DNA of 64,000 nucleotides from a virus, in the IMG/VR virus record IMGVR_UViG_3300025674_000016, positions 64,001-128,000 of that record; one strand, 5' to 3'. A model generated the notes under the pieces. It was not told the DNA's origin. It ran no database searches and saw only the letters and a list, made by a program, of their open reading frames with translations. Shown here piece by piece: positions 1 through 64,000 of this stretch. The translations under genes were made by a program, and so were the position numbers. Numbering within the stretch: the first letter of the stretch is position 1; the number at the start of each line of letters is the position of its first letter.

Positions 1-852
1 CAGAATGTTCTTAAAAACTATAGATTACCGATACTAGGTGGCTTGCGAAGGGACTACGCAGGCTTTGTACCTAGCTTGCCGTTACAAATAAAGTCACTAT
101 TTCTAAACTCCAGTTTGTCTGGTAGAGGATTAGTAAAACAACTTGTTCATTCAAATCAAACAGACAATTTTTTTACAGATAAAAACTTTTTAAAAGACCC
201 CGTTAAAATGATATCATTTTATTTAAAATATATGAGCATAATGGAAATTGAAGTCTTGACTGGGTTTGAGCAAACAATACAACAAATTGAGATACCTTCT
301 ATTCTTGGAATAAGGGCCAACATACAAACGGATGAGGAAAGCACTGCTTCTAGAACTGACTTTCATATGAAAAGCCCAGTATGGAGGCTCCTTACGAAAG
401 AGCTATTTTCAACATTTGTAAATGAAGGCATAGAAATGTTTTGCAGAGCCAGACCATATGTTGACTCTCAACTAATGATAAAACCACTAAAAGGACTTCA
501 ACTACCTGTTTATGATCAGCATTTTATTATCAAGCCGTCATCTAACTTGGTTGGGAATATTAATGTTGCAGATTCAATTGTAAACGAAACTACTTCTCAA
601 GCTCAAGAGAGAGTCGCTAGAAGGGTAGAAAATGAATTAAGAAATATACAGAATGATCTAATTATTCTAGAAAGAAATATTGTTGGAATGAGAACGGAAT
701 TTCTTACTACAAATGGTGTTGTTGCAGGAAACACATCTCAAGTTAGACAGTCTGGGACGCAAGATGCTATAGAAAGCAATACACCAAATAACAATCAAGC
801 TAGTAGCAATGTTACGGCACCTAGAGGCCCAAGCGGAGACTCAGGCTACTAA
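1..852 (+). CDS. hypothetical protein, 5'-truncated (probably virion structural)
   Basis: Frame is open from base 1, with no stop upstream of the ORF-track start at 43; adjacent to putative baseplate genes. Confidence 0.6.
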   Translation, partial: QNVLKNYRLPILGGLRRDYAGFVPSLPLQIKSLFLNSSLSGRGLVKQLVHSNQTDNFFTDKNFLKDPVKMISFYLKYMSIMEIEVLTGFEQTIQQIEIPSILGIRANIQTDEESTASRTDFHMKSPVWRLLTKELFSTFVNEGIEMFCRARPYVDSQLMIKPLKGLQLPVYDQHFIIKPSSNLVGNINVADSIVNETTSQAQERVARRVENELRNIQNDLIILERNIVGMRTEFLTTNGVVAGNTSQVRQSGTQDAIESNTPNNNQASSNVTAPRGPSGDSGY

Positions 853-863
853 AAGGGAACAAA

Positions 864-3569
864 ATGTCCACACAAGATTGCCCACCAGTAATACCCCCAA
901 GCAATATAGGCGGCGTTGAAACACGGCAAATTGCCACTGAAAGCCCTGCGTCTCTTGCGAGACCTAGAACAATAGGCAAAAATAAAACTGTTATTGATAG
1001 TGAAAATTTTCAAGTTTTTCCAGAAAGAATGTATAGACAAGGGCCAACACCATTTACAGAAGAGAGGCGTGCAGGTGAAATAAGCCAAGAGTGGATTGAT
1101 TATGGGAAATCTGGGTATGATGGCACTAAGATAGAAGATAGATTTAGATTTGAGTCTAGGTGCTTTTGGACAACATTTGAATTTGGGTCATCAAGAACTA
1201 GCGAATCCTTGAGATATCCCTTGAGATATATAGACAATAATATTTTTAACGCTACTAGTGCTGGAACTAAAAATAGATTCGCGTTTAACCTCCAAACAGA
1301 TGAGGTCGAGACCGGTATTACTGGTCCGGAGAAGTGGTATCCTAGCGGTGATTATATTCCTGATATTTTAAAAGATTTCTGCACAAAGCAGCAGTTCAAG
1401 ATTATTAGGAGACTTGAGAATTTTAGAAATGTTACCACGCAATTTAAAACTTATGTTGAAGGAGGAGAAATCGAAGGGTTCTATTTTGAGCCCCTCTTTG
1501 ATAAAACTAAAACCTTCTTTGATCATTGTCACATAACAAATGTACCATTTTTCCCAAAAGAATTGGAAAAGGTAAACAATATAAACAACCCAGCGATAGT
1601 CTCAATAGATTCGGAATATAATTTCAGAATATCAAAATATGAGCAATCAATAAGCAGTATAACGAATGGTGTTAGCAACAACGATGTTCTTCTTCCAAAT
1701 ATGTATGTTTTTTTATTCGACAAAAAAAGAGAAAATTTGGGCCTAGATACATCTATATTTAAGAGTCATTTAACTCTGGGTGGTCTTTTACCAAACGAAA
1801 CCATAGATTCTCACGAAGGTCAATATTTTGATAATTGGGGCAGAGCCTTTTCTGCTGGTAGTGATGATTTTAGACCTATAGCTCAATTACTTTCCAAATA
1901 TAGACTACTTTTCTTATCTCCAAATGATATAGAACTATTTAACAACTACAATGATAAGAGATTCTTGTTCCCAATGTATGTTGATTTGCAGTTCTCGACA
2001 GATAGAGAAACTTTCATAGCAGACGCTATAAGAGAATCACAACTTACGATTGCCCTTATGAAAGCCGCCAGTTTGAGCGTTGATTCTTCTCTTTGGGGGG
2101 CCTTCCCCTGGACCAAGCACAAAGCAAGAAATAAAAGATTCACAACAGCTACTGAAATATTGTCAACTGTTGGAGCGCCAAGAAAACAAGTTAGAATAAT
2201 AAGAAACAGACAAAAGAAAATATTAGATATTGCTGCTTGGTGGGAAAGATTTAAAGATCTAGAGTGGTATCAATTAGACAACGAAACAGATGAAAGATCT
2301 GTAATTATGAGCACCTCACTACCAGAAGTCTTTATTTCTGAAAATAGTCAATATAACTTTGCAAGAGCAATAATGTCCTTGGTTTTTTCAGGCAAACTAA
2401 GGCAGATATTAAAAGATAGAATAAGAACATTTGAAGAAATAATGACTGGCAAGCCAGCATATTCTGAGACTTTATTTTATAAAATATCAAAATACCAAGA
2501 AGACGCTAACGGATCAATTAGAGGCAGGCCGATTCAAGAAATATTTGTTCCAAATTCAAGTGAGTTAAATATTTTTAGATATATTGATACACAAGTTGCT
2601 TTTGGAAAACAATATAGATACGTTGTTTATGCTTATGATCTTGTGTTAGGTACTGAATACCAATATAAAGTGCCCGATGGTCAAGATGATTTCATGGATG
2701 GTTTCGCCTCGGCTAGAGTAGAAGTCTTTATGAAGCCTTCGATACAACTAGTCGAAAATCCCTTAGTCAGTACAAGAACCAGCGTTACAGATAGGCCGCC
2801 AATGCCACCAGATGTCGATATCATACCTTATAAAAATGTAAACAATGAAATATTATTCAATTTTAATAGTGTGATTGGAGAGATGACAGCAATGCCCATA
2901 GCATTTACGCCCGAAGATGTTCAAGCTATTGCAAAAATAAGACAAAATAGAGGATTGAGTGCAAACTCCCCAATTGAATTTAAGACAGACGATCTATTAG
3001 ATTATATAGAAATATACAGAACTACGTTTAGGCCAACGAGATATTCTGATTTTGCTAACTTTTTTCACAACTCTGTTGAATCGGACCTAAATGCATCGGC
3101 CAGAGATGACTTTAACCAAGATTCATCAACATTTAAACTATCAGCTACTTCAATTGTTGATGAGTTGAGGCCAAATGTAAAATACTATTATACATTCAGG
3201 GCGGTCGATATAAGAGGAAATAAGTCAAACCCAACTCCTGTCTACTTAGTAGAGATGGTGAGTAGAGATGGCGTTGCTTATCCTAGAGTAAAGATTGTGG
3301 ACATGAAGCCAGTAATGCCAGAAAAATCCACAAAACAGATGAAAAAATATATTAAAATAGCTCCGTCCGTAATTCAGACAGAACCGAATTTTTCAAACAT
3401 GGAAGAATCCTCAACAGCCGCCGATTTGAATTTATCTCTGGGGAACGTGGAAGATTCTTTATTTGCCAAGCATCCACAAAAAAATAAAATAAAAGTTAGA
3501 TTAACCTCAAAAGAGACAGGAAAGAAAATAGATGTTAATTTAAACTTTACTCACAAACATAATAGATAA
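864..3569 (+). CDS. large putative structural/baseplate protein with Fn3-like beta segments
   Basis: 901 aa; YRYVVYAY and VKYYYTFRAVDIRGNKSNP resemble Fn3 strands; gene context. Confidence 0.45.
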   Translation: MSTQDCPPVIPPSNIGGVETRQIATESPASLARPRTIGKNKTVIDSENFQVFPERMYRQGPTPFTEERRAGEISQEWIDYGKSGYDGTKIEDRFRFESRCFWTTFEFGSSRTSESLRYPLRYIDNNIFNATSAGTKNRFAFNLQTDEVETGITGPEKWYPSGDYIPDILKDFCTKQQFKIIRRLENFRNVTTQFKTYVEGGEIEGFYFEPLFDKTKTFFDHCHITNVPFFPKELEKVNNINNPAIVSIDSEYNFRISKYEQSISSITNGVSNNDVLLPNMYVFLFDKKRENLGLDTSIFKSHLTLGGLLPNETIDSHEGQYFDNWGRAFSAGSDDFRPIAQLLSKYRLLFLSPNDIELFNNYNDKRFLFPMYVDLQFSTDRETFIADAIRESQLTIALMKAASLSVDSSLWGAFPWTKHKARNKRFTTATEILSTVGAPRKQVRIIRNRQKKILDIAAWWERFKDLEWYQLDNETDERSVIMSTSLPEVFISENSQYNFARAIMSLVFSGKLRQILKDRIRTFEEIMTGKPAYSETLFYKISKYQEDANGSIRGRPIQEIFVPNSSELNIFRYIDTQVAFGKQYRYVVYAYDLVLGTEYQYKVPDGQDDFMDGFASARVEVFMKPSIQLVENPLVSTRTSVTDRPPMPPDVDIIPYKNVNNEILFNFNSVIGEMTAMPIAFTPEDVQAIAKIRQNRGLSANSPIEFKTDDLLDYIEIYRTTFRPTRYSDFANFFHNSVESDLNASARDDFNQDSSTFKLSATSIVDELRPNVKYYYTFRAVDIRGNKSNPTPVYLVEMVSRDGVAYPRVKIVDMKPVMPEKSTKQMKKYIKIAPSVIQTEPNFSNMEESSTAADLNLSLGNVEDSLFAKHPQKNKIKVRLTSKETGKKIDVNLNFTHKHNR

Positions 3570-3588
3570 AGAGAAAACAACTAAAAAC

Positions 3589-3597
3589 AACTATTTA
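3589..3597 (+). promoter_or_regulatory. putative late promoter motif AACTATTTA
   Basis: Intergenic, 23 nt before the ATG at 3621; the same motif precedes many virion genes. Confidence 0.65.
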
Positions 3598-3620
3598 ATA
3601 GGTAGTAAGGAGACTAAAAC

Positions 3621-4541
3621 ATGGGTTTTTTAGATAATTCTGGTGATATAATACTAGATGCCGTTCTAACCGATACTGGTAGAATGAGGCTGGCCAAAGG
3701 CGATGGAACTTTTAGAATTGCAAAATTTGCTTTAGGTGATGATGAAATTAATTATGAATCTTATAATAAAAACCATCCAAGCGGCTCAGCATATTTTGAT
3801 CTTGAAGTCCTTCAGACACCTGTTTTTGAAGCTTTCACAAACAACACAAGCAATTTAAAAAGCAAACTAATTTCAATTGCAAGAACAAATCTTCTTTATC
3901 TTCCGGTTCTTAAAATGGATAATCAAACTCAAAACACTAAACCGGAATCTATCAATAGCTTTAATCTCCACTTAGTTGCTGTTGACGAAGAAACAGAAGA
4001 TGCCCTCGGCCTAACTAAAATAGGCTTGTTGGCTGGCGTTACCTTGGCGTCTAGTGATAATTTTATCAGGGTGGATCAAGGACTAGATACAGATGAAATT
4101 TCATATAGTTTTACAATAGATGCGGATTTATATGAATCACAATATATACTAGAAATAGACAATAGATTGGGCCAGATCGTAACCAAACAGGGAGGAATAA
4201 CTCGCGTTTCGTTTATTGATGATGATAACATAGCGAGCTACTATTTCTCACAGGGAACAGATACTGCTTTAATTAGCTCAATAGGCCAATCTAGCGAGCA
4301 AGACTCGCAAGTCATAGATGGGCCAAGAGGATCGCGCATTGAATTTAAAATTAAATCCTCAATAGAACTAACAACTAGTAACTTTTTATTTACACAACTA
4401 GGCGGAAGAGTAGATGTTACTGGTGCTTCCCCCGGCACGGGTTTAACTAATGCTTATTATATTGACAGCACTGTTAGAGTAACTGGTGCAACCACAGGCT
4501 ATAGAATTGATATACCAATCAGATTTATCAAAAAAGCATGA
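3621..4541 (+). CDS. putative baseplate/structural protein
   Basis: N-terminus DAVLTDTGRMRLAKG..IAKFALGDDEINY resembles tail-fibre-attachment/baseplate N-terminal domains; AGGAG RBS. Confidence 0.55.
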   Translation: MGFLDNSGDIILDAVLTDTGRMRLAKGDGTFRIAKFALGDDEINYESYNKNHPSGSAYFDLEVLQTPVFEAFTNNTSNLKSKLISIARTNLLYLPVLKMDNQTQNTKPESINSFNLHLVAVDEETEDALGLTKIGLLAGVTLASSDNFIRVDQGLDTDEISYSFTIDADLYESQYILEIDNRLGQIVTKQGGITRVSFIDDDNIASYYFSQGTDTALISSIGQSSEQDSQVIDGPRGSRIEFKIKSSIELTTSNFLFTQLGGRVDVTGASPGTGLTNAYYIDSTVRVTGATTGYRIDIPIRFIKKA

Positions 4542-4558
4542 TAAAATAGAGGAATAAA

Positions 4559-5641
4559 ATGGCTACCACTTTTAAAACATTGACAAATAATGATGTAACT
4601 AGCACAAGGACTTTGCTACACGAGGCTATTCCAATTACTGGCACAATAGTCTCTGGTACATATGATGAGTCGGCTACCGCTACTTCAAACATTAAAAATT
4701 ATTCTCATGGACTATTCCAGTCTGTATATGATTATCCATATTTAAGTTCTTCTGCAAATCAGATTTTTGATCTTACTGTTGGTTATTCAAGTGATTCTGG
4801 GCTGTCTGGCTCTAGTGCTGGGCACACGCAGAATGCAAAGAAAATTAATCTATATAATCAAATGGCTCAAGTTCTAGTTGGATTTGATGAAAACGGCAAT
4901 ATTCAGAATTTTGATAGAGATGGAGATCTAACGGCGGGAAACAAGATAACAGAAGCCGTTTTTATTAACTTTGCAAGGCTGCTGACAAAAGACGAAATCA
5001 AAAAAGAATCTTTTACTTTAAAAGTTTTAACGGGAAGCACAACAACTGCTCCAACCGACTTGTTGACAATAAGTGACTATGGAGCAGCAACAGCATATAA
5101 AATTAACTCACCTGCTGGTGAATATGGCGTTTTGTATACTTCATCTGCCACACCAAATTCTAATTCTGGTGTTGGACTGATCTATTATCAAGCTGGTGTT
5201 GCTGTATTGACTGCCTCGATATTTTCTGACGATCCTAGCAGCCCAACAACCTTCTGTGACTTCGGCTCACCAGCAGATTTTAAAACCTCTGCTGAGGGTG
5301 GGATCGAAGCAGCACTTACTGGGTCGAGCATAACCGGATCGGCAGACGGATTAAGAAACAGGTTGAATAATTTACAATTCAACAACACAACAGAACTAAA
5401 CAGTACAATCTATTTCTGCCGAGCAAATCATAATGATTTTAATTATAGCTCAAACCCAACTTATTTAAACGGCAGTAAATTAAGAGTTAAAAACAACTCT
5501 ATGGATTCGCCAGTTAGCTATATAACAACAGTTGGGCTTTATTCAGCAGACAACGAGCTTTTAGCAGTTGCAAAGCTATCAGAGCCTATTAAAAAAACCC
5601 CAGAAACAGAATTAACTTTAAGAGTTAGGCTAGATTATTGA
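4559..5641 (+). CDS. putative baseplate/tail-fibre attachment protein
   Basis: C-terminal YITTVGLYSADNELLAVAKLSEPIKK motif typical of myophage baseplate/fibre-collar domains. Confidence 0.55.
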   Translation: MATTFKTLTNNDVTSTRTLLHEAIPITGTIVSGTYDESATATSNIKNYSHGLFQSVYDYPYLSSSANQIFDLTVGYSSDSGLSGSSAGHTQNAKKINLYNQMAQVLVGFDENGNIQNFDRDGDLTAGNKITEAVFINFARLLTKDEIKKESFTLKVLTGSTTTAPTDLLTISDYGAATAYKINSPAGEYGVLYTSSATPNSNSGVGLIYYQAGVAVLTASIFSDDPSSPTTFCDFGSPADFKTSAEGGIEAALTGSSITGSADGLRNRLNNLQFNNTTELNSTIYFCRANHNDFNYSSNPTYLNGSKLRVKNNSMDSPVSYITTVGLYSADNELLAVAKLSEPIKKTPETELTLRVRLDY

Positions 5642-5662
5642 TCTACCCTCTAGGCTTAGTTT

Positions 5663-6826
5663 ATGTCTTATTACAAATTCAAGAAAAATGACATATTCTA
5701 TAATAGAATAAAAGCTCATCCATCCGTTGACTTTACAATTCATAGTGGAAATATTTATTATAATAATAGAAATATGGAGTCTGGCTCTAATGCAGACCCC
5801 GTCCTCCATGTCCCCAACGGACATATCTCTTTATATGAAATAAATGTTGATAGACCCTCTGGTGGTTTGATCTACCCTTTCGTATCTAAGGGAGGTTCTT
5901 TAACTTCATTTAGAACAGTCAACACTTCTAATTTTAATAGTGATTTTTCATACGGTGACATAATAAGTTCATCTTATCCATTAAGTGCCACGATATCAAG
6001 GGACTATATACCTCAAGCCTCGTCTGATAAAAAGCTAACGGCATTAAGAAACTCAATTAATTACTATAGAAACCTAAGTAGTCATTTCCAATTTTCTGGT
6101 ACTGTTGCTCCTAATCACACCAGAGATCTAGCAGATACAAATGTCAATTTAATAAGTATTCCAAGTATATTTTACGGAGCAAAGATAGACCCAGGATCTA
6201 TCGATCTTAAATTTTATGTTACTGGCACCCTTGTTGGCCATGCTAAAGATGAAAGAAGAAACGGAGAGCTAATACAAGTAGGTCCACAGGGTAGCACCAA
6301 CTCAGGGAGTGTTGTTGGTTTTGCCCTATACAACGAAGGTTTTATGTTGCTGACCGCATCACACGCCCTTAGTAGTCACACAGAGGCGTATCCACCTGTA
6401 GGTATCGCTTCGAATCCTAGTTGGGTTAATTTTGCGACCACTGGCAGTATTAGCTCCCCAGCGTCATCAAGTTTTGATATTGGATTTAATGGAACCACAT
6501 TCATACCAACCGTTACAATGCTTGCACACGCAAAAAAAGCAGACCTTAATTACTCAAGTAATATTACTTTTCTAGATCATGATAGTTTCTCAACAGAAAG
6601 TGAATATTCAGAAGGTTCTTTATATAGAGAACCGGAATATAATATTAAAAATACAGTGAAAAGCCCTTATAATGATCCAACTGCTAGTTTTGAAAGACAA
6701 GTTTATATTTCTAGAATTGGAATATATGATGAAGATAAAAATTTAATTGCAATAGCAAAACTAGCAACACCAGTAAGAAAAAGAGAAGCGGATTCATTAA
6801 CCTTTAAACTAAAACTTGATATATGA
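5663..6826 (+). CDS. putative baseplate protein, paralog of 4559-5641
   Basis: C-terminal VYISRIGIYDEDKNLIAIAKLATPVRK matches the upstream gene; FNYSSN/LNYSSN also shared. Confidence 0.55.
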   Translation: MSYYKFKKNDIFYNRIKAHPSVDFTIHSGNIYYNNRNMESGSNADPVLHVPNGHISLYEINVDRPSGGLIYPFVSKGGSLTSFRTVNTSNFNSDFSYGDIISSSYPLSATISRDYIPQASSDKKLTALRNSINYYRNLSSHFQFSGTVAPNHTRDLADTNVNLISIPSIFYGAKIDPGSIDLKFYVTGTLVGHAKDERRNGELIQVGPQGSTNSGSVVGFALYNEGFMLLTASHALSSHTEAYPPVGIASNPSWVNFATTGSISSPASSSFDIGFNGTTFIPTVTMLAHAKKADLNYSSNITFLDHDSFSTESEYSEGSLYREPEYNIKNTVKSPYNDPTASFERQVYISRIGIYDEDKNLIAIAKLATPVRKREADSLTFKLKLDI

Positions 6827-7362
6827 TTTTAGGATTAGATATTTCCTCATCAATTACCGGCGTGTCTATTGTTGACAACACTGGTGCAATAATCTACTGT
6901 GACCATATCGATACAAGAAATAAAAATAAGTTTCCAACCCTCTTGGACAAAGGACGATATTTAAAAGAGCAATTACAAAAAATAAAAGAACTTTATAATA
7001 TAGAAGAAATTTATATTGAAGAAAGCCTCCAAACATTTAGATCTGGCTTCTCTTCAGCAAAAACACTATCGACACTTGCAAAAATAAATGGTATTGTATC
7101 CTACTTGTGCCTTGAGGTCTTTGACCTTCATCCAACGCACATAGGCGCAACATCAGCTAGAAAGCTTTGTGGAATCAAAGTTCCACGAGGCACTAAAGCA
7201 AAACAGTTCGTTATGGACTTCCTGCTTGACAGTGATCCCACGTTCGTGGTAGAGTCTACGAGAAACGGAAACCCCAAACCCGGTTTCTATGACAGAGCAG
7301 ATTCACTGATCATCGCAAGAGCAGGACTAGAACTTTGCAAACAGAAAAAATCAAAATCCTAA
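6823..7362 (+). CDS. RuvC-like Holliday junction resolvase
   Basis: MILGLDISSSITG, IYIEE and DRADS acidic RNase H-fold motifs. Confidence 0.8.
   Translation: MILGLDISSSITGVSIVDNTGAIIYCDHIDTRNKNKFPTLLDKGRYLKEQLQKIKELYNIEEIYIEESLQTFRSGFSSAKTLSTLAKINGIVSYLCLEVFDLHPTHIGATSARKLCGIKVPRGTKAKQFVMDFLLDSDPTFVVESTRNGNPKPGFYDRADSLIIARAGLELCKQKKSKS
7226..7255 (+). promoter_or_regulatory. sigma70-like promoter upstream of primase
   Basis: TTGACA-18 nt-TAGAGT with an extended -10 TG. Confidence 0.45.
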
Positions 7363-8270
7363 AAAACACACTCGGCGGATACACAAGGCAAGGCAAGGAG
7401 CTTATGTTTCATTGCCCCAAGTGTGATCACCACAAAAACAAGCTTTCGGTCAATCTCGATAAAAACTGCTTTAAGTGTTGGGTCTGCGATTATTCAGGAC
7501 GAAAGATAAGCAGGCTGATTCGAAATCATGGCTCATTCTTTGACTACAAAGAGTGGAGAAAGTACGACGACCAGATCGAGCTTTCAGATTTTGATAAATT
7601 GCTTGAGATCTTTGAAGAGGAAGGCGAGCCAACTCTTGATTTGCCAAAAGAGTTTACTTCTCTAGTGGGTGACAATATTTTATTTAGTTCCCTCAACGCT
7701 AGAAAATATCTCAAAGATCGTGGAGTATCCAAGATGGATATCCAGAAGTATATGATGGGGCACTGCCCAAGCGGTAAATATCAAGATTACGTTGTTATCC
7801 CGTCGTTCAATATGCAAGGTGATGTTAATTTTTATGTTACCAGAAACTATAAAGGCGGGTGGCCTAACTATCTCAATCCAAGAGTTCCAAAGAACAGGAT
7901 CATCTTCAACGAGTTGTTTATTGATTTCCATCAAGAAATCACAGTTGTAGAGGGTGTTTTTGATGCAATTAAGGCTGGCAGCAATAGCGTGCCGCTGTTG
8001 GGGTCGTCTTTCTCTGAGGAATCGAAATTATTCCAAAAAATCGTTCTCTACGATACACCTGTCTATTTGGCACTAGATCGAGATGCGGAGGCAAAATCAA
8101 TCAAGATTATTAAGAAACTTTTAAACTATGGCATCGAAGTGTACAAGGTTGATACTTCGGGCTTTAGAGATGTTGGCGAGATGACAAAAGAACAGTTTAA
8201 GACAAGAAAAGAAAATGCAATGCTTATGGACCAAGAAAACACTTTGCTTTATGAGGTGCTATCGGTATGA
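7335..8270 (+). CDS. DNA primase (zinc finger + TOPRIM)
   Basis: CPKC..CWVC zinc finger; VVEGVFDA and LALDRDA TOPRIM motifs. Confidence 0.9.
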   Translation: MQTEKIKILKNTLGGYTRQGKELMFHCPKCDHHKNKLSVNLDKNCFKCWVCDYSGRKISRLIRNHGSFFDYKEWRKYDDQIELSDFDKLLEIFEEEGEPTLDLPKEFTSLVGDNILFSSLNARKYLKDRGVSKMDIQKYMMGHCPSGKYQDYVVIPSFNMQGDVNFYVTRNYKGGWPNYLNPRVPKNRIIFNELFIDFHQEITVVEGVFDAIKAGSNSVPLLGSSFSEESKLFQKIVLYDTPVYLALDRDAEAKSIKIIKKLLNYGIEVYKVDTSGFRDVGEMTKEQFKTRKENAMLMDQENTLLYEVLSV

Positions 8271-11200
8271 GAATCCTACATTGTGGTGATATCCACATTA
8301 GAAATCTTAAAAGACATGATGAATACAGACAAGTATTCAGTCAGTTTTATGAAAAGGTAAAAGAATTAAACGTTGACGCCATCTATGTTGCTGGCGACCT
8401 CGCACATACAAAGACACAACTCAGCCCAGAATACTTTGAGTTGGCTTCTGAGTTCTTGAGCTTTCTTGCAGACATCGCGCCAACGATTGTTATCCCAGGC
8501 AACCACGATGGCAACCTGAGATCAACAAAGCGTCAAGATGCCATTACGCCAATTGTTGATGCTCTTGATCACCCAAATCTGGTTCTCTTAAAGAATTCGC
8601 AAGAGATAAAAGTAAAAAAAGGTCTTGTTTTTAACCACCTTTCTGTGTTCGATCAAGATAATTGGATTGAGCCAACTGATCCCGATGCTATTAATATCGC
8701 TCTCTATCATGGCTCAATCAGCGGTTGTATGACTGATAGCGGTTGGGTTATGAAGGAGGGCGAGAATAATATTACTATTTTTGAAGAGTTTGATATGGCA
8801 ATGCTCGGTGATATTCACTTGTCCAATCAATCTCTTGATAAAGAAGGGCGATATAGATATTGTGGTAGTCTTATCCAACAATCGTTTGGCGAGACCAACG
8901 ATAAAGGTTTTCTTGTTTGGGATATCCAGGGCAAGGACGAGTTTACTGTTGAGCACCACATGCTGGAAAACCCCAGCCCATTTATTACAATTGAATTAAA
9001 TGAAGAAGGCAAGATTCCAGATGAAATAAACATCCCAGACAATGCCAGATTAAGACTAGTGTCGGACATTAATCTGCCCCTTGTAACAAGGAACAGAGCA
9101 ATCGATGTTGCCAAAGCTAGGTTTAACCCTGCTTCTGCCTTCTATTATAACCGTGGTAAAAAGCAAAGAAAAGAATTAGAGCAAGTCAAAACAATAAGCC
9201 AAGAAGATACACGGGACTTGGCGGTTCAAGAAAAGTTGATCAAAGAGTTTTTGCAGGACTACAAGGCTAGCGATGAGACTTTAAATAAAATCTTTGCATT
9301 GAACAAAAAGTACAACTCCGCTGTAGAAGAGAATGAAGACGTTTCTAGAAATATTAATTGGAAGCTTAAGTCTGTTTCGTGGGACAACTTATTCAATTAT
9401 GGAGAGGAGAACTATATTGATTTCGAAAAGCTAAACGGCATTGTTGGTATTTTCGGCAAGAACTACTCAGGAAAGTCTAGTATTATTGACTCTATTCTGT
9501 TTTCTCTATTCAACTCTACGTCCAAGAATGAAAGAAAAAATTTGAATATTATCAACCAGAACAGAGAGTGGGCTCAAGGTAAAATCGACATTGAAGTTGA
9601 TAACAAGACCTACTCTATCTTAAGGCAGTGCGAGAAGTACACAAAGAAACTCAAGGGCAAAATAACAAAGGAAGCCAAAACAGATGTGGAGTTTACTGTA
9701 ACAGATAACGCCACTGGAGATGTTGAAGAGCTTAATGGAACATCGAGAAACGATTCTGATAAAAACATCAGAAGAGTATTCGGAACTCTCGATGATTTTC
9801 TTATTACTTCAATGAGTTCCCAGGGTGGAGCACTTTCGTTCATCAACGAAGGGTCAACAAAAAGAAAGGAGCTGCTTGCAAAGTTTTTGGACTTGGAAAT
9901 CTTTGATAAAAAGTTTAAGATGGCAAAAGAAGACGCATCAGACTTGCGAGGTGCCTTAAAAAGAGTGGAAGGGCAAGAATATGCCAATGATATAAAAGAA
10001 GCAAAAGAAAATCTGTCAATCAACGAAAACAAGATCCTAGCTCAAAAAAATAAGTGCAAAAGCTTAGAAGATAACCTAGCAGCAATGCAATCCGAACTTC
10101 AAGAAGTAGAGGCACAGATTAGTTCAATACCTGCTGAGATTGTTAATGTTGCAGAGTTAAAAAATAAATTATCAAACAATCAGAAAAAGTTGGAAAAGAC
10201 GCAAAGAGAAACAGAAGCCAACAACCTTCAGATCAAAGAGTACTCTGCGAAACTTAAGAAGGCTCGTAATTTTCTAAAGGATTTTGATATCGATTCCTAC
10301 AAGAAAAAGCAGCAACAAGTCGAAGAGGTAAATAAAAAGCTTAAAAAACTATCGGAAGATGAGAGGAGCCTTCTTTCCGAGATAAGAACAAAACAGAGAA
10401 AGATTCAACTTTTGAGCGAGGTTCCATGCGGAGATGAGTTTAGAAATTGTAAATTTATTAAAGATGCATATCGAGCAAAAGACGCGATCATTAGTGACAA
10501 CAAGTCCCTAGCCAAGTTAAACGTTGATAAAGGAGCTTATTTGACCGAGATCGAGAGTTTGAACCCTGACCAAGTTGATGACTATTTGCACAAGCATGAA
10601 ATGCTGGTGCGAAAGTGTGAGGGCTGGGAAAACAGTATTTCAATGTTGGAGCTGGGAATAGAAAAAAACAAAGCAATCTGTGAGTCCCTTTCTAAAGAGA
10701 TCGGAGAACTGCAAACAAAAATCGCAGAGTACGAAAAAAATAAAGAAGCTATTGAGAACATGCAAAGCCTGCTTGAGCAAAAGAGTGGAATCACATCCTC
10801 AGTAAAACTTCAGCAAGTTAACTTGGAACATTGCAAATCTAAGGTTCTTGATCTTTACAAGGAGAATGGATCATTAGAACAAAAAATTCAAAGTCTAGAA
10901 GAAGAAAAATTGCAACTAGAAGCTCTTCGTGATGAGTATTCGAGCTACGAGTTGTTTATGCGATGTATGCACTCAAACGGCATTTCTTATGACATCATTA
11001 AAAGAAAGTTGCCCGTCATCAATGATGAGATTGCAAAGGTATTAACAAACGTTGTTGATTTTGAAGTTTTCTTTGAGGAAGACGGCAAAAAACTAAACAT
11101 CTTGATCAAACACCCAAAGTACGATGCAAGACCACTTGAGATGGGCTCAGGAGCAGAAAAAACAATTGCAGCAATGGCAATTAGATTAGCCTTGCTTTCT

Positions 11201-11422
11201 GTGTCAACTTTGCCTCAGCCGGACCTATTTATTCTAGATGAACCTGGAACTGCTCTTGATGAGACAAATATGGAAGGCTTCATCAGAATATTAGATATGG
11301 TGAAAGGTTATTTCAAAACAGTTCTTCTTATTTCCCACCTTGAGTCCTTAAAGGATTGTGTTGACAAGCAGATCACCATCGAGAGAAAAGATGGATATGC
11401 CTACGTCAACTACACAGCCTGA
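8267..11422 (+). CDS. fused Mre11/SbcD nuclease - Rad50/SbcC ATPase (T4 gp47-gp46-like)
   Basis: DIH, GD, GNHD, GDIH phosphoesterase motifs, then Walker A GKNYSGKS, coiled coil, GSGAE signature, FILDEP Walker B and ISH. Confidence 0.9.
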   Translation: MRILHCGDIHIRNLKRHDEYRQVFSQFYEKVKELNVDAIYVAGDLAHTKTQLSPEYFELASEFLSFLADIAPTIVIPGNHDGNLRSTKRQDAITPIVDALDHPNLVLLKNSQEIKVKKGLVFNHLSVFDQDNWIEPTDPDAINIALYHGSISGCMTDSGWVMKEGENNITIFEEFDMAMLGDIHLSNQSLDKEGRYRYCGSLIQQSFGETNDKGFLVWDIQGKDEFTVEHHMLENPSPFITIELNEEGKIPDEINIPDNARLRLVSDINLPLVTRNRAIDVAKARFNPASAFYYNRGKKQRKELEQVKTISQEDTRDLAVQEKLIKEFLQDYKASDETLNKIFALNKKYNSAVEENEDVSRNINWKLKSVSWDNLFNYGEENYIDFEKLNGIVGIFGKNYSGKSSIIDSILFSLFNSTSKNERKNLNIINQNREWAQGKIDIEVDNKTYSILRQCEKYTKKLKGKITKEAKTDVEFTVTDNATGDVEELNGTSRNDSDKNIRRVFGTLDDFLITSMSSQGGALSFINEGSTKRKELLAKFLDLEIFDKKFKMAKEDASDLRGALKRVEGQEYANDIKEAKENLSINENKILAQKNKCKSLEDNLAAMQSELQEVEAQISSIPAEIVNVAELKNKLSNNQKKLEKTQRETEANNLQIKEYSAKLKKARNFLKDFDIDSYKKKQQQVEEVNKKLKKLSEDERSLLSEIRTKQRKIQLLSEVPCGDEFRNCKFIKDAYRAKDAIISDNKSLAKLNVDKGAYLTEIESLNPDQVDDYLHKHEMLVRKCEGWENSISMLELGIEKNKAICESLSKEIGELQTKIAEYEKNKEAIENMQSLLEQKSGITSSVKLQQVNLEHCKSKVLDLYKENGSLEQKIQSLEEEKLQLEALRDEYSSYELFMRCMHSNGISYDIIKRKLPVINDEIAKVLTNVVDFEVFFEEDGKKLNILIKHPKYDARPLEMGSGAEKTIAAMAIRLALLSVSTLPQPDLFILDEPGTALDETNMEGFIRILDMVKGYFKTVLLISHLESLKDCVDKQITIERKDGYAYVNYTA

Positions 11423-11672
11423 CAACCTCATCTACTTCTCTGAAGGTCGCAGAGAAGTTATTATCTATCTTATTACAATCCATAAAAAACTAAGCCCACC
11501 TCAGATCTCTAACCTATGGGAACGCCATAGGTTTCTTTGTATTATCGAGAATAAAATAAGAACAGACAGTATAAACAAGAGAACTTTAAAAAAGATACAA
11601 AAAGAGATAGAATATGCTTATGAAAAATTTGATGATTTGTTTGAAATGATCAAACCTAAACTACTTATATAG
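11358..11672 (+). CDS. hypothetical protein (start uncertain)
   Basis: Fills the gap after the gp47/46 fusion. Confidence 0.5.
   Translation: MLTSRSPSREKMDMPTSTTQPDNLIYFSEGRREVIIYLITIHKKLSPPQISNLWERHRFLCIIENKIRTDSINKRTLKKIQKEIEYAYEKFDDLFEMIKPKLLI
11659..11667 (+). promoter_or_regulatory. putative late promoter motif AACTACTTA
   Basis: 24 nt before the GTG at 11692. Confidence 0.55.
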
Positions 11673-11691
11673 AAATCGGAGGGTAAATATT

Positions 11692-11850
11692 GTGAAAATT
11701 AAAAAAGGCAGATTGCGACAAATAGTTAAAGAAGAATTAGATAAGTTTGTTGCAAAAGTAAACACTCGTACCCTGAACGAAAGCAAATCAACCCCAGATA
11801 AAATTATAGCTCTTTTGGAAGAACTAGAAAAAGATGGCAATAAAAACTAA
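11692..11850 (+). CDS. 52-aa leader-bearing small protein (not in ORF track)
   Basis: GGAGG RBS, GTG start; MKIKKGRLRQIVKEELDKFVAKVNTRTLNESKSTPDKIIALLEELEKDGNKN. Confidence 0.7.
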   Translation: MKIKKGRLRQIVKEELDKFVAKVNTRTLNESKSTPDKIIALLEELEKDGNKN

Positions 11851-12304
11851 TAATGATGGCGTTATTGTACATATTACCAATGTATTTAGAGAACGCGGCA
11901 CTTCCTTTGGGTTGTCGTCGTTACTCAACAGTCCATTGGCTTTGCGAAGGTTGTTGGAGGAAGTTTTGGGAGTAAATTGGAACGTAACTTGTCTTGAGGG
12001 GTCTGGCTACTCGAACGTATCCGATACCTATAGCATTAAAGAGGCTGATGTAGTCTTGCTTGTGGATACTTCTGCGAATCCAAAACACATAACTCTACCA
12101 AACCCCTCAACTGAAAATGGAAGAATAATTGTTGTTAAAGACTCTGGCGGTCTTACTTGGAAAAATGCGATAACAATCTCAGGCAGCCTGCAAAATAGTG
12201 CAACAGAGATCCAAATCACTTCTGAGTTTGGAGGGGTTGCATTAATTTCTGGGTGTACGGATAACGCTAATTTTCACAAATGGTATCTGATTGGATCAAT
12301 ATGA
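11834..12304 (+). CDS. putative fibre/virion protein
   Basis: ITLP...GRIIVVKDSGG...NAITI pattern typical of phage fibre domains. Confidence 0.5.
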   Translation: MAIKTNNDGVIVHITNVFRERGTSFGLSSLLNSPLALRRLLEEVLGVNWNVTCLEGSGYSNVSDTYSIKEADVVLLVDTSANPKHITLPNPSTENGRIIVVKDSGGLTWKNAITISGSLQNSATEIQITSEFGGVALISGCTDNANFHKWYLIGSI

Positions 12305-12313
12305 GGTAGTTAT

Positions 12314-13054
12314 ATGACTCAATATACTTCGCATGTATCGCAAAGTGCAACAACAATTTATGTAAAATCTGCTAGTGGTTTTGATGACGACACTACCTTT
12401 GGATCTTCACCTGCAAATAATCATGAAGTTACAGGAACTGTAAGATTTGCAAATAGGGTGTTTATAGAGAATCAAAATCTATATGTTACGGCAGACGCTG
12501 AAATAAATCAAGACCTGACTGTAGATAGTACAATTTACGGATCTAGAGTTTCGATTGGACCTAACAATTCGACACCACTAGTAAATTTAGAAATACACCA
12601 TACCGGAACAAAAGATCCAACGAATCTTTTTGCTGGCAACGGTGGTGGTGAATTTGTTTATTTTGGCACAGGGTCATTGACATTTGGAAAAATCTATTAC
12701 CTAAACTCGGACGGAGGCTGGGATGCTGTAAATGCCAATGGCACAGGGTCATTGGGCTCTTCAAGTGCTGGCAACCAATCTATTCTCGGTATAGCTCATG
12801 GGTCCAACCCTGCAACCAGTGGATTAATGATAAGAGGCTGGTGGAACCTTAATGGTGCTTCTCCGTATTTTACGGGTTCTTGGGTTACGGGATCGGCTGT
12901 ATATATTTATTCAGGATCAGCAGCAGATGCTGGAAGATTAACTGCAACTGCGCCAACAGGTGCCGGGGCTTATGTGAGGATTGTTGGCTACTGCACAGAT
13001 ACCCCAAATGTAATCTACTTCGATCCAGATAAGACATGGGTTGAAATTTCGTAA
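12314..13054 (+). CDS. putative fibre/decoration protein
   Basis: Gly/Ser/Thr-rich; C-terminal APTGAGAYVRIVGYC..IYFDPD. Confidence 0.45.
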   Translation: MTQYTSHVSQSATTIYVKSASGFDDDTTFGSSPANNHEVTGTVRFANRVFIENQNLYVTADAEINQDLTVDSTIYGSRVSIGPNNSTPLVNLEIHHTGTKDPTNLFAGNGGGEFVYFGTGSLTFGKIYYLNSDGGWDAVNANGTGSLGSSSAGNQSILGIAHGSNPATSGLMIRGWWNLNGASPYFTGSWVTGSAVYIYSGSAADAGRLTATAPTGAGAYVRIVGYCTDTPNVIYFDPDKTWVEIS

Positions 13055-13065
13055 TAGGTGACAAA

Positions 13066-13254
13066 ATGATGAAACAAATCGCAGACAGATATTTAGATAA
13101 GTTTATGAGCCGCAAGCTGCTTGTTTGGCTTACAACGACAGGATTCCTTATTTCTGGCCATGTTACAAACGAACAGTGGATGGCAATTGCCCTAGCTTAT
13201 GTAGGCGTTCAGGGCTTCGCAGATATTGCGGTAAGGTGGAAGGCAGGAAAGTGA
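13066..13254 (+). CDS. putative holin
   Basis: 62 aa; SRKLLV followed by two hydrophobic helices; basic C-terminus. Confidence 0.55.
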   Translation: MMKQIADRYLDKFMSRKLLVWLTTTGFLISGHVTNEQWMAIALAYVGVQGFADIAVRWKAGK

Positions 13255-13661
13255 TTACTTGGTTGGGCACAAAACTTTTTCTCAAGAAAGCCTGGGCTTG
13301 GCTAAAAACTTACTGGTATATTCCACTCTTAGCCTCTTGGTTGATTATCGCTTGGCTTGTTTTTAGGAAGGACAATGCAGAAGATATTCTAGATGTTTTT
13401 TACGAAGCCGAGCAAAGCTATAAAAAGCAGATAGAAGCCATCGAGAAAGCCCACGCAGAAGAAATAAAAAAAAGAGACAAGGCCCTTTCCAAGTATCAAA
13501 GAACAATCGAGCAACTAGAAAAAGAATTGGAAAGGCGTAGAATGCACTTAAAAGATGCAGAGCGCGAACGAATCAGAGAACTCTCAGAAGAATTTAAAAA
13601 TAAACCTGATGAATACACAAAAAGAATTGCAGAGGAGTTTGGATTTGAATTTGTGGAATAG
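13251..13661 (+). CDS. membrane-anchored coiled-coil protein (i-spanin-like)
   Basis: GTG start overlaps the holin stop; N-terminal TM segment WYIPLLASWLIIAWLVF then a charged coiled coil. Confidence 0.45.
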   Translation: MITWLGTKLFLKKAWAWLKTYWYIPLLASWLIIAWLVFRKDNAEDILDVFYEAEQSYKKQIEAIEKAHAEEIKKRDKALSKYQRTIEQLEKELERRRMHLKDAERERIRELSEEFKNKPDEYTKRIAEEFGFEFVE

Positions 13662-14124
13662 TCTTAAAGTTTTAATTTGTGTGTCTTTGGTCTTGCTCAT
13701 TATAGCCTTCCCAATGGAGCTTTTAGCTCAAGACTTGGAAAAGCCGAGACCGCTGATAACAAATTTAAAAAAAGATGAGCCTGCTCCTTTTGATGGTGTT
13801 CTACTTGACTCTTGGGCCATGTCAGAAATCATGGCAGAGATGGAATACGATCAAAAAAGATTTGAATTAGAATTAGACTTTATTAAAAAGAAAAAAGATG
13901 CAGAATGTTCCCTAGAATATGAAACACTCAAAGCAAGCTTTGATAGTTTAAAATTTAAGCACAAGGAAGTGCTCGAAATCAAAGATACCGAAATAGAAAA
14001 CTTAAGAGAGATAACAACTGAAAAAAAAGATTATTCTACATTATGGTATGTGGGAGGTTTTATCTCTGGTGTCGCACTATCCGTTGGGGCAGCATATTTG
14101 GCATCGGGAGCGTTTGGTAAATGA
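13645..14124 (+). CDS. secreted/membrane coiled-coil protein (spanin-like partner)
   Basis: TTG start after AGAGGAG; N-terminal signal-like segment, coiled coil, C-terminal TM segment. Confidence 0.4.
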   Translation: MNLWNSLKVLICVSLVLLIIAFPMELLAQDLEKPRPLITNLKKDEPAPFDGVLLDSWAMSEIMAEMEYDQKRFELELDFIKKKKDAECSLEYETLKASFDSLKFKHKEVLEIKDTEIENLREITTEKKDYSTLWYVGGFISGVALSVGAAYLASGAFGK

Positions 14125-14312
14125 GCGCAATAAATGGAGTTGATATGGCAAATATTGGAAAAATAATGGGCATTGCTGTTTCCACTGGCACTGGCACTAG
14201 TACAGCGACCCAGACAAATCGTGGTGTAGCATTACCATCCACTAGGATTGTTACGCAGTTTAATATTCCGACCGCTGGCGCTTTTAGACCAGGCACATCA
14301 GATGGAACATAA
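14121..14312 (+). CDS. small hypothetical protein
   Basis: ATGA coupling to the upstream gene; 63 aa. Confidence 0.55.
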   Translation: MSAINGVDMANIGKIMGIAVSTGTGTSTATQTNRGVALPSTRIVTQFNIPTAGAFRPGTSDGT

Positions 14313-14321
14313 GAGGAAAAA

Positions 14322-15320
14322 ATGACATATCCATTACCTATTTTAACTTGGGAAAGAAGCGATATAAGCTCGTTTTCAAGTCCAACTGTTTTTGATATCT
14401 TGACATCCCTTAATAGTATTTTTGTAAGTTCTAGTTATTGGGAAGTAAAATCAACAGATATATCTATTACTGGGTCTTCCGATTATTATCTTGAGGTTGG
14501 GCCTATTACTAGCGCATCTTCTTCCTATGTTAACCAAAGAATTATTTTTGCTGGTGGTGCCAACCCAAATTCCATGTCAGTGGGATATACAGCGAATGCC
14601 AGCAGGCTCATGATTAACTACTGCCCAGACATAACAGGCCGAACAGAATCAGCAGCAAATTGGAAAACGGCAGATCCATTCTCTGGTTCTAGTATACCTG
14701 GTAAGGGCTTTGTCAAGCTAGGAGATACGTTTTCTACTATTACTCGTCTCTATGGCTTGATATGTCAAGAGGGGGTTATTTTAAATCTTAGAAAGGGGCT
14801 AGGGACTAACACTGCCTATCCATTCATGGCCGGTGCCCTTGTTGACCCCGGCCATGGAAACGGAGGGGACGCAAACAATCGACGTTGGATTTTGGCCTCT
14901 CAAGGAAGTTATGGAACATGGAATTCATCAACGCATGCTGCCATACCACAGACATCCGCCAATTTTTTTCTAAAAAACACAAGCACCACAAATGACTATC
15001 CTCACGCTTTTGTATGGAAAGAGTCTGACGACACTTGGGACTATAGTGTGGTGTGTGATACTGCGCACGATATCGAAGCAACATTGAGCAACAATAGAGA
15101 TATTGTTGATGACCAAGGATACATTGTACCACCACCAATGAGGGTTGTGGGGGGTAACGGCTCCCCAAATCGGGCTTACGGCTTTTTAAGGCAGATTTAT
15201 TTTTGTATTATTGGACAAGACGCAGTAGTAAAGCAAGGCTTAACGAGCAATGATTTATATTTTGTGTGGAGCCCGGTGAGTTCTAGTGACGGTGATGCCT
15301 TCATGGTAACTAATTTTTAA
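14322..15320 (+). CDS. putative virion/receptor-binding protein, paralog A
   Basis: Full-length similarity to 15333-16367. Confidence 0.5.
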   Translation: MTYPLPILTWERSDISSFSSPTVFDILTSLNSIFVSSSYWEVKSTDISITGSSDYYLEVGPITSASSSYVNQRIIFAGGANPNSMSVGYTANASRLMINYCPDITGRTESAANWKTADPFSGSSIPGKGFVKLGDTFSTITRLYGLICQEGVILNLRKGLGTNTAYPFMAGALVDPGHGNGGDANNRRWILASQGSYGTWNSSTHAAIPQTSANFFLKNTSTTNDYPHAFVWKESDDTWDYSVVCDTAHDIEATLSNNRDIVDDQGYIVPPPMRVVGGNGSPNRAYGFLRQIYFCIIGQDAVVKQGLTSNDLYFVWSPVSSSDGDAFMVTNF

Positions 15321-15332
15321 AAGGAGAAGACA

Positions 15333-16367
15333 ATGACATACCCACTACCTACTTTAACTTGGGAGATGAGTGAACAAGAAACTTTTTCAAGTCCAACTAT
15401 CTTTGATATCTTAACATCTCTTAATAATATTTTTACAAGCGCATCATACTGGGAGGTTAAAAATTCAAGCCTCGCATCGACCGGCTCTTCTGATCATTAT
15501 CTTGAGGTTGGACCTATTACTAGTGCCTCTGCATCTTACGCAGATCAAAGAATTATTTTTGCTGGCGGCGCCAACCCAAATACCATGGCATCATATTACA
15601 CACAGGTTTCCGACCGTTTAATGATTAATTTTTGCCCGGATATAACAAACAGAACACAGACAGCAGCAGATTGGAAAACAGCCGATCCATTTGATGGAGC
15701 AGACATACCAGGAACAGGCTTTGTTCAGCTTGGAACCTCATATAGCAGTATGAGTAGGATTCATGCGATCACTTGCCAAGAGGGGGTTATTTTGAATTTG
15801 CGAAGAGGAATTGGTAATAACACTGCCTATCCATTCATGGCCGGGGCTCTTGTTGACCCCGGCCACAGCAACGGAGGGGACGCAAATAATCGACGTTGGA
15901 TCTTGGCCTCTCAAGGGGGGGGCACGACGTATTCTCCATTTGGAACATGGAATTCATCAACGCATGCTGCCATACCACAGACATCCGCCAATTTTTTTCT
16001 AAAAAACACAAGCACCACAAGTAACTATCCTCACGCTTTTGTCTTAAAAACCTCCACTAATAGTTGGGACAGCAATGTAGTATGCGATACTGCGCACGAT
16101 ATTGAGGCAACCTTAAGTTCATTTAGAGACATCCTTGATGATCAGGGATACTTGGTACTTCCCTCAACTAGAGTAGTTAGCGGCAATCCAAAGTCTTCGC
16201 CAAGCTTAATGTACGGTTTCTTAAGGCAGATTTATTTTTGCATCAATGCTAGGGATAGAGAGTCTGGGCAAAGTTCGGATGGAGAAAACATATTTTTTGT
16301 ATGGGGGCCAGTTCAGGATGAAGCGTCTAGTCCTGCTGATTCTTTTATGGTAACAAACTTTTCATGA
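15333..16367 (+). CDS. putative virion/receptor-binding protein, paralog B
   Basis: Tandem paralog; 80 bp identical tract (15941-16020 = 14912-14991). Confidence 0.5.
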   Translation: MTYPLPTLTWEMSEQETFSSPTIFDILTSLNNIFTSASYWEVKNSSLASTGSSDHYLEVGPITSASASYADQRIIFAGGANPNTMASYYTQVSDRLMINFCPDITNRTQTAADWKTADPFDGADIPGTGFVQLGTSYSSMSRIHAITCQEGVILNLRRGIGNNTAYPFMAGALVDPGHSNGGDANNRRWILASQGGGTTYSPFGTWNSSTHAAIPQTSANFFLKNTSTTSNYPHAFVLKTSTNSWDSNVVCDTAHDIEATLSSFRDILDDQGYLVLPSTRVVSGNPKSSPSLMYGFLRQIYFCINARDRESGQSSDGENIFFVWGPVQDEASSPADSFMVTNFS

Positions 16368-16382
16368 CACAGCAAAAACAAT

Positions 16383-16766
16383 ATGAAAGACTACAATCAA
16401 ATAGCAAAATTTGAACAAGCCATCCAACAAAAGTATGGCGAAGAAGCAGTCCAAAATCCAAAAGCAAATTGGTCCGAGGACAAAGAAGAAGAATACTTAA
16501 ACCAAATCAAAAAGCTTCACAATAAACAAAACAAAAACAAAGAGGACAAAGACAAAGTAGAACACAATGGCTTTTTAATATCAAAAAAACTACTTAATAA
16601 AGACTCTGAGCGTCTTTGCCCAACGTGTAATACTTACTCATTTAGCATAAAAGACGATGTTTATATGAGCAAGTTTGAATGCTGTTTTGATTGCTATATC
16701 CAATGGGTCGAAGGCAGAGAAGAAAGATGGCTCTCAGGTTGGAGACCAGAAAAACAAAGTGCTTAA
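16383..16766 (+). CDS. hypothetical zinc-finger protein
   Basis: CPTC...CCFDC. Confidence 0.6.
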   Translation: MKDYNQIAKFEQAIQQKYGEEAVQNPKANWSEDKEEEYLNQIKKLHNKQNKNKEDKDKVEHNGFLISKKLLNKDSERLCPTCNTYSFSIKDDVYMSKFECCFDCYIQWVEGREERWLSGWRPEKQSA

Positions 16767-16781
16767 AAATGGGAGAATGTA

Positions 16782-17378
16782 ATGAAATTATTACTTGAAC
16801 GTTGGCGAAAATATTTGAATGAGCAGGATGAGCACGCGCTCTTAAATGAAGCTACAGATTTAGTAAAAAATGGCGAGAACATTATAATGTTTTCAGATTA
16901 TGCTAAGAAGCACATTGAGAGTGGCCACAAGAAACCCGGACTTGGTTCTATCTTTGCCGATTTTGACCTCTCTTTGGTTAGCAAAACTTTAGGCACGATC
17001 CCCCTAGAAGGGAATGGTGGAGTCTATTCAGTGGAAGTTCCGGGCGTTGGATATGATTTGGTGTTGCCAATGGACGAAGCCTTGCAATTACCGGACGCAC
17101 AGAAAACAGTCGTTACAAAAGAAGAACGCCAAGGCCCAGTTGAGGTTATTGGCATCAAAACCTCTAAGCCGCTTTCAGGGTTTTTGCAAAATAAGCTTTC
17201 AGTTGTTGTTAGACAAACAAAAAATATGCAATATGTACCCGATGATGTAAAAGAGCAAGTTGCTGATGCTGTCGCGCAAGGACGCGTCTATTCTGTTTTG
17301 AGCGCTTGGCCCGGACGAGGCGACGTGCCCCCTTCAAGCAAATGGGGAGAGGACTGGGCGGTAATTATACCTTCTTGA
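16782..17378 (+). CDS. hypothetical protein with MKLLLERWRKYLNE leader
   Basis: Leader contains LNE twice; body has KHIESGH..GSIF..VLSAWPG. Confidence 0.6.
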   Translation: MKLLLERWRKYLNEQDEHALLNEATDLVKNGENIIMFSDYAKKHIESGHKKPGLGSIFADFDLSLVSKTLGTIPLEGNGGVYSVEVPGVGYDLVLPMDEALQLPDAQKTVVTKEERQGPVEVIGIKTSKPLSGFLQNKLSVVVRQTKNMQYVPDDVKEQVADAVAQGRVYSVLSAWPGRGDVPPSSKWGEDWAVIIPS

Positions 17379-17405
17379 AAGAGAACTTAAATTTAGGAGA
17401 TTAAT

Positions 17406-17852
17406 ATGAAAATTACTAAATCAAAACTAAAACAACTTATAAGAGAAGAAATTTCAAAAGTTATTCCAGAAGTTTACTATCTGGAACCAAAGGGCAAGCC
17501 CAGAGCAGCGTATCAAGATTATGAAAATGAAGATTTTCAATATGAAAATGCCGCCAACATGCAAAATAGTGTTAGCAATATACTAGAGCTTCACAAAGAA
17601 CTATGGGACGACTTCTACGACATTGAAGAAGAAAGGACGGATAAAGTTGATTATGACCCTGACCCCGGTGGAGCAGGGACAGCAGATAAATACTTGGAAC
17701 GGATATATAGAGAAATGGGTGAACCATTTGCGTTTTTGGTTAGTAAATACTTGGAGAAAAACAAAATCCCAGCGGAGCAATTATCTAGTGACGTATTAAA
17801 TCCAGATGAGGATAGTCGAGACTACGAATATTATACTGATTTGCCAAAATAA
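17406..17852 (+). CDS. leader-bearing acidic protein (putative internal head protein)
   Basis: MKITKSKLKQLIREE N-terminus. Confidence 0.6.
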   Translation: MKITKSKLKQLIREEISKVIPEVYYLEPKGKPRAAYQDYENEDFQYENAANMQNSVSNILELHKELWDDFYDIEEERTDKVDYDPDPGGAGTADKYLERIYREMGEPFAFLVSKYLEKNKIPAEQLSSDVLNPDEDSRDYEYYTDLPK

Positions 17853-17876
17853 ATAAAACTATACGGAGCGCTTTCA

Positions 17877-18383
17877 ATGAAAATTACTAAATCTAGATTG
17901 CAGCAGATTATAAAAGAAGAAATCCAAGCTGAAATGAAAAAAAACATAGCTTATTCTGGTGTTGTTCTTGACGATAAAAGCGTAGAAAAATTAAAGGCAG
18001 CAGCTAAAGCCATAGGTGTGCCTGAAGGTTTTGTTTTTAAAACAAATGCTGGGGCTCCTTTACCCCACCACATGACAATTGTGGCTTTTAAACCAATTGT
18101 TTACTCAAAAGGAAATAAATCGCATGATTTTAGTGAACATTATCCTGTTGGTGGAGAAGTAACGCTAACAGTAACACACATTGGATTTGATAATGAAGCA
18201 ATGGCTGCCAAAGTTGATCCGCCTGGCCCAATATCTACTAAAAGAATTAACTTTCCTCACATCACAATAGCTATCCGCGAAGGGGGGAAGCCTTCTAATT
18301 CGAATGATATACTCGATAAAAATTTCCAAAAAGTCGAAGAGTTTGAAGTTACGGGCACAGTACAAGAGGTTCCACAAGGATAG
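17877..18383 (+). CDS. 2H phosphoesterase-family protein with MKITKS leader
   Basis: Two HxT motifs (PHHMTI, PHITIA) about 63 aa apart; YSGVVLD and GGKPSNSN resemble the tRNA-ligase CPD-like 2H subgroup. Confidence 0.75.
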   Translation: MKITKSRLQQIIKEEIQAEMKKNIAYSGVVLDDKSVEKLKAAAKAIGVPEGFVFKTNAGAPLPHHMTIVAFKPIVYSKGNKSHDFSEHYPVGGEVTLTVTHIGFDNEAMAAKVDPPGPISTKRINFPHITIAIREGGKPSNSNDILDKNFQKVEEFEVTGTVQEVPQG

Positions 18384-18412
18384 AAGTAAAAAGGCCAATT
18401 GGAGGAGAAAAA

Positions 18413-18799
18413 ATGAAAATTACTAAATCAAAACTAAAACAACTTATAAAAGAAGAGCTAGAGCAAGTGGTTGAAGAGGGGGAACTGGACGAAGGGTTCC
18501 TTGACCGCTTGATGGGCAGGAGCATGAAGAAAGGCGGAGACATGGTTAAGCCAAAAGTTTATGCTCCCGACAACAGAGGGACAATCAGAGACCTCCAGAT
18601 GGACAAGGACGAAATGGGTGACGCTATCGAAGAGTTCAATTTGTCTCTTAAAGACCTAGACGACAGAATGAAAAGTGAACTGTCCAAAGTGAGGGACATG
18701 GTGCTCGATCTGCAAGATAAAGTTCCTAGCGGCGAAGCTTTTAATAAGATAATTAAGAACTTAGACGACAGAATTAAGGCACTAGAGGGGGGACGATAA
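18413..18799 (+). CDS. leader-bearing coiled-coil protein (putative internal head protein)
   Basis: MKITKSKLKQLIKEE...ELDE/GFLD. Confidence 0.6.
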   Translation: MKITKSKLKQLIKEELEQVVEEGELDEGFLDRLMGRSMKKGGDMVKPKVYAPDNRGTIRDLQMDKDEMGDAIEEFNLSLKDLDDRMKSELSKVRDMVLDLQDKVPSGEAFNKIIKNLDDRIKALEGGR

Positions 18800-19366
18800 G
18801 TGTCCACAGTATTAGAAATTATAAATGGTATCGCACAAGCAGCAGCAAACGCATATGATGGTGCTCACGATGAAAACGGCGAACCAATTAAAGTTGGTCT
18901 TAAGCGTGAAGAAGGTCACCCAATTCACGATAAGCGCGTAATGGACGGCTTTTCTGTTAAGTTTCAAGGGCCGTATCTCTGCATCTGCTACCACTCAGAG
19001 ATCAACCTTAAGGACGTTCAGGGCGATAAATTAGAAAAAGAAATCGAGCAGATGATTGCCAAGGTCGCAACCTTTTTAAAAAAAGAATACAAGCGAGTCA
19101 CTGGTAACACCTTGACCTTGACAAAAGATGGAGATGTCCAAGCAAGAATGGAATACATGAACCGTATTCGCTGCTGGGTCACTGCACAATGTGATTACAA
19201 GATCGGCGGCTTAGACTCCGAAGCTAGAAAGCAGCCCTCCGAAGACAGGCTAGAAAAAAACTTCAAAGACTTCTTGGCCTTAAGCGACGACAAAAGGCCG
19301 AAGAACGATAAAAGAAAAAAAGATAGCGACCCCACATTCACTCCTTGGAACATGCTAAAGAAATGA
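18800..19366 (+). CDS. hypothetical protein
   Basis: 188 aa ORF, tightly packed with neighbours. Confidence 0.6.
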   Translation: MSTVLEIINGIAQAAANAYDGAHDENGEPIKVGLKREEGHPIHDKRVMDGFSVKFQGPYLCICYHSEINLKDVQGDKLEKEIEQMIAKVATFLKKEYKRVTGNTLTLTKDGDVQARMEYMNRIRCWVTAQCDYKIGGLDSEARKQPSEDRLEKNFKDFLALSDDKRPKNDKRKKDSDPTFTPWNMLKK

Positions 19367-19752
19367 GTTTATTAGAGCAAATAATCAGAGAACAAATAAA
19401 ACAAAGACTCAACGAGGCAGGCGAAGCAAGGATGAGCGTCCATCCGTTTGCAAACCACTTAGCCAATCAGAGAGATACAACACCTCAAGAAAACCTGTAC
19501 GATGATATCGTCAATGCAACTTTGATTAAAATGGTTTCTGCTCACACAGACGAGCAAGTAAGAGGTATTATTCGTGAACTGGCTGATAGCTATTCAACTG
19601 GACCTGCTGGCGTTGGTGGCAGGTTCTCTGATGCCCAAGTAGAAGAAATCCAAGATCTTGTGTACGATAAGATAGAGCAAAAATTAGATGTAAATTTGCG
19701 CTCCCACCTACCTCAAGACAGAGAACACCCTCTTTTTGTAAGCGAGGAGTAA
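19363..19752 (+). CDS. hypothetical protein with leader-like N-terminus
   Basis: ATGA coupling; MSLLEQIIREQIKQRLNE. Confidence 0.55.
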   Translation: MSLLEQIIREQIKQRLNEAGEARMSVHPFANHLANQRDTTPQENLYDDIVNATLIKMVSAHTDEQVRGIIRELADSYSTGPAGVGGRFSDAQVEEIQDLVYDKIEQKLDVNLRSHLPQDREHPLFVSEE

Positions 19753-19756
19753 TCCA

Positions 19757-21322
19757 ATGCTAACAAAAAAAGAAATACTTAAAGAATGTATAAAAGCCGG
19801 TAAAGATCCGGCTTATTTTATTAACAACTACGTTAAAATATCTCACCCAATGGAAGGTCTAATCCCCTTCAAAACCTACGATTTTCAGAAGCAACTGCTT
19901 CACGATTTTAAAGATTATAGATTTAACGTTATCCTAAAGGCAAGGCAGTTGGGCATTTCAACAATAACTGCTGCATATGCCGCTTGGCTTCTTCTGTTTT
20001 ATCGAGAAAAAAACATTGTTGTTATGGCAACAAAGTTTGGCACAGCGGGTAACTTAGTTAAAAAAGTTAAATCAATAATCAAGAATCTGCCACCTTGGAT
20101 TAGAGTTGCAGATATAACAATCGATAACAGATCCAGCTTTAAGCTTTCAAACGAATCTGAAATCAAAGCTATTTCTACTTCTGGAGATGCTGGTCGTTCC
20201 GAAGCTCTTTCTTTGTTGATTATTGATGAGGCCGCTCACGTCGATGGAATGCAAGAACTTTGGACTGGCTTGTACCCAACACTATCAACTGGTGGTCGAT
20301 GCATTGCCCTATCTACTCCCAATGGTGTTGGAAACTGGTTTCATAAAACATATATTGATGCTGAATCTGGCGTCAATGATTTCTTTCCAACCAACCTACC
20401 TTGGGATGTTCACCCCGATAGAGACAAAGAATGGTTTGATAAAGAAACAAGAAACATGTCTCGCAGGCAAATTGCTCAAGAGCTTGAATGCAATTTCAAC
20501 ACAAGTGGAGAGACAGTATTCCATTCAGACGATATACAAAGAATAAATGAAACTGTATGCGATCCCAAGTATAGAACTGGTGTTGATAGAAATCTATGGA
20601 TCTGGGAAGAATACAAACCAACCAACACCTATATGATCTCAGCAGATGTTGCAAGGGGTGACGGGGCAGATTTTTCGGCTTTTCTTGTTTTCAAGTTGGA
20701 AACGATGGAAGTTGTGGCTGAGTATCATGGAAAGGTAACATTGGACTTTTTTAGCGACCTACTCAACAATACTGGCAGGGAATACGGCAACTGTCTAATG
20801 GTGGTGGAGAACAACTCAGTAGGCTTCTCAGCACTAGAAAAACTAAAAGAGAAGGGCTACCCAAATATTTACTATTCTATTAAATCAACACACGAGTATA
20901 TCGACTCAACACAGGCCCAGTACAACAGCAATGCTGTTGCTGGCTTCTCAACAACAAACAAAACACGCCCTCTTATAATAGCAAAGCTAGAAGAGTTCGT
21001 AAGAAATAAACTAGTTACTACATACTCTAGAAGAATGATGTCTGAAATGACAACGTTTATCTGGAAGAACGGAAGACCCCAAGCTCAGCGAAGCTATCAT
21101 GACGATTTAATTATGTCAATGGCTATCGGATGTTGGGTGCGGGATACCGCTTTGGTTGTGAATAAACAAGAAATTGAATATTCAAAGGCTAGTTTGTCGT
21201 CTGTTTTCAAAAAGTCAACGACTTTGAACACAAGTATCCCTGGCCAAAGAGGTTTTAAATCTGTCGAAAAAACTGATAGTATAAAGGAACAAAAGCAATT
21301 TCTTTGGCTTTATAAAGGATAA
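19757..21322 (+). CDS. terL: terminase large subunit (T4 gp17-like)
   Basis: KARQLGIS Walker A, IIDEAA Walker B, STPNG coupling motif, ADVARG and HDDLIM nuclease motifs. Confidence 0.95.
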   Translation: MLTKKEILKECIKAGKDPAYFINNYVKISHPMEGLIPFKTYDFQKQLLHDFKDYRFNVILKARQLGISTITAAYAAWLLLFYREKNIVVMATKFGTAGNLVKKVKSIIKNLPPWIRVADITIDNRSSFKLSNESEIKAISTSGDAGRSEALSLLIIDEAAHVDGMQELWTGLYPTLSTGGRCIALSTPNGVGNWFHKTYIDAESGVNDFFPTNLPWDVHPDRDKEWFDKETRNMSRRQIAQELECNFNTSGETVFHSDDIQRINETVCDPKYRTGVDRNLWIWEEYKPTNTYMISADVARGDGADFSAFLVFKLETMEVVAEYHGKVTLDFFSDLLNNTGREYGNCLMVVENNSVGFSALEKLKEKGYPNIYYSIKSTHEYIDSTQAQYNSNAVAGFSTTNKTRPLIIAKLEEFVRNKLVTTYSRRMMSEMTTFIWKNGRPQAQRSYHDDLIMSMAIGCWVRDTALVVNKQEIEYSKASLSSVFKKSTTLNTSIPGQRGFKSVEKTDSIKEQKQFLWLYKG

Positions 21323-21324
21323 CA

Positions 21325-23373
21325 ATGGCTAGACGAACTATAAGAGCAAGAAGAAACCAACACAACCCTAGAAACCCCACATCTGAACTTTTTAAAAGAC
21401 TGACAAGGCTGCTATCTGGGCCTATTGTTAGTTATCGCAATCAAGCAGAGCGTCAATTGTCTCGTCGCAAGATGGACAAATATAGGTTTAGATCTGCGAG
21501 TGGGCAACAATTTAAAAAAACAACACACAATCCACTGGATTATTTGCACTCTCACATCCTTGCAAACCAAGGCAGAAGCGAGCGGTACGCAGACTTTAAT
21601 CAGATGGAGTATACGCCTGAGATTGCCTCGGCTCTTGATATTTATGCAGACGAGATGTCAACAAGCTCGGATCTCAGACAACTTTTAAAGATTGAGTGTC
21701 CTAATGAAGAGATCAAAAGTATTCTTCACAGCCTCTATTACAATGTCCTGAATATCGAACACAACATGTTCGGATGGTGCAGGACAATGTGTAAGTTTGG
21801 GGACTTTATTCTTTATCTCGACATTGATGAAAATCACGGTGTCAAGAACGTTATTGGCCTTCCATCGCATGAAGTTGAGAGAATTGAGGGTGAAGATCCC
21901 ACAAACCCAAACTATATTCAATTTCAATGGAACTCAGGAGGTATGACTTTTGAAAATTGGCAGGTTGCACATTTCCGTATTCTTGGAAATGATAAGTTCG
22001 CTCCCTATGGAACTTCTGTCCTTGACCCTGCTCGTCGCATTTGGAGACAGTTGACTCTCCTTGAGGACGCAGTAATGGCTTATCGTATTGTTCGATCTCC
22101 TGAGAGGAGGGTTTTCTATATTGATGTAGGTGCAATTCCCCCCAATGAGATCGAGCAGTATATGCAAAAGATTGTAACTCAAATGAAGCGCAATCAGATT
22201 GTCGATACTGACACTGGTAGAGTTGACTTGAGATATAATCCTCTTTCAATTGAGGAAGACTATTATATTCCAGTTAGAGGCGGCAATTCTTCAAAGATCG
22301 AAACACTTGCAGGCGGCTCTTATACTGGCGATATTGATGATATTAAGTATCTGAGAGATAAATTATTGTCGGCCTTAAAAGTGCCTGGCCCCTATTTGAT
22401 GAACAATACTGAAGCCGCTGATGATAAAACAACCCTAGCACAAAAAGATATTAGATTTGCTAGAACAATCCAAAGGCTACAAAGATCTGTTATCTCTGAA
22501 TTGGAGAAGATCGGAATTATTCATCTTTATGTTATGGGGTACAGAACAAAAGATCTTATCTCTTTTAAGTTAAAGCTCAACAACCCATCACAGTTGGCAG
22601 AGATGCAAGAGCTAGAGCATTGGAAATTAAAGTTTGATATTGCTTCCTCCGCAACCGAAGGATACTTCAGCAGACAGTGGGTCGCAAAGAACATCTTTAA
22701 CTTGAGTGATGAAGAGTTTATTCGCAACCAGAGAGAAATGTATTACGACCGCAAGTTTGATGCTGACCTTGAGTCTGCTGCTTCTGCTGCAACCGAGGTA
22801 ACTCAACGAGAATATCAAGGCATGCAGGACTTTGCAGGCAAAGGCGACCAAGCAGGATTTGGTGAAGATAAAGGAGGTGATCTCGGCCTAGGAGATGAAG
22901 GCGGCGGTCTTGATTTAGGAGGTGATCTCGGCGGCGAAACACCAGCAGGAGAGGAAGGTGACACCAAAACACCAGCAGAAGGCGGAGATGAAGGCGGCTC
23001 TCCTCCGGGCGATGACCTTTTATTAGCCAAACCAAGCAAGCGAGATGATGATGTCAAAGTCAAGACAGACGCCTATGGCAAGGTGATAGCTAGAAAAGCA
23101 AAAAGATCAAAAGGCTGGTACAAGCCGGTTCATTACGATCAGAGAGAAAGTTCAGGCGCGAGATATAAAAATAAAAAATCAAAATATGCTGGCGATATGG
23201 GATTGACTTCCAAGACAATAACACCTGGCAGATACCAATTGGGCAGAATTTCTAAGGGCATAACTGAGGGCCAAGATACTAGTTATAGGGAAGAAGAATT
23301 GCTTTTTGAAGCTAGTAGTGAAATTAGAGATTTGATCTCACAGATGGAGAAGCGCGATGAAACTAAAACATAA
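21325..23373 (+). CDS. portal protein (T4 gp20-like) with long acidic Gly-rich C-terminal extension
   Basis: LLEDAVMAYRIVRSPERRVFYIDVG, EDYYIPVRGG, DIRFARTIQRLQ. Confidence 0.95.
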   Translation: MARRTIRARRNQHNPRNPTSELFKRLTRLLSGPIVSYRNQAERQLSRRKMDKYRFRSASGQQFKKTTHNPLDYLHSHILANQGRSERYADFNQMEYTPEIASALDIYADEMSTSSDLRQLLKIECPNEEIKSILHSLYYNVLNIEHNMFGWCRTMCKFGDFILYLDIDENHGVKNVIGLPSHEVERIEGEDPTNPNYIQFQWNSGGMTFENWQVAHFRILGNDKFAPYGTSVLDPARRIWRQLTLLEDAVMAYRIVRSPERRVFYIDVGAIPPNEIEQYMQKIVTQMKRNQIVDTDTGRVDLRYNPLSIEEDYYIPVRGGNSSKIETLAGGSYTGDIDDIKYLRDKLLSALKVPGPYLMNNTEAADDKTTLAQKDIRFARTIQRLQRSVISELEKIGIIHLYVMGYRTKDLISFKLKLNNPSQLAEMQELEHWKLKFDIASSATEGYFSRQWVAKNIFNLSDEEFIRNQREMYYDRKFDADLESAASAATEVTQREYQGMQDFAGKGDQAGFGEDKGGDLGLGDEGGGLDLGGDLGGETPAGEEGDTKTPAEGGDEGGSPPGDDLLLAKPSKRDDDVKVKTDAYGKVIARKAKRSKGWYKPVHYDQRESSGARYKNKKSKYAGDMGLTSKTITPGRYQLGRISKGITEGQDTSYREEELLFEASSEIRDLISQMEKRDETKT

Positions 23374-24172
23374 TAAAAAGAGGAATACAGCATTTTTATA
23401 TGAAGTTCTTGTTAGGCACCTAACAAAGAGTGTTATCAACAATGATCAAGAAAAGAAATCTGTTGTAACAAAAATTATAAAAGAACATTTCAATAAAAAC
23501 ACAATGCTCTATAAAGAACTTGAGATCTATCGCGCCATCACAGATCAAAAGAGCTTGGACTATCACCTTGCAGAGAAGTTGATCTTTGAAGCAAAGAGAA
23601 CATACGCCAAGTTAGACAAAGAGTCCATATTTAGAGAGCAAAGTAATTTGATTAAAAATATAAACAAGAATCTCTCTAAAGCTGCATATCAGGTATTTGT
23701 TCCAAACTATAAAGATCTAGCTTCAATCTATCAAATCTTGCAAGACCAATTGCCCCTTAAATCTAAAATGATTTTAGAAGAAGGGTTTGTTAGAAGCATA
23801 GCAACCAACAAGACTGAAAAAGCCGAGGGGATGAAACCGATAACAAATATTGTTTACAAGACTTTTGTAAAAAATTTCAATAAGCAGTATGGAGAGTCCT
23901 TGTTGCAGGAGCAGATCCTATTGCTTAACAAATATATTACGTCCTTTTCAGATGGCGGCGTTGATTTTAAGGTATACATGAATGAAGAAATAGCAAGACT
24001 TGAATCAATGGTTTCGCTTATGCTGGAAAGGCAAGACGTACAGCAAGATGATTCTATAAAGTACAAGATCGAAAGAATCTTAGAAACAATAAGAGGTTTC
24101 AATAATAAAGAAGTTGACAACTTGATGCTGGAGCAAGTGCTCAAAATTCAGAAGTTGGTTAAGGAATTTTAA
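23357..24172 (+). CDS. conserved head-module hypothetical protein
   Basis: 271 aa between portal and protease; ACTAGTTA at 23278-23285 upstream. Confidence 0.6.
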   Translation: MKLKHNKKRNTAFLYEVLVRHLTKSVINNDQEKKSVVTKIIKEHFNKNTMLYKELEIYRAITDQKSLDYHLAEKLIFEAKRTYAKLDKESIFREQSNLIKNINKNLSKAAYQVFVPNYKDLASIYQILQDQLPLKSKMILEEGFVRSIATNKTEKAEGMKPITNIVYKTFVKNFNKQYGESLLQEQILLLNKYITSFSDGGVDFKVYMNEEIARLESMVSLMLERQDVQQDDSIKYKIERILETIRGFNNKEVDNLMLEQVLKIQKLVKEF

Positions 24173-24174
24173 AA

Positions 24175-24825
24175 ATGGCAGTAACTGTAAAAGTTGGAAA
24201 CCAAGAAGAGATCGAGGCTGAAGGAGAAAACAAAGAAGGTGCCATCAAAATTAAAGTTGGCCCATCTGACGAACCGAAAGATATTGTAGTAAAGGTTCTC
24301 GGTGATAAAGAAGAAGGCCACAAGCCAGTATCAATCAAGTTAAATGTTAGAAAAAGCCTAGACGGTAATATCATTATTTCAGATCACCCTGATATCGATA
24401 TCGTCATTATGCCACCTCAATCAAAGATTGTTGCTTTTCCAAAGGAAAAGAGAACAGATAAAGTTTATGATGTGCAAGATAGATTTTTTAATTTTTTAAA
24501 TAAAAAAGGCATTGTAAACAAAAGCAAGATCCAGAGTGGCGCGGCATTTGGTTCAATGGAGGCAATGTACCCTGTTGTAGATCAAGAAAAGTTCAGTGCC
24601 GTGCAGGTGATTCTTTTGACTATTTCTAAGTTTATTGATGAAGAATCAGAATATTTCAATATCGATGATGAATTCGAAAAAGAATTTGAAGACTCGCTTA
24701 CGGACCCCGATGAAGAAGAGTCAACAGAACTGGGCGAAGTACCCCACGCAGACCAAAAAGGATCAATTAGACCAGGCTATATTTATAGCCCTTACGGCAT
24801 CTCTTCAATCTACAGATACGAATAA
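24175..24825 (+). CDS. hypothetical protein
   Basis: 216 aa with acidic C-terminus. Confidence 0.6.
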   Translation: MAVTVKVGNQEEIEAEGENKEGAIKIKVGPSDEPKDIVVKVLGDKEEGHKPVSIKLNVRKSLDGNIIISDHPDIDIVIMPPQSKIVAFPKEKRTDKVYDVQDRFFNFLNKKGIVNKSKIQSGAAFGSMEAMYPVVDQEKFSAVQVILLTISKFIDEESEYFNIDDEFEKEFEDSLTDPDEEESTELGEVPHADQKGSIRPGYIYSPYGISSIYRYE

Positions 24826-24836
24826 CGGAGGATAAG

Positions 24837-25142
24837 TTGGATTTAATTTATTTTGTCTTAACGGCATATGGACTAACAAGCATTCTTGTTTACGGAAAGA
24901 TATTTAACTCGATCAGACCACCAAGACAATACTTCAACGGATTTTTTCACTGCCCTCAGTGCGTTGGATTTCATGTTGGGTGGTTTTTGTTTTTAATTAA
25001 CGGTGGAACAGAACTATTTAGCTTTGAATATAACTTAGTTAATTTTTTTGTTTTAGCATGGTTATCGTCTGGGACATCTTATTTGCTGAGTATGTTCGTT
25101 GCAGATTTCGGACTTAGACTAGAGGTAAAGAACAATGAATAA
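24837..25142 (+). CDS. small membrane protein (DUF1360-like, CxxC)
   Basis: Three hydrophobic segments; HCPQCVGFHVG. Confidence 0.55.
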   Translation: MDLIYFVLTAYGLTSILVYGKIFNSIRPPRQYFNGFFHCPQCVGFHVGWFLFLINGGTELFSFEYNLVNFFVLAWLSSGTSYLLSMFVADFGLRLEVKNNE

Positions 25143-25203
25143 CAGATGGAAGCTACAGCCAGTTCGTCGTTGTCGTAATGGCTGCATAATCGCGCTGGGG
25201 TGA
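25135..25203 (+). CDS. 22-aa peptide MNNRWKLQPVRRCRNGCIIALG
   Basis: GAGGT RBS; overlaps the upstream stop; fills the gap before the protease. Confidence 0.35.
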   Translation: MNNRWKLQPVRRCRNGCIIALG

Positions 25204-25226
25204 GCCCAGCCAATCGGAGAATTAAA

Positions 25227-25832
25227 ATGTCAGATATAAACAAATATTTAATTCGAGAGTTCTATGAACTTTGCGATGGTGGTAAATGCGAAGACTTTTT
25301 AACGGAGTCTGAAAAAAGAAGAGTCAGGGAGGGAAAGGTTACTATTCTTTCTGGGAAACTTCAAGAGGCGGAGTGTCTTAACGGCAACAAGCGTATTTAC
25401 CCCATGAACATATTAAAGCGAGAAGTTGAAAACTATCGTAAATTTGTCGAACAACGCAGGGCAATGGGCGAGCTAGATCACCCCGATTCAAGCGTTGTCA
25501 ACCTTCAAAATGTTTCACACATTGTTACAGATATCTGGTGGGACGGAAAGAAAGTAATGGGCAAGATTGAAGTCCTGAACACACCAAGCGGCAATATCCT
25601 TAAGAATCTTGTTGAGGCTGGTATCAAGATGGGCATCTCCTCTAGAGCACTCGGCAGCGTTACCCAGAGAAATGGCAAGACATATGTTGAGGATGATCTA
25701 CAACTAATTTGTTTCGATATGGTCAGCGAACCTTCGACACCAGATGCCTTTATGTTAAAAGAACATAGAATGAGAAATTCTAATTACGAACCCACAAACA
25801 TTCACAACTTATTGGACAGCATACTTAAATGA
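25227..25832 (+). CDS. prohead core protease (T4 gp21-like)
   Basis: NGNKRIYP, GELDHP, GISSRALGS, FDMVSEPS. Confidence 0.93.
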   Translation: MSDINKYLIREFYELCDGGKCEDFLTESEKRRVREGKVTILSGKLQEAECLNGNKRIYPMNILKREVENYRKFVEQRRAMGELDHPDSSVVNLQNVSHIVTDIWWDGKKVMGKIEVLNTPSGNILKNLVEAGIKMGISSRALGSVTQRNGKTYVEDDLQLICFDMVSEPSTPDAFMLKEHRMRNSNYEPTNIHNLLDSILK

Positions 25833-26245
25833 AACGAAATGAATTAAAAAAAGTTTTAAAACCTCTTATTAAAGAGTGCATTAAAGAGGTTATTTTTGAA
25901 GAGGGAGTTTTATCTGGCTTGATATCAGAAGTTCTAAAAGGAACGTCCAGCGCACAACTGGTTAGTGAAGCCCCGCAAAAGAAAGTTCAAAAACCAAGGG
26001 CAAAGTCAATAGAAAAGCGGCCAGCCAGACAAGATAAGTTAAATGAAATGAGAAGATCACTCACCGAAGCTATCGGCAAAGATGCTTACGGTGGCGTGGA
26101 TATCTTCGAAGGCGTTCAGCCTATTTCAAAAGCAGGTACACCAGGACCAGCGGCACCATCAAGTCCGCTGCAAGCCTACGCACCAAACGATGCGGGTGTT
26201 GATATCAGTGCGATATTCAACCCAAATTGGAAAAATTTAGTATAA
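25829..26245 (+). CDS. hypothetical protein, leader-like N-terminus
   Basis: MKRNELKKVLKPLIKECIKE..; LNE site. Confidence 0.6.
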   Translation: MKRNELKKVLKPLIKECIKEVIFEEGVLSGLISEVLKGTSSAQLVSEAPQKKVQKPRAKSIEKRPARQDKLNEMRRSLTEAIGKDAYGGVDIFEGVQPISKAGTPGPAAPSSPLQAYAPNDAGVDISAIFNPNWKNLV

Positions 26246-26254
26246 GGAAAAGAG

Positions 26255-26518
26255 ATGTCAAGAGTAAACGCCGAGGTAAAGGTAAGAAGAGGAGAATCTG
26301 TCGAGAAAGCAATGCGAAAGCTCAAAAAGATCTTAAAGAAAACAGGTTTTCTTGATGAGCTAAGAGAGCGCCGATATTACGAAAAACCTTCTGTTACAAG
26401 AAGAAAAAATAAAGCAAAGCGCCAGAGGCTTATAGATAAACAAAACAAGCTTAGAAAACTTGAGGAAGAAAGATTATATAAGCCGAAGAAAAGGCGAAAC
26501 AAGAGGAGAGATAAATAA
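26255..26518 (+). CDS. rpsU: phage-encoded 30S ribosomal protein bS21
   Basis: VKVRRGESVEKAMRKLKK...ELRERRYYEKPS signature. Confidence 0.9.
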   Translation: MSRVNAEVKVRRGESVEKAMRKLKKILKKTGFLDELRERRYYEKPSVTRRKNKAKRQRLIDKQNKLRKLEEERLYKPKKRRNKRRDK

Positions 26519-26937
26519 TGTCAACTTTTAATTATAAAGCGGGGATGTCTAGCGTTGGGCAGTATCAGATGAGTGCAATTCCATATGCTACTGCTTCTGT
26601 TAATGTTCCAGCCCTAGGAAATGACCCAGTGAGAATTGACTTTCCTAGAGTATCAAAATTTGTGACAATCAGGAATGTTATATCAACAGACGATGCTGAT
26701 GCAACTCTTAGAGTTGGCTTCTCCTCTATTGGCACCTCTGGATCTGTCTCAGGCCAAGACAACTATTTTACTCTTGCAAATGGTGAAAGCTATACTGGAG
26801 AGTGGAGAGTGAAAAGTGTTTACCTGCTGAGCGACTCGGCTTCCGAATCGTCTGCTTCAATTATTGCTGGTCTAACAACCGTGTCTACTAGCTCTATTGG
26901 TTTTGACAATTGGTCCGGCTCTCTGGGCGTCGGCTAA
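26518..26937 (+). CDS. putative head decoration/structural protein
   Basis: Beta-rich 139 aa protein in the head module. Confidence 0.45.
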   Translation: MSTFNYKAGMSSVGQYQMSAIPYATASVNVPALGNDPVRIDFPRVSKFVTIRNVISTDDADATLRVGFSSIGTSGSVSGQDNYFTLANGESYTGEWRVKSVYLLSDSASESSASIIAGLTTVSTSSIGFDNWSGSLGVG

Positions 26938-26964
26938 TAAAATTCGCTTTTCAGATTTAAAATC

Positions 26965-26972
26965 ACTATTTA
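26965..26972 (+). promoter_or_regulatory. putative late promoter motif ACTATTTA
   Basis: Intergenic, before scaffold and capsid genes. Confidence 0.65.
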
Positions 26973-27006
26973 GTTTGACTATCTTGTTGCAACAGGAGAG
27001 ATACAG

Positions 27007-28011
27007 ATGAGTTCAATGCTAGAACAGGCTATTGTTGATGCTGCCGCACTTAAAGAAGCAGCATTGAAAAATGCCGAACAACAAGTTTTAGAAAGATATT
27101 CCAAAGATATAAAAGAAGCAGTGAATGCTTTATTGGAGCAGGACGAGCTGGAAGACGCGCCGCCCATGATGATGGAGCCAGAGCCCGTTATGGACGAAAT
27201 CCCCCCTGCTCCTGCCGCAGGCGAGAAGCTTTGTCCTTGCCCCGATGACGAAGAAGTTGTTGAATTAGATTTAGATAATCTAATGATGCAGGTCGATGAT
27301 GAAGAGCCAGATCCAGAAGATGCAATGGATCGAGAAGGTGTAGCTCAAGAGTTGGGCGATCAAGATGATCTTCTTGGTGGGGACTTAGGTGGCTTAGAAA
27401 CAGGCGACGAGGAAGAAGAAGGTCTTCAACTTGAAGAGAACATTGATATTGATGAATCAGATTTAATTGATCTTGTTGAGGAGCTTGTTTTCGATCACAT
27501 GTCGCAGCCTAGCGGAAACCCAACGGGCCTGCCTGTTGAGGATCTTCATAGAGAACAAGAGCTTGAGGAGCTAGCAAAGCAGATTCAACAAGCAAATGAA
27601 AAAAAGAAAGATCTTCAAGAATCACTTAAGGATTCAAGATCGGAGAACAATAAACTTAGAAGAACAGTTTTAAAACTAAAAGAAAAACTAGACGAAGCAT
27701 TGGTTTCCAATGCAAGACTAATTTATACAAACCGTGTGCTGGGGAACGACTCCCTGAATGAGCGACAAAAAGATAAAATTGTCGAAAAGATCTCCGAAGC
27801 ACGAACAATTGAAGAAGCCAAAATGATCCATGAGGCACTTCAAAGTGCAGTGGCGGGCACTTCCAAAAAGGAAGGTCCAAAATCACTGAACGAAGCAGTT
27901 TCACGTCAATCAACACAGGTTTTTTCACGTCGTCAACGATCCGAGACCAATCAGGTCAACGATCAATTTTTTAAGAAGATGCAGCGTTTAGCTGGCATCA
28001 AAAAGAATTAA
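27007..28011 (+). CDS. prohead core scaffold protein (gp22-like)
   Basis: Very acidic, coiled coil, many LxE sites, ends MQRLAGI; directly upstream of the capsid gene. Confidence 0.8.
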   Translation: MSSMLEQAIVDAAALKEAALKNAEQQVLERYSKDIKEAVNALLEQDELEDAPPMMMEPEPVMDEIPPAPAAGEKLCPCPDDEEVVELDLDNLMMQVDDEEPDPEDAMDREGVAQELGDQDDLLGGDLGGLETGDEEEEGLQLEENIDIDESDLIDLVEELVFDHMSQPSGNPTGLPVEDLHREQELEELAKQIQQANEKKKDLQESLKDSRSENNKLRRTVLKLKEKLDEALVSNARLIYTNRVLGNDSLNERQKDKIVEKISEARTIEEAKMIHEALQSAVAGTSKKEGPKSLNEAVSRQSTQVFSRRQRSETNQVNDQFFKKMQRLAGIKKN

Positions 28012-28027
28012 GGAGATTAAAAAAACA

Positions 28028-29767
28028 ATGAGCGTTTTACAAAAGTTAACCGAAGGCATTGTTAATCGTAACATCCAGAAAGAGGGCGAAGCTCTTCTCC
28101 AGAAGTGGGAGCAGACTGGTCTTCTTGAGGGTATGGATAACGAAAATGCCCGTTCAAACATGGCTGTTCTCTTGGAGAACCAGGCCAAAGAGCTTCTCCG
28201 AGAGGCTTCTTCTATGGCGGCTGGTGATGTCGAAGGCTTTGCCAGCGTGGCATTCCCCATCGTCCGCCGAGTCTTTGGTGGTCTTATCGCCAACCAATTG
28301 GTCTCAGTCCAACCTATGAGCTTGCCTGCTGGCTTGATTTTCTTCCTTGACTTTACTTATACCGATAGCCGCGCTGGTCAAACTGCCGGTGAGTCGGTAT
28401 ATGGTGGTAATGTTGTTGGTAAGGGTCTTGTCGATGGTGTGGACCTGTCTCCGACTGGAGATACGCAAGCGGGTGGTTTTTATGACCTTAGCACTGGCTA
28501 TAGTTCTCCAACTGGCTCTGTTTCTGTTACCACAGCAGCACCAGACGGCTCTACTGGTGATTTGCCAACTGTGCTAACTGATGTTGCAGTTAGTGCTCTA
28601 TCGGAAGCACAAAAAAAGGCCCTCCAGTACGACCCGGATATCCTAGCAGATGCAAGCTTGAAAGTCACAGTTCACAAGTCGCCTAACGCTGCTACTTCCG
28701 ATTTCCCAAACTTGAATCTAAATGCCCTGACTGCAATTGAGGCATCTGGTATTGATGGTGTTCTAGTGCGAAGGCTAACTAGAATTGATAAAAACGATAG
28801 CAACAAATTAGTTTTTGTAGTTATTAGGGACGCTGCGACACCAGAGGCGCACGGAGCTATCACCTTTAACTATCCGATGACAGACAAGTATGAAGCTAGT
28901 ACCGCCATTGGTTCTGTTGTTGGTAACGTTCCATTTGGCCTTGAGGGTGCAGATGATGTGTCTGGCGGTGATTTTGACGGTTCAACCCGCGATAGAATCC
29001 CAGAGATTGATATCAAGGTCGATTCTGTCAGCGTGACCGCTGTCACCAAGAAGTTGAAGGCCAAGTGGACCCCTGAGTTGTCTCAGGATCTTAATGCTTT
29101 CCACAACATGGACGCAGAAGTAGAGCTTACATCGATCCTTTCCGAGCAGATTGCTCTTGAAATCGATCAGGAAATCTTGAATGATCTTGTTAAGGATGCT
29201 ACTGCTGGCACATACTATTGGAGCCGTCGCCCCGGTCGCTTTGTTGATCGCGGCACTGGCGATGATATCAGCGGCCTTTCTAACGAATCTCTCTTGGGTG
29301 CAGATTTCACTGGCACAGTCAGTGAATGGTACGAGACCCTTATTGAGACAATCAACGATGTCTCTGCGCAGATCCACCGCAAGACTCTGCGCGGCGGAGC
29401 TAACTTCTTGGTCTGTGGTCCTGAGACCGCAAATGTCCTAGAGTTCACCGCTGGTTTCCGCGCTAGCGTTACCCACGATGCAGATACTGGCCAAGCCGGT
29501 ACTGTTAAGATCGGTGCGATCTCCAAGAAGTTCGACGTTTACGTCGATCCTTACTTCCCAAGAAACGTGGTTCTAGTTGGCCGCAAGGGCTCCAGCTTCC
29601 TTGAAAGTGGCTACGTCTACGCACCTTATGTGCCTCTACAGGTCACGCCGACTATCTTCGGTGTTGAGGACTTTGTGCCTCGTAAGGGCGTTATGACGCG
29701 CTACGCCAAGAAGATGGTGAGGCCCGACATGTACGGCTTGGTTGTTATCAAGGACTTCCTTGGCTGA
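28028..29767 (+). CDS. major capsid protein (T4 gp23-like)
   Basis: VQPMSLPAGLIF, KLKAKWTPELSQDL, EIDQEIL, YAPYVPL, PRKGVMTRYA. Confidence 0.97.
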   Translation: MSVLQKLTEGIVNRNIQKEGEALLQKWEQTGLLEGMDNENARSNMAVLLENQAKELLREASSMAAGDVEGFASVAFPIVRRVFGGLIANQLVSVQPMSLPAGLIFFLDFTYTDSRAGQTAGESVYGGNVVGKGLVDGVDLSPTGDTQAGGFYDLSTGYSSPTGSVSVTTAAPDGSTGDLPTVLTDVAVSALSEAQKKALQYDPDILADASLKVTVHKSPNAATSDFPNLNLNALTAIEASGIDGVLVRRLTRIDKNDSNKLVFVVIRDAATPEAHGAITFNYPMTDKYEASTAIGSVVGNVPFGLEGADDVSGGDFDGSTRDRIPEIDIKVDSVSVTAVTKKLKAKWTPELSQDLNAFHNMDAEVELTSILSEQIALEIDQEILNDLVKDATAGTYYWSRRPGRFVDRGTGDDISGLSNESLLGADFTGTVSEWYETLIETINDVSAQIHRKTLRGGANFLVCGPETANVLEFTAGFRASVTHDADTGQAGTVKIGAISKKFDVYVDPYFPRNVVLVGRKGSSFLESGYVYAPYVPLQVTPTIFGVEDFVPRKGVMTRYAKKMVRPDMYGLVVIKDFLG

Positions 29768-29797
29768 TAACTGATTCCGAACTAGTCTAGGCTAGCA

Positions 29798-29838
29798 AAA
29801 AGCCCCTGCTTCCATGTGAGGTAGGGGCTTTTCCTTTT
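29798..29838 (+). terminator. intrinsic terminator after the capsid gene
   Basis: AAAAGCCCCT...AGGGGCTTTT stem followed by a T-rich tail. Confidence 0.85.
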
Positions 29839-29842
29839 GAAA

Positions 29843-29851
29843 AACTATTTA
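29843..29851 (+). promoter_or_regulatory. putative late promoter motif AACTATTTA
   Basis: Immediately after the terminator and 22 nt before the neck-gene ATG. Confidence 0.7.
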
Positions 29852-29873
29852 CACTACTAGGAGGGCTTTATGA

Positions 29874-31127
29874 ATGTCTGTACCAACTTTAACACCAGCA
29901 AGCCAGACAAGTGCAATCATATTGCCTGTCACGGGCACCCACAGTAATGTAAATTCTGCAACCAATCCGCTTCCATTTGGAGTATACACAACAGATGATT
30001 TTATCTCTGGTGCTGTTGATCAAGTGGCTTTTACTTATAAAAGTTTGGGTGGTGATGTACTTGATATTGAATTAACAGAATATAATGTTTATGCTGCTTA
30101 TGAATGGGCAGTTTTGGAATATTCTTATATTGTCAACATCCATCAATCAAAAAATATTATATCTGATGTGCTTGGAGCGGCCACTGGCACGTTTGACCAC
30201 GATGGTGAAATTAAGACTGGTCCTTCTGGTGTTGCCCTGAAGTTTCCAAGAATGTCTTTCAACTATACAAAGAAAGTTGGAGAAGGAGTTGGAGCGGAAA
30301 TTGGTGTCGGAGGAACACAAAATATATATTCAGCATCCTTCAACATCACTGCCAGTGTTCAGGACTATGATCTCCAACAGATTGTAAGTTCGTCTGCAAC
30401 TGATTCAAGCATGCCCTTCTTCAACAAGGTTGGAGATAAAAGAGTCGATATAAGAAAAGTTTATTATAAATCTCCTTATGTTATGTGGAGGTTCTTTGGA
30501 TATTATGGCGGGCTATCAGTTGTTGGGAACCTGCATAACTATGGCCAATGGTCTGATGATTCAACTTTTGAATTAATCCCAACATGGCAAAACAAGTTGC
30601 AAGCTATGGCTTTTGAAGATTCAGTCTATACAAGAATCTCTCATTATTCATACGAGATCAGAAATAATAAATTAAGACTATTCCCAACGCCAAGCCTTCA
30701 CGCCTCAGAAAAGATATGGTTTGAGTTCTCGGTTAAAGAAGATCCTTGGGATGAAGATTCTGATAGAGCATCTGGTGTCGATGGTGTAAACAACATGAAC
30801 ACCATTCCTCTTGCAAACATACCCTACGCGAACATTAATAGCATTGGGAAGCATTGGATAAGAAGATTTGCTCTGGCGGTTAGCAAAGGCATGTTAGGCA
30901 AGGTTCGTGGAAAATTTAGCACTGTACCTATACCTGGTGAGTCTGTGACTCTGAATTATTCGGAGCTTTCATCTGAGGCAAAAGAAGAAACAGACAAGCT
31001 TAAAGAAGAATTAAAAACAATTCTAGATGAAATGACTTATGCAAAACTGGCGGAACAAGATGCTGCTAAGCTTGAGAACGCAACAAAAGCACAGCAAAAT
31101 ATTCCAGTTACTATCTTTGTAGGATAA
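29874..31127 (+). CDS. neck protein (gp13-like head-tail adaptor)
   Basis: LGGDVLDIEL; WIRRFALAVSKGMLGKVRGKF..IPGESVTLN; position after capsid. Confidence 0.75.
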   Translation: MSVPTLTPASQTSAIILPVTGTHSNVNSATNPLPFGVYTTDDFISGAVDQVAFTYKSLGGDVLDIELTEYNVYAAYEWAVLEYSYIVNIHQSKNIISDVLGAATGTFDHDGEIKTGPSGVALKFPRMSFNYTKKVGEGVGAEIGVGGTQNIYSASFNITASVQDYDLQQIVSSSATDSSMPFFNKVGDKRVDIRKVYYKSPYVMWRFFGYYGGLSVVGNLHNYGQWSDDSTFELIPTWQNKLQAMAFEDSVYTRISHYSYEIRNNKLRLFPTPSLHASEKIWFEFSVKEDPWDEDSDRASGVDGVNNMNTIPLANIPYANINSIGKHWIRRFALAVSKGMLGKVRGKFSTVPIPGESVTLNYSELSSEAKEETDKLKEELKTILDEMTYAKLAEQDAAKLENATKAQQNIPVTIFVG

Positions 31128-31131
31128 ATAA

Positions 31132-31626
31132 ATGAGCGATGATAATCAATGGTCACAGCCACCCCAGCCCCCGCCACCCCTTTTCTTAGGGGAAAAGGAA
31201 CGAGATCTTGTAAAACAAGTCAACGATGAGCTTATTGAACGAGTTATCGGGCAACAAGTGGTTTATTATCCTATAAGCGTGGAACACACAAACTACCATC
31301 CAATTTATGGAGAGGCAATAGAAAAAACATTCCTACCACCAGTTAGAGTGTATGCACTTGTTGAGTGGAACAGTTTTGAGTCTAGCGCAGACACAAGCTT
31401 TGGTATAGATAGAAAATCAGAGATAACTGTTCACTTTCATAAGCGCAGACTAACAGAAGATCAAGATCTTTTTGTAAGAGAAGGCGATTTTGTTTTATAT
31501 GGCGACATACATTATGAGATAGTTACTCTAAGCGAGCCAAAGCAATTGTTTGGCCAAGTCGATCATAGAATAGAAATTTCAGCCAAGTGCGTAAGAGCAA
31601 GAAAGGGGTTGTTTGATGGCAGATGA
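31132..31626 (+). CDS. neck/head-closure protein (gp14-like)
   Basis: IYGEAIEKTF, EGDFVLY..YEIV; synteny. Confidence 0.65.
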   Translation: MSDDNQWSQPPQPPPPLFLGEKERDLVKQVNDELIERVIGQQVVYYPISVEHTNYHPIYGEAIEKTFLPPVRVYALVEWNSFESSADTSFGIDRKSEITVHFHKRRLTEDQDLFVREGDFVLYGDIHYEIVTLSEPKQLFGQVDHRIEISAKCVRARKGLFDGR

Positions 31627-32461
31627 ATATTTAAAAGAAGAAACTTTTTCACCATCATCAATTGAAACAATTGATGGATCTTTACTTAAATTGTTTAAAG
31701 AAGATTTGAAAATCTTTTGTACAACACCAGATGGCTGGAAGCGAGTGCCTGTAATCTGGACATCTGCCGAAAGAAATTTTCAGATAAAAGAAAATAAAGA
31801 TCTTAGAGATTCAAACGGCACGCTTATAAAGCCAGTAATAACAGTTGAAAGAGCATCGGTAAATAAGGATATTTCAAAAAGAGGTTTTATTCACGGAAAT
31901 ATACCAGACATTAATGATGCAAAAGGCGGAACAATAACTGTTGCAAGAAAAATAAACCAAGATAAAACTGCGAATTTTGCTAATGCTGATTCAAAAAAGA
32001 TATACGGTAAAGATAATTTTAGAACCAGAAACCCAAGTGGCAAGACCGTATACGAAACAGTTACTATACCTTTACCCAATTATATTGAAATTCAATATAG
32101 GGTAACTTTATATTCTGAATATCAACAGCAGATAAATGAAATGCTTTCACCTATAATGCTTGCTGGTGGGTCGGTCAATTATTTATTGATCAAGTCAGAA
32201 GATGGCCAGCATTCTTATGAAACCTTTATTGAAGGCAACTTCTCAGACCAAAACAATGCTAGCAACTTGGGCTCTGAAGAAAGAAATTTTCAAACAGAAG
32301 TAAACATAAGAGTTCTTGGATATATTATTGGAGCAGGGCCAAACCAAGAAAGACCTAGAATAGTAAGAAGACAAAACTTTGTTGACGTTAAGATACCCAG
32401 AGAAAGAGTGATAACCGAAGATATCAATGAATTTATAAAGAAGGGATTTTATATAGAGTAA
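31613..32461 (+). CDS. tail terminator/sheath stabiliser (gp15-like)
   Basis: Lies between neck and sheath; VPVIW, IPLPNYIEIQY. Confidence 0.6.
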   Translation: MMADEYLKEETFSPSSIETIDGSLLKLFKEDLKIFCTTPDGWKRVPVIWTSAERNFQIKENKDLRDSNGTLIKPVITVERASVNKDISKRGFIHGNIPDINDAKGGTITVARKINQDKTANFANADSKKIYGKDNFRTRNPSGKTVYETVTIPLPNYIEIQYRVTLYSEYQQQINEMLSPIMLAGGSVNYLLIKSEDGQHSYETFIEGNFSDQNNASNLGSEERNFQTEVNIRVLGYIIGAGPNQERPRIVRRQNFVDVKIPRERVITEDINEFIKKGFYIE

Positions 32462-32482
32462 TTTTCTTTTGTTAAGTAGCTT

Positions 32483-32491
32483 AACTATTTA
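32483..32491 (+). promoter_or_regulatory. putative late promoter motif AACTATTTA
   Basis: Intergenic, before the sheath gene. Confidence 0.7.
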
Positions 32492-32528
32492 CTAGGAATA
32501 AACACCTGTTAAAAGGAGATATTAGATA

Positions 32529-35492
32529 ATGTCTGTTAAAAAGTTTAAATTTGTCTCTCCCGGCGTATCTGTCGCAGAGATTGATAAAAGTAGATTGGCA
32601 ACTCAAATTTTTAGAAGAGGGCCTATTCTTTTTGGTCGTGCAGAGCGCGGCCCTTCGATGAGGCCAGTGAGGGTTGCTTCTTTCTCTGAGTTCGTTGAAA
32701 CATTTGGGGAGCCGATCCCCGGCGGTAGAGGAGGGGATGTCTGGAGGGATGGTAACTATACTTCCACCACCTATGCCTCCTATGCTGCTCAGGCTTATTT
32801 AAGAAATAATGCTCCTGTTACATTTGTTCGATTGCTGGGGAGTAAGCATGGTGACGTAGATGAAGGTCAAGGCGAAGAGACTCCTGGGTGGGATTCTGGC
32901 GCTCATACTGCCACGGGTGGCGGTGCTTACGGTCTTTTTCTTTTTGATTCTGGCACCATTGGAGAAAGAGTTCCCGGTACTCTAGCCGCTGTCTGGTATA
33001 CAAACGATGCTAACACCATTATCACCCTAACTGGTAACTTCGCACATGACAGCGCTAACGCGACTTCTTCTATTGGAGCTTTGGTCCCCTCTGTTGGAGA
33101 CTCAAGGGAGTTTAAGGCGGAAATTAGAAACGGAGCAACAGTATCTGAAAAAATAACTTTTAACTTTGACAGAGCTTCTGACAAGTTTATTAGAAAAGTT
33201 TTTAACACAAACCCAACACTAACCAACGGTGCAATGATCGCCTCCAATCAACTTAAAAAATATTGGCTAGGCGAAACCTTTGAGGGTGCATTAGATAAAG
33301 TTGGGACTGGCGCTGGTGGTGTTCTAACCGCCGCCAGCTCTTCTGAGGGCGATACTCACGGTGCTATTCTTGTTTTGAGCAATAACGACACTACCAAGAA
33401 GAGATTTGGAAATCTTAAGCAAGATACAAGTGATTCTAAGAGTGGGTGGGTTATCTGTCAAGATCTAGGAGCACCAGAAAATTATATTGCAGAGAACTCA
33501 CAAAAATTATTTAGGTTTATCACAAGAAATTCTGGTGAGTGGGATTCTTCAAACCTAAAAGTTTCCATTCAAGATATCAAGCCTTCGAACAGTGAATTCA
33601 ACCCTTATGGTAGCTTTACTGTGGTGGTTAGAAGCACATCAGATAACGACTATTCGCCTCTAGTTAGAGAAAGATTTGAGAACGTGAATTTAAATCCAAG
33701 TTCTAATAGATATATTTCTAGAGTTATTGGTGATAAGTATGTGCTCTGGGATGAAACAGAAAGAAGGCTAAGAGAATATGGAACTTATGATAATATCTCT
33801 AGCTTTGTTAGAGTGGAAGTGTCAACAGAAGTAGAGGCAGGAGGTGATCCAAGATGGCTTCCTGCTGGCTTCTTTGGCCCACCTAGGTTTAAAAAATTCA
33901 CAGTATGCACTGGTTCTGCGCCAATAACATTTGGGGCTTCTTTAACATCGTCTGTAGATCCCAATGCAATGGGGCTCCCAGCCAGCCAGTTAACAGCGCA
34001 TGCTCACCTATCATCATCAGCAACAGGGTTCCACCTTGTTCTTTCTAAGAAGCCAAGCGCCTTGGCTGTTGACAACTTCCTTGGAGATATTACTTTTCCC
34101 AAGTTTAATCTTAGAAATTCTAGCGTGGACTCAACTTTAAGAGGCCCCACTACAGCGTATTTTGGAGTTGATACTCGCAGAGGTGCAAATAGCAGGCTCT
34201 TTGATGAAACTTCGATTGATTTGGCGAGACCAAAGCCTCAAGGCGTAGCAAGCCACGACACTGATAGCAATACAGAAAATAGTTTTATCTTTACGCTAGA
34301 TGATCTAAGCGGAAGTAGCGATTTTGGAGACAATACTACAATTATTGATCTAGTTTATGTATCAGGCTCCAGAGCAAGCAACACCTCAGTGACTGCTGTG
34401 GGTCTAAACGGTTCAAAAGCAAGTATCAATGCTTCTTTTACAAGCTTATTGGAGTATGGTTATAACAGATTTACACTACCACTATTTGGTGGCTTTGACG
34501 GTTTCGATGTAACAGAAAGAGAACCCTTAAGAAACTCTTTAATTCAAGATGACGACTCAGACACAACAAACTATGTTGTCAATACCTATAGGCGAGCAAT
34601 CGACATGATCCAAGACGTGGAGAATGTTGATGTTAACTTGGCTGCTGTGCCTGGCTTAACAAATGCAACACTAACATCAAGGCTAATTGATAACTGCGAG
34701 CAGCGCGGGGATGCAATGGCTGTTATTGATGTTGAGGGTGATTATACTCCAATCTATGAAGCTAAATCTGACACCCAAGAAAGAGATAGACTTGGGTCTG
34801 TAAGCACAGCAGTAAGCTCTTTGAAGGCCAGAAACCTCAACACCTCGTATGGTGCGGCGTATTACCCTTGGGTGCTTGTCAGGGATTCTGTTAGCACTGG
34901 CCAGATTATATGGATGCCACCTAGTGTTGTTGCTCTGGGAGTTATCGGAAATAGCGCAAATAGAAGTGAATTATGGTTCGCGCCAGCAGGGTTCAACAGA
35001 GGTGGGCTTACAAACGGAGACTCTGGCTTAACAGTTGTTGGTGTAAGACAAAAACTCTCTGCAAGAGACAGAGACAATCTCTATGAACAACACATCAACC
35101 CAATCGCTAGCTTCCCTGCGGAGGGCATTGTTATCTTTGGGCAAAAAACCCTTCAAGTAACGCAGTCTGCTCTTGACAGGATCAATGTTAGAAGGTTGAT
35201 GATTTTCCTTAAAAAGGAAATCTCATTCGCAGCCAGCCAGATTCTCTTCGACCAAAACGTCAGAGAAACTTGGTCTAGGTTCACTGGTCAAGTCAAGCCT
35301 TTCCTTGAGAGTGTTAAATCTAGATTTGGTTTGGTTGACTTTAGGCTGGTTTTGGACGAAACCACCACTACCCCCGACCTGATTGATAGAAATACTGTTT
35401 ATGCAAAGGTGTTTATCAAGCCAGCAAGGGCAATTGAATATATTGCACTAGACTTTGTTCTTACGGCAACTGGTGCTTCTTTTGACGAATAA
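32529..35492 (+). CDS. tail sheath protein (gp18-like)
   Basis: SPGVSVAEID, YYPWV, WFAPAGFNRG, GQKTLQ, DRINVRRL. Confidence 0.96.
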   Translation: MSVKKFKFVSPGVSVAEIDKSRLATQIFRRGPILFGRAERGPSMRPVRVASFSEFVETFGEPIPGGRGGDVWRDGNYTSTTYASYAAQAYLRNNAPVTFVRLLGSKHGDVDEGQGEETPGWDSGAHTATGGGAYGLFLFDSGTIGERVPGTLAAVWYTNDANTIITLTGNFAHDSANATSSIGALVPSVGDSREFKAEIRNGATVSEKITFNFDRASDKFIRKVFNTNPTLTNGAMIASNQLKKYWLGETFEGALDKVGTGAGGVLTAASSSEGDTHGAILVLSNNDTTKKRFGNLKQDTSDSKSGWVICQDLGAPENYIAENSQKLFRFITRNSGEWDSSNLKVSIQDIKPSNSEFNPYGSFTVVVRSTSDNDYSPLVRERFENVNLNPSSNRYISRVIGDKYVLWDETERRLREYGTYDNISSFVRVEVSTEVEAGGDPRWLPAGFFGPPRFKKFTVCTGSAPITFGASLTSSVDPNAMGLPASQLTAHAHLSSSATGFHLVLSKKPSALAVDNFLGDITFPKFNLRNSSVDSTLRGPTTAYFGVDTRRGANSRLFDETSIDLARPKPQGVASHDTDSNTENSFIFTLDDLSGSSDFGDNTTIIDLVYVSGSRASNTSVTAVGLNGSKASINASFTSLLEYGYNRFTLPLFGGFDGFDVTEREPLRNSLIQDDDSDTTNYVVNTYRRAIDMIQDVENVDVNLAAVPGLTNATLTSRLIDNCEQRGDAMAVIDVEGDYTPIYEAKSDTQERDRLGSVSTAVSSLKARNLNTSYGAAYYPWVLVRDSVSTGQIIWMPPSVVALGVIGNSANRSELWFAPAGFNRGGLTNGDSGLTVVGVRQKLSARDRDNLYEQHINPIASFPAEGIVIFGQKTLQVTQSALDRINVRRLMIFLKKEISFAASQILFDQNVRETWSRFTGQVKPFLESVKSRFGLVDFRLVLDETTTTPDLIDRNTVYAKVFIKPARAIEYIALDFVLTATGASFDE

Positions 35493-35502
35493 AATATATT
35501 TC

Positions 35503-35511
35503 AACTATTTA
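35503..35511 (+). promoter_or_regulatory. putative late promoter motif AACTATTTA
   Basis: Intergenic, before the tube gene. Confidence 0.7.
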
Positions 35512-35542
35512 TTAAGAATGAAATATATCGGAGGATTTTAAG

Positions 35543-36133
35543 GTGGCTTTTTTTACAGAAAAAACACTCAACCCAAAAAGAAAATTTAGATGGGTTGTCG
35601 ATATCGGTACTGGTAATGATACTAATAGTATTTTAAGAGTGGCTGCAAAGTCTGTTCAGAAACCAAACTATACACTAGAGACGACACAGCATAAATTTTT
35701 AAATCATCAATTTAATTACCCGAACAGGGTTATCTGGCAGCCTATTGATATCACATTTGTTGATCACCTAGGTCGAGGAGGAACCAGTGTCTCGTCGAGA
35801 CTTTACGCCTTGTTACTATCTTCAGGATATCAAATCCCTGCAAACCCCTTCAACTGTGAGCTATCGCCAACTAAAAACAGAGCAGTTGGGGCGCTAGGCA
35901 GTGTAAAGATCGTTCAACTATCAGGTGATGCAGGACGCGCACGATTTACAGTTGATGAAATAGACGGCAGAGCGCCGGGTGCCCCCCAACGGTCTGATGT
36001 AATTGAAACATGGACCCTAGGTAACGCCTTTATTTCCAAAGTTACTTTTGGAGATTTGTCATATGATGATGATGGATTGGTGGAGATCCAATGCACCTTT
36101 ACTTATGACTATGCTGAATTTCAAGGCAAATGA
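35543..36133 (+). CDS. tail tube protein (gp19-like)
   Basis: PKRKFRW, WQPIDITFVD, ETWTLGNAFISKVTFGDLSY, FTYDYA. Confidence 0.88.
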   Translation: MAFFTEKTLNPKRKFRWVVDIGTGNDTNSILRVAAKSVQKPNYTLETTQHKFLNHQFNYPNRVIWQPIDITFVDHLGRGGTSVSSRLYALLLSSGYQIPANPFNCELSPTKNRAVGALGSVKIVQLSGDAGRARFTVDEIDGRAPGAPQRSDVIETWTLGNAFISKVTFGDLSYDDDGLVEIQCTFTYDYAEFQGK

Positions 36134-36163
36134 CGCTAGAAACACTTAATATAAGAGGAGAAA

Positions 36164-37003
36164 ATGTCTAGAAACAATCAAGATCGCTTGAGTGTGCAGG
36201 CACCAAGCGACGATTCAACACCCCAACCTGCAACAAACAATCAATTACAATTTGTAGTACCAACAGAATTTGTAGAGTTACCTTCTAAAGGTTTATTTTA
36301 CCCTCCCGATCATCCTTTAAATTGCAAAGAGGAGATAGAGATAAGGTACATGACCGCAAAAGAAGAAGATATCTTGACAGATAAGGTTCTTTTAAAGAAG
36401 GGAATTGCTATCGATAGAATGATGGCGAATATAATTGTCGATAAGACAATTAAGCCACACACTCTTCTTTCTGGCGATAGAACGGCAATTATGATCGCTG
36501 CAAGAAAGTCGGCATATGGTCCTGAGTATGATACAAAGGTTGCATGCCCATCTTGTTTTTCTCAAGGAAGACACACCTTTAATCTTGAGAACGCACAAAA
36601 TAAGTTTAATCTAGGCGAAGATGTTGCCCATATAAATAGCAATCTAAATATCACCATAACAACCCCCAGAACAAAGGCGGAGCTTGAGCTTAGACTGATG
36701 ACTGGTGCAGATGAAAAAAGAATTATTGATGACCAGAACAATAATAAAAAACACAATCTACCAGAAAACAATCTTATAAACCAATTAAGGGCAATTATTG
36801 TTTCAGTTAATGGAAACAAAGACAGACAATATATAAATTCTTTTATTGAAGTTGTTCCTGCTTTTGATTCCAAGTATATCAGAGAAGTATATAAGAAAAA
36901 CTCACCCAACGCTGTGCTAAAGGAGGAATATGTCTGTGGCGAATGTGGCGCATCTAATACACTTGATGTCCCATTTACCACAGACTTTTTTTGGCCTAAG
37001 TGA
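36164..37003 (+). CDS. baseplate hub/tail assembly chaperone (gp26-like)
   Basis: VELPSKG, YMTAKEEDIL, two CxxC pairs, ends FFWP. Confidence 0.8.
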   Translation: MSRNNQDRLSVQAPSDDSTPQPATNNQLQFVVPTEFVELPSKGLFYPPDHPLNCKEEIEIRYMTAKEEDILTDKVLLKKGIAIDRMMANIIVDKTIKPHTLLSGDRTAIMIAARKSAYGPEYDTKVACPSCFSQGRHTFNLENAQNKFNLGEDVAHINSNLNITITTPRTKAELELRLMTGADEKRIIDDQNNNKKHNLPENNLINQLRAIIVSVNGNKDRQYINSFIEVVPAFDSKYIREVYKKNSPNAVLKEEYVCGECGASNTLDVPFTTDFFWPK

Positions 37004-37181
37004 AAAATATCAAGCAAATGTTTATGAAGAGTTTTTTCTTCTTAAACATCATGGAGGTTGGAGCTTTATTGAAGCTTACAACCTGCCAGTAAGCTTGAGA
37101 AGGTGGTTTCTTGAAAGATTAACCAGACAGTTCGAAGAAGAACGAGAACAAATCCAGCAAGCAAAAAACTCTAGTAGCTAG
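36984..37181 (+). CDS. gp51-like chaperone C-terminal segment, probably reached by frameshift
   Basis: +1 frame overlapping a T7 run; FFLLKHHGGWSFIEAYNLPVSLRRWF; no convincing RBS. Confidence 0.6.
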   Translation, partial: TFFGLSEKYQANVYEEFFLLKHHGGWSFIEAYNLPVSLRRWFLERLTRQFEEEREQIQQAKNSSS

Positions 37182-37198
37182 AATTAAATATTGTTTTA

Positions 37199-37207
37199 AA
37201 CTAGTTA
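37199..37207 (+). promoter_or_regulatory. putative late promoter motif AACTAGTTA
   Basis: Intergenic, 29 nt before 37237. Confidence 0.55.
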
Positions 37208-37236
37208 GTTCAGAACAAACAAGAGAGGTTTATGTT

Positions 37237-37569
37237 TTGGAAAAGCTAAATGAAGACAAATTGCAGCCAGTTATTATTGATCTGACCAAAGCAGATAAAT
37301 TAAATGAAAGTTGGTATAGAATGTTTGGAGCCTGGATTAAAATGTTTCTGGGACACACCTTTGATTTAAATGATTATAATTTTAAAGTTAGAGGAACAAA
37401 AAGGCAACTAGATAGCTTGGCAAAAGCCCTAGGGGCTGAGAAGAAATATTTAAAAGCGTTTACAAGATCCGGCCTCAACAGCCCCAGCACCCTTAAAAGT
37501 AAATCCAAACTTCAAAAAGCAATCTCTATGTTTGAAAAGGCAACCGGTATAAAGTGGCCTTTAAAGTAA
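37237..37569 (+). CDS. hypothetical protein
   Basis: 110 aa; two LNE sites near the N-terminus. Confidence 0.6.
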   Translation: MEKLNEDKLQPVIIDLTKADKLNESWYRMFGAWIKMFLGHTFDLNDYNFKVRGTKRQLDSLAKALGAEKKYLKAFTRSGLNSPSTLKSKSKLQKAISMFEKATGIKWPLK

Positions 37570-37589
37570 AATAAAGAGGTTTCTGTTAA

Positions 37590-40145
37590 ATGAGTGATCC
37601 TTTTAGCCAAGATGAATTAGATAGAATTAATGAAGCAGTTCAACAAAAGATTGAACTCATAAAGCAGACCAATATCTATAAAGAGCAATTAAAAAACGTC
37701 AACAATCAACATGAAAAACAAATCCTCAATTTAAATGTTGAAAAACAAGCTTTTCAAGAGATACTCCAAATGGAGATTGATAGAGTAAAAGCAAGTGCTC
37801 AGGGCGGCAGACTCAATCAACAGCAAATAGAAACCATACAGCATCTAAAAAGAGAACAGTCTCGCCTTAATGGTGTTTTAAACCAAACAGTAGAACTTGA
37901 AAGACAGCGGTTGGAGGCTCTAAAAGAGTCAGAAGCAGCGGCAGAGCAAGTTGTTAAACAAATAGCTGTTGCAACGCTTGGTATGAAAAAGTTCGAAGAT
38001 ACCTTTTTAGGTACTTTATCCAAGGCGGATTTTGCTTCTTTATCAAAAAAAATGGGAGAGTATTTTACTCTTCAAAACATTGGATATACAGCAATTGAAA
38101 AGGTTGCGTTTGAAACCTTCAATCTTGCAAGAGAGCAGGAGTCAGCCATAACTGCTTTTAAAATAGCAACAGCCGCAGGGGATAAATATAATGATCTGCT
38201 TATAAGTTCTCAAATGCAATTAAGAACATTTGGTGTTTCAATGGAGGACACCGCAGATGCCGTTGCAGATTTATATGAAAACACATCTCTATTCACAGAG
38301 ATGTCAGAAAGATCTAAAAAAGTTTTAGTAGAAAATGTGGCTTTATTGGATAAGTTTGGTGTAGATGGCGCTAAAGATATTGAATTTTTAACAAAAGCTC
38401 TAGGAATGAATGCCGATCAGGCTGCAATGGTCACAAGGGATCTAGTCGGTATGTCCAGGGCGATAGGCTTGCCAGCGAAAACTGTCATGAGGGAATTTGG
38501 GCCAGCAATGTCAAAGCTTGCTGCTCATGGTGAAGATTCAATAAAAATTTTCAAAGGCATGGCAGCAGCAGCAAAAGCAACCGGTGTTGAAATAAACACC
38601 CTTATAGGTTTGGCCGGTCAGTTTGATACATTTGAAGATGCAGCGCAAAGCGTAGGAAAATTAAACGCAATCCTTGGTGGGCCTTATCTAAACTCAATTG
38701 AAATGATAAAGGCCAGCGAAGAAGACAGAATAAGAATGCTAATTGAATCAATAAATCTGTCAGGCAGATCTTTTGAGGATTTGAGCAGATACGAGAGAAA
38801 GGCGGTTGCTTCTGCGGCAGGCATAACTAACATGGCCGAAGCAAACAAAATATTCAATACAAGCTTAGAGGCATATGATATAGCACAGTTTAAAGCTCAA
38901 CAGGCAAAAATGTCTCAAGAAGAATTTAAAGAAGCAACAAGAGGGCTGATGAGTCTTTTTGAAAAGTTAAAGCAAATTGCCGCTAATTTTGCAGTTTCCA
39001 TGAGACCAGTTATTGATGTCTTTATACAAGCAGCAGACGCAATTTTGGAATTTCAAGAAAACATGGGCGAGTCTTTTGGAATGACTGTCTTGATCGGAGG
39101 GGCAATTTTAATGCTTGTTGGCAGTTTTACTGCTATTATTGGTTCTGTTTTGGCATTCGGTCTTGCCTTAGCAGGCACTTTAGTTACCATGTTTACCTTT
39201 GGGTTATTTGCTCCCAAAATAGGCAAAGGACTTTCTGCTATTTCCACCGGAATGCTCAAGGTATCAGCATCAGCGATTGGCCTTGGAGCAGCAACGCTTT
39301 TGTTTGGTGCCGGTATAGGTTTGGCCGCAACCGGCTTGGCTGCCTTTGTAAGCTCTTTTTCTTTGCTTGACAAAGATCAACTAATTGCTGTAAAAGAAAT
39401 TTTATATGACTTTGCAATCGCTGTTGGTGTATTGACTGTTGGTATGGTTGCGGCAGTTGCAGTTATCGCTATGTTTAGTGGTCTTGCGCCGAAGCTTGCA
39501 ATAGGTGTTGCTATAGTGTTTGGACTGGCGCTTGCATTTGCTGCTGTCGCTACAAGTGTTGGAATAGCAGCAGCAGGAATATCCTTGATAGGGTTTAGCG
39601 TTGCCTCCTTGGTAAAGGAGTTGAATAAAGAAAAAGCAATAGAAAATTTAAATCAACTTGGAGCTACCTTGGGCACAATGGCCCTCAAATCCCTCTATAT
39701 AGTTCCTGGTATTATAGCCATAACTGCCGCCGTTGCCAGACTAGGCGTTGCCCTTAAAAAGATGGTAGACGATGTTGGTTTAGATGAAATGAAAACACTA
39801 GTAGATCTATTAGAAAATATTGATAAATTTAGTGGAGGCTCCGTTTCAGTAGCTTCTCCAAAGGGAGGCGCAACACCATCATCACCATTCACCAACATGG
39901 CAAGCGCAGTGTCAGGACTAACAAAAGAAAAGGTCGATCAAGCGGAAAGGCTTGTTGGAGTTGCGAAAACATTTAATATTTCAAATAACAACTTTAGTGC
40001 GACCCAATCAGACAATTTTAAAAATAGTTTAGGCCCTCTTGCCACAGCAAAAGAAGTTTCTTTAGAAATAGACGGAGATCAATTTGCTAGGATTGTGGCT
40101 CCGTATATTGGAAAAAGATTAAATATTAAAGCAAGAATGAAATAG
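37590..40145 (+). CDS. tape measure protein
   Basis: Ala-rich helical 851 aa with a long hydrophobic block; follows tube and chaperone genes. Confidence 0.8.
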   Translation: MSDPFSQDELDRINEAVQQKIELIKQTNIYKEQLKNVNNQHEKQILNLNVEKQAFQEILQMEIDRVKASAQGGRLNQQQIETIQHLKREQSRLNGVLNQTVELERQRLEALKESEAAAEQVVKQIAVATLGMKKFEDTFLGTLSKADFASLSKKMGEYFTLQNIGYTAIEKVAFETFNLAREQESAITAFKIATAAGDKYNDLLISSQMQLRTFGVSMEDTADAVADLYENTSLFTEMSERSKKVLVENVALLDKFGVDGAKDIEFLTKALGMNADQAAMVTRDLVGMSRAIGLPAKTVMREFGPAMSKLAAHGEDSIKIFKGMAAAAKATGVEINTLIGLAGQFDTFEDAAQSVGKLNAILGGPYLNSIEMIKASEEDRIRMLIESINLSGRSFEDLSRYERKAVASAAGITNMAEANKIFNTSLEAYDIAQFKAQQAKMSQEEFKEATRGLMSLFEKLKQIAANFAVSMRPVIDVFIQAADAILEFQENMGESFGMTVLIGGAILMLVGSFTAIIGSVLAFGLALAGTLVTMFTFGLFAPKIGKGLSAISTGMLKVSASAIGLGAATLLFGAGIGLAATGLAAFVSSFSLLDKDQLIAVKEILYDFAIAVGVLTVGMVAAVAVIAMFSGLAPKLAIGVAIVFGLALAFAAVATSVGIAAAGISLIGFSVASLVKELNKEKAIENLNQLGATLGTMALKSLYIVPGIIAITAAVARLGVALKKMVDDVGLDEMKTLVDLLENIDKFSGGSVSVASPKGGATPSSPFTNMASAVSGLTKEKVDQAERLVGVAKTFNISNNNFSATQSDNFKNSLGPLATAKEVSLEIDGDQFARIVAPYIGKRLNIKARMK

Positions 40146-40162
40146 TGGGAGTTTAAAAGCAA

Positions 40163-41638
40163 ATGCCAAGTTATAGAGATCCAGGCGATTTTTCTTTTCT
40201 AAAAAAATGTGATTTAAAAATAAGGTTTACCCACCTTTCATCGGGCAGGCACGCTCATTTTTTGGGAGCCGTAACGGACCTTAAAGATCAATATACATCA
40301 ATTTGGAACGAAGAGCCGGTATACGGAAGAATGGATCCCATAGCAACATTCCAGAGAACTGGAAGAAAAATAAGTTTAAGCTGGCAAATATTAAATGAAA
40401 ACAAAAGAGTTGGCGAGCAAAACATGATCGAGATTCAAAGACTTATAAGCTTTCTTTATCCCAATTATTATAATTCTAGCAATAATGCAAGTACAATTGC
40501 TGGTGGGCCTCTCTTAGCTTTAAAATACACAAACTTGGTTAGTCAAGCAGCGAATCCCGGCGGCCTTATAGGCTATCTTGATGGTTTTACATTTGATCCT
40601 CAAATGGATTCTGGTTTCGCAAACACAGAAGGTGAAAATCTTATTCCAACAGTTATAAACGCTAGTATAAACTTTACTGTGCTTCATACACACAAGCTTG
40701 GCTGGAGGGGGGCCAAAAGAAGAGTGGCGCAGTTCCCTTATGGTATAGCGAGCCAAATAGATAAAAAGGCAGATGATGATGCACAAGCGGCAGAAAACTT
40801 GGCCCAGAAGGCCGCAGAAGACGCGGCGAAGGCAGCGAAGGCAGCGGCTGAGCTTGCAGAAAAAGCAAGACAGGCAAACTTGGCAGCGAAGCAGGGAGAA
40901 AATGCTCTTAATGAACAAACTATAAATGGCGAAGACCCCGCCCAAAGTGCAGCAGGGGCACAATCAGAAGGATTAAGATTTACGGATGGCGAAGGCGCTC
41001 TTGCCGCACTTCACGAGGAGATGATGCGGACCGACATGGATTATTTCTTGAAGCAGTCAGGTATTGACGGCTTGAGCGATGAAGAGGCCATGGCCGCCAT
41101 CGGGGAGGGCGGCTTCTTGGCCGAAGCCGCCGATGCTCAAATAGCAAAAATTAAGCGACAGCAGGCGATGGCCAAGGCGGCGGCGGCCAGAGCAGAACAA
41201 GAAAGAAAACAAGCGGAAGAAAGAGCCAGAGAAGAGCGCGCTAAAGAATTCTATGAAGGCAAAGACCCATTCGGCAGAGACCCAGTCGTGTCAGACGAAG
41301 AACTCCAGGAAGCAAGAGGAGACGCTCTTGGTCAAATTTATGATGAAACAATTACGCCCCTTGTTCAACCCGTTGTTGGGGCACTCGAAGGACAAAAAAA
41401 AGAAGAAGAATACCAAGATTGGGAAAACGAATACAACAGCGCTCGAAGAGACGGGGCTTCAGTTGAAGAATCCATCAAAATTGCTGGTGAGCGTGTCGTC
41501 GGGTACGTTGACGATGAGGATGATGCATCATCCTCGTCCCCAAGTGGCACTAATTATTACCCATCAGACCCTCAGTCTAAAGTCATATTCTATGACGACG
41601 GGACCGGCGGGCAGAGTCGTATAGATGATCAGGATTAG
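40163..41638 (+). CDS. tail tube initiator/baseplate protein with long Ala/acidic C-terminal extension
   Basis: WNEEPVYGRMDPIATFQRTGRKISLSW; position after tape measure. Confidence 0.6.
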   Translation: MPSYRDPGDFSFLKKCDLKIRFTHLSSGRHAHFLGAVTDLKDQYTSIWNEEPVYGRMDPIATFQRTGRKISLSWQILNENKRVGEQNMIEIQRLISFLYPNYYNSSNNASTIAGGPLLALKYTNLVSQAANPGGLIGYLDGFTFDPQMDSGFANTEGENLIPTVINASINFTVLHTHKLGWRGAKRRVAQFPYGIASQIDKKADDDAQAAENLAQKAAEDAAKAAKAAAELAEKARQANLAAKQGENALNEQTINGEDPAQSAAGAQSEGLRFTDGEGALAALHEEMMRTDMDYFLKQSGIDGLSDEEAMAAIGEGGFLAEAADAQIAKIKRQQAMAKAAAARAEQERKQAEERAREERAKEFYEGKDPFGRDPVVSDEELQEARGDALGQIYDETITPLVQPVVGALEGQKKEEEYQDWENEYNSARRDGASVEESIKIAGERVVGYVDDEDDASSSSPSGTNYYPSDPQSKVIFYDDGTGGQSRIDDQD

Positions 41639-41686
41639 AGAAAATTATTACCCTAAGCACCCCGAAGACGAGTAGAGTGAATTATA

Positions 41687-42010
41687 ATGAGATATGATAA
41701 CAAATTAACATTAATAAATAACAATATTAGGTATAGAAATAAGTTTCTCAAAAAAGGAGTTAACTTTATCGAATATCAACAAGTGCCAGATATAAGATTG
41801 CCTCCCGCAGCAGACCTAGATATCATAACCCATACCTGGGTATCTGGCGATAGGCTTTACAAGCTAGCAAGCAAATACTACGGCGATCCTGAACTCTGGT
41901 GGGTTATTGCGTTTTATAATGCCAAGCCAACTGAATCTTATTATTCTTATGGATCTATTGTTGAAATACCACTACCCTTAGATAGGGTCTTAGAACAGAT
42001 GGGGTACTGA
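41687..42010 (+). CDS. LysM-like baseplate wedge protein (gp53/tail X-like)
   Basis: GDRLYKLASKYYGDPELWWVIAFYN. Confidence 0.8.
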   Translation: MRYDNKLTLINNNIRYRNKFLKKGVNFIEYQQVPDIRLPPAADLDIITHTWVSGDRLYKLASKYYGDPELWWVIAFYNAKPTESYYSYGSIVEIPLPLDRVLEQMGY

Positions 42011-42011
42011 T

Positions 42012-44978
42012 ATGTCTGATCCTCCAAGTTCAAAACCAACAAAAGACGAAAGAGAAAAAGAAAAACAAGAAGGCGGTGGCAAAAAAAAAGACCCTTTTGT
42101 AGAAAAAGATCAGACCGCAGAAGACGCACAATTAAGGGTCAACAAGCAATGCTTTCTTGTTAGAAATATAGAAGCTCTTATTGGGGCGCAAGCAGCAGCA
42201 AGAGCCGAAGGATACAAGCATTTTTCTTGTGTTACAGGCCCACCAATGGAAATAACAAATGAGCTTGTTTCCGTTAAAGGGCTAGACAAAATGTTCGGCC
42301 TTACAACAGCCCAGCACGCAGTCTTGCAACCTAGAATACGTTTATATTTAATAAAAAATGGAACAATCATAGAACTGCCATTTGACGCAAGTTTATCACC
42401 CGGAGTGCATACACAAAGGGCAATTTCTGATATGGTCAAATCTTCTAATTTTAGAGGTTATGGAGCAGGAATAAAAAGCTTTTCTTATGAACTAGCAGGC
42501 ATTGACCCGGACACAGCAGATAGACTAATAAATGCAAAATTAACTCTATACTTTAAAACTATTGCAGACTTGTTCCACCCTAGAAATAGCGGCGGAATGT
42601 CCAAGAGCAGACCTTTTCAATACGCAGATTTAATAAACATGAATAAAGCCTCTCTTGCGCCAAAACGGGGAAGAAAAGGCGAGAAAACAATAGCCGATGA
42701 TGAAGATAGATATGAATTAAAAGCAGTTGTTGGATGGGGCGATCCCCCTGTTGGGCACCCTTTATTTCCAAAAGCAATAAGAAAATCAATACAAGGTGCA
42801 AAAGCAACATTTTCACTTCAACTTATAGACCATACGATCAAGTATAATCAGGACGGCACTCTTGAGCTAGACATTGATTATATGGCTTCTATTGATTATA
42901 TTCTTTCAACTTCTGATTTAGATATTTTCTGGTTACCAGAAACAAACAAAGCAACAGATTTGCAAACAAAAATACAAACAAAAAGAGATGAGCTTTTGCA
43001 GTCTGATCAAGAGCTTGAAAGGCTTATGAATGTGAAGAGAGACGGTGCAATACCAGCGGGTGCGTCTACACCTACTGCCGCTGGTAATCAGCCGGATACA
43101 CAGCAGGATGTAATAGCAAGGCATGAAGATAGAAAAAAACAATTAATAGAAGAAGCAGAAGGTTTAGTGGAACAGCTAGATCAATTAGTAAGATTAAGAA
43201 AAACAATTGCTTACAGTAGAATAACCGATGGTCTTTTGGAAACAGAGGGCATTCTTAAATGTATAGAAGTGTTTCCATCACAATTGGGAGTTGTTGGTGG
43301 TAGAGTGCTAAGGACAGAAAGCATTGTAAAGGGAAACAAGAAAAAGCCGATAGCACAACAAGACAAAGAAGAAAAAGCTAATGCAAAAAAAATACAAGAA
43401 ACCGCGCAGCCAGCATCAGAAGAAGAAAGAAAAGAAATGAAAGAAAGAATGGACGGTGTAAATAAAGACGCTGCTGATGATGGAAAGCTAACGGCTAGTA
43501 AATTAAAAGGCAACCAAAAAAAACACGTTCAATCTTCTAAGAAGCCAAGCAAAAAACCAAATGGAAAAATAAAAATATTTTATTTCTTTCTAGGGGACTT
43601 AATTGATATTGTTTTAAGAATTTTAAAATCAGAAGTTGATGGGCAAAAAAATAAAGCAGCAATAGAAACTTTAGAGAGGGTTATTGTTATGATGGGGCCT
43701 GCCGTGCTGAAAGACTCCAGAAGAAGTTCTGGCCTTTTAAAAGTAGGAAACTTAGCAGATATACCTATATCCTATGACTTGTTTGAAAATTGGTTTATTT
43801 ATAATGTTATTAGGCCGCAAAAAGAAACCTATTACTTTAAAAAGTTTGTTATTGATATAATGGATAATTTAATTTCCCCTGTTCTTGGTAGTGGGTGTTA
43901 TTCTGGTGAAAGACAAAAAGGAAGAGTTGCATCTATACCCTTAACAGTGCCTAAATTGTCTGGTGGGGGGCCAAGAGTGCCAGTAAGATCAAGGTGTAGC
44001 ATTGCAGGCTTAAAAAACAAGAAAATGTCAAAAACTGGTTTGGGATCTGAGATTGGAACAAGCAGTATAAGAGAATCTAACGATTATTTGTATTTTTATA
44101 TGCGCGATAACAATGTAAAGCGCAGGCAAGCAGATTATAAAAAAGACATTAAAAAGGGAATATACCATCTTAGAATCGGTCAAGAAAATGGATTAGTCAA
44201 ATCTGTAGAATTTGAAAAAACAGATATACCTTTCCTGAAGGAACACAGAGTAACTGCTGATGGTGAACATCCAAATGGTTTTTTAAGAGAGAAATATGAT
44301 GCAAAAATTAAAATGGTTGGAAACTCTTTTTTTATTCCTGGTCAATATGTCTATATAGCCCCCACAGTGCCAGGATATGATGTAAATAAAAAAATTGGTA
44401 AAATAAAACAACCAACAAAACAACTTTTGCAAAATTTAGGATTTGGGGGATACTATCTTGTGACCAAGGTTTTTCATAATATATCCCCAGAATCTTATGT
44501 AACAGAACTTGTTTGCCGATGGGAGTCTTTCGGGGAATCCACAGCAAAAGATATTCAGTCTTATTATGAGAGAATTGAAGATATCAATAATTGCAAAGCG
44601 GGCGCGGCAGAAGCCGCAAGCTCATTTGATTATTCAGAAGTCTTGGACGAGCAATTGCAAAATCTTAATGATGCAGCAGGGAGAACTATATATCAAAACG
44701 TAGGAGAAGCTGTCAAGGATGCGGCGGGCGTGGTGACGCAGGGCGCCGCCTCAGTCGTTGCAGGTTATATACCACCAGGAGCTGCTAGAACCATTGTATT
44801 AGGTATCCTAGGTGCAGGCCAAAGCGTTGTCAATCAGGGTGTAGATGATGCCGTTGACGCTGCACCAGGAGTAATGGACGCAGTTTCGGAACTTGGAGAC
44901 GATATTACTGGGGCGGCTGTGGAGGCCGGTCGGGAGTTTTTTAACCAATTTTTTGACCCAGAAGGAGACGATCAATGA
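42012..44978 (+). CDS. baseplate hub-like protein (gp27/late-control D-like)
   Basis: YDAKIKMVGNSFFIPGQYVYI, GGYYLVTKVFHNIS..YVTEL. Confidence 0.55.
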   Translation: MSDPPSSKPTKDEREKEKQEGGGKKKDPFVEKDQTAEDAQLRVNKQCFLVRNIEALIGAQAAARAEGYKHFSCVTGPPMEITNELVSVKGLDKMFGLTTAQHAVLQPRIRLYLIKNGTIIELPFDASLSPGVHTQRAISDMVKSSNFRGYGAGIKSFSYELAGIDPDTADRLINAKLTLYFKTIADLFHPRNSGGMSKSRPFQYADLINMNKASLAPKRGRKGEKTIADDEDRYELKAVVGWGDPPVGHPLFPKAIRKSIQGAKATFSLQLIDHTIKYNQDGTLELDIDYMASIDYILSTSDLDIFWLPETNKATDLQTKIQTKRDELLQSDQELERLMNVKRDGAIPAGASTPTAAGNQPDTQQDVIARHEDRKKQLIEEAEGLVEQLDQLVRLRKTIAYSRITDGLLETEGILKCIEVFPSQLGVVGGRVLRTESIVKGNKKKPIAQQDKEEKANAKKIQETAQPASEEERKEMKERMDGVNKDAADDGKLTASKLKGNQKKHVQSSKKPSKKPNGKIKIFYFFLGDLIDIVLRILKSEVDGQKNKAAIETLERVIVMMGPAVLKDSRRSSGLLKVGNLADIPISYDLFENWFIYNVIRPQKETYYFKKFVIDIMDNLISPVLGSGCYSGERQKGRVASIPLTVPKLSGGGPRVPVRSRCSIAGLKNKKMSKTGLGSEIGTSSIRESNDYLYFYMRDNNVKRRQADYKKDIKKGIYHLRIGQENGLVKSVEFEKTDIPFLKEHRVTADGEHPNGFLREKYDAKIKMVGNSFFIPGQYVYIAPTVPGYDVNKKIGKIKQPTKQLLQNLGFGGYYLVTKVFHNISPESYVTELVCRWESFGESTAKDIQSYYERIEDINNCKAGAAEAASSFDYSEVLDEQLQNLNDAAGRTIYQNVGEAVKDAAGVVTQGAASVVAGYIPPGAARTIVLGILGAGQSVVNQGVDDAVDAAPGVMDAVSELGDDITGAAVEAGREFFNQFFDPEGDDQ

Positions 44979-46129
44979 GTGATATGCCAAAAGGTGAAAA
45001 TGGTTTATCTTCAAGAAGTATGCATATACAAAGAAGAAAGTTTGTTAGGAAAGCATATCCTTTGCTAGATAAAAGAAATGGAATTGATTTATGGTATGGT
45101 CCAAAATCTTTATATGGTAAGGTTAACACCAGAAACGTACCTCAATTATTATCAGAAACAAATTTAAAAAGTATTCTTTCTTCTCCTGAGTTGTTTGCTG
45201 TGGATTTTGTTGTCGATGCTTTTGAAGATTTAAGAAGATTTATTTCAAGAGCTTCTCGCAGACGTGTTATTTTTGCACAAGATAGTTTTATGGGGCTCAT
45301 GAATGCCAAGTTAGCTTGGCGCAGCGCCAGAGAAGAATATGATCAGCATATAAGAGATATACACGAAGTTTTTGTTAGCAGTTACTTGATTCATAAAAAT
45401 AGAAGTTATAAAATTTTAACTATTGAAGATTTTCTTGATTTATATATTGATCATGCTAGAACAATAGGTAGAATGAGCCCTATAACTTTTGGAGGATATA
45501 TAAAATCTAAATATGTAAATCATGCTATTTCTGGCTTAATAATAGAATTAAATACATTTTCATATGACAATGATAGTTTAAAATTTAAAAGATTTTATGA
45601 AAGCGATCATTTTAATTTTTATCAAAATGCAGCAAGAAAACATGGGTTTAGAGTTGATTACAATAGTCCTTGGAGATTGGTTGCTGATATAACAAGCCCA
45701 GAGATGCAAAAATATATGAGCAATTACAGAGTAAACAATCCAGAAGAATTATTCTTTGATTATTATTATGATGCTTATAGGCTTGAAGTTTATATGATTA
45801 AAAAATACCTAGTACAATTTTATAATGATTATGCCAGTGGCAATCCTATTGTTAAGAGAGTTGTATCTGGCAGGTTTGACAGGCCAGAGATTAAAGCTAA
45901 AATAAAGTATAGACAACAAATAAAAGAAAGTGAGGTTGATGAAAAATATAGTAACTTATTTTGGCTTAAGTTTTATCTTGATCTTAGAGAGGCAGAACTT
46001 TCTAAACCCATGACAAGACAATCTAAAAATAAGAAAATCATGGAAATGGCGCACATCATGAAAACGCTTGACTTCACCAGAGCTTTGGACTATATTAACC
46101 GAGAGTTGATGATTCTAGAGCGAGGTTAA
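44975..46129 (+). CDS. hypothetical protein
   Basis: 384 aa, coupled to the upstream gene. Confidence 0.6.
   Translation: MSDMPKGENGLSSRSMHIQRRKFVRKAYPLLDKRNGIDLWYGPKSLYGKVNTRNVPQLLSETNLKSILSSPELFAVDFVVDAFEDLRRFISRASRRRVIFAQDSFMGLMNAKLAWRSAREEYDQHIRDIHEVFVSSYLIHKNRSYKILTIEDFLDLYIDHARTIGRMSPITFGGYIKSKYVNHAISGLIIELNTFSYDNDSLKFKRFYESDHFNFYQNAARKHGFRVDYNSPWRLVADITSPEMQKYMSNYRVNNPEELFFDYYYDAYRLEVYMIKKYLVQFYNDYASGNPIVKRVVSGRFDRPEIKAKIKYRQQIKESEVDEKYSNLFWLKFYLDLREAELSKPMTRQSKNKKIMEMAHIMKTLDFTRALDYINRELMILERG
46068..46096 (+). promoter_or_regulatory. sigma70-like promoter for DNA polymerase
   Basis: TTGACT-17-TATATT. Confidence 0.6.
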
Positions 46130-46131
46130 AC

Positions 46132-47313
46132 GTGCTTTTCCAAACACTCGATGACAAGAAAGAATGCGTTGGCATCTACGCAAACAACGAGATCCAAAAC
46201 ACAATTCCAACAGGCATAACAAAAACCTGGTCATATGCTGGATATCTGGAAGATCTCCAGATTGAGTATGCCAGTCTATACTGCGACGGTAAACCCATAA
46301 GCCAAGTTGTGCCAGAACACTTGCAGCAAGAATGGGCCGAGATCAGCGCCAAGATGAAAGCTTTTTTTAAAGCATTTACAACAGCAAAAATCGACTTAAA
46401 ACTGGTTTGCTTCTATGACATGGTGCCACGAGACGTTCTGCTTGAATGGTGCGATTTAAAGTCGAAAATCTGCGACTACATCTTTGAAAATTATGAAAGA
46501 CCAGCCAACTATGAGTTCTTGGTCGAGCTAACCAAGCTAACTGAAAAGATTAAATACCAACAAGTCAATATTGACTTATCAGCAATAAGCTCTCCGCTTG
46601 AGTCTTATCGCTCTAGGTCTTTTATCAACAAGATGAAAAAGGTAAATCCCTTTATCGAGTACAATATCTTTGGAAGCGTTACTGGCAGGCTAAGCACAAA
46701 GCCAAATAGCTTTCCTATCATGACGATGGATAAGAAGTATAGAAAAATAGTTAAGCCTCACAATGATTGGTTTGTGGAACTGGACTTTAATGCTGCTGAG
46801 TTGCGAACTTTTATTGCTCTTAACAAAAGAGATCAGCCTCAAGAGGATTTGCACGAGTGGAACATAAAAAATATCTTTAGGGGTTTCGGCACTCGTGAGG
46901 AAGCCAAGACAAGATTGTTTGCTTGGCTCTATAATCCCAAGTCAGAGGACTATCTGCTCAACAGAGAGTATGATCGAGATGCGATTATTAATGAATATTT
47001 CGATGGAACCCATGTAAGCACGCCTTATGAGAGAAAAATCAGGGCAATACCAAAAAATGCCCTGAATTACTTGATTCAAAGCACTTCAAGCGACTTATTC
47101 TTGAGGCAAGTTATAAAAATAAACAAGCTTCTGCAAGATAGGGCTAGCTTTATAAGTTGGACCCTTCATGATTCTGTTATGATCGACTTAAAAGATGAAG
47201 ATAAGCCCATTTTAAAAGAAATCATAGCTCAGTTTGGTGATACTGACTTTGGAAAATACTTGGTTAACGTGTCTGCTGGCAAAAACTTTGGAGATTTAAA
47301 GAAAATCAAATGA
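46132..47313 (+). CDS. polA: minimal family A DNA polymerase (polymerase domain)
   Basis: TGRLS, motif A ELDFNAAELR, motif B REEAKTRLFAWLY, NYLIQS, motif C LHDS. Confidence 0.85.
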   Translation: MLFQTLDDKKECVGIYANNEIQNTIPTGITKTWSYAGYLEDLQIEYASLYCDGKPISQVVPEHLQQEWAEISAKMKAFFKAFTTAKIDLKLVCFYDMVPRDVLLEWCDLKSKICDYIFENYERPANYEFLVELTKLTEKIKYQQVNIDLSAISSPLESYRSRSFINKMKKVNPFIEYNIFGSVTGRLSTKPNSFPIMTMDKKYRKIVKPHNDWFVELDFNAAELRTFIALNKRDQPQEDLHEWNIKNIFRGFGTREEAKTRLFAWLYNPKSEDYLLNREYDRDAIINEYFDGTHVSTPYERKIRAIPKNALNYLIQSTSSDLFLRQVIKINKLLQDRASFISWTLHDSVMIDLKDEDKPILKEIIAQFGDTDFGKYLVNVSAGKNFGDLKKIK

Positions 47314-48128
47314 ATATCGTAGGATTAGGCAACACAGGCTGCAATGTAGCCAAAATATTTGAAAACTACCCTCAATATAAGGTCTTCCAGATCGATACAG
47401 AAGAGCGCGAGGGCAAAAATACATTTTTATTCCCTCAATTCGACCACCCAGAGGACTATGAAAGGGGGTGCCCTGATTTAAGCGGGTTTCTTGATATTCA
47501 AGGCGATACTTTTTTTATTTTGGGAGGACCAGGTAGCATTACGGGTGCATCCTTAAGAATATTAGAACAAATTAAGCACTGCAATATTAGCATTATTTAT
47601 TTTAAGTCTGATCAGAGCCTCTTATCGAACATAGGGCAACTTCATCAAAGGGCTACCTTTCATATTCTACAAGAGTACACCAGATCAGGCGTGTTCAAAG
47701 AGATTTTTTTGCTTGACAACCAAGTGATCTCTGGTATTATTGGCGATGTTCCGATTGTTGAGTACTACAGCAGGATCAACAACTTGGTTGTGCCGATAAT
47801 TCACTTTATTAATGTGTTTAACAATACAAAACCAGTTATGAGTACCTTTTCAAATTTGGCCGAGACTTCAAAAATAAAAACTCTTTCCATTCTCAACATG
47901 GAAGACGGAACAGAGAAGGCGTTTTTTTCTCTTGACAGCCCAGTTGAATCAAGGTACTATTACGGCATTGGTTCTGAGTCGCTTAAAAACGACTCGACTC
48001 TAAACAACAAAATCAGGAATCAAATGAAGATTAGTGAGGTTAAAACTGGTTTTGGTATCTATGAAACAAGCTACAACTATAACTTTTGTTATGGTGTTCT
48101 TTGTAGCCGAGAGATCGCAACTTTTTGA
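47310..48128 (+). CDS. divergent tubulin/FtsZ (PhuZ-like) protein
   Basis: IVGLGNTGCNVA, IDT, LGGPGSITG, LLDNQ, YSRIN. Confidence 0.7.
   Translation: MNIVGLGNTGCNVAKIFENYPQYKVFQIDTEEREGKNTFLFPQFDHPEDYERGCPDLSGFLDIQGDTFFILGGPGSITGASLRILEQIKHCNISIIYFKSDQSLLSNIGQLHQRATFHILQEYTRSGVFKEIFLLDNQVISGIIGDVPIVEYYSRINNLVVPIIHFINVFNNTKPVMSTFSNLAETSKIKTLSILNMEDGTEKAFFSLDSPVESRYYYGIGSESLKNDSTLNNKIRNQMKISEVKTGFGIYETSYNYNFCYGVLCSREIATF
47932..47960 (+). promoter_or_regulatory. sigma70-like promoter (intragenic)
   Basis: TTGACA-17-TACTAT. Confidence 0.5.
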
Positions 48129-48136
48129 TTTTTTGC

Positions 48137-48165
48137 TTGACAGGCTGTTTTTGTTCTGTCATACT
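48137..48165 (+). promoter_or_regulatory. sigma70-like promoter for SSB
   Basis: TTGACA-17-CATACT with an extended TG; intergenic. Confidence 0.65.
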
Positions 48166-48222
48166 GTTCGCAGATGGTTGAACGCCATCAACTATAGACC
48201 CATTAACACATAGGAGGAAAAA

Positions 48223-48978
48223 ATGGGACTTAACATGGATAAGATTCGCGCTAAGTACAATGCTCTCAAGAACGGTGGTGCCAAGGGTGAAACCAAGAAC
48301 AACTTCTGGAAGCCTCAAGAAGGTGAGCAGACAATTCGTATTGTGCCTACGCCCGATGGTGATCCGTTCCGAGACTATTGGTTCCACTACAACGTGGGCA
48401 AGGCAATGGGCTTCTTGAGCCCAAAAAAGAACTTTGGCGAGGAAGATCCCTTGAATGACTTTGTTCGTTCTCTCTGGTCCGACTACAACCAAACTCAAGA
48501 CGAGGAAACCAAAAAGCTGGCAAAAGACCTGAGCGCCAAGCAACGTTTCTTTGCTCCTGTGCTTGTGCGAGGAGAGGAAGATCAGGGTGTTCGCATCTGG
48601 GGCTTCTCCAAGACTGTCTACGAGGATATTCTGGGCATGATCTTGGACCCTGACTATGGTGATATCACCGACATTGATCGAGGGTTTGACTTGAAGGTCA
48701 CATACGGTAAGCCTGCTGGAGCGCAGTATCCAAAGACCACAATCAAGGCTCGTCGTAACCCTACGCCCCTGAGCGAGGATAGAAACCAGGTGTCTGCTTG
48801 GCTGGACAACATTCCAGACTACAACACCCTGTTCCCTCGCAAGACCCCTCAAGAAGTCCAAGTTATTTTGGACGAGTTCCTGATGGCGGGTTCCAACCCT
48901 GAAGAGGTCTCCTCCGAGACCACCCGCTACTCAAACGGTGCAACCGACGTTGACAAGGCTTTCGACGACCTTCTCTGA
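48223..48978 (+). CDS. single-stranded DNA-binding protein (gp32-like)
   Basis: FWKP..IRIVP, VRIWGFSK, DITDIDRGFD; acidic-hydrophobic tail DKAFDDLL. Confidence 0.85.
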   Translation: MGLNMDKIRAKYNALKNGGAKGETKNNFWKPQEGEQTIRIVPTPDGDPFRDYWFHYNVGKAMGFLSPKKNFGEEDPLNDFVRSLWSDYNQTQDEETKKLAKDLSAKQRFFAPVLVRGEEDQGVRIWGFSKTVYEDILGMILDPDYGDITDIDRGFDLKVTYGKPAGAQYPKTTIKARRNPTPLSEDRNQVSAWLDNIPDYNTLFPRKTPQEVQVILDEFLMAGSNPEEVSSETTRYSNGATDVDKAFDDLL

Positions 48979-48998
48979 TCCTTTTTAACCTAACCCAA

Positions 48999-49022
48999 GG
49001 GGGCCATCGTGCCCCCGCTTTT
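48999..49022 (+). terminator. putative intrinsic terminator after SSB
   Basis: GGGGGC-catcgt-GCCCCC followed by GCTTTT. Confidence 0.6.
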
Positions 49023-49034
49023 CAAGGAGACAAA

Positions 49035-50123
49035 ATGGTTGACATTGAAGCAATGCGCAAATTGCTTAACAAAAAGGCAGGTATGCCCGTTGCGCACAAT
49101 CTTAAACAACAAAACCCAACAGAGGTAAAAGATTGGATTCCAACTGGCTCTCGCTGGTTGGACTCAATTATTTGTCGTGGCAAGTTGGCCGGTATTCCTG
49201 TTGGAAAGGTGGTTGAGATTGCAGGGCTGGAAGCAACTGGCAAGAGCTATATGGCCGCCAAGATCGCAAGCAACGCCCAGCGTCTAGGTCATACTGTAGT
49301 TTATTTTGACTCAGAGTCAGCGATTGACCCAAGCTTTCTTGCAAATGCTGGGTGCGATGTCGAGACCCTTATCTATGTTCAGGCCCAGACTGTTGAGTTT
49401 GTGTTGGAGTCCATTGAGGAGTTCTTGAAGACCGGAGAACAGTTTTTATTTATTTGGGATTCTCTTGCTCTGACGCCTGCTATTTCCGATGTTGAGGGCG
49501 ACTTTAATCCCCTATCATCTATGGCTGTCAAAGCAAGAATCTTGGCAAAGGCAATGTCAAAGATTACGATCCCAATTGCCAATTCTCAATCAACCTTATT
49601 GGTCCTCAACCAGTTAAAGACGAACATCACTAGGAACCCCAACATGGCCCTCGTTGAGCCCTACGTTACTCCTGGTGGCAAGGCGATGGCTTATACTTAC
49701 AGCCTTCGCATCTGGCTAACTGGTCGTAAATCAAAGGCGTCCTATATCAACGACGACAACGGATTCAGAATCGGCTCAGAAGTAAAGGCTACGTTGAAGA
49801 AATCTCGCTTTGGAACGGCAGGAAGGCAAGCAACGTTTAAGATCCTATGGGGCGATGAGGTGAGGATCTTAGACGAAGAAAGTTGGCTGGAGGCTATTAA
49901 AAAAAGCAAGAACATCACGATCAAGGGCTCGTGGTATTACATGAATATGGGCAACGGAGAGGAAATGAAGTTCCAGCCCGGACGTTGGATGGATATGATG
50001 GAGAATCCAGAGTTCAAAGCTCGCGTACTAGAGATCATGGAAGAAGAGGTTATCCTCAACTTCAAGAACCGCGAAGGAGATTCTCAAGGCTTTTATGATA
50101 TTGACGGTGATGAAGATGAATAA
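49035..50123 (+). CDS. recA: RecA/UvsX recombinase
   Basis: GLEATGKS Walker A, YFDSE, IWDS, LNQLK, TPGGKA. Confidence 0.93.
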   Translation: MVDIEAMRKLLNKKAGMPVAHNLKQQNPTEVKDWIPTGSRWLDSIICRGKLAGIPVGKVVEIAGLEATGKSYMAAKIASNAQRLGHTVVYFDSESAIDPSFLANAGCDVETLIYVQAQTVEFVLESIEEFLKTGEQFLFIWDSLALTPAISDVEGDFNPLSSMAVKARILAKAMSKITIPIANSQSTLLVLNQLKTNITRNPNMALVEPYVTPGGKAMAYTYSLRIWLTGRKSKASYINDDNGFRIGSEVKATLKKSRFGTAGRQATFKILWGDEVRILDEESWLEAIKKSKNITIKGSWYYMNMGNGEEMKFQPGRWMDMMENPEFKARVLEIMEEEVILNFKNREGDSQGFYDIDGDEDE

Positions 50124-52044
50124 AAACTTTATCTTCATATTGTTCGCAGTCGCCTTCTTGTCTTGTCAAGAGGGTGGCAGGTCCGTTGAAACCCCCTGTG
50201 AGAAGGGGGATATTATGTTGTGTGATGGTGAGACAGTTGGCAACTGCGAGCCTGGATATCGTGTGTGTTTTGAGAATGTTTTGGACAATCCAGTAACAAC
50301 CTATTGGAGCGAATGTATAGACCGCAAAGACCCCGAAGAAGAACGCTGCAACTATAGTGATGACGATTGTGATGGTGAGATAGATGAGGGTGTTGCAAAC
50401 CTTTGTGGCAAGTGTGGTCTTGAGCCACAAGAACTTTGCAATAAAAATGATGACGATTGCGATGGTGAGATAGATGAAGGTTTCGCTGGGCAAAGAGAGC
50501 TTTGCAATGGTATTGATGAAGACTGTGACGGGGTAATTGATGAGGGTCTAAGCAAGCGTCAAGCTTGCGAGCCACCAAATGTTCAAGCAGGAATAATTTA
50601 TAATGATGACCCCGGCTCAAGGTCTTCTTGTTTAAGGGGCTGGACAGAGTGCAGAGAAGGCAGTTGGACACCTTGTGCAGAGTGGCAAGGACCAACGCCT
50701 GAAATCTGTGATGGCATCGACAACAATTGTAATGGCGACACAGATGAAATTGACGCACTTAGAAGGCCATGTGGATTTTCTAATATAGGGCAGTGCGAAT
50801 TTGGTATTGAGATCTGCTTTGACAACGATATTATCTGTGTTGATAGTGTTGGACCGCAAAATGAAATTTGCGATGGAATCGACAATGACTGCGACTGGTA
50901 TATTGATGAAGAATTAGCTCGTGAGTGTTCAACCATTTGCGGCGAAGGAGTGGAGAGGTGCCAAGAAGGCACTTGGATTGACTGCACTGCCCCACAGCCA
51001 GTTGCTGAAGTTTGTAATGGTGTTGATGATGACTGCGATGGCCTAGTGGATGAAGATATTTTTTGTGAGTGTCAAGCAGGTGCAATGCAGCCTTGTATTG
51101 CAGAGCCTTGTGGCTGGGGCACTCAAGTTTGTTTAGAGGAGGGAGTTTGGGATGTTTGTGTTGGCGGAGTTGTTCAAGCTGAGCTTTGCAATAATCACGA
51201 TGACAATTGCAACCAACAGGTTGATGAGAACCTTTCAAGACCGTGTTATGAAGGGCCTGAGAACACTCAGGGTGTTGGAGTATGCGTTGGAGGCATAGCA
51301 GAGTGCAGAGAGGGGGAGTGGCAAGATTGTGTCGGCCAAGTTGTTCCCAATCAAGAATTATGCGACGGCATCGATAACGACTGTGATGGAAACATTGATA
51401 ACCTTGAAAGATTTTTTGAAAAGGTCGATATGGTCTTCGTTGTTGATGTATCCGGTTCGATGAATAGTTTTATTGATTCTATAGCGACTGGTATCACAAG
51501 ATATGTGAGCAGTATTCGAGGGCAAAATCATAAATTTGGTTTGATTTTGTATGGATCAAACTTCTATACTGATTATGGAGAATCTATTTTATTTTTACAA
51601 CTCTCTGAAATAAGCGATCTCCTGCTTGCTTTGGCTAATATAATTCTTAGTGGACAAGATGAGCCTTCGATTGATGCGATTTTCTTTGCATCCAACCCAT
51701 CGAATGAGTTACAATTGGCCTGGAGATCAGACGCAACTCCAATTATTATTTTGCTTAGCGATGAGGAACCACAAACTAGGCTGTTTTTAACTCAACAAGA
51801 TTTACAGGGCTTAACAAGAACTTGTTTGCTGCCTGGTTGCAATTCGCAAACAAACGATAATTGGACAGACGGAGACCCACTTGAACTTTTTGCTTTTGTT
51901 GAGTCATCATCGATTATCTTTTGGGAAAGTGCAATATTCGCAGAAGGCAACAGAGTATTCAACATTCAGAGATTGCTCTTTGACGACATGCTTGAGGCAG
52001 ATTTAGAACTAATTTTCAGGGAGGTGTGCAGAGAAACAGAATGA
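50116..52044 (+). CDS. Cys/Asp-rich repeat lipoprotein with C-terminal vWA domain
   Basis: Signal peptide with lipobox FLSC; eight ExCxxxDxxCxxxxD repeats; MIDAS DVSGS. Confidence 0.8.
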   Translation: MNKNFIFILFAVAFLSCQEGGRSVETPCEKGDIMLCDGETVGNCEPGYRVCFENVLDNPVTTYWSECIDRKDPEEERCNYSDDDCDGEIDEGVANLCGKCGLEPQELCNKNDDDCDGEIDEGFAGQRELCNGIDEDCDGVIDEGLSKRQACEPPNVQAGIIYNDDPGSRSSCLRGWTECREGSWTPCAEWQGPTPEICDGIDNNCNGDTDEIDALRRPCGFSNIGQCEFGIEICFDNDIICVDSVGPQNEICDGIDNDCDWYIDEELARECSTICGEGVERCQEGTWIDCTAPQPVAEVCNGVDDDCDGLVDEDIFCECQAGAMQPCIAEPCGWGTQVCLEEGVWDVCVGGVVQAELCNNHDDNCNQQVDENLSRPCYEGPENTQGVGVCVGGIAECREGEWQDCVGQVVPNQELCDGIDNDCDGNIDNLERFFEKVDMVFVVDVSGSMNSFIDSIATGITRYVSSIRGQNHKFGLILYGSNFYTDYGESILFLQLSEISDLLLALANIILSGQDEPSIDAIFFASNPSNELQLAWRSDATPIIILLSDEEPQTRLFLTQQDLQGLTRTCLLPGCNSQTNDNWTDGDPLELFAFVESSSIIFWESAIFAEGNRVFNIQRLLFDDMLEADLELIFREVCRETE

Positions 52045-52268
52045 AGAAAAATAAAGAATGGGTCAACAGTCCAGACCACTACAATCAATCTAAAAAAGAG
52101 TTGTGGGATATTTTCCTTGACTTGGGTTGCGCAGAAGGGTATTGTGTTTCAAGTATCTACAAGTATGTCTATAGACACAAAGAAAAGAACGGAGTCCAAG
52201 ACTTAAAGAAAGCGAGAGCATGCTTGGACTTTTTAATCGAACACTATGACGAAATATTTGAGGAGTGA
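52041..52268 (+). CDS. DUF3310 (SaV-like) protein
   Basis: VNSPDHY...KYVYRHKEKNGVQDLKKA. Confidence 0.85.
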   Translation: MKKNKEWVNSPDHYNQSKKELWDIFLDLGCAEGYCVSSIYKYVYRHKEKNGVQDLKKARACLDFLIEHYDEIFEE

Positions 52269-52570
52269 AAATGGTAACACAAAAAGACGTAAAACATTTA
52301 AAGTCTCTTTACAAGTTGCCTAAGCATCAAATCAAAAAACACCCTGAGTTTAAGGCATTTGAGCTGGTTCCGAAGATCCCCAAGCGAGGGACAAATATCG
52401 ACGTTATTCTTATGGAGGAGGACAAAGAAAAAACAATTCGCTTTCTCTTCAGCAAGAACAATGAATCCTTTGTTAGCGTAGACATGAACACTAGCGAGGA
52501 TAAGACCTGGGAAGAGTTTATCGTTGAGAACAAAAGCTTTTTTGATTATCTAAGGAGGACAAAGAAATGA
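52265..52570 (+). CDS. hypothetical protein
   Basis: Coupled ORF in the small-gene array. Confidence 0.55.
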   Translation: MKMVTQKDVKHLKSLYKLPKHQIKKHPEFKAFELVPKIPKRGTNIDVILMEEDKEKTIRFLFSKNNESFVSVDMNTSEDKTWEEFIVENKSFFDYLRRTKK

Positions 52571-52860
52571 ATTACGGAGAGATTAAGCTAGAAACGGATA
52601 GCGTTAGCGCACTAACAGATAGTAGTGGAAACGAACTAGAAGGGTTATATCTTCTCAGGCTCGCCAAGTGGGTCCATCTTCTTGATGAGGACAAGTGGGT
52701 CAAACTTGATGCGCCTCTTGTTGAGGGAGGGGTGGTTAGGGAAGTCGAGCCACACACCGAAGGTGCAATGAGAATTATATTGCATGATACAAGTGAAGAA
52801 TTCTTTAACCCCCACCATCACTGGTTTGTTCCACTTGAGGGAGGACAAAAAAATGAGTGA
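52567..52860 (+). CDS. hypothetical protein
   Basis: AGGAGG RBS, coupled. Confidence 0.6.
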   Translation: MNYGEIKLETDSVSALTDSSGNELEGLYLLRLAKWVHLLDEDKWVKLDAPLVEGGVVREVEPHTEGAMRIILHDTSEEFFNPHHHWFVPLEGGQKNE

Positions 52861-53191
52861 AAAAGAGATTATGATTGGCATTTGGGACTGCGACTTGCCG
52901 CCGGATGAGTTAGGTAGAAGATTTATTGCTATGCCTGACACTTTCTTTAAAGAATATACAGAGGTATATATCGACACAATAAATAAACCATCCATGCTTG
53001 TACATGGCCCCAATGACGATGGATTTAGAAGAAACTATAGGGGAATACGCCAGGTTGGCCCACCCGATAATGGTTTCGATCAGTATTTTCATAGCTTGGG
53101 CTATAAGGAGGGAGATCAGTTCCCGATAACTGTAGAGTGTTGTGACAACCAGTTCTGGCTTGTGAACCCAGGAGAGTTAGGCCGAGAATGA
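52853..53191 (+). CDS. hypothetical protein
   Basis: GGAGG RBS; start MSEKE. Confidence 0.6.
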   Translation: MSEKEIMIGIWDCDLPPDELGRRFIAMPDTFFKEYTEVYIDTINKPSMLVHGPNDDGFRRNYRGIRQVGPPDNGFDQYFHSLGYKEGDQFPITVECCDNQFWLVNPGELGRE

Positions 53192-53207
53192 AGGATTTTT
53201 ACAAAAT

Positions 53208-53429
53208 ATGCGAAATATGAAAGTTAGAGGGGACTTTTGCCCTAGTTGCAAGAAAATAACAGAGTGGCACCCCATTCCTGATTCGCTAGCTTCTTTCTGT
53301 GAGTGCGGCTTTGTTCGGTGCGGATGGGGCAAGAAGGATGAAAGCGGGACAAGAATTTATGATGCGGGCGTCACAATACAAGAGTGGCTGGAGTGGCTAC
53401 ATAAGAGATCTGAGGAGGAAGAGGAATGA
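53208..53429 (+). CDS. small zinc-ribbon protein
   Basis: CPSC...CECG. Confidence 0.55.
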   Translation: MRNMKVRGDFCPSCKKITEWHPIPDSLASFCECGFVRCGWGKKDESGTRIYDAGVTIQEWLEWLHKRSEEEEE

Positions 53430-53752
53430 GCGATGAATTTGCAGATAAGAAAGGGATTCGTTGGAATCCCAAAGAAATGCTCAATGACCTGTGGCAGCGT
53501 CTCGAAACTGCAAAAGCATTTCACAAGGTTGCCGTAGAAGAAAGAGACTATGAAAGAGCCCTCTGTGACCGATACAAAAAAGAACTGTACGAACTTCGCT
53601 CACTTTATGAGGGTGTTCTTTCTCGCATCAACAAGTTGGAAGACGACACAAGAGCAGCAATAGAGTTTAATGAAGATGTGTTGCATGATGATACTGCTAC
53701 CCTGATGATCTTAGAGTTTTGCGAGGACATTACAAAGTTGGTTGGAGAATAA
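53426..53752 (+). CDS. hypothetical coiled-coil protein
   Basis: Coupled ORF. Confidence 0.55.
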   Translation: MSDEFADKKGIRWNPKEMLNDLWQRLETAKAFHKVAVEERDYERALCDRYKKELYELRSLYEGVLSRINKLEDDTRAAIEFNEDVLHDDTATLMILEFCEDITKLVGE

Positions 53753-53753
53753 A

Positions 53754-53993
53754 ATGAGCGCAGACATTGAACTTTTTAGAGACACTCATTATGGCTTAGA
53801 AACTTCTTTATCTATGGAAATAAAGGCGCAAGGCTGGGTTTCTTTATGTATTGAAAACGATCATGTAAAAGCCCCCGGCGATTCTCAAATCTCTGAGGTG
53901 TGGCTAAACTTGCAAGAAGAAGAACATAGAAATGTCGCCAAAAACCTTATCAAACATCTACAACACCAACTAAACATTTGGGATGAGAAATGA
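53754..53993 (+). CDS. hypothetical protein, paralog of 54532-54756
   Basis: Shared EIK..G..SL and LIxHLQHQL. Confidence 0.6.
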   Translation: MSADIELFRDTHYGLETSLSMEIKAQGWVSLCIENDHVKAPGDSQISEVWLNLQEEEHRNVAKNLIKHLQHQLNIWDEK

Positions 53994-54057
53994 GTGAAAA
54001 CAACAACTACACAACAAAGGACAAAGAAATGAGTGAAAACAACAACTACACAACAAA
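53986..54057 (+). repeat. 33-bp direct repeat (39-bp period) duplicating a gene start
   Basis: AGAAATGAGTGAAAACAACAACTACACAACAAA at 53986 and 54025. Confidence 0.9.
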
Positions 54058-54535
54058 AGAAAAATGGGAAAAGACCGGCCTACTTGATTCTCTTTCTGAC
54101 GAGAAAGCAAGCAAAATTGCACATCTATTCGAGAACCAGGCCCGATACCTAATGAGCACTTTTAGTGATCGAGACATTCCTAGCGAGTTTGGATTTTTAA
54201 ATAGATCCTTTGCGATAATTCGGGATGTCTTTGAAGGGGATGACTTGTCTTTTACATTTGAAGCAACCAACCTCCCTGCCTTTATTTACGCAAAAGAAGG
54301 ACAAACTGATGAAGAGGGGGCGGCCATGACAACCACGCCCCATCAGTTCGACACCCAGCCCACGAGTGAAGACGACGCCACTATTGCTGAAATTGTGAGA
54401 AAAGAACTTAATAGTAGGTACGCTGGCAAACATTTGATCTTTGGTGCGCCGCTTGTGGATGTTAACGGTTTTGGCTGTGTCTGCGCGGCTGTTGACGGCG
54501 GCTCAAGATTGGTTTTTGGAGGATATGAGAAATGA
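53990..54535 (+). CDS. truncated major-capsid-protein paralog
   Basis: KWEKTGLLD..LFENQARYL..GF...FAIIRDVF aligns with capsid KWEQTGLLE..LLENQAKEL..GF...FPIVRRVF. Confidence 0.75.
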   Translation: MSENNNYTTKDKEMSENNNYTTKEKWEKTGLLDSLSDEKASKIAHLFENQARYLMSTFSDRDIPSEFGFLNRSFAIIRDVFEGDDLSFTFEATNLPAFIYAKEGQTDEEGAAMTTTPHQFDTQPTSEDDATIAEIVRKELNSRYAGKHLIFGAPLVDVNGFGCVCAAVDGGSRLVFGGYEK

Positions 54536-54756
54536 GTAGTAGCGTCGAAATAAAAGATGATGGTTGTAAATCTCTTTCTCTCGACATAAGAACATCTGGT
54601 GTCGGACTTGAGGTTTGGAGAGAGGACGCCGAAGGGACGGAACTTATTACGATCTGGTTTGGTCTAAGGCGTAAGGAAGACAGAGAAGAATTACAAAAAC
54701 TTATTTTTCATCTCCAACATCAATTGGAGATTCATGAGAGGTTAGGTTGGGAATGA
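54532..54756 (+). CDS. hypothetical protein, paralog of 53754-53993
   Basis: LIFHLQHQL. Confidence 0.6.
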   Translation: MSSSVEIKDDGCKSLSLDIRTSGVGLEVWREDAEGTELITIWFGLRRKEDREELQKLIFHLQHQLEIHERLGWE

Positions 54757-55067
54757 ACGAGGCAAAGAGAATAAAAAAGTTCCTGCGAAACAAAGACAAT
54801 AAAGTTATTGTAAAAATTGTTGAGACAGACCCTTGGGGTGGAGATGTGGTCTTGACCACTACATTGACTTATGATGATCTGGTAAAAGAAACCTTGCTAT
54901 GGGAACAAAAGTTCAAGCAGGACTACGGATGCTTACCGGGAATTGTTATGGATGCCCCCTGGCTTATCTACTTTGTCACAATAGAGAATAAAGAAGGCGA
55001 GGAGCTTTATAAAAAAACTTTCTGGAAGAAGGAAGAAACAAGAGAATTCCTTAATGACGAGGGATGA
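54753..55067 (+). CDS. hypothetical protein
   Basis: Coupled ORF. Confidence 0.55.
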   Translation: MNEAKRIKKFLRNKDNKVIVKIVETDPWGGDVVLTTTLTYDDLVKETLLWEQKFKQDYGCLPGIVMDAPWLIYFVTIENKEGEELYKKTFWKKEETREFLNDEG

Positions 55068-55471
55068 TGATGAATAGGTTTTACCAGAGACTTGTGGACA
55101 TTACGTCTAATGAGCGGTATTTTTACAGTGATTTCGATATCACTTTCGGAAAGCAGAAAGGGCCAAACCCAGATCCCATCGAGGTTCGTTGTAGTTTTCA
55201 AGATTTGGTAAAGCTTTGTGATGACATTGAATCTGAAGGGTTCACGGGAATCATTGAGTTGGACCCTAGAAGGCTTTTGTTTGGAGTTCGCTTCGTGACC
55301 CATGTCGGAGATCCCGATGAGATTGTAAAGGTTTTTTGTGACGTGAGGGGTATCCACCTCATCATCCAAAGCCTTAAATTGAGTTATCCCGATGTAGTCG
55401 AAGAATTTAACACTCTTTTTTCATCTGAAGGTGAGCCTTTCTTTTCCAAGTTGGCTTTGAGGTGGAGGTGA
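55064..55471 (+). CDS. hypothetical protein
   Basis: Coupled ORF. Confidence 0.55.
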   Translation: MMMNRFYQRLVDITSNERYFYSDFDITFGKQKGPNPDPIEVRCSFQDLVKLCDDIESEGFTGIIELDPRRLLFGVRFVTHVGDPDEIVKVFCDVRGIHLIIQSLKLSYPDVVEEFNTLFSSEGEPFFSKLALRWR

Positions 55472-55475
55472 TAAA

Positions 55476-55664
55476 ATGAAACCAGGTAATTTGGTAAAGC
55501 CTAAACACAAATACTCCTACAACGAAGCGGGGATTGGGGTATTGCTTGAAATAGAAAAAGGCTTTTATAGACATAATGATTATTTCCAAGATCGTTTGAC
55601 AATATATTGGCTCCACGGGGAGGTAACTAGAGAACCTGATTCTTATGTGGAGGTGATAAAATGA
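55476..55664 (+). CDS. small SH3/KOW-like protein
   Basis: MKPGNLVK..GIGVLLEI..IYW pattern; GGAGGTG RBS. Confidence 0.6.
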   Translation: MKPGNLVKPKHKYSYNEAGIGVLLEIEKGFYRHNDYFQDRLTIYWLHGEVTREPDSYVEVIK

Positions 55665-55894
55665 ATTGTGAAGATTGTGAAAAAGAAGTAAGGGCGGCAA
55701 CTGCTCCTATGTGGGTGACAATTGAACACCAAGCATTACAACTACGACAGATCTCTCAACTATGCTGGGAGATCGTAAATGAGTTGCAAGAAGCAGACAA
55801 CCTCCTAGTTGGTGAATACCCAGACGAGTTTTCAAAAGTCTTTGATATTGCAGGTGAAATCGAGGATTGGTTAGTGAGGACAAAGAAAAAATAA
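55661..55894 (+). CDS. hypothetical protein
   Basis: GGAGGTG RBS. Confidence 0.55.
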   Translation: MNCEDCEKEVRAATAPMWVTIEHQALQLRQISQLCWEIVNELQEADNLLVGEYPDEFSKVFDIAGEIEDWLVRTKKK

Positions 55895-55901
55895 CTATTT
55901 A
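55893..55901 (+). promoter_or_regulatory. isolated putative late promoter motif AACTATTTA
   Basis: 24 nt before the leader-bearing ORF at 55926, inside an otherwise non-structural region. Confidence 0.65.
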
Positions 55902-55925
55902 TATTCACCACAGGAGGGTAAGAAG

Positions 55926-56222
55926 TTGAAGATAATAAAGTCAAAACTAATACAAATAATTAAAGAAGAGCTTGATAAAGAGGCGGTGAGGTCAGAAAAG
56001 GAGGCGGCTGTCGATTCCTTGCTGGGCAGTAGGCCACTTACCATTCCTCAACTAGAGCTTCTTTTTCCAAATTCTGAAGCTGAAGATATAAAAAATATAG
56101 AAACAGAACTTAAAAAGTTTGAAGAATTTGACCGCGAAGGGTACAGAGAAGCCTTGCTTGACCTTCTTTATCAACAGAAACCTATTGACCCCGAAGGAAA
56201 CCCCTTGGAATTCTCCTCTTGA
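55926..56222 (+). CDS. leader-bearing protein (putative internal head protein)
   Basis: MKIIKSKLIQIIKEEL; GGAGG RBS. Confidence 0.65.
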   Translation: MKIIKSKLIQIIKEELDKEAVRSEKEAAVDSLLGSRPLTIPQLELLFPNSEAEDIKNIETELKKFEEFDREGYREALLDLLYQQKPIDPEGNPLEFSS

Positions 56223-56247
56223 CATCCCACCCCTAATCGTCTATAAT
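56219..56247 (+). promoter_or_regulatory. consensus sigma70 promoter
   Basis: TTGACA-17-TATAAT, perfect consensus. Confidence 0.85.
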
Positions 56248-56278
56248 CCTCCTTACCTCAAGCAACTAAGGAGGAGCA

Positions 56279-57232
56279 ATGAGTAGAATTTTAATTGTAG
56301 ACGCACAAAACATGCTTGTAAGAAATTGGGTCGTTGACCCTAGCCTAGCCCTTAATGGGGCTCCGATTGGAGGACTAAAGGGTTTTCTCAAGAGTTTGCA
56401 AAAAGTCTCCAGAGAGACCAATCCAGATAAGATCGTTATTTGCTGGGATGGAGAGGGAGGGTCAAAAAGGAGAAAAACGCAAAACAAAAATTACAAGAAA
56501 GGTCGAAAACCAATAAGATTGAATAGATCTTCTAATAATTTAAATCAAGCAGAGATAGACCAGAACAGAATCTGGCAGCAGTTGCGGCTTGTTGAGTACC
56601 TTAATGAGATGCCAGTATATCAACTTATGCTAAAGCATGTTGAGGCTGACGACTTGATTGCCTTTACAACACAATTTCAAGACTTTAAAGATGATCAAAA
56701 AGTTATTGTGTCCTCGGACAAAGACTTCTTTCAACTTTGCAACAAAAACACCATCTTGATAAGACCAATTCAAAAGGTCATCTTAAATGAAAGCAAGATA
56801 GTTGAGGAATACAACATCCACCCAAACAACTTTGCTCTTGCTCGTGCTATTTGCGGCGACAAATCAGATAACATTGAGGGCATCCAGGGTGCGGGCTTGC
56901 CAACGGTTGCAAAGCGTTTTCCTTTTTTGAAAGAAGAGAAGTCTTATACCGTGTCTGATATCGTGAATCACTGCGAAGAACAAGAAAAAAAGCTTGTTGT
57001 CCATGAAAGAATCCTCAAGGGCAAGGATAAAGTGCTTGACAACTATAAGCTTATGCAACTATACTCTCCAACAATGTCGCCACAGGGCGCAGGACTTCTC
57101 AGAGAAGAGTTAAGAAATAAAAAGTTAATTTTCAACAAAACCAAACTCACAACAATGATGTTTAAGGATGGAATCGGTGAATACAACTGGACAGATCTCT
57201 GGAATTGCTACAACAACATCGTCTGGGGCTGA
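56279..57232 (+). CDS. 5'-3' exonuclease / flap endonuclease (T4 RNase H, PolI N-domain-like)
   Basis: LIVDAQN, CWDG, YKKGR, EADD, SSDKDF, GDKSDNIEGI. Confidence 0.92.
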   Translation: MSRILIVDAQNMLVRNWVVDPSLALNGAPIGGLKGFLKSLQKVSRETNPDKIVICWDGEGGSKRRKTQNKNYKKGRKPIRLNRSSNNLNQAEIDQNRIWQQLRLVEYLNEMPVYQLMLKHVEADDLIAFTTQFQDFKDDQKVIVSSDKDFFQLCNKNTILIRPIQKVILNESKIVEEYNIHPNNFALARAICGDKSDNIEGIQGAGLPTVAKRFPFLKEEKSYTVSDIVNHCEEQEKKLVVHERILKGKDKVLDNYKLMQLYSPTMSPQGAGLLREELRNKKLIFNKTKLTTMMFKDGIGEYNWTDLWNCYNNIVWG

Positions 57233-57233
57233 A

Positions 57234-57941
57234 GTGGAATTGAAAACCTGCTCAAATTGCAAAACAGAAAAGCCCCTAACAGAATTTTCTAAAGATAGAA
57301 GCAAAAAAGACGGCACCAGAAATTATTGCAAGTGCTGCGCAAAAGCCAGAAACAAAGCTTACTACGAGGCCAACCGAGAAAAGGAAAAGGCCAGAAAAAA
57401 AGCTTGGCGCGAGGCCAATCCAGAAAAGATAAAAGCTTGGCGCGAGGCCAACCGAGAAAAGATAAGAGCCAGAGAAAAAGCTTGGCAGGAGGCCAACCGA
57501 GAAAAGGAAAAGGCCAGAAAAAAAGCTTACTACGAGGCCAACCGAGAAAAGGTAAAGGACAGAGTAAAAGCTTACCGCGAGGCCAACCGAGAAAAGGTAA
57601 AGGCATATGGAAAAGCTTACCGCGAGGCCAACCGAGAAAAGCTTAAAGCCAAGCTCAAAGCTCTGCGCAAGACACCTCGTGGCAAATTTTTTAGAGTCAG
57701 GGACTCCGCAAAGCAGAGGGGAATAGAGTTTCTATTGACAGAGGGGCAGGCCGCTGAAATGATAAAAAAGCCCTGCACATATTGTGGAAAGCCGGGACTA
57801 TCAGGGATTGATAGGATCGACTCCAATGGTGTCTATACTATAGAAAACTGCGAGCCATGCTGTTATTCTTGCAACACTCGAAAGGGAACTAAATCAAAAG
57901 AAGTTTTCTTGCAAGAAATAAAGGAAGGAAAATGGAATTGA
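57234..57941 (+). CDS. HNH-type (His-Me finger) endonuclease with zinc ribbon and internal repeats
   Basis: CxxC N-terminus; CTYCG..GIDRIDS..Y..N..CCYSCN..KG; GTG start aligns with the paralog start. Confidence 0.75.
   Translation: MELKTCSNCKTEKPLTEFSKDRSKKDGTRNYCKCCAKARNKAYYEANREKEKARKKAWREANPEKIKAWREANREKIRAREKAWQEANREKEKARKKAYYEANREKVKDRVKAYREANREKVKAYGKAYREANREKLKAKLKALRKTPRGKFFRVRDSAKQRGIEFLLTEGQAAEMIKKPCTYCGKPGLSGIDRIDSNGVYTIENCEPCCYSCNTRKGTKSKEVFLQEIKEGKWN
57353..57645 (+). repeat. seven coding tandem repeats A(W/Y)xEANxEK, mostly 45 bp
   Basis: Repeated AAAGCTT...GAGGCCAACCGAGAAAAG core. Confidence 0.9.
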
Positions 57942-58603
57942 AAACTTGTAGGAAGTGTAAAACAGAAAAACCCCTAGCAGAGTTTCATAAAGATAGGGGC
58001 AAAAAAGATGGCATCAGAAATTATTGCAAGTGCTGCGCAAAATCCTATAAAAAAGCTTACCGCGAGGCCAACATAGAAAAGGAAAAGGCTTGGGGTAGGG
58101 TTTACCGCAAAACACCTCGCGCCAGGCTTCTTAAAATGAGGGAGAACGCAAAGAAAAGAGGAATAGAGTTTCTTTTAACAGACGATCAGGCTTTTGAAGC
58201 AATGAAGAAACCTTGCACATACTGTGGAAAGCCGGGACTATCAGGGATTGATAGAAAAGACAGTACCCGCGATTATACTCTTGACAACTCAGTTCCATGC
58301 TGTTATTCTTGCAACACTCGAAAGGGCGCAACGAAATCCCCAGAAGCTTATATCTTAGAACTAAAGCAGGAGAAAGGCATGATTGAAAGTTTTCCTTTTA
58401 TCGATGAACAAACCAAAGAAAGCTTGGAGAAATGGCTCAACAAACAAAAAGCAGAAGAGCTTTCACAAGCTTATAAGTACGAGTCCTGCGGCAACTTGGA
58501 CATGGCACAGCGTTGCAGGTATAAAGCTTCCACCTTTGAGAACATTTTAATTCACATCAAATATCACATGGAAAAACAAGTAGATACAGCACAGAGCAAC
58601 TAG
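57932..58603 (+). CDS. HNH-type endonuclease paralog with C-terminal fusion
   Basis: Same motifs as the upstream gene; one repeat unit; internal AGGAG + ATG at 58379. Confidence 0.75.
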   Translation: MELKTCRKCKTEKPLAEFHKDRGKKDGIRNYCKCCAKSYKKAYREANIEKEKAWGRVYRKTPRARLLKMRENAKKRGIEFLLTDDQAFEAMKKPCTYCGKPGLSGIDRKDSTRDYTLDNSVPCCYSCNTRKGATKSPEAYILELKQEKGMIESFPFIDEQTKESLEKWLNKQKAEELSQAYKYESCGNLDMAQRCRYKASTFENILIHIKYHMEKQVDTAQSN

Positions 58604-58606
58604 ACA

Positions 58607-58711
58607 ATGGAAATTTTTGAAATTTTTGGAAACTGTTGTCTTCTTTCACTCATAGTTAGTGGCACGATTATATTCATTGCCTCTAACCTAAACTACGGAG
58701 GCGAACAATGA
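58607..58711 (+). CDS. 34-aa hydrophobic peptide
   Basis: Fills the gap; ATGA-coupled to the helicase. Confidence 0.35.
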   Translation: MEIFEIFGNCCLLSLIVSGTIIFIASNLNYGGEQ

Positions 58712-60153
58712 GTATCGCATCGTATTCCATTAACTACAACGGAACATCACAACCCGTGAATACTTTAAGTTTTTCAAAACAAGAGGACTTTTCTCGCTTT
58801 GGCAAGTCCTTTCAAGAGAGTCTTTGTCGCTTGATCCTGCTTGATCGTCCCTTTGCGGACCAGATTGGCGAGGTCTTAGATGTAAACTTTTTTGAACTTA
58901 AATACCTGCAAGTGTTCTGCAAAAAGATCTACGACTACAAGAATAAATACAAGACTCATCCCACCCCTGAGATCATGACTTCTATTTTGAGATCTGAACT
59001 GGGCTCTGATGATTCTGATCCCCTTGCTGGTCAAGTTAGAAACTATTTTGCAAGAATCTTGGCAAAGTCGGGACAAGATGCCTCCGATTACATAAAAGAA
59101 ACAAGCTTGGACTTTTGCAAAAAGCAAAAGTTTAAAGAAGCTATTATCAAAAGCGCAAAACTCCTTCAGAACAGCAGTTTTGATGAAATAAAAGGGGTGA
59201 TCGACCAGGCTCTCAAGCTTGGCGCAGACAACAACTTTGGCCACGATTATATTAAAGATTTCGAAGCCAGATTTGTTCCAAAGTTTCGTTTTCCTGTTTC
59301 TACTGGCTGGAAGCAGATGGATAATATAAGCGGTGGTGGTCTTGGCAAGGGGGAGTTGGGTGTTGTTATTGCTCCCACAGGAGCCGGTAAATCTATGGTA
59401 CTGGCACATCTGGGCGCTCAAGCAATCGAAGTTGGTAAGTGTGTTGTCCACTATACTCTTGAACTTCAGGATACCGTAACAGCAAATCGTTATGATAGTT
59501 GCCTTACCGGCATCGAGATTAAGAATTTGCTGAAACACAAAGAAGAAGTTCTTGAAAAGATTAGTGGCATCGAAGGCAGGCTGATTGTAAAAGAATACCC
59601 AACTAAGACCGCTACAACGCAAACGATTATGAACCATCTTGAAAAGCTAGTCTGTAGAGGCATTGACATTGGTATGGTTATTGTAGATTATGCCGATCTA
59701 CTAAGACCAGTTCGCCAGAGGAACGAGAAGAGGACCGAACTAGAATCTATTTATGAGGAACTAAGAGCGGTGGCACAAACATATGAATGTCCCGTGTGGA
59801 CCGCCTCTCAGACAAATAGATCAGGACTCAACGCCGAAGTAGTAACAATGGAGTCCATCTCAGAAGCATTTAATAAATGTTTTGTTGCAGATTTCATCTT
59901 TTCCTTATCGAGAACAGTTGAAGACAAAAACACCAACACAGGCCGAGTTTATATTGCAAAAAATAGAAATGGTCCTGATGGCTTAGTTTTCCCTATCTTT
60001 ATGGACCCATCTCGTGTTAAGATTGAGGTTCTGGAGAGCGATGAAAGCTCACAGCAGTCTGCTTATAAAAATAAAAAAGATGCTCTTGAAGACCTGAAAG
60101 AAAAGTACAAGAAATTTAGAAAGAAAGGAAAAGAAGATGACCAACCAAACTGA
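58708..60153 (+). CDS. replicative DnaB-like helicase (gp41-like)
   Basis: APTGAGKS, YTLE, IVDYADL, WTASQTNR, KNRNG. Confidence 0.93.
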   Translation: MSIASYSINYNGTSQPVNTLSFSKQEDFSRFGKSFQESLCRLILLDRPFADQIGEVLDVNFFELKYLQVFCKKIYDYKNKYKTHPTPEIMTSILRSELGSDDSDPLAGQVRNYFARILAKSGQDASDYIKETSLDFCKKQKFKEAIIKSAKLLQNSSFDEIKGVIDQALKLGADNNFGHDYIKDFEARFVPKFRFPVSTGWKQMDNISGGGLGKGELGVVIAPTGAGKSMVLAHLGAQAIEVGKCVVHYTLELQDTVTANRYDSCLTGIEIKNLLKHKEEVLEKISGIEGRLIVKEYPTKTATTQTIMNHLEKLVCRGIDIGMVIVDYADLLRPVRQRNEKRTELESIYEELRAVAQTYECPVWTASQTNRSGLNAEVVTMESISEAFNKCFVADFIFSLSRTVEDKNTNTGRVYIAKNRNGPDGLVFPIFMDPSRVKIEVLESDESSQQSAYKNKKDALEDLKEKYKKFRKKGKEDDQPN

Positions 60154-62008
60154 CGCAAAGCAGATACTCTCAGATATTACCGTACATATGAAGTACGCCA
60201 AGTATAGGCCAGAACTCGAAAGACGAGAAACATTTAATGAGATTGTTGATCGTAACAAGGCTATGCATATCAAGAAGTTCCCCAGTCTCAAAGAAGAGAT
60301 TGAGGCAACCTATCAATACGTTTACGATAAAAAAGTTCTACCTTCCATGCGCTCTATGCAATTTGGTGGTAAGCCAATTGAAGTTGCCCCTAATAGGGTT
60401 TTTAACTGCGCCTACATGCCAATTGACGATGTTCGCGCCTTTTCAGAGACAATGTTCTTGCTCCTAGGTGGCACTGGTGTGGGCTTCTCTGTTCAGAACC
60501 ACCACGTCGAAAAGCTACCAGAAATCAAGCGCCCCAATTCAAAGAGAACACGTCGTTTTCTTGTTGGGGATAGTATCGAGGGGTGGGCTGATGCTGTTAA
60601 AGCCCTTGTTCACTCCTACTTCAACGGCTCATCAAGAATAAGATTTGATTTTTCTGATGTCCGGCCAAAGGGCTCAAGGCTTGTTACCTCTGGGGGGAAA
60701 GCTCCTGGCCCTCAACCCCTCAAGGAGTGTCTTATCAAGGTTGAGGGCATCCTTGATTCAAAGGAAAATGGAGAAAAGTTGAGCCCAATTGAGGTTCACG
60801 ATATGGTTTGCCATATTGCTGATGCTGTCTTGGCAGGTGGAATCCGCAGAGCAGCACTTATTTCTCTTTTTAGTGCTGATGACGACGAGATGCTGGGAGC
60901 TAAGTCGGGCAACTGGTGGGAAATCAACCCACAGCGCGGCAGAGCAAACAACTCTGTCGTTCTTATGCGCCACAAGGTTACAAAAGAGTTTTTTAAGAAC
61001 CTTTGGGAGCGCGTTAAGGCGTCTGGAGCAGGTGAGCCTGGCTTTTATTTCACCTTCGACAAGGACTGGGGCACTAATCCTTGCTGCGAGATCGCTCTAA
61101 GGCCATTCCAGTTCTGTAACCTGACAGAAGTCAATGTCAGCAACGTCCAGAACCAAGAAGACTACGAGGCTCGCGTTCGAGCTGCCGCGTTTATTGGCAC
61201 GCTTCAGGCTAGTTACACCGACTTCCACTATCTCCGCCCCGTGTGGCAGAGAAACACAGAAAAAGATTCTCTTATTGGCGTCTCAATGACCGGAATTGCA
61301 TCCGGTGCTGTTCTCGGCCTAGACATGAGCGCAGGTGCGAGAGTCGTGAGAGAAGAAAATAAAAGAGTTGCTGCACTGATCGGCATCAAACCAGCAGCAA
61401 GAACCACTTGTGTTAAGCCAGCAGGAACAACTTCATTGACTTTGGGAACAAGTTCGGGTATTCATGCTTGGCACAACGACTATTACATCAGGCGTATCAG
61501 GGTAGGCAAGAACGAGCCGATCTACTCCTACTTGAGCATCATGCACCCTGAGTTGATTGAGGACGAGTTCTTTAGGCCACACGATACAGCAGTAATCTCA
61601 GTACCTCAGAAGGCTCCTGAAGGCGCAATCACCCGCGTAGAGAGTGCTTTAGAGATGTTAGAGCGCGTCAAGAGGGTAAGCCAAGAATGGATTAAGCCTG
61701 GTCACAGCAAGGGCCAAAACTCCCATAATGTCTCTGCTACCGTTACCCTAAAAGAGGACGAGTGGGAATCTGTTGGAGAATGGATGTGGGAAAACCGACA
61801 GCACTATAATGGTCTTTCCGTTCTGCCTCATTCTGACCACACCTACAAGCAAGCCCCTTTTGAGGACTGCACTGAAGAAGTTTATAATGAGCTTATGAAA
61901 AGCTTGTCGAGCGTTGACTTGACCAAGGTCGTCGAACTCGACGACAACACCGATCTCAAGGGCGAGGTTGCGTGTTCTGGTGGAAGTTGCACTGTTGAGA
62001 GTTTTTGA
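60137..62008 (+). CDS. nrdJ: class II (B12-dependent, monomeric-type) ribonucleotide reductase
   Basis: VFNCAY, TNPCCEI, CNLTE, TCVKPAGT, C-terminal CSGGSC; no adjacent beta subunit. Confidence 0.88.
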   Translation: MTNQTDAKQILSDITVHMKYAKYRPELERRETFNEIVDRNKAMHIKKFPSLKEEIEATYQYVYDKKVLPSMRSMQFGGKPIEVAPNRVFNCAYMPIDDVRAFSETMFLLLGGTGVGFSVQNHHVEKLPEIKRPNSKRTRRFLVGDSIEGWADAVKALVHSYFNGSSRIRFDFSDVRPKGSRLVTSGGKAPGPQPLKECLIKVEGILDSKENGEKLSPIEVHDMVCHIADAVLAGGIRRAALISLFSADDDEMLGAKSGNWWEINPQRGRANNSVVLMRHKVTKEFFKNLWERVKASGAGEPGFYFTFDKDWGTNPCCEIALRPFQFCNLTEVNVSNVQNQEDYEARVRAAAFIGTLQASYTDFHYLRPVWQRNTEKDSLIGVSMTGIASGAVLGLDMSAGARVVREENKRVAALIGIKPAARTTCVKPAGTTSLTLGTSSGIHAWHNDYYIRRIRVGKNEPIYSYLSIMHPELIEDEFFRPHDTAVISVPQKAPEGAITRVESALEMLERVKRVSQEWIKPGHSKGQNSHNVSATVTLKEDEWESVGEWMWENRQHYNGLSVLPHSDHTYKQAPFEDCTEEVYNELMKSLSSVDLTKVVELDDNTDLKGEVACSGGSCTVESF

Positions 62009-62017
62009 TCTTTCCCC

Positions 62018-62046
62018 TTGACACCCCGCCCCACCCGTGCTATTGT
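62018..62046 (+). promoter_or_regulatory. sigma70-like promoter
   Basis: TTGACA-17-TATTGT with an extended TG. Confidence 0.7.
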
Positions 62047-62081
62047 TGCCTCCTAACTTGCTGACTAAGGAGGCAACAAAC

Positions 62082-62315
62082 ATGAAACTAATTTTTGAAG
62101 GCAGAAATGACAACCAAACTGGTTCTGGCTGGAAATACCCACTGGAAACAGATCCAGTGGAGTTCGAAACTCTACAAGAGTTTGTTGAGTGGGCACATAA
62201 AGTAGAACTGGGCAGATTTGAGTTCATCCCGCCGAACACAGGATGGCGCGATAGATTAGCCACTACCAATCATACACCCTACTGGATGGTCTATACCCAA
62301 AACGGTTACGACTGA
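62082..62315 (+). CDS. hypothetical protein
   Basis: AAGGAGG RBS and its own promoter. Confidence 0.65.
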   Translation: MKLIFEGRNDNQTGSGWKYPLETDPVEFETLQEFVEWAHKVELGRFEFIPPNTGWRDRLATTNHTPYWMVYTQNGYD

Positions 62316-62321
62316 AAAGCC

Positions 62322-62350
62322 TTGACATCGCACTTAACCTGTGGTAATCT
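62322..62350 (+). promoter_or_regulatory. sigma70-like promoter
   Basis: TTGACA-17-TAATCT with an extended TG. Confidence 0.7.
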
Positions 62351-62395
62351 TCTCTCTCAAGTGGTTGATTGCCACCCCAACTAATAGGAGAAAAA

Positions 62396-62671
62396 ATGTT
62401 TCGACCTGTCAATGGATACGTTTGGGTTGAACGACCCATTCAAGAAAAAGAAGAGATGTTGGTTTATGTCCCCTCGGACTATTCACCAAAGGGCGAGCAG
62501 TACATCAAACTAGAAGTCTTAAGCCTGCGAGAAGACAACCCACTTAATATTAAGTGCGGAGACTTCATAATTACACGAGAGGCTGTCATTGAGGACGTGC
62601 AGTTAGGCGATAGAATCTATAGTCTTGTAAGCAAAAACCATATCTTTGGAGTGCTAAATGAGGAGAATTGA
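62396..62671 (+). CDS. groES: GroES/Cpn10-like co-chaperonin
   Basis: FRPVNGYVWVE, IKCGDFII, YSLVSKNHIFGVL. Confidence 0.7.
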   Translation: MFRPVNGYVWVERPIQEKEEMLVYVPSDYSPKGEQYIKLEVLSLREDNPLNIKCGDFIITREAVIEDVQLGDRIYSLVSKNHIFGVLNEEN

Positions 62672-63386
62672 GTTATACGACGATGGCATCGGCCACGTTG
62701 AGTTGGTCGAATCTATGGGGTCGGATCTTACTGTTGTGAACAGCGCACGAGTAAGCTTTGGTGTTCACAAGGATAAGTTGGATGAGAGAGATAGAAAACT
62801 TATTAAGTATCTTGTCGAGCACCGACACACCTCAACACTTGAGCACTGCGTGATGACCTTTCGCTTTAAAGTTCCGCTTTATGTGAGGAGCCAACATCAC
62901 AGGCATCGCACCTGGAGTTACAACGAGATCTCAAGGAGATACACAGACTCAAATATAGAGTTTTATGAGCCGACAGCGTTCAGGACACAACACAAGAGCA
63001 ACCGCCAAGCCAGCAATGAAAACGAGTTGATCAACCCTCACGTCAATTTTCAGTGGGACGAGTCAACTGGAGGCTACAGTGCAGTTCAGGCAATGAAAGA
63101 GATGCATGAAGGCGCATTGTATTTGTACGAAAGTATGATCGAAGCAGGCGTTTGCAGGGAGCAGGCACGCGGTGTGTTGCCTCAAAACATGTATACTGAG
63201 TATTATGGAACAGTAAACTTGAATAATCTTTTAAAGTTTATTGATCTCCGCACACATGAAGGCGCGCAATGGGAAATCCAAAGGGTTGCTGAAGCCTGCC
63301 TAGAGCTTGCTCACGAGACTTGGCCCGTTGCTGTTGGAGCGTGGCTTGAGTGCCACGGTTTCCAAGAGATAAAGAAGCTAACTTAA
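62658..63386 (+). CDS. thyX: flavin-dependent thymidylate synthase
   Basis: NSARVS, RHRTWSYNEISRRY, EQARGVLP, AQWEI. Confidence 0.95.
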   Translation: MRRIELYDDGIGHVELVESMGSDLTVVNSARVSFGVHKDKLDERDRKLIKYLVEHRHTSTLEHCVMTFRFKVPLYVRSQHHRHRTWSYNEISRRYTDSNIEFYEPTAFRTQHKSNRQASNENELINPHVNFQWDESTGGYSAVQAMKEMHEGALYLYESMIEAGVCREQARGVLPQNMYTEYYGTVNLNNLLKFIDLRTHEGAQWEIQRVAEACLELAHETWPVAVGAWLECHGFQEIKKLT

Positions 63387-63396
63387 GGAGGAATAA

Positions 63397-64000
63397 GTGA
63401 AAGAAGCATTGACCTATAACGACGTGCTATTGGTGCCACAATATTCAAATATTAGAAGCAGGTCCGAAGTCTCACTCAGAAACAATTTGGGCTTTCTATG
63501 GCTTGATCTACCCATTATCTCGGCTCCAATGGATACCGTGACTGAGGAGAACATGGCCTATGCTATCGCAGAAGAAGGTGGTTTGGGGATCATTCACAGA
63601 TATAATTCTATTTGTGAGCAAGTATCCATCGCTAGAAACGTGCTTAAAACATCTGATGGCCAAGTTGGAGCCGCCGTTGGCGTGACCGGCGATTACCTTC
63701 AGCGTGCCATTGAACTTGTCGATGAAGGAGTCAAAGTTATTTGCGTGGACGTGGCTCATGGGCATCACATTTCAGCAAAGGAAGCTATTATCGCCCTGAG
63801 AAAGGCTGTTGGCCACGATGTTCACATCATGGCGGGGAATGTAGCTACTAAGGCTGGCTTTGATTACTTGGCAGAAGCTGGTGCAGACAGCATCAGGGTC
63901 GGTATCGGCGGAGGTTCGATCTGCTCGACTAGAATTAAAACTGGTCATGGTCTGCCCAATATTTATTCTATTACGGAGTGCGCTAGTTCTGAGTGGGCTG
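63397..64000 (+). CDS. guaB: IMP dehydrogenase / GMP reductase family protein lacking CBS domains, 3'-truncated
   Basis: GTG after AAGGAGG; LTYNDVLLVP, SAPMDTV, GLGIIHR, VDVAHGH, AGNVAT, VGIGGGSICSTR (translated by hand; absent from ORF track). Confidence 0.88.
   Translation, partial: MKEALTYNDVLLVPQYSNIRSRSEVSLRNNLGFLWLDLPIISAPMDTVTEENMAYAIAEEGGLGIIHRYNSICEQVSIARNVLKTSDGQVGAAVGVTGDYLQRAIELVDEGVKVICVDVAHGHHISAKEAIIALRKAVGHDVHIMAGNVATKAGFDYLAEAGADSIRVGIGGGSICSTRIKTGHGLPNIYSITECASSEWA

Follow-up and report, generated by a model that had tools for sequence, protein, structure and literature searches.

A short N-terminal leader on unrelated proteins of an uncultured T4-related marine phage is a candidate head-targeting propeptide

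The window analysed here is a stretch of 64,000 nucleotides (positions 64,001 to 128,000) of the IMG/VR virus record IMGVR_UViG_3300025674_000016, and coordinates are those of the window unless the genome is named. Five of its ORFs, at 11692, 17406, 17877, 18413 and 55926, all on the + strand, share the N-terminus MK[IL]xKxxLxQ[LI][IV]KEE and have unrelated bodies; all five are found where a preliminary description of this DNA had placed them, with the N-termini that it quoted. The start codons of 11692 and 55926 are GTG and TTG, respectively, so that the first residue of these two is the Met of an alternative start. The features of the locus are as follows.

11659..11667, + strand: promoter-like motif AACTACTTA, ending 24 nt before the start of 11692
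11692..11850, + strand: class-1 leader protein of 52 aa with a GTG start; HMM 29.3 bits; conserved in the relatives L001 and L012
16751..18795, + strand: hypervariable island of 2,045 bp with four leader genes, defined by comparison with L001
16782..17378, + strand: class-2 leader protein of 198 aa (MKLLLERWRKYLNE...), assigned by the class-2 pattern
17406..17852, + strand: class-1 leader protein of 148 aa with an acidic orphan cargo; HMM 33.8 bits
17877..18383, + strand: class-1 leader protein of 168 aa with a 2H/cyclic phosphodiesterase-like cargo; HMM 34.5 bits; tRNA_lig_CPD, E 1.4e-6
18413..18799, + strand: class-1 leader protein of 128 aa with an acidic helical orphan cargo; HMM 36.0 bits; first 37 nt the same as those of 17406
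19363..19752, + strand: small conserved protein directly upstream of TerL; N-terminus resembling a decayed leader, recognised through its orthologues and below HMM detection
19757..21322, + strand: large terminase (TerL)
21325..23373, + strand: T4-type portal (gp20)
25227..25832, + strand: prohead protease, Peptidase_S77 of gp21 type, with a conserved L-I-R-E in its N-terminus
25829..26245, + strand: conserved protein that follows the protease, its position making it a likely component of the prohead core; N-terminus rich in I-K-E sites
26255: bS21 ribosomal protein gene of the phage
27007..28011, + strand: acidic protein (pI 4.4), likely the scaffold; its N-terminal helix is conserved, RMQxLAGIK lies at the C-terminus, and a CTATTTA at 26966 precedes the gene
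28028..29767, + strand: major capsid protein of the gp23 family, with a conserved ...ELLRE|ASSMAAG as candidate cleavage site
55893..55901, + strand: promoter-like motif AACTATTTA, ending 24 nt before the start of 55926
55926..56222, + strand: class-1 leader protein of 98 aa with a TTG start, among replication genes; HMM 22.4 bits

A strict regular expression for the leader, run over the 155.7-kb genome, returns exactly the five ORFs named above. With a looser expression of eight residues there are 9 sites in the genome, compared with 0–2 (mean about 0.3) in 20 shuffles. A leader HMM, the tool proposed in the preliminary description for a genome-wide scan, gives nine matches between 18.4 and 36 bits, clearly separated from noise, as the next best match scores 3.8 bits; the leader thus has five copies in the window and nine in the whole genome. 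Some copies lack the Met and lie internal and in frame inside long multi-module proteins, and a chimeric mini-ORF is found at genome positions 3672–3776. The HMM detects none of the three looser versions that had been listed at 19363, 25829 and 16782. The first of these holds up through its orthologues in relatives, which have clearer leaders (e.g., MKINKSSLENLVRKE and MKLGKNNLKDIIREQ); 16782 belongs to a separate second class, and the likeness at 25829 is by eye alone. The idea that the N-termini of 25829 and the scaffold represent an ancestral leader was likewise rejected, as the HMM gives it no support.

The class-1 consensus is MKITKSQLKQIIKEE[L/I/V]. Its boundary is sharp, with more than 2 bits per position at residues 1–16 and less than 0.9 beyond. 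The amino acids are kept, yet nearly every position shows a wide choice of synonymous codons, and this free synonymous variation indicates that selection acts on the peptide. The proposal that the leader ends in an [I/L]-x-E site is borne out by conservation, which is 97% for I12 and 100% for both K13 and E14; the residue that would occupy P1' is Glu in 98% of leaders. By sequence, I12-K13-E14 agrees with the L/I-x-E rule of T4 gp21, as do the corresponding residues of two further classes. Class 2 is MKLLFENWRKYLNE, with 41 of 42 pattern matches placed after a start codon and [LIV]-x-E at residues 12–14. The third class, seen in one relative, reads MIKLKDLLTE and has L-x-E at residues 8–10, the positions of the processing residues 8 and 10 in the capsid targeting sequence (CTS) of T4. 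An [LI]-x-E motif is short and frequent by chance. The leader had also been called amphipathic, a description that finds little backing: its hydrophobic moment of 0.35 is reached by 24% of shuffles, and we reject strong amphipathicity.

The tagged genes lie in hypervariable islands within the head module. In the closest relative, L001, 9 bp stand in place of 16751–18795, while the flanks are 97.6% and 84% identical. Among the 118 loci listed for the leader pattern alone, homologues of the flank gene 18800 and of 16383 occur in 56 and 55, respectively, and TerL in 46, which substantiates an association of leader genes with the head module; leader genes have a second hot spot, bounded by the protease and the 25829 homologue. 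From one related phage to another, the cargo genes are poorly conserved, unlike 11692 and 19363, which are conserved core genes. As described before, 55926 sits apart among non-structural genes, with replication genes around it. We also confirm that 17406 and 18413 are identical over the first 37 nt and that their flanks are unrelated. The suggestion drawn from this, that the leader moves as a DNA cassette, stands in part. Leader pairs with identical nucleotides make up 4 of 43 pairs within a locus versus 47 of 3650 between loci, an excess of about 7-fold that argues for some exchange at the DNA level, but the variation in synonymous codons points mainly to selection on the protein.

The motifs AACTACTTA and AACTATTTA each end exactly 24 nt before a start codon (11692 and 55926, respectively), as had been reported. 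Their core, CTAYTTA, is, judged from its placement, a general promoter-like element of structural genes, with 15 of its 34 copies located 20–55 nt upstream of starts compared with 1.5 expected. It lies within 45 nt of 21 of 282 leader genes versus 120 of 2414 background ORFs, and on this count the proposed pairing of a late motif specifically with the leader is rejected.

Beyond this genome, the leader pattern occurs in at least 118 stretches of viral contigs and in 0 of 185,579 prokaryotic genomes, and a profile search recovers at least 14,607 representative proteins at E ≤ 1e-3. Across 198 related or pattern-fetched loci, 282 of 289 regex matches directly follow ATG or GTG, and the 276 tagged proteins among the matches listed fall into 191 cargo clusters. 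Near-complete relatives have 5–11 class-1 copies each. Counting leader-bearing records alone, an S77 protease is present in 31 of 44 long ones, among them each of the 3 with a completeness of 90% or more. The tag is confined to viruses of a T4-related lineage with this protease. Megablast of 16000–28000 against cultured phages gave no match, nor did tblastn of the 22-residue leader, a query too short to inform. The best cultured match to the capsid protein is that of Microcystis phage Mel-JY01 (38% identity), a phage that does not carry the leader. Since the pattern, with 2 mismatches allowed, is absent from Mel-JY01, HTVC008M, S-PM2, Syn9 and P-SSM2, a pelagiphage or cyanomyovirus affiliation was dropped. 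The leader has no family in Pfam or PHROGs, and literature on the leader string and on CTS-like tags in metagenomic phages does not describe it.

As for the cargo, Pfam and PHROGs searches of the leader proteins in the window found a single domain, the 2H-like domain of 17877, for which phmmer against PDB sequences gave no match. A YqbF HeH match to leader proteins (E 0.026) was below threshold and rejected. Enzyme or binding-domain cargo among the tagged proteins includes 2H phosphodiesterase, LRR, DnaJ and pentapeptide repeats. Most cargo is acidic, with a median pI of 4.9 and 76% of proteins below pI 6.

In T4, the internal proteins IPI, IPII and IPIII and Alt carry a short N-terminal peptide, the CTS (Mullaney and Black 1996; PMC9026906, PMC5694885, PMC3012670), whose processing by gp21 depends on CTS residues 8 and 10 (PMC9026906). 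Placing an Asp at P1 in T4 is reported to prevent processing while leaving targeting intact. Like the CTS, the leader is one short N-terminal address on many unrelated proteins, it ends in I/L-x-E, and the phage that carries it encodes a gp21-type (S77) prohead protease; the protease had been placed at 25227, and both the family and that start prove correct. The protease is encoded together with a T4-type portal and a T4-type capsid protein. Cargo genes here and the T4 internal-protein genes are alike poorly conserved and located in variable regions, and the hypervariability resembles that of the T4 loci in that a four-gene island is missing in the closest relative. We therefore favour, with moderate confidence, the reading that the leader is a CTS-like head-targeting propeptide removed by the protease. 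The same tag of 14–16 residues on many unrelated small proteins, combined with a protease-type site, makes it probable that the head of this uncultured marine T4-related phage takes up a large and rapidly changing protein repertoire, as the T4 head does with three proteins. The capsid protein has a conserved L-R-E|A site and the protease N-terminus an L-I-R-E.

On the favoured reading, the leader peptide would bind a component of the prohead core, the scaffold 27007 and/or the core protein 25829, and the tagged protein would thereby be enclosed during shell formation. The S77 protease 25227 would then cut after Glu14 (I12-K13-E14 | E15), freeing the cargo inside the head. Part of the cargo would probably exit with the DNA at infection, and other cargo may serve assembly alone. 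Because the tag alone would be needed, cargo genes could be gained, lost and swapped freely at the head-module hot spots, and internal leaders in multi-module proteins could be tolerated provided that each leader doubles as a cleavage site. Compared directly, the 10-residue T4 CTS and MKITKSQLKQIIKEE, with 14 residues to the Glu, agree only in starting with MK and ending in I-x-E. Given this limited likeness and the lack of a Pfam or PHROGs family, we treat the leader as an analogue, with homology not demonstrable. T4 has one CTS and 3–4 tagged proteins, whereas this lineage has at least 2–3 leader classes and 5–11 class-1 genes per genome; also unlike T4, the tagged genes lie within the head module and multi-leader polyproteins exist. 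The mostly acidic cargo (median pI 4.9) differs from the T4 internal proteins, which are basic (PMC9026906), and the leader proteins, unlike the CTS-tagged ones, are known from their sequences alone. Acidic cargo, Glu at P1', the chance frequency of [LI]-x-E, the lack of homology to the T4 CTS and the lack of a close cultured relative count against the propeptide reading. T4 gp21 sites commonly have small residues at P1'.

The acidity of the cargo, which recalls scaffold and core proteins (pI 4.4 for 27007), would also suit a leader that acts as an assembly or docking helix of the prohead core or other virion parts. The tagged proteins would then serve the scaffold or core as auxiliary subunits that are broken down and expelled when the head matures, or would decorate other parts of the virion, and nothing would be injected. 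The location of the tagged genes within the head module and the conserved core genes 11692 and 19363 fit such a role as well. However, 191 unrelated clusters among 276 proteins are hard to square with structural roles, as are presence/absence differences between near-identical genomes and the enzyme and binding-domain cargo, and we consider this explanation unlikely. We also give little credence to a function outside the capsid, in which the peptide would be a membrane- or partner-binding helix, an oligomerization tag or a regulatory (e.g., stability) tag on late accessory proteins in the infected cell. The leader is indeed short, Lys-rich, N-terminal and helix-like, and 55926 lies among replication genes, but the hydrophobic moment, no higher than in shuffles, argues against a membrane helix, and half of the sampled loci adjoin TerL and the portal. 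Moreover, three unrelated leader classes repeat the fixed spacing of Ile12 and the invariant Glu14 from the N-terminus, as expected of a processed propeptide.

Selection might instead act at the level of nucleic acid, on an A-rich translation-initiation region, perhaps tuned to the phage bS21 encoded at 26255, or on a gene-shuffling recombination cassette. The 37 nt shared by 17406 and 18413, the chimeric mini-ORF and the 7-fold excess of identical leader pairs within loci are in keeping with this. Conservation, however, tracks residues rather than nucleotides, with diverse synonymous codons at nearly every position, and the internal copies within long proteins are in frame, so that we regard this explanation as very improbable.

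A bolder form of the propeptide reading is possible, though we hold it to be rather doubtful. Here, 2–3 interchangeable address tags of 10–14 residues, removed by the prohead protease, would serve more than ten thousand cargo families, including polyproteins cut apart in the head, and most cargo would be injected as first-strike anti-defence or host-takeover effectors. If so, no known reservoir of phage effectors delivered by virions would come close to it in size, and the tag would be a sequence handle for finding them. If the leader is a head-loading address at all, a simple signature would mark thousands of unannotatable marine phage proteins as virion-delivered and first to meet host defences, which would provide an enrichment handle for anti-defence discovery and new short tags for packaging foreign proteins in phage heads. 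The CTS principle, a matter of 3–4 proteins in one model phage, would also widen to a modular system that spans a whole lineage. With any other function, the leader would still be among the most widely reused short peptides of viral dark matter (14,607 representative proteins).

Other systems offer partial parallels. In giant phages (SPN3US and the phiKZ group), ejection or inner-body proteins carry N-terminal propeptides (PMC5694885, PMC10052503). As proposed for the leader, these are removed from head-internal proteins by a T4-related prohead protease after a small-motif-Glu site, and their N-termini are conserved between diverged paralogues; they are, however, mostly longer than 100 residues and occur in paralogous families, whereas the leader is a short portable tag on unrelated cargo. 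Encapsulins, which are cellular nanocompartments and not virions, have cargo-loading peptides that usually sit at the C-terminus, attach directly to the shell protein and undergo no proteolytic removal. The likeness is that a short peptide suffices to send diverse cargo into an HK97-fold shell; the leader differs in being N-terminal and phage-encoded and in having a candidate protease site.

Five otherwise unrelated ORFs of the window, at 11692, 17406, 17877, 18413 and 55926, carry a near-identical leader, with starts as quoted in the preliminary description; the start codon of 11692 is GTG and that of 55926 is TTG. A strict regular expression run over the whole genome returns exactly these five window ORFs, and a looser one returns nine sites, compared with 0–2 in shuffled sequences. 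An HMM of the leader also gives nine matches genome-wide, at 18.4–36 bits, with the next best at 3.8 bits; these are the five window genes and four outside, at genome 2165, 6229, 2888 and 3726 (positions in the whole record). Three of the latter lie close together:

Leader matches near the start of the record (genome coordinates)
2165–3658: 498-residue protein with leaders at its N-terminus and, internally, at residue 243, and with pentapeptide repeats at its C-terminal end
2888: internal leader copy, within the 498-residue ORF starting at 2165
3672–3776: chimeric leader mini-ORF, HMM match at 3726, downstream of 2165–3658

The pentapeptide repeats are of a DNA-mimic-type fold. The supposed looser versions at 19363, 25829 and 16782 are not detected by the HMM (0/3). 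The gene at 19363 is conserved, and leaders are more evident in its orthologues.

The logo of this class-1 leader reads MKITKSQLKQIIKEE[L/I/V], with an information content of >2 bits at every position from 1 to 16 and <0.9 at later positions. Its codons vary freely at synonymous sites (ATC/ATT/ATA, ACA/ACC/ACT and CTT/CTA/TTA, for example), and selection therefore acts on the peptide. Across 198 loci, ATG or GTG directly precedes 282 of 289 matches. A degenerate DNA pattern finds matches in at least 118 stretches of IMG/VR contigs and none in 185,579 prokaryote genomes, and the leader pattern was not found in five cultured phages (Mel-JY01, HTVC008M, S-PM2, Syn9 and P-SSM2). The leader is thus a lineage-wide, virus-restricted peptide. 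Near-complete relatives carry 5–11 class-1 copies, and this genome nine. Neither Pfam nor PHROGs holds a family for it, and we found no paper describing it.

A 32-position profile matched 14,607 representative proteins among 1.84 billion at E ≤ 1e-3. Matches below 1e-10 number 268, and those that are among the best 150 listed carry two to four leader copies. Internal copies that lack Met but are in frame were judged genuine on inspection. The metagenomic proteins P0015, P0020, P0021, P0022 and P0027 have 2–4 complete leaders separated by modules of ~100 residues, with Met absent from some internal copies. It is possible that such multi-leader proteins are polyproteins cut by the prohead protease.

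That the leader rides on unrelated cargo is borne out by 191 BLAST clusters among 276 proteins compared with the leader excluded. Only ~6 of 150 cluster representatives have a Pfam domain (LRR, DnaJ, FliG_C, 2H phosphodiesterase, annexin-like and TipAS), and only 13 of 150 match a PHROG, no two of them the same family and none a family with a known function. Most of the cargo is acidic (median pI 4.9).

The window covers bases 64001–128000 of a 155.7-kb IMG/VR virus record, estimated to be 86% complete, and has a T4-type head module:

Head and tail genes (window coordinates)
19757: large terminase, T4-type head module
21325: portal, gp20-type, T4-type head module
25200/25227: prohead protease, Peptidase_S77, T4-type head module
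26255–26518: ribosomal protein bS21 gene, within the head module, after the protease/25829 pair and before the scaffold
27007–28011: likely scaffold; the N-terminal helix is invariant, the acidic linker hypervariable (CPCP at times) and the C-terminal RMQxLAGIK conserved (scaffold alignment A3)
28028: capsid protein, gp23-type, T4-type head module
29874: head-tail adaptor
32529: tail sheath
35543: tail tube

There is no close cultured relative; the top capsid-protein matches are Microcystis phage Mel-JY01 (38% identity), in which terminase through capsid protein are encoded in the same order, and Rhodothermus phage RM378 (32%). The position of the bS21 gene is common to Mel-JY01 and relatives.

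Of 44 long records with leaders, 31 have an S77 protease, among them each of the three with ≥90% completeness; the rest are fragments. Among 118 loci listed from the leader pattern alone, 109 contain homologues of this genome, with an 18800 homologue in 56, a 16383 homologue in 55 and terminase in 46, which places the main leader-gene site after the 16383 homologue and before the 18800 homologue, directly upstream of terminase. Leader genes have a second site, flanked by the protease and the 25829 homologue. In L001, the closest relative, whose terminase is 92.5% and whose portal is 85% identical, 9 bp stand in place of 16751–18795 and its four leader genes, between flanks that are 97.6% and 84% identical; other relatives have one different leader gene there, or none.

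The AACTAYTTA motif does lie exactly 24 nt before 11692 and 55926, but the proposed pairing of a late motif with the leader did not hold up, since CTAYTTA lies within 45 nt of 21/282 leader genes and of 120/2414 background ORFs, with no specific tie. Two of the nine leader genes of this genome have their own CTAYTTA copy. Of 34 forward copies, 15 lie 20–55 nt upstream of starts (1.5 expected), among them those of scaffold, adaptor, sheath and tube genes, and CTAYTTA is a general promoter-like element. The first 37 nt of 17406 and 18413 are indeed identical, which favors occasional exchange within the genome, but most leaders differ at synonymous sites, and the idea of a moving DNA cassette survives only to that extent. 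Among leader pairs of the same locus, 4/43 are nucleotide-identical, and among pairs from different loci, 47/3650. The suggested amphipathic character of the leader is weakly supported, its hydrophobic moment being no higher than that of shuffles.

The start of 16782, while not class 1, belongs to a distinct second class, which has three members here, MKLLLERWRKYLNE, MKLIFENWRRHLKE and MKKIIESWNDYLNE:

Class-2 leader genes (consensus MKLLFENWRKYLNE)
window 16782: class-2 leader gene
genome 7086: class-2 leader gene
genome 146103: class-2 leader gene

In related loci, 41 of 42 class-2 matches immediately follow the start codon, on diverse cargo of the same lineage, and a single locus can have as many as 8 (loci L140 and L155 are examples of loci with this class). 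A relative has a third class, MIKLKDLLTE. The related phage fragment L204/L205 (37-kb record G037) has 10 class-1 leaders, ~8 proteins starting MIKLKDLLTE and a 1,437-residue ORF containing portal; its CheckV completeness of 97% looks wrong.

In T4, the capsid targeting sequence (CTS) is the first 10 residues, with targeting mainly by residues 4 and 7 and processing by residues 8 and 10, and it brings every internal head protein into the core (PMC9026906, PMC5694885). In class 1, I12 (97%) and E14 (100%) form I-K-E with a constant spacing from Met1; class 2 likewise has [LIV]-x-E at residues 12–14, and the third class has L-x-E at residues 8–10, the positions of the T4 processing residues. The capsid protein has a candidate cleavage site, ...ELLRE↓ASSMAAGDVEGF, invariant in 15 relatives, and the conserved L-I-R-E of the protease N-terminus recalls LIE-9 of T4 gp21. 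A processed propeptide predicts one positional rule in three unrelated leaders, which is the main reason we prefer a CTS-like reading. Judged from sequence, a T4-CTS-like mechanism is rather likely.

T4 provides the established case of a single short address, removed by protease and shared by many unrelated cargo proteins (PMC3012670), and this leader would be a variant of that principle. Scale is the foremost difference, but tag sequence, tag length and copy number differ as well, and here there are several leader classes, leader genes inside the head module, and candidate polyproteins. T4 internal proteins are basic, whereas the cargo here is mostly acidic.

Elsewhere, 26518–26937 and genome 129030–129449 encode a paralogous pair of 139-residue proteins (MS.FNYK.G...); the latter has its own CTATTTA, and the motif nearest the former (26966) is downstream of that gene. 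In 8267–11422, a single ORF of 1,051 residues combines an Mre11-type phosphoesterase and a Rad50/SMC-type ATPase, the functions of T4 gp47 and gp46. At genome 1–1000 of this record (L206) there is no plausible phage ORF and no Rfam match; the long open frames read as Pro/Ala/Ser/Arg-rich, a translated composition that suggests GC-rich DNA, and the segment may be an assembly chimera. Tandem paralogues at 14322–15320 and 15333–16367 both start MTYPLP(I/T)LTWE. L001 has other sequence in place of 14120–16383 and 11910–13052, and the paralogue segment and 11910–13052 are probably host-recognition genes. Among replication genes, 50095–52044 encodes a protein of 649 residues that has both MopE-type metal-binding repeats and a VWA domain.

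Follow-up and report, generated by a model that had tools for sequence, protein, structure and literature searches.

A leader shared by unrelated genes

Why would a phage place nearly the same N-terminal peptide on proteins that are otherwise unrelated? The question is raised by the window analyzed here, a stretch of 64,000 nucleotides that sits within the 155.7-kb (~156-kb) genome of an uncultured T4-like myovirus, and for which an earlier note had described five ORFs with a common leader (here leader A) that was proposed to load arbitrary cargo into the capsid. All five ORFs (11692, 17406, 17877, 18413 and 55926) were recovered on the + strand, and a leader HMM built from them, as that note had suggested, scored each at 37–44 bits when all six frames of the genome were scanned. 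Their bodies are indeed unrelated, since no BLASTP cross-matches were obtained at E<1. The three looser copies described alongside them fared differently: 19363 carries a shortened leader A, as judged from the full form on its orthologues, while 16782 carries a distinct type (leader B) and 25829, a conserved gene of the head block, has three core motifs in tandem. The leader genes of the window are as follows.

11692..11850 (+): 52-aa protein, mostly leader A and then a short helix; GTG start (sequence, leader HMM, orthologues)
16782..17378 (+): leader B and a domain with a possible BECR (RelE/CdiA-CT-like) nuclease fold (VIA-align, Atlas)
17406..17852 (+): leader A and an acidic 148-aa protein
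17877..18383 (+): leader A and a 2H phosphoesterase with two HxT motifs (PF08302, E 1.4e-6; Foldseek CNPase, E 5.9e-6)
18413..18799 (+): leader A and a 128-aa protein; initial 37 nt the same as those of 17406
19363..19752 (+): shortened leader A, gene directly before terminase; full leader in orthologues
55926..56222 (+): leader A and a 98-aa protein; TTG start; a lone late-type unit amid small non-structural genes, with a sigma-70-like promoter after it

Beyond the window, leader A is found at genome positions 2165 (with an internal copy at 2882), 3696 and 6229, and leader B at 7086 and 146103; the ORF at 3696 consists of leader only, 26 aa in length. PHROG gave no match for any of eight leader proteins, and the body of 55926 had no homologue in five related records.

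Relation of the leaders to the T4 capsid-targeting sequence

Leaders A and B have a common core, hydrophobic-x-x-hydrophobic-hydrophobic-x-Glu, at residues 8–14, with positions 8, 11, 12 and 14 conserved in both. The pattern is present in 385 of 395 type A leaders (a count that is partly circular for this type), where it is aliphatic, and in 65 of 85 type B leaders, where it is mostly aromatic. In the capsid-targeting sequence (CTS) of T4, the scan of Mullaney and Black assigned targeting to residues 4 and 7 and processing to residues 8 and 10 (reviewed in PMC9026906). A and B have hydrophobic residues at the corresponding distances (six and three) from the Glu after which they would be cut, and the CTS of IPI, IPII and IPIII, which is processed by gp21, likewise has an N-terminal Met-Lys start and the same core spacing (PMC9026906, PMC9958956, PMC3012670, PMC12373910). 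The likeness to T4 internal proteins drawn in the earlier note is supported. It includes the L/I-x-E motif of gp21 as the end of the leader, the unrelated cargo and the hypervariable locus, and both genomes encode head proteins of the gp21 and gp23 types.

The accompanying claim that the peptide differs from that of T4 holds in part. The aromatic positions of T4 are aliphatic in leader A; however, the functional-position spacing is kept and leader A exchanges with the more T4-like leader B, so the leader is not wholly different. By eye, type B resembles the 10-residue T4 signal and type A does not, these sequences being too short for statistics, and HHalign of leader A against leader B (5%) gave no detectable sequence homology. 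The proposed link to T4 is one of a four-position pattern read from sequence. The leaders also differ from the T4 signal in length (14–22 residues versus 10), in the aliphatic targeting positions of type A, in often having two predicted cut sites, and in the existence of two or more interchangeable types. The second (I/L)xE that leader A often carries peaks at residues 21–22, in 59% of leaders compared with 25% after shuffling and 8–15% in downstream windows. The principle of a capsid-targeting leader is already known from T4, and we consider it likely that the leader described here is a longer variant of the T4 signal that is cut by the gp21-type protease.

Cargo and the protease motif at the domain boundary

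The 452 cargo proteins fall into 333 families, which, with the unrelated bodies of the five window genes, supports a modular leader on unrelated cargo. Leaders A and B are swapped for one another in two enzyme families, that of the 2H phosphoesterase 17877 and that of 16782, possibly a nuclease with a BECR fold, and in both the swapped leaders stop at (I/L)xE directly before the domain. This position of the motif makes the proposed cleavage after (I/L)xE by the protease at 25227 probable. The 17877 protein itself has no second (I/L)xE beside its domain. Among the 2H homologues there is one that lacks a leader and is joined to an AAA_33 domain.

The assignment of 17877 is based on two HxT motifs together with a 2H fold, and H65/T67 and H128/T130 are invariant. 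With regard to Acb1, the anti-CBASS nuclease of T4, the Foldseek rows among the matches listed are CNPase-type enzymes. For 16782, a BECR nuclease fold is possible from structure comparison: many top rows of the structure search are BECR toxins, the Atlas gives TM 0.51 to a cluster in which 39% of members are RNAse_A_bac, and H44 and H49 are conserved. The VIA-align match to 6cp8 (Z 6.2, rmsd 3.6 over 88 residues) is weak but consistent, with Z within the chance-match range; neither PDB nor BFVD contained a Foldseek match to 16782 at E<=0.001, and PDB sequence searches returned nothing for the cargo of either 16782 or 17877.

Head-block genes and docking candidates

If the leader directs proteins to the head, what in the prohead would it bind? 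The T4-type head genes and related genes of the window are listed below.

23357..24172 (+): conserved protein of the head block in which the core motif occurs five times; may belong to the prohead core
25227..25832 (+): gp21-type prohead protease (PF03420, E 1.8e-30; phrog_207, E 3e-54; His and Ser motifs)
25829..26245 (+): conserved gene that follows the protease, with the core motif three times in tandem at the N-terminus; may encode a prohead core protein, and leader A may derive from it
27007..28011 (+): probably the major scaffold protein, since its position and composition resemble those of gp22; preceded at 42 nt by the late motif
28028..29767 (+): major capsid protein of the gp23 type, with LxE (residues 57–59) as a candidate maturation site

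A gp21-type protease and a gp23-type capsid protein are thus both encoded in the genome. Enrichment of (I/L)xE is highest in the head block (25829, protease, capsid, 23357 and scaffold; 1.9–3.0 fold), compared with 0.6–1.3 in most other families. In 50 orthologues of 25829 the core motif is enriched 11-fold and (I/L)xE 3-fold, and in 88 orthologues of 23357 the values are 3.9-fold and 2.0-fold; when leader A was compared with 21 conserved families by HHalign, 25829 was best at 21%, which is not significant. The earlier note had named the scaffold as the docking partner, but no result singles it out. The 27007 protein contains 15 (I/L)xE sites, its upstream late motif is kept in 60 of 85 orthologues, and it had no family match in PHROG or Pfam; co-folding of leader A with two scaffold copies scored 0.00, which is evidence neither way. 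The scaffold, 25829 and 23357 are all retained as docking candidates, and the leader pattern shared by 25829 and 23357 suggests a place to look for the docking site.

An alternative hypothesis is that the helix docks cargo on another hub in the infected cell, such as a host or phage chaperone, a protease adaptor, the ribosome, the polymerase or an assembly site, and that the proteins never enter the head. Copies that are internal or C-terminal (175 internal ones among the 150 highest multi-copy matches) would fit such a role, as would housekeeping-like cargo domains (thioredoxin, DnaJ and guanylate kinase) and the composition of the cargo, about two thirds of which is net acidic, whereas T4 internal proteins are described as highly basic (PMC8442874). 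In favour of capsid targeting, transmembrane helices are found in 0.8% of cargo versus 6.9% in the comparison. Docking elsewhere leaves unexplained why several leader types end at a head-protease motif exactly at the domain boundary and why the motif is concentrated in head-block proteins, and we regard it as unlikely relative to a capsid-targeting signal.

Movement of leader DNA

Over their first 37 nt, 17406 and 18413 do not differ at all, as had been reported. Identity of 11 synonymous codons would be expected by chance at ~1e-5 under genome codon use, a figure that ignores the A-rich bias of gene starts. Leader DNA is copied together with its ribosome-binding site, and these observations support the suggestion that the leader moves as a DNA cassette. 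Near-identical DNA pairs are commoner within one locus (46 of 590) than otherwise (1237 of 61026).

Both the copied ribosome-binding site and the excess of such pairs within a locus would also be expected if the cassette were a portable translation start, that is, a ribosome-binding site with A-rich first codons that raises late expression, with the peptide incidental. This explanation is improbable, since synonymous identity of leaders between loci is 55% while residues 8, 12 and 14 are 96–98% conserved, which indicates that selection acts on the peptide, and 79 of the 175 internal copies have no Met.

Four of the leader genes lie in a single island:

16751..18800 (+): 2050-nt indel island flanked by the conserved ORFs 16383 and 18800; contains four leader genes

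The island (genes 16782–18799) is absent from four near relatives (L094, L095, L103 and L104), and in three others (L097, L101 and L102) its slot is filled by other leader genes. A joint that skips the island is present in two other runs; contigs from RNA libraries give neither timing nor level, and DNA carry-over is possible in them. The slot, beside terminase, is hypervariable, as are the ip loci of T4 (PMC12373910).

The late-type motif

Three copies of a late-type promoter motif bear on the leader genes:

11659..11667 (+): 24 nt before 11692; the orthologues in L095 and L103 have it upstream too
16588..16596 (+): within the coding part of ORF 16383, with the cargo island 193 nt downstream
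55893..55901 (+): 24 nt before 55926

The motif copies end exactly 24 nt before the start codons of 11692 and 55926, in agreement with the earlier note. Its further suggestion that the motif forms part of the cassette was not borne out: the motif lies <=60 nt upstream of 4.5% of leader-A genes compared with 6.8% of neighbouring genes, and direct coupling of motif and leader is rejected for want of enrichment just upstream of leader genes. The link is at the operon level only and comprises ~six independent units. Across the genome, the nearest recognised upstream promoter is the late-type motif (<=2.8 kb) for 13 of 13 leader-type genes, compared with 71 of 128 others. At the copy inside ORF 16383, synonymous sites are preserved in every orthologue whose peptide was locatable (69 of 69). 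A late role is assigned to the motif from its position; no paper on it was found in the literature searched.

Distribution beyond this genome

The scan of relatives, also suggested in the earlier note, gave 458 matches of at least 16 bits in 289 sequences, compared with 0 in reversed decoys, and the leader stands at the ORF start in 403 of 411 matches. Leader A has matches in 14,449 protein clusters, in which the copy is often inside the protein or at its C-terminus. As judged from these matches, a short, swappable helical tag sits on thousands of unrelated proteins in uncultured T4-like phages of aquatic origin, which make up a large family. No leader profile was found in Pfam or NCBIfam, tblastn of the leader against GenBank phages gave no match, and leader A had no match in Mel-JY01, RM378 or LR756511, so no cultured phage with leader A was found in these searches. 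No description of the leader strings, or of the leader in huge phages, was found in the literature searched, which consisted largely of papers open without subscription.

RiPPs, too, combine a single leader with many small variable bodies, and the leader described here could in principle be a recognition tag for a modifying enzyme of RiPP or radical-SAM style. This is very improbable: the called genes of the genome include no radical-SAM CxxxCxxC protein, the sole match being in an HNH-like protein; no maturase family was seen to co-occur with the leader in this genome; and the cargo includes folded enzymes with a junction at a protease motif. Lys/Glu-rich short helices are common, but chance similarity or an assembly artefact is refuted by the absence of decoy matches at threshold and by the presence of leader A in many independent contigs and complete genomes.

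A proposed model for capsid loading and comparison with known systems

In the model that we favour, leaders A and B would be capsid-targeting propeptides of the T4 kind. The leader gene would be transcribed late, mostly within an operon, and the amphipathic helix would bind the assembling prohead core via hydrophobic residues 8 and 11, by analogy with T4. The gp21-type protease would then cut at one or both of two sites, Glu14 and the second (I/L)xE (residues 21–22), to free the cargo in the head, a step with strong sequence support, so that tagged proteins are probably packed into the particle and trimmed. The weakest step, for which we see about even chances, is ejection of at least part of the cargo together with the DNA, to act on host defence or RNA metabolism. 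At the sequence level, leader-coding DNA and its ribosome-binding site are seen to be copied and recombined onto new genes, so that cargo turnover is fast. A bolder version, which we offer tentatively and think less probable than its negation, is that the core motif works as a docking helix independently of its position and derives from the conserved prohead core protein 25829, its DNA and ribosome-binding site being copied onto and between genes to form protease-jointed polyproteins, loading >14,000 protein families that include nucleases and phosphoesterases injected against host defences. If this were true, the leader profile would be a ready index of injected effectors in a large uncultured phage clade.

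The binding partner of the T4 signal and the role of most injected proteins are still open questions (PMC9958956, PMC12373910). If the capsid-targeting reading is correct, the leader allows candidate injected proteins to be picked in their thousands for anti-defence screens directly from sequence, and the signal exists as interchangeable types with one four-residue pattern. Compared with T4, there are about a dozen leader genes per genome and >14,000 clusters overall rather than three, internal and C-terminal copies produce multi-unit proteins unlike the described T4 signal, and the cargo is mostly acidic rather than basic. Head-protein propeptides of phiKZ and SPN3US likewise have several Glu cut sites each, and gp53 and gp54 have identical N-termini on diverged proteins; however, these phages are of another lineage, with a cut motif AxE or SxE, propeptides mostly >100 residues and no common short leader on arbitrary cargo (PMC5694885). 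In P1, a short N-terminal segment of DarB suffices to load a foreign protein, but the Dar proteins have no common consensus and the phage is unrelated (PMC9024508). For bS21-encoding T4-like aquatic phages, the part of the report available to us describes no leader; it places bS21 in the terminase-portal-protease-capsid block, as here, on the reverse strand rather than co-directional as in this genome (PMC9723584).

Modular leaders on unrelated cargo

On the evidence of sequence comparison, the ~15-residue N-terminal leader behaves as a modular, swappable and mobile unit that ends at the motif of the head protease. About a dozen genes of this genome carry it, in two types: type A, on the ORFs starting at window positions 11692, 17406, 17877, 18413 and 55926, has near-fixed M1, K2, L8, I11, I12, E14 and E15, and type B, exemplified by 16782, has W8, F/Y11, L12 and E14. 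The sequences and coordinates of the earlier note, its 37-nt identity and its two 24-nt spacings from AACTA[T/C]TTA (the late motif) to 11692 and 55926 were all correct on re-check, and its claim that the ORF bodies are mutually unrelated was borne out. The type A profile gave 458 matches in 289 related sequences and none among decoys, with 403 of 411 unique matches at ORF starts.

The 452 cargo sequences downstream of leaders form 333 families (283 singletons), with scattered pentapeptide-repeat, leucine-rich-repeat, thioredoxin, DnaJ, kinase, HD, GNAT and exonuclease domains. Modularity is seen most clearly in two families of enzymes. On homologues of 17877, a 2H phosphoesterase, the leader is of type A or type B, and it is missing where the enzyme is fused to an AAA_33 domain; these leaders stop at (I/L)xE a few residues ahead of the first strand. 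On homologues of 16782, a possible BECR-fold nuclease, the leader is of type B, of type A or of one of two other forms, and ends at a Glu motif at one constant domain position. Because both types occur on homologues of both enzymes, types A and B are interchangeable. In a related record (L101:1406-2128), leader B precedes a P-loop (AAA/PNK-like) protein in the variable slot that here holds four leader genes; this protein and the 2H phosphoesterases hint at RNA-repair cargo.

Source genome and late motif

The window is bases 64,001-128,000 of a 155,702-base virus record and encodes a gp23-type capsid protein and a gp21-type protease; its sequence, together with synteny to Microcystis phage Mel-JY01, adds terminase, portal, bS21 and contractile-tail genes and a probable scaffold gene. 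Sequencing runs that contain this DNA carry the labels aquatic, freshwater or seawater.

Features of the source genome
Window 26255-26518, co-directional with head-block neighbors: bS21-like ribosomal protein gene (from sequence and Mel-JY01 synteny, no profile search)
Window 14322-16367: a tandem pair of paralogues (332 and 344 aa), likely variable virion-surface proteins, in a slot whose gene content varies among relatives
Window 26518-26937 and genome 129030: a pair of paralogues, each of 139 aa; late motif often upstream of orthologues
L003:4360-5478 (genome 144359): C-5 cytosine DNA methylase (PF00145), possibly packaged; late motif 30 nt upstream, start ending in a Glu motif

Copies of the late motif favor one strand (28 to 2). 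Since the motif also lies upstream of the scaffold gene in 60 of 85 orthologues and of the neck, sheath and tube genes (assigned by synteny) in about 60%, it is probably the late promoter. The earlier note had proposed capsid loading by a leader tied to this motif, and its interpretation is supported in part: the leader is modular, swappable and mobile and stops at the motif of the head protease. The late motif is not enriched immediately upstream of leader genes. The link is at the level of the operon, with a copy upstream, within 2.8 kb, of each of the 13 leader-type genes in this genome. One copy (16588-16596) lies within conserved ORF 16383, hidden in its coding sequence 193 nt ahead of the leader-gene island, and is kept at synonymous positions in 69/69 orthologues; 18800, 19363 and the terminase would likewise be under its control. 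Contigs from the RNA libraries of two studies include island genes, giving neither timing nor certain transcription. We infer late expression of the leader genes. A second promoter-like motif (nine copies, genome 147589-154558, a small-gene region) is the nearest promoter of no leader gene in this genome.

Cleavage and relation to the T4 signal

T4 gp21 cuts after L/I-x-E (PMC9026906). Type A has the E14 site and a second one, which is most frequent at residues 21-22 and far exceeds its frequency in shuffled sequences. (I/L)xE is enriched in head-block proteins of the clade and in few other conserved families; this distribution suggests that the head protease keeps T4 specificity, and the leader would be one of its substrates.

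In the T4 signal, residues 4 and 7 serve targeting and 8 and 10 processing (PMC9026906). The conserved residues of types A and B (8, 11, 12 and 14) have identical spacing but lie one helical turn farther from Met. Given this shared spacing, we take both types for longer forms of the T4 signal and not for a new principle. The peptide is too short for homology to be shown. Three copies of the same residue pattern stand at the beginning of 25829, a conserved gene, and 23357 has five; both encode candidate prohead core proteins. Derivation of leader A from 25829 is a lead only.

Two features depart from T4. Each of the top profile matches, a set biased to multi-copy proteins, has 2-4 leader copies. 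Many copies are flanked closely on both sides by a Glu motif, and some are C-terminal. Such proteins may be processed into separate units, or they may be fused genes that keep internal starts. The cargo is also mostly acidic. Together these features leave room for cargo that is packed in the head and not ejected, or for a docking helix with a non-capsid role. Under the T4-like reading, we infer packaging of the leader proteins; cargo injection and an anti-defense function are its weakest parts.

Mobility and distribution

Relatives that share the flanking genes at 98% identity lack genes 16782-18799, the empty junction is present in two other sequencing runs, and other leader genes occupy the slot in more distant relatives. 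A 26-aa leader-only ORF (L001:3696-3776, genome coordinates) is chimeric, one part matching the 5' end of gene 4145 (32/34 nt) and the other an internal leader copy at 2888 (44/48 nt). Some internal copies retain their own ribosome-binding site and ATG. Leader DNA is more similar within than between loci, to which shared codon bias may contribute.

An exact leader DNA pattern was found in at least 119 viral stretches, against a single contig from 185,579 prokaryote genomes; this 305-kb contig of MAG TMED69 (L293, NHDW01000006.1) is dense in leader genes (16 leader-A matches) and is probably phage DNA binned into a bacterial MAG. The leader profile matched 14,449 protein clusters (50% identity; library-wide E<=0.001), and Pfam and NCBIfam have no model covering leader A. 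Three near-complete related virus records have 4-11 type A copies per genome, and the 484-kb phage LR756508 has 8. LR756508 also holds a cluster of about 250-280-aa genes (L295:20745-25900) that begin with a shorter leader; it ends in LxE at residues 7-9 and may be another type.

Follow-up and report, generated by a model that had tools for sequence, protein, structure and literature searches.

Vertebrate CNPase is a membrane-associated enzyme in which a 2H domain comes after a kinase-like one, and to our knowledge no physiological substrate has been established for it. Together with the cyclic phosphodiesterase domain (CPD) of the tRNA ligase Trl1, it belongs to a clade of 2H enzymes that convert 2',3'-cyclic phosphates to 2'-phosphates (PMC6379707, PMC4643303). 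Another small enzyme with the 2H fold, the phage-encoded Acb1, is an anti-CBASS nuclease (PMC9117128). Iyer et al. (2017) predicted capsid packing and injection for phage 2H domains that have no link with RNA ligases, and proposed an anti-signalling or RNase role for them (PMC5512222). Cassettes for heal-and-seal RNA repair have been described for jumbo phages (PMC7824862). In T4, the prohead protease gp21 removes capsid-targeting peptides from internal proteins (PMC5694885, PMC3012670) and cuts after Glu in (L/I)xE motifs, for example ITE-6 and LTE-619 in Alt (PMC5694885). T4 Pnk turns RegB-cut mRNAs into substrates of RNase E and G, and PNPase needs a 3'-OH end (PMC3014915).

Here we analyzed a gene that an earlier note had read as a 2H phosphodiesterase carried on a capsid-targeting-like leader. 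The gene lies in a window of 64,000 nucleotides, bases 64,001–128,000 of a 155.7-kb IMG/VR virus record whose completeness was estimated at 86%. Since capsid-delivered 2H enzymes had already been published as a prediction by Iyer et al., the advance on that point is incremental. Four findings are new: a leader-tagged enzyme of the Trl1-CPD/CNPase type, the division of one enzyme family between kinase fusions linked to ligases and leader-tagged forms of the head module that are free of ligases, the proximity of the CPD and prohead protease genes in relatives, and the exchange of leaders on nearly identical catalytic domains.

Results

Gene structure and predicted fold

The CPD gene occupied 17877..18383 on the + strand, as did all the large genes of the region, and encoded 168 amino acids followed by a stop codon. 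These boundaries were exactly those of the open reading frame, for whose product 40 homologues were found, and a GGAG sequence was located 10–13 nt 5' of the ATG at 17877. The product consisted of an N-terminal leader (residues 1–22) and a domain of 146 residues (residues 23–168; 17943..18380, +). The two HxT motifs that the earlier note had seen after the leader were present: H64-H65-M66-T67 (18066..18077, +), in which the codons of H65-M-T67 are nt 18069–18077, and P127-H128-I129-T130 (18255..18266, +), in which those of H128-I-T130 are nt 18258–18266. In an alignment of 63 diverse homologues, H65, T67, H128, T130, and S142 were the only invariant positions, and H64 and M66 were kept in at least 90% of the sequences. 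In a narrower alignment of 36 homologues, HHMT and PH.T were invariant.

Comparison with Pfam gave a single match, PF08302 (fungal tRNA-ligase phosphodiesterase domain), with 28.4 bits against a cut-off of 23; the alignment spanned only residues 87–155 and covered the second half of the model. PF08302 was also matched by 48 of the 63 diverse relatives. The Acb1 model PF23474 gave no match to the CPD at E up to 1 and none to the 63 relatives at E up to 0.01. Neither PF02834 nor PF13563, the LigT/ThpR models, matched the CPD; the LigT model matched none of the 63 relatives, and PF13563 (2'-5' RNA ligase) weakly matched one. No match for the CPD or for its leader-tagged neighbors was found in PHROGs. 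Searches of PDB sequences with the single protein, a narrow profile, and a broad profile gave nothing significant, so that the link between the CPD and solved structures rests on Pfam and the predicted fold.

An AlphaFold2 model of the CPD, built on the family alignment, had a mean pLDDT of 91.8, with values above 90 over most of the domain, and predicted a compact beta-rich domain at residues 24–166. The significant matches obtained with Foldseek against the PDB were CNPase catalytic domains (PDB entries for vertebrate CNPase include 9eru, 2y3x, and 1woj). CNPase also ranked first by structure, with a Z of 13.7 and an rmsd of 2.6 over 135 residues, although its sequence identity with the CPD was about 15%, there was no sequence-level match, and CNPase is about 70 residues longer. 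The kinase-CPD of Candida albicans Trl1 (6u05) and goldfish RICH each gave a Z of 10.8. Acb1 (PDB ID: 7t26; see also 7t27) has the 2H fold in common with the CPD and gave a Z of 7.9 over 115 residues, well below CNPase and Trl1. A Burkholderia phage phosphodiesterase followed with a Z of 7.5 (a literature search on the phosphodiesterase of Burkholderia phage BCSR5, PDB ID: 9q2y, found no paper), and LigT/ThpR-type enzymes with a Z of about 6. All the strong PDB matches were 2H enzymes. In a viral structure library, the top-ranking proteins were from giant viruses, one of them named RNA ligase, and they stood above the Acb1 entries.

The Pfam match and the predicted 2H fold put the two HxT motifs far beyond coincidence. 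Together with the invariant motifs, they assign the CPD to the 2H phosphoesterases and, among these, to the Trl1-CPD/CNPase clade, and the protein is very probably an active 2H enzyme. Both the assignment to the 2H phosphodiesterases and the placement nearer to the tRNA-ligase CPD subgroup than to Acb1, which had been suggested from the letters of the gene, were upheld by these comparisons. Unlike Trl1, the phage CPD is a stand-alone domain with a leader, is encoded by a genome without a fused kinase or ligase, and is viral.

N-terminal leaders and their exchange

In the CPD model, the leader (17877..17942, +; MKITKSRLQQIIKEE...) was amphipathic and was predicted to form a helix at residues 5–22, with a pLDDT of 73–83, below that of the domain. 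Leaderless homologues begin at about the position of residues 23–26, with examples such as MSISYSAVV and MNISYSGIV starting one to three residues ahead of the I24 position, and because they start at the domain boundary, the leader lies outside the 2H fold. Leaders of the same type, designated type A (MKITxxQLKxIIKEEL), were found on the two flanking genes, whose cargoes were unrelated. The upstream gene (17406..17852, +) encodes a 148-amino-acid protein with an acidic cargo that matched no Pfam or PHROG family, and the downstream gene (18413..18799, +) encodes a 128-amino-acid protein with a coiled-coil-like cargo. The first 17 nt were identical in the three genes (three matches against 0.71 expected by chance). 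After nt 17, the three leaders diverged by synonymous and conservative codon changes, and therefore selection acts on the peptide.

A second leader, type B (MKLLxENWRxYLxE), was carried by the gene at 16782..17378 (+; MKLLLERWRKYLNE), which encodes a protein of 198 amino acids with a conserved cargo of unassigned function. In a pattern census of the genome and related loci, types A and B occurred on many unrelated cargoes, including an AAA_33 kinase, a pentapeptide-repeat protein, and several proteins without any match. When unrelated open reading frames with at least 11 of the first 15 residues alike were sought, shared N-termini on unrelated cargo were found only in the T4-like marine group and in none of 64 of the 81 sources. 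The N-termini of jumbo-phage kinase-CPD proteins (MKEKIKEILREG...) looked leader-like by eye and were rejected as tags: no unrelated proteins in those loci share them.

For the phylogenetic tree of CPD domains, leaders and fusion partners were stripped first. Types A and B were intermixed within a single clade with 99% support, and domains only 0.01–0.07 substitutions per site apart bore different leaders. The family of the 16782 cargo swaps its leaders likewise, with type A, type B, a third type, and untagged members. Leaders swapped on near-identical cargo are therefore modular and functionally interchangeable. The leaderless homologues, the swapping, and the sharing among unrelated cargoes all support the view of the leader, which the earlier note had set apart from the domain, as a separable N-terminal tag.

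The 16782 protein itself gave a model with a pLDDT of 89 and weak matches to RelE/BECR-like folds. It was rejected as a partner RNase, with a Z of at most 6.1 and no Foldseek match at E 0.001 or better, and also as a partner of the CPD, with which it co-occurred only in G006 among 15 related records; the complete genome G004 was without it.

Relation to the head genes

The type-A and type-B leaders resemble the T4 capsid-targeting sequence of IPI–III in being short N-terminal tags that are common to unrelated proteins and contain (L/I)xE. When compared by eye with the T4 tag MKTYQEFIAE, they agreed with it only in starting with MK and ending in IxE, and they differ from it in being longer, in comprising at least two interchangeable types, and in often having another site at the junction. 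The leader is a candidate tag analogous rather than homologous to that of T4. As in T4, the genome has a gp21-type prohead protease (Peptidase_S77; 25200..25832, +; PF03420, E 1.9e-30; phrog_207, E 2e-54), which is the presumed processing enzyme, together with a T4-type portal protein of the gp20 family (21325..23373, +; PF07230, E 1.5e-76) and a gp23-type major capsid protein (28028..29767, +; PF07068, E 1.1e-71). The CPD gene precedes the terminase large subunit gene (19757, +) and is 7 kb upstream of that for the protease.

The distribution of [LI]xE sites was compared among 148 open reading frames of the genome. The densest was that at 25829..26245 (+), with 5.1 sites per 100 amino acids; its product, a conserved head-core candidate that adjoins the protease in relatives, has an N-terminus (LKPLIKECIKE) resembling leader A. 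The second in density was a scaffold candidate at 27007..28011 (+) with 16 sites. Both are situated between the protease and capsid genes, in the span occupied by the scaffold genes in T4. The major capsid protein had four sites in residues 9–59, the next being at residue 193. Because [LI]xE is concentrated in the scaffold candidates and in the capsid N-terminus, the specificity of the S77 protease looks conserved.

The leader of the CPD carries (L/I)xE at residues 12–14 (I12-K13-E14), a candidate cleavage site by motif. A second (L/I)xE was found at the leader–cargo junction in 24 of 31 type-A and all 22 type-B proteins, compared with about 28% of control N-termini; examples are VLNE followed by GGVAYSG and YLNE followed by ATDLLQ. 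The CPD at 17877 is without this second site, unlike the majority of leader proteins.

Gene position is the most telling link with the capsid: the head module of five related contigs includes the CPD gene. It is directly upstream of the S77 protease gene, in the head block after the portal gene, in L005, L007, and L008, and is located between portal and protease with one gene separating it from the protease in L003 and L004; the order in L004 is CPD, leader-kinase, protease. Other leader-tagged genes of related contigs are also found between portal and protease. In T4, this slot beside the protease is taken by genes 67 and 68 of the prohead core (gp67/68). On the other hand, about 100 kb separates the CPD and protease genes in the complete genome of the relative G004, and L010, L011, and L068 have long arrays of leader genes far from head genes. 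The T4 late-promoter motif TATAAATA was not enriched (4 found versus 3.25 expected), and scans for sigma-70 promoters and terminators gave no promoter evidence for the CPD gene. We infer late expression of the CPD solely from gene position.

These observations point, somewhat more than evenly, to the leader being a capsid-loading tag. Packaging and injection of the CPD appear plausible on circumstantial grounds, namely the (L/I)xE motif, the gp21-family protease, and the gene position in relatives. The strongest alternative, which we regard as unlikely and yet worth serious consideration, is that the CPD is not packaged and works in the producing cell, where the leader would be a shared helix for oligomerisation, cytoplasmic docking, or control of translation or stability. 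The leader-gene arrays, the location of the CPD gene in G004, and the shortness of a motif that is present in about 28% of control N-termini would all fit this explanation. It accounts less well for the head-module position near the prohead protease in the five contigs, for (L/I)xE falling exactly at the leader–cargo boundary, and for the resemblance of leader A to the N-terminus of the conserved core protein adjoining the protease; the genes of T4 internal proteins, moreover, are likewise away from the head genes.

Relatives of the CPD and RNA-end partners

A profile search with the CPD collected 1,917 cluster representatives at E up to 0.001, and 103 CPD loci were located in viral contigs. 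There was no homologue by tblastn in 50,697 cultured or deposited phage records, and no relative by pattern scan in 185,579 prokaryote species genomes. The family included solo domains of about 130 residues, fusions of about 310 residues with an N-terminal P-loop kinase, CPDs fused behind nucleotidyltransferases of the CCA-adding/poly(A)-polymerase type, one protein having an Acb1/LigT-type 2H domain in addition, and very long multi-domain proteins.

The domain tree was split in two, with kinase-fused, mostly untagged forms on one side and all the leader-tagged forms on the other. A kinase domain preceding the CPD, absent from the 17877 protein, is present in this sister clade, and its proteins have the same kinase-then-CPD order as Trl1; the fusions also share this order with CNPase. 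In jumbo-phage contigs (G010, G011, G012, and G013), the kinase-CPD gene is 1–4 kb from Rnl1- and Rnl2-type ligase genes, as in the G012 cassette with genes at 2574–3509, 4850, and 9443, and G017 additionally has Tpt1. These gene groups are heal-and-seal RNA repair cassettes of the kind already described. The CPD family is thus found in two settings, as ligase-linked kinase fusions in jumbo phages and as ligase-free leader-tagged forms in T4-like marine phages. When the occurrence of leader-tagged CPDs was compared with that of an S77 protease, in records most of which are fragments, complete jumbo genomes with an S77 protease were seen to encode untagged CPDs as well.

In the record containing the window (86% complete), there was no AAA_33 kinase, Rnl1, Rnl2, RtcB, Tpt1, or CCA-adding enzyme, and the complete (100%) genome G004 had no AAA_33 kinase, Rnl1, Rnl2, or Tpt1. 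With no kinase or ligase genes in either of them, a phage-autonomous repair pathway is therefore absent. RNA ligase and Tpt1 were found neither in the record itself nor in G001–G007. An AAA_33 kinase was present in three of ten related records. In two of these three, L004 and L068, a separate leader-tagged AAA_33 kinase gene adjoins the CPD gene. The leader-tagged protein of L004 is an AAA_33 kinase by sequence, and its polynucleotide-kinase-like role is putative; in a PDB sequence search, its match to T4 Pnk reached E 0.1 only.

Discussion

Because of the family membership of the CPD, the kinase, ligase, and CCA-enzyme partners of its relatives, and the leader-kinase in L004 and L068, RNA ends are favored over immune signals as the substrate, and we consider slightly better than even the chance that they are what the CPD acts on. 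The earlier note had left the substrate open between immune messengers and cut tRNA ends. Of its RNA-healing proposal, the processing of RNA ends is favored by the fusions and neighbors, but a classic heal-and-seal pathway is not borne out either, since this phage group is without RNA ligase. The anti-CBASS proposal found no specific support.

More broadly, an improbable alternative is that the CPD is a capsid-delivered anti-signalling nuclease which, in the manner of Acb1, would destroy a cyclic oligonucleotide, a 2'-5'-linked nucleotide, or a messenger ending in a 2',3'-cyclic phosphate before phage expression. Acb1 has a 2H fold (PMC9117128) and is likewise a small phage-encoded enzyme with proposed early action against host defense, it is matched by the CPD model at a Z of 7.9, and the leader-tagged group, being without RNA ligase, falls under the proposal of Iyer et al. 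for ligase-unlinked phage 2H domains (PMC5512222). Against this, the Acb1 model matched none of the 63 relatives whereas the tRNA-ligase CPD model matched most of them, Acb1 ranked well below CNPase and Trl1 in structure, and the partners of the CPD family differ from those of Acb1: the leader-kinase and the kinase and CCA-enzyme fusions fit polynucleotide ends rather than small signals. The polyvalent or head-fused phage 2H proteins share with the CPD the prediction of capsid packing and injection, but they are fused to MuF, portal, or multi-domain proteins (PMC5512222), whereas the CPD is a solo domain of the Trl1-CPD type with a T4-style leader.

It is very unlikely that the CPD, with the kinase where present, serves as an RNA-decay helper that trims RNase-cut ends for degradation or against re-joining by RtcB: the lack of ligase in leader-tagged genomes, the feeding of RegB products to RNase E/G by T4 PNK and the 3'-OH requirement of PNPase (PMC3014915), and the restriction of the weak 16782 matches to RelE/ParE, CdiA-CT, and RegB-type RNase folds would suit such a role, but the reading of 16782 as an RNase is itself weak and that gene seldom accompanies the CPD.

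For the favored reading, in which the CPD is delivered from the capsid and acts on RNA ends, we propose the following scheme. The CPD would be made together with the head genes, and its leader would dock it on the prohead scaffolding core, in the way that T4 internal proteins are docked by their capsid-targeting sequence. A gp21-type protease would then cut after E14 (I-K-E), and the resulting enzyme of about 16.7 kDa would stay in the head and enter the next cell with the DNA. In the new host, the CPD would hydrolyze 2',3'-cyclic phosphodiesters to give 2'-phosphate/3'-OH ends, the most likely substrates being RNA ends left by metal-independent host RNases, and in some relatives the 5'-OH end would be served by a leader-tagged P-loop kinase. 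RtcB-type ligation does not accept an RNA end with a 2'-phosphate. In the absence of a ligase, several fates may be considered for the healed ends: they might be joined by a host ligase, they might be made unusable for RtcB, or the pieces might enter decay, as with T4 Pnk on RegB-cut mRNAs. We place the scheme as a whole, a leader-loaded, protease-trimmed CPD that is delivered with the DNA and acts on RNA 2',3'-cyclic phosphate ends, a little short of an even chance.

A wider proposal, which we put forward tentatively and think more doubtful than the scheme itself, is that marine T4-like phages load RNA-end-healing enzymes (the CPD and, in some, a polynucleotide-kinase-like partner) by means of interchangeable cleavable leaders and alter host RNA-end chemistry from the time of DNA entry with no phage RNA ligase. 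If this is true, these phages would have the first RNA-end-processing system to be delivered by virions, and bacteria would have a natural source of RNA ends with a 2'-phosphate. The delivered cargoes known to us until now are DNA-protecting proteins and transcription-hijacking enzymes; if the CPD is packaged, phages would also deliver ready-made RNA-end chemistry with their DNA. The two settings of the CPD offer a clean comparative system for the role of a lone cyclic phosphodiesterase during infection, in which repair by way of host enzymes, a block on repair by host RtcB, induction of RNA decay, and removal of signals could be compared. For a large group of uncultured marine phages, the paired swappable leaders would give a capsid-loading tag that is both compact and testable.

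The cultured phages with the nearest capsid proteins were Microcystis phage Mel-JY01, in whose head module no such leaders were found, and Rhodothermus phage RM378. The capsid protein identities were 38% and 32%, respectively, and the virus is therefore a distant, uncultured T4-like virus.

A leader-B-tagged gene and other tagged products

The gene at window positions 16782–17378 encodes a 198-amino acid protein carrying leader B, one of two interchangeable N-terminal tags putatively involved in capsid loading. Searches of Pfam and PHROG with this protein gave no match; the protein had 86 homologues, which formed an abundant marine family retaining the motif GH..xGHxxPGxGS. Its AF2 model was confident (pLDDT 89), and the fold matches of the model were weak (Z ≤6.1), nearly all of them being RelE/ParE, CdiA-CT (BECR), and RegB-type RNases. 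The product of 16782–17378 may be a phage BECR-like RNase.

Open reading frames with the other tag, the type-A leader, were present at window positions 11692–11850 (start codon GTG, N-terminus VKIKKGRLRQIVKEE) and 55926–56222 (start codon TTG, N-terminus LKIIKSKLIQIIKEE); other parts of the genome carried two more, at C1:2165 (498 amino acids) and C1:6229. In a related contig, leader A was carried by a pentapeptide-repeat protein (L009:8468–9334; PF00805, E = 1e-50), possibly a DNA mimic among the tagged cargoes.

Domain fusions of CPD relatives

Relatives of the window 2H cyclic phosphodiesterase domain (CPD) also occurred in larger proteins. In the metagenome proteins P0183, P0089, and P0060, a C-terminal CPD of this family followed a nucleotidyltransferase of the CCA-adding/poly(A)-polymerase type; this architecture points to an enzyme for tRNA 3'-end repair that has a 2H domain in place of the HD domain. 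Protein P0054 (1320 amino acids) contained two 2H domains, an N-terminal CPD of the family and, after it, one of the Acb1/LigT type. A CPD of the family also formed the N-terminus of a 2459-amino acid protein encoded from L014:9920 onward, in a complete 127.6-kb viral genome (G019) lacking the S77 prohead protease.

Other genes in the window

Immediately upstream of the leader-gene cluster were tandem paralogues of unknown function at 14322–15320 and 15333–16367 (332 and 344 amino acids, 69% identity). The single open reading frame at 8267–11422 (1051 amino acids) appears to encode a fused SbcCD, with an SbcD-like N-terminal match and a C-terminal match to the SbcC-like nuclease subunit. A small open reading frame (26255–26515) that separates the gene next to the protease from the scaffold candidates resembled ribosomal protein bS21; one was also present at the equivalent position in related contigs, and in Microcystis phage Mel-JY01 the gene at that position is annotated as RpsU.

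What the first reader, a model, noticed from the sequence alone, without database searches (positions are those of the whole stretch)
53983..54537. Miniature major-capsid paralog in the accessory region (possible decoy or assembly modulator)
Seen: this 181-aa ORF aligns with about residues 25-105 of the phage's own capsid protein (KWE.TGLL, ENQA..L, GF...F.I.R.VF, LPA) but lacks most of the HK97 fold. It lies 25 kb from the head module, has no late motif, and is bounded by a 13-bp direct repeat ATGAGAAATGAGT (53983, 54525). Known: several defence systems sense capsid proteins (CapRel SJ46, Lit). Inference: an early-expressed capsid fragment could titrate a capsid sensor, interfere with competing phages or satellites, or tune head assembly.
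Basis: partly seen in the sequence, partly recalled or inferred. Interest (0 to 1): 0.75.

Follow-up and report, generated by a model that had tools for sequence, protein, structure and literature searches.

The report
Miniature free-standing capsid-protein copy
An uncultured T4-like aquatic phage carries, among its replication and accessory genes, a small, conserved but fast-evolving gene that encodes a stripped-down copy of its capsid protein. It belongs to an undescribed family of about 30 sequence clusters and most likely acts as a soluble mimic of unassembled capsid protein, although its partner is unknown.

Summary
ORF 53990-54535 (181 aa, or 168 aa from the second ATG) is a true paralog of the phage's gp23-type capsid protein at 28028-29767 (BLASTP E 3e-11; profile-profile probability 99.3%).

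- A second colinear segment matches the capsid P-domain strand and spine helix.
- A confident AlphaFold model (pLDDT 88.9) superposes on a predicted full-length Gp23 over 157 residues (TM 0.63).
- The insertion domain, the long E-loop and most of the A-domain are missing.
- The protease-type LxE site present in 41 of 41 related capsid proteins is also missing.

It is not a relic. About 30 clusters of 165-220-aa relatives exist in metagenomes. None was found in Pfam, PHROGs or deposited phage genomes. dN/dS is 0.22, against 0.015-0.10 for its neighbours. In three related phages it is 39-42% identical where the flanking genes are 71-80% identical.

It lies behind sigma-70-like promoters with replication genes, or in sugar-gene islands, and never behind the late motif.

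The 13-bp repeat is a stop/start junction at which flanking genes are swapped.

Best reading (about 0.45): a non-polymerising mimic of capsid precursor. Function is untested, and the complex predictor was unavailable. This scan has noted other capsid-fragment genes in other phages.

The parts
53990..54535 (+). Mini-gp23 gene, 181 aa. An alternative start at 54029 gives 168 aa, as in relatives P0001 and L003.
   Evidence: Residues 1-14 are modelled as disordered.
54059..54316 (+). Segment 1 (residues 24-109): homolog of the gp23 propeptide motifs (KWEKTGLL, ENQ helix), the N-arm helix (F.IIR.VF) and the start of the E-loop strand, which corresponds to the Gol region of T4 gp23.
   Evidence: BLASTP E 3e-11; hhalign probability 99.3%; HMMER domain E 1e-19 to 1e-21 against capsid proteins.
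54326..54418 (+). Segment 2 (residues 113-143): homolog of the capsid P-domain strand plus spine helix.
   Evidence: HMMER domain E about 1e-7 against capsid residues about 330-400; T4 gp23 259-305; PDB 6uzc/7vs5 gp23 258-306.
53986..54063 (+). 39-bp tandem duplication (two copies, 95% identical) that repeats the first 13 codons. The second copy is preceded by GGACAAAGAA, the ancestral upstream sequence seen in L003.
53983..53995 (+). 13-bp repeat, copy 1: stop of the 83-aa ORF overlapping the start of the mini gene.
54525..54537 (+). 13-bp repeat, copy 2: stop of the mini gene overlapping the start of the 74-aa ORF.
52572..54018 (+). About 1.45-kb block of five small ORFs that is absent from relative L003. 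It is flanked by the 14-bp direct repeat GGACAAAGAAATGA (52558 and 54019).
   Evidence: An X14 contig also carries the L003-type left junction.
53742..53993 (+). 83-aa ORF, paralog of the 74-aa ORF on the other side of the mini gene.
   Evidence: 35% identity, E 8e-9; no Pfam or PHROG match.
54532..54756 (+). 74-aa ORF, paralog of the 83-aa ORF. It is kept next to the mini gene in an X14 variant and is absent in L003.
28028..29767 (+). Resident gp23-type major capsid protein (579 aa). It is the full-length counterpart and the only other match to the mini protein in the 155.7-kb record.
48137..48165 (+). Sigma-70-like promoter (TTGACA-17-CATACT with a TG) ahead of the ssb-uvsX-...-mini gene run. 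It is the nearest upstream promoter candidate of good quality.
   Evidence: This is a consensus match only.

Best explanation
**What it is (shown).** The gene encodes a free-standing, miniaturised paralog of the T4-type (gp23, HK97-fold) major capsid protein.
- Kept: the propeptide motifs, the N-arm helix, a stub of the E-loop hairpin, the long P-domain strand, the spine helix and a small C-terminal sheet. Together they fold into one compact domain.
- Lost: the roughly 230-residue insertion domain, the long E-loop, nearly all of the A-domain and the maturation-protease site.

It belongs to an old, essentially single-origin family that evolves several times faster than the neighbouring genes and than capsid N-termini. 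It lies with non-late genes.

**How it works (inferred).** It is made before or apart from the late head proteins. It stays soluble because it lacks the surfaces that lock capsid subunits into capsomers. It acts by molecular mimicry: it presents the most invariant face of unassembled capsid precursor (the KWE.TGLL / ENQ helices plus the Gol-equivalent N-arm region) to a factor that normally recognises nascent capsid protein, and occupies that factor without polymerising or being cleaved.

The factor is not identified. Candidates, in my order of likelihood:
1. A host factor or immune sensor that reads short capsid motifs (Lit- or CapRel-like, possibly through EF-Tu).
2. The phage's own scaffold or protease.
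For: **Homology and fold**
- BLASTP E 3e-11; hhalign probability 99.3%.
- two colinear matching segments in more than 70 capsid proteins.
- T4 gp23 6-57 and 258-306.
- AlphaFold model with pLDDT 88.9 and pTM 0.83.
- ESM Atlas best match is a Gp23 cluster, TM 0.63 by the query, 157 residues aligned. The next rows score 0.24-0.35.
- the top rows are dominated by HK97-fold proteins, including T4 gp24 (1yue, Z 4.1, rmsd 4.1, 107 aligned) and encapsulins. These Z scores are low.

**A family under selection**
- about 30 clusters of 165-220-aa relatives with shared motifs.
- dN/dS 0.22.
- 31 of 32 members sit on one side of a 97% branch, apart from capsid proteins. End branches are about 1.2-1.8 against 0.03-0.3 for capsid proteins.

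**Fast evolution**
- omega 0.22 and 91.7% identity, against 0.015-0.096 and 97.5-99.6% for five neighbouring genes at similar dS.
- 39-42% identity where the flanking genes are 71-80% identical.

**Not processed like the capsid protein**
- an LxE motif right after the ENQ helix is present in 41 of 41 capsid proteins, in none of the window's clade, and in about 6 of 31 family members.

**Non-late setting**
- no late motif upstream. Sigma-70-like promoters lie at 48137 and 56219. The neighbours are ssb, UvsX and a 5'-3' exonuclease.
- relatives lie next to exonuclease and ligase genes, ThyX, or inside glycosyltransferase islands. None lies in a head module.

**Precedent that unassembled capsid protein is sensed**
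- PMC9712102 (CapRel).
- bioRxiv 10.64898/2026.01.04.697583 (Avs7, Avs8, Avs10 and Dsr1; it notes that Lit and CapRel read short motifs).
Against: - No binding partner has been shown. The complex predictor was unavailable.
- Expression timing is inferred only from promoter-like motifs and gene neighbours.
- Sensors such as Avs7 grip the A-domain and E-loop (bioRxiv 10.64898/2026.01.04.697583), which this protein lacks. It could therefore only blunt motif-reading sensors.
- Making a Gol-like region early could in principle trigger a Lit-like system rather than block it.
- Fast evolution also fits relaxed constraint or a surface-exposed virion accessory protein.
- The host is unknown, so no cognate defence system can be named.
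Confidence: 0.45

Rival explanations
1. Head-assembly factor of the phage itself. The mini protein binds the scaffold core, protease, portal or capsid subunits through the retained interior-facing elements (propeptide, N-arm, spine helix, P-domain). It would tune nucleation, size or timing of prohead assembly, or be carried as a minor or internal head protein.
For: - The retained parts are those that face the capsid interior. In other HK97-fold phages these contact the scaffold, for example 80alpha 6b0x, which is among the structural matches at Z 3.0.
- The N-terminal motif it keeps is invariant in 41 capsid proteins, so it must serve a conserved phage partner.
- No gp24-like second full-length capsid paralog was found in the 155.7-kb record.
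Against: - It never lies in a head module in the 9 contexts examined (the window).
- There is no late motif upstream.
- The protease-type site is lost.
- It evolves far faster than the capsid protein it would have to fit.
- It is absent from the four cultured T4-like phages tested with the profile, so it is not a core assembly function.
Confidence: 0.22
2. Weapon against co-infecting relatives or satellites. It would be a dominant-negative capsid fragment that caps or misdirects capsomer or scaffold interactions of competing T4-like phages, while the phage's own capsid protein is adapted to tolerate it.
For: - It has the anatomy of a chain terminator: acceptor surfaces are kept and the E-loop and A-domain are lost.
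- It evolves fast and its flanks are exchanged like a cassette.
- It sits in a non-late position.
Against: The retained motif is nearly identical in the phage's own capsid protein, so self-poisoning is hard to avoid. No immunity partner is conserved beside it; the flanking genes differ between relatives.
Confidence: 0.12
3. Adaptor or substrate mimic for virion glycosylation. The mini capsid protein works with neighbouring glycosyltransferases, for example by recruiting or regulating enzymes that modify the capsid protein.
For: - In L087, L095 and L096 the gene lies, tightly packed, between a roughly 637-aa GT2-domain protein and a 241-aa GT2 protein, inside a nucleotide-sugar island.
- In L083 it lies between a GT1 gene and an epimerase gene.
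- An earlier scan note (e1-5750465) also reports capsid-fragment genes in a sugar island.
Against: - The three syntenic contigs are related phages (flanking genes 71-80% identical), so they count as roughly one observation.
- In the window's phage the glycosyltransferase island is about 90 kb away.
- Other members lie beside exonuclease and ligase genes or ThyX.
- Such islands are general hot spots for accessory genes.
Confidence: 0.1
4. Decaying remnant of a capsid-gene duplication with no function.
For: It is a truncated paralog with no family annotation.
Against: - About 30 diverged clusters keep an open frame of the same architecture.
- dN/dS is 0.22.
- The model is a confident compact fold.
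- The gene stays constant while its flanks are exchanged.
Confidence: 0.02

Closest known systems
T4 gp23 major capsid protein (Pfam PF07068, phrog_138; PDB 6uzc, 7vs5, 5vf3)
   Same: Homologous N-terminal propeptide motifs, N-arm (Gol-equivalent region), P-domain strand and spine helix, in the same order. The model superposes on a predicted Gp23 precursor (TM 0.63 over 157 residues).
   Different: It is one third of the length. It has no insertion domain, no long E-loop, almost no A-domain and no LxE maturation site. It is not in the late head module, and it does not reach the Pfam or PHROG thresholds.
T4 gp24 head vertex protein (PDB 1yue), the classical gp23 paralog
   Same: A paralog of the major capsid protein kept beside the full-length gene in the same genome. 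It is the second-best solved-structure match (Z 4.1, rmsd 4.1, 107 residues aligned).
   Different: gp24 is a complete HK97-fold subunit (427 aa) that forms pentons. It is late and is encoded next to gene 23. The mini protein cannot fill a capsomer position.
T4 gene 61.1 product (54 aa, unstudied), a free-standing copy of gp23 residues 57-93
   Same: A small gene among replication genes that copies part of the capsid N-terminus. I confirmed 46% identity to gp23 57-93, E 6e-9.
   Different: It copies a different segment, the cleavage-site region, and is not homologous to this family's profile. It has no folded core.
DSAD1, the phage protein that blocks the tail-tube sensor DSR2 (PMC11087589)
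   Same: A precedent for a phage protein that neutralises a sensor of a virion protein by occupying it.
   Different: DSAD1 is not a copy of the sensed protein. No sensor is known for the present family.
Encapsulins, the smallest known self-assembling HK97-fold proteins (e.g. PDB 9i8e)
   Same: A minimal HK97 core. An encapsulin is the top solved-structure match (Z 4.2, rmsd 4.5, 111 residues aligned).
   Different: Encapsulins keep the full A-domain and E-loop and form cages. The core here is only about 120 residues, plus a propeptide-like helical part.

Membership tests
gp23-type major capsid protein (Pfam PF07068 / phrog_138) | Match to the family model above threshold | tested here: not met
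   The window ORF has no Pfam or PHROG hit at E <= 1. Among 33 family members, 4 hit phrog_138 weakly and 1 hits PF07068 at E 0.005.
gp23-type major capsid protein (Pfam PF07068 / phrog_138) | Homology to the capsid N-terminus and spine-helix region | tested here: met
gp23-type major capsid protein (Pfam PF07068 / phrog_138) | Complete HK97 fold (A-domain, long E-loop, P-domain) able to form capsomers | tested here: not met
   The protein is 181 aa. Against the Gp23 model TM is 0.63 by the query but 0.27 by the target. Capsid residues about 104-330 and most of 400-579 have no counterpart.
gp23-type major capsid protein (Pfam PF07068 / phrog_138) | Prohead-protease site (L/I-x-E) after the ENQ helix | tested here: not met
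   Present in 41 of 41 capsid proteins and absent in the window ORF and its clade. That this motif is the cleavage site is inferred from T4.
gp23-type major capsid protein (Pfam PF07068 / phrog_138) | Encoded in the late head module | tested here: not met
   It lies 24 kb away, among ssb, uvsX and exonuclease genes, with no ACTATTTA motif upstream.
T4 gp24-type vertex protein | Full-length capsid paralog adjacent to the capsid gene | tested here: not met
   Tandem full-length paralogs do exist in other contigs (L031, L038).
T4 Inh (protease inhibitor) and gp68 (prohead core protein) | Sequence similarity | tested here: not met
   hhalign probability 0.2% and 0.5%.
Unnamed mini-gp23 family (defined in this report) | 165-220 aa; KWE.TGLL and ENQ motifs; F-P-x-I-R-R helix; short hairpin; LDaEVE-type spine helix; GK..vF..P strand | tested here: met
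   The profile search returns the window ORF's relatives as full-length matches. The window ORF scores E 6.7e-42 against the family HMM (it is itself in the model).
Anti-defence decoy of a capsid sensor | Binds and blocks a defined host sensor | not testable with these tools
   The host and the sensor are unknown, and the complex predictor was unavailable.

The most novel reading that the evidence does not exclude
T4-like phages of aquatic bacteria carry a dedicated, fast-evolving class of 'capsid mimic' genes. This family would be its best-folded member: the smallest autonomous derivative of the HK97 fold. It would be made early to occupy host immune sensors, or an EF-Tu-linked surveillance, that read the invariant N-terminal motifs of nascent capsid protein. 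That would be a protein decoy of the phage's own molecular pattern.
Probability: 0.2. Interest if true: 0.85.

Novelty: new variant of a known kind. Interest (0 to 1): 0.62.

Why it matters
Capsid proteins are among the main molecular patterns that bacterial immunity senses. No phage-encoded copy of a capsid protein that acts as a decoy has been described in the papers I could search.

This family gives a concrete, well-folded and widespread candidate. It also shows that the HK97 fold can be cut down to about 150 residues and still be predicted to fold, with the propeptide as an integral part. That bears on how gp23-type precursors fold before assembly.

The gene is abundant in aquatic metagenomes: near-identical DNA turned up in runs from 12 studies. 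It is easy to synthesise and test.

If it is instead an assembly factor, it would be a new accessory player in T4-type head morphogenesis.

Tried and rejected

- Two encoding-contig look-ups failed for lack of capacity.

**Structure and feature searches without a useful match**
- Foldseek against PDB: nothing at E <= 0.001.
- Foldseek against BFVD: nothing at E <= 0.001. The weak S-CAM7 176-aa hit was not confirmed, because the family profile finds only the capsid gene in S-CAM7.
- ESM Atlas by features: no usable hit. The Atlas's own model of this protein is poor, pLDDT 0.44.

**Searches for a member in deposited or cultured phages**
- tblastn of the window ORF and of two distant members (P0016, P0010) against 50,697 deposited phage genomes: no match.
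- Profile search of T4, HTVC008M, Mel-JY01 and S-CAM7: only their capsid genes match. No cultured carrier was found.

**Candidate identities rejected**
- T4 Inh and gp68: no similarity.
- T4 gp61.1 resembles gp23 57-93 but not this family.

**Promoter motif**
- The T4 late promoter TATAAATA is not enriched: 4 found against 3.25 expected. The phage's own late-type motif is ACTATTTA.

**RNA evidence**
- Contigs from two RNA libraries of one study cover the gene, for example 54278-54761. Contigs cannot rank genes or show timing, and DNA carry-over is possible, so I do not count this as proof of transcription.
- The X3 joint 53754>54024 has only 29 letters on its shorter side and is not relied on.

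**Other**
- The third hhalign segment (GLATRY against VMTRYA at the capsid C-terminus) is too weak to claim.
- Literature searches for truncated capsid paralogs or capsid decoys found no description of such a family.

Full report
**1. The observation**

The window is bases 64001-128000 of a 155.7-kb IMG/VR virus record that is estimated 86% complete. ORF 53990..54535 (+, 181 aa) matches the window's own major capsid protein. That protein (28028..29767, 579 aa) is a distant T4 gp23 relative: phrog_138 at E 4.9e-70, with 38% identity to Microcystis phage Mel-JY01 as the best match among deposited phages.

- BLASTP gives 36% identity, mini residues 24-109 against capsid residues 25-122, E 3e-11.
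- A profile of the mini family against a profile of 74 capsid proteins gives probability 99.3%, E 9e-21.
- The 13-bp repeat at 53983 and 54525 is exact.
- The gene is 24 kb from the capsid gene.
- The phage's late-type motif ACTATTTA occurs 8 times, all on the + strand and mostly just upstream of structural genes. It is absent upstream of the mini gene.

**2. Anatomy**

The ORF has no Pfam or PHROG match, yet it is more than an N-terminal fragment.

An HMM of the family hits more than 70 full-length capsid proteins in two colinear pieces:
- Profile positions 4-73 against capsid residues about 25-90 (E 1e-19 to 1e-21).
- Profile positions 93-144 against capsid residues about 330-400 (E about 1e-7).

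The second piece is the long P-domain strand plus the spine helix. It corresponds to T4 gp23 258-306.

AlphaFold2 with a 33-sequence alignment gives a confident single-domain model: pLDDT 88.9, pTM 0.83. It has two long N-terminal helices, a short hairpin, the strand-helix unit and a three-stranded C-terminal sheet.

Structure searches:
- Foldseek against PDB finds nothing.
- A search by shape of the ESM Atlas returns a Gp23 cluster as the clear best match: TM 0.63 by the query, 157 residues aligned, with the next rows at 0.24-0.35.
- The Foldseek-independent search of PDB representatives is topped by HK97-fold proteins. These include an encapsulin (Z 4.2), T4 gp24 1yue (Z 4.1, 107 residues) and the lambda, HK97, 80alpha and ICP1 capsid proteins. 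The Z scores are low, but the enrichment is plain.

Missing from the mini protein are the roughly 230-residue insertion at the E-loop tip, most of the A-domain, and the L-x-E motif right after the ENQ helix. That motif is present in 41 of 41 related capsid proteins. It is absent from the window's clade and present in only about 6 of 31 family members. By analogy with T4 it is the prohead-protease site, which is an inference.

The protein is acidic, with pI 4.6.

**3. A family under selection**

- The word-indexed search found relatives of 95% and 37-44% identity.
- The exhaustive profile search found about 30 further clusters of 165-220-aa proteins matching over their whole length. The sources name all of them 'hypothetical' or give no name.
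- On a tree of the shared N-terminal 85 columns, 31 of 32 members lie on one side of a 97% branch, apart from capsid proteins. Their end branches are about ten-fold longer. The family is therefore old and essentially single-origin, not a recent copy of the resident capsid gene. One member, P0027, groups with a capsid protein.
- Against the close relative L003, dN/dS is 0.22 (dS 0.19). Five neighbouring genes show 0.015-0.096 at similar dS.
- In three related phages the flanking glycosyltransferases are 71-80% identical, but the mini proteins at the same position are 39-42% identical.

The gene is thus constrained but evolves much faster than its surroundings.

No member was found in deposited phage genomes by tblastn. 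The profile also found none in T4, HTVC008M, Mel-JY01 or S-CAM7.

**4. Setting**

All genes in the window are on the + strand. The mini gene sits in a run of tightly coupled small genes with this order:
- gp32-like ssb (48223), preceded by a sigma-70-like promoter at 48137
- UvsX (49035)
- a 649-aa MopE/VWA lipoprotein
- a run of small ORFs, which includes the mini gene
- a 5'-3' exonuclease (56279), preceded by a perfect TTGACA-17-TATAAT

Relatives sit in these settings:
- about 3 kb upstream of exonuclease and ligase genes
- after ThyX
- among small ORFs of a 274-kb contig
- inside glycosyltransferase and nucleotide-sugar islands downstream of PhoH

None lies in a head module. The window's own glycosyltransferase island is about 90 kb away.

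RNA-library contigs from one study cover the gene, but they cannot show its level or timing.

**5. The repeats**

- In L003 the mini gene directly follows the 101-aa ORF (window 52265-52570), through the junction ...AGGAGGACAAAGAAATGAGT.
- In the window a 1.45-kb block of five small ORFs is inserted there. It is flanked by the 14-bp repeat GGACAAAGAAATGA (52558 and 54019). The first 13 codons of the mini gene are duplicated at the joint.
- DNA similarity between the window and L003 starts and ends at the borders of the mini gene.
- A contig of run X14 has the L003-type left junction but keeps the window's 74-aa ORF on the right.
- The two ORFs that flank the mini gene in the window are paralogs of each other.

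The '13-bp direct repeat' is therefore the stop/start overlap shared by neighbouring genes; its core AGAAATGAGT occurs 4 times against 0.21 expected. Such junctions evidently serve as microhomology for swapping genes. The mini gene is the constant unit.

**6. Mechanism**

Shown:
- It is a folded, selected, fast-evolving mini-capsid protein.
- It lacks the inter-subunit surfaces and the protease-type site.
- It is encoded with non-late genes.

Inferred:
- It stays soluble.
- It acts as a mimic of unassembled capsid precursor, presenting the invariant N-terminal face and the Gol-equivalent N-arm to whatever recognises nascent capsid protein.

Published work shows that unassembled capsid protein is a major immune trigger. 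CapRel is one example (PMC9712102). Avs7, Avs8, Avs10 and Dsr1 are others, with Lit and CapRel reading short motifs and Avs7 binding the capsid protein together with EF-Tu (bioRxiv 10.64898/2026.01.04.697583).

Because the mini protein lacks the A-domain and the long E-loop, it could not decoy sensors that wrap the whole fold. It could only affect readers of short motifs.

The rivals are an assembly factor that binds scaffold or protease, an inter-phage poison, and a partner of the glycosyltransferases. None is excluded. I could not run the complex prediction.

**7. Comparison and novelty**

It is a gp23 homolog but fails the membership tests for a capsid protein: model threshold, complete fold, cleavage site and late module. 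It is not gp24, Inh or gp68.

T4 gene 61.1 is a thematic cousin. I confirmed that it copies gp23 57-93, but it is not homologous to this family.

Earlier notes of this scan describe other capsid-fragment genes in other uncultured T4-like phages. Those notes are unchecked leads, and I verified only the 61.1 claim.

I found no description of this family in Pfam, PHROGs or the searchable literature. I rate it a new variant of a known kind, namely a miniaturised capsid paralog. The bolder reading is a general class of capsid-mimic genes, at about 0.2 probability.

Noticed in passing
window 26255-26515 (+): A ribosomal protein bS21 homolog (PF01165, E 1.3e-16; phrog_21469) lies inside the head module, between the prohead protease and the scaffold candidate.
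   Followed up: partly
window 50095-52044 (+): A 649-aa predicted lipoprotein has many MopE-type Cys-rich metal-binding repeats (PF11617, E 2.7e-29) and a VWA domain, and lies between uvsX and the small-gene run. One RNA-library contig (X18) joins 50116 to 52046, which points to a variant that lacks the gene.
   Followed up: partly
window 3590, 25013, 26965, 29844, 32484, 35504, 55894 (+): The motif ACTATTTA occurs 8 times, all on the + strand, mostly 20-40 nt upstream of structural genes. It is a candidate late promoter that differs from T4's TATAAATA, which is not enriched.
   Followed up: partly
window 57168-57941 (+): A 257-aa HNH-domain protein has a long run of imperfect 'AYREANREK'-type repeats. 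Contigs of several runs show repeat-number variants here, with joints at 57344-57443.
   Followed up: no
window 52558-52571 and 54019-54032; L003 4620-4640: Stop/start overlap junctions of the type (A/G)AGAAATGA recur at the borders of small genes. They coincide with the breakpoints of gene insertions and replacements between the window, L003 and an X14 contig, which suggests that translational-coupling junctions act as recombination microhomology.
   Followed up: partly
window 53742-53993 and 54532-54756: Two paralogous small ORFs of 83 and 74 aa (35% identity, shared LI.HLQHQL motif) flank the mini gene. Neither matches any family.
   Followed up: partly
L031 5396-7123 and 7192-end; L038 1577-3304 and 3373-end: Some related contigs carry two tandem full-length gp23-like genes, presumably gp23 plus a gp24-like vertex protein. 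The window's 155.7-kb record shows only one.
   Followed up: no
L086 3967-4131 (T4 gene 61.1): T4 gp61.1 (54 aa) is 46% identical to gp23 residues 57-93, the region around the maturation cleavage site (E 6e-9). This confirms an earlier scan note.
   Followed up: yes
L087 7771-9681, L095 4098-6011, L096 1920-3842; G000:C1 about 26.0-27.7 kb: A conserved two-domain glycosyltransferase of about 565-640 aa (unknown N-terminal domain plus GT2) heads a nucleotide-sugar island downstream of PhoH in these phages. The window's genome has a 29%-identical homolog outside the window.
   Followed up: partly
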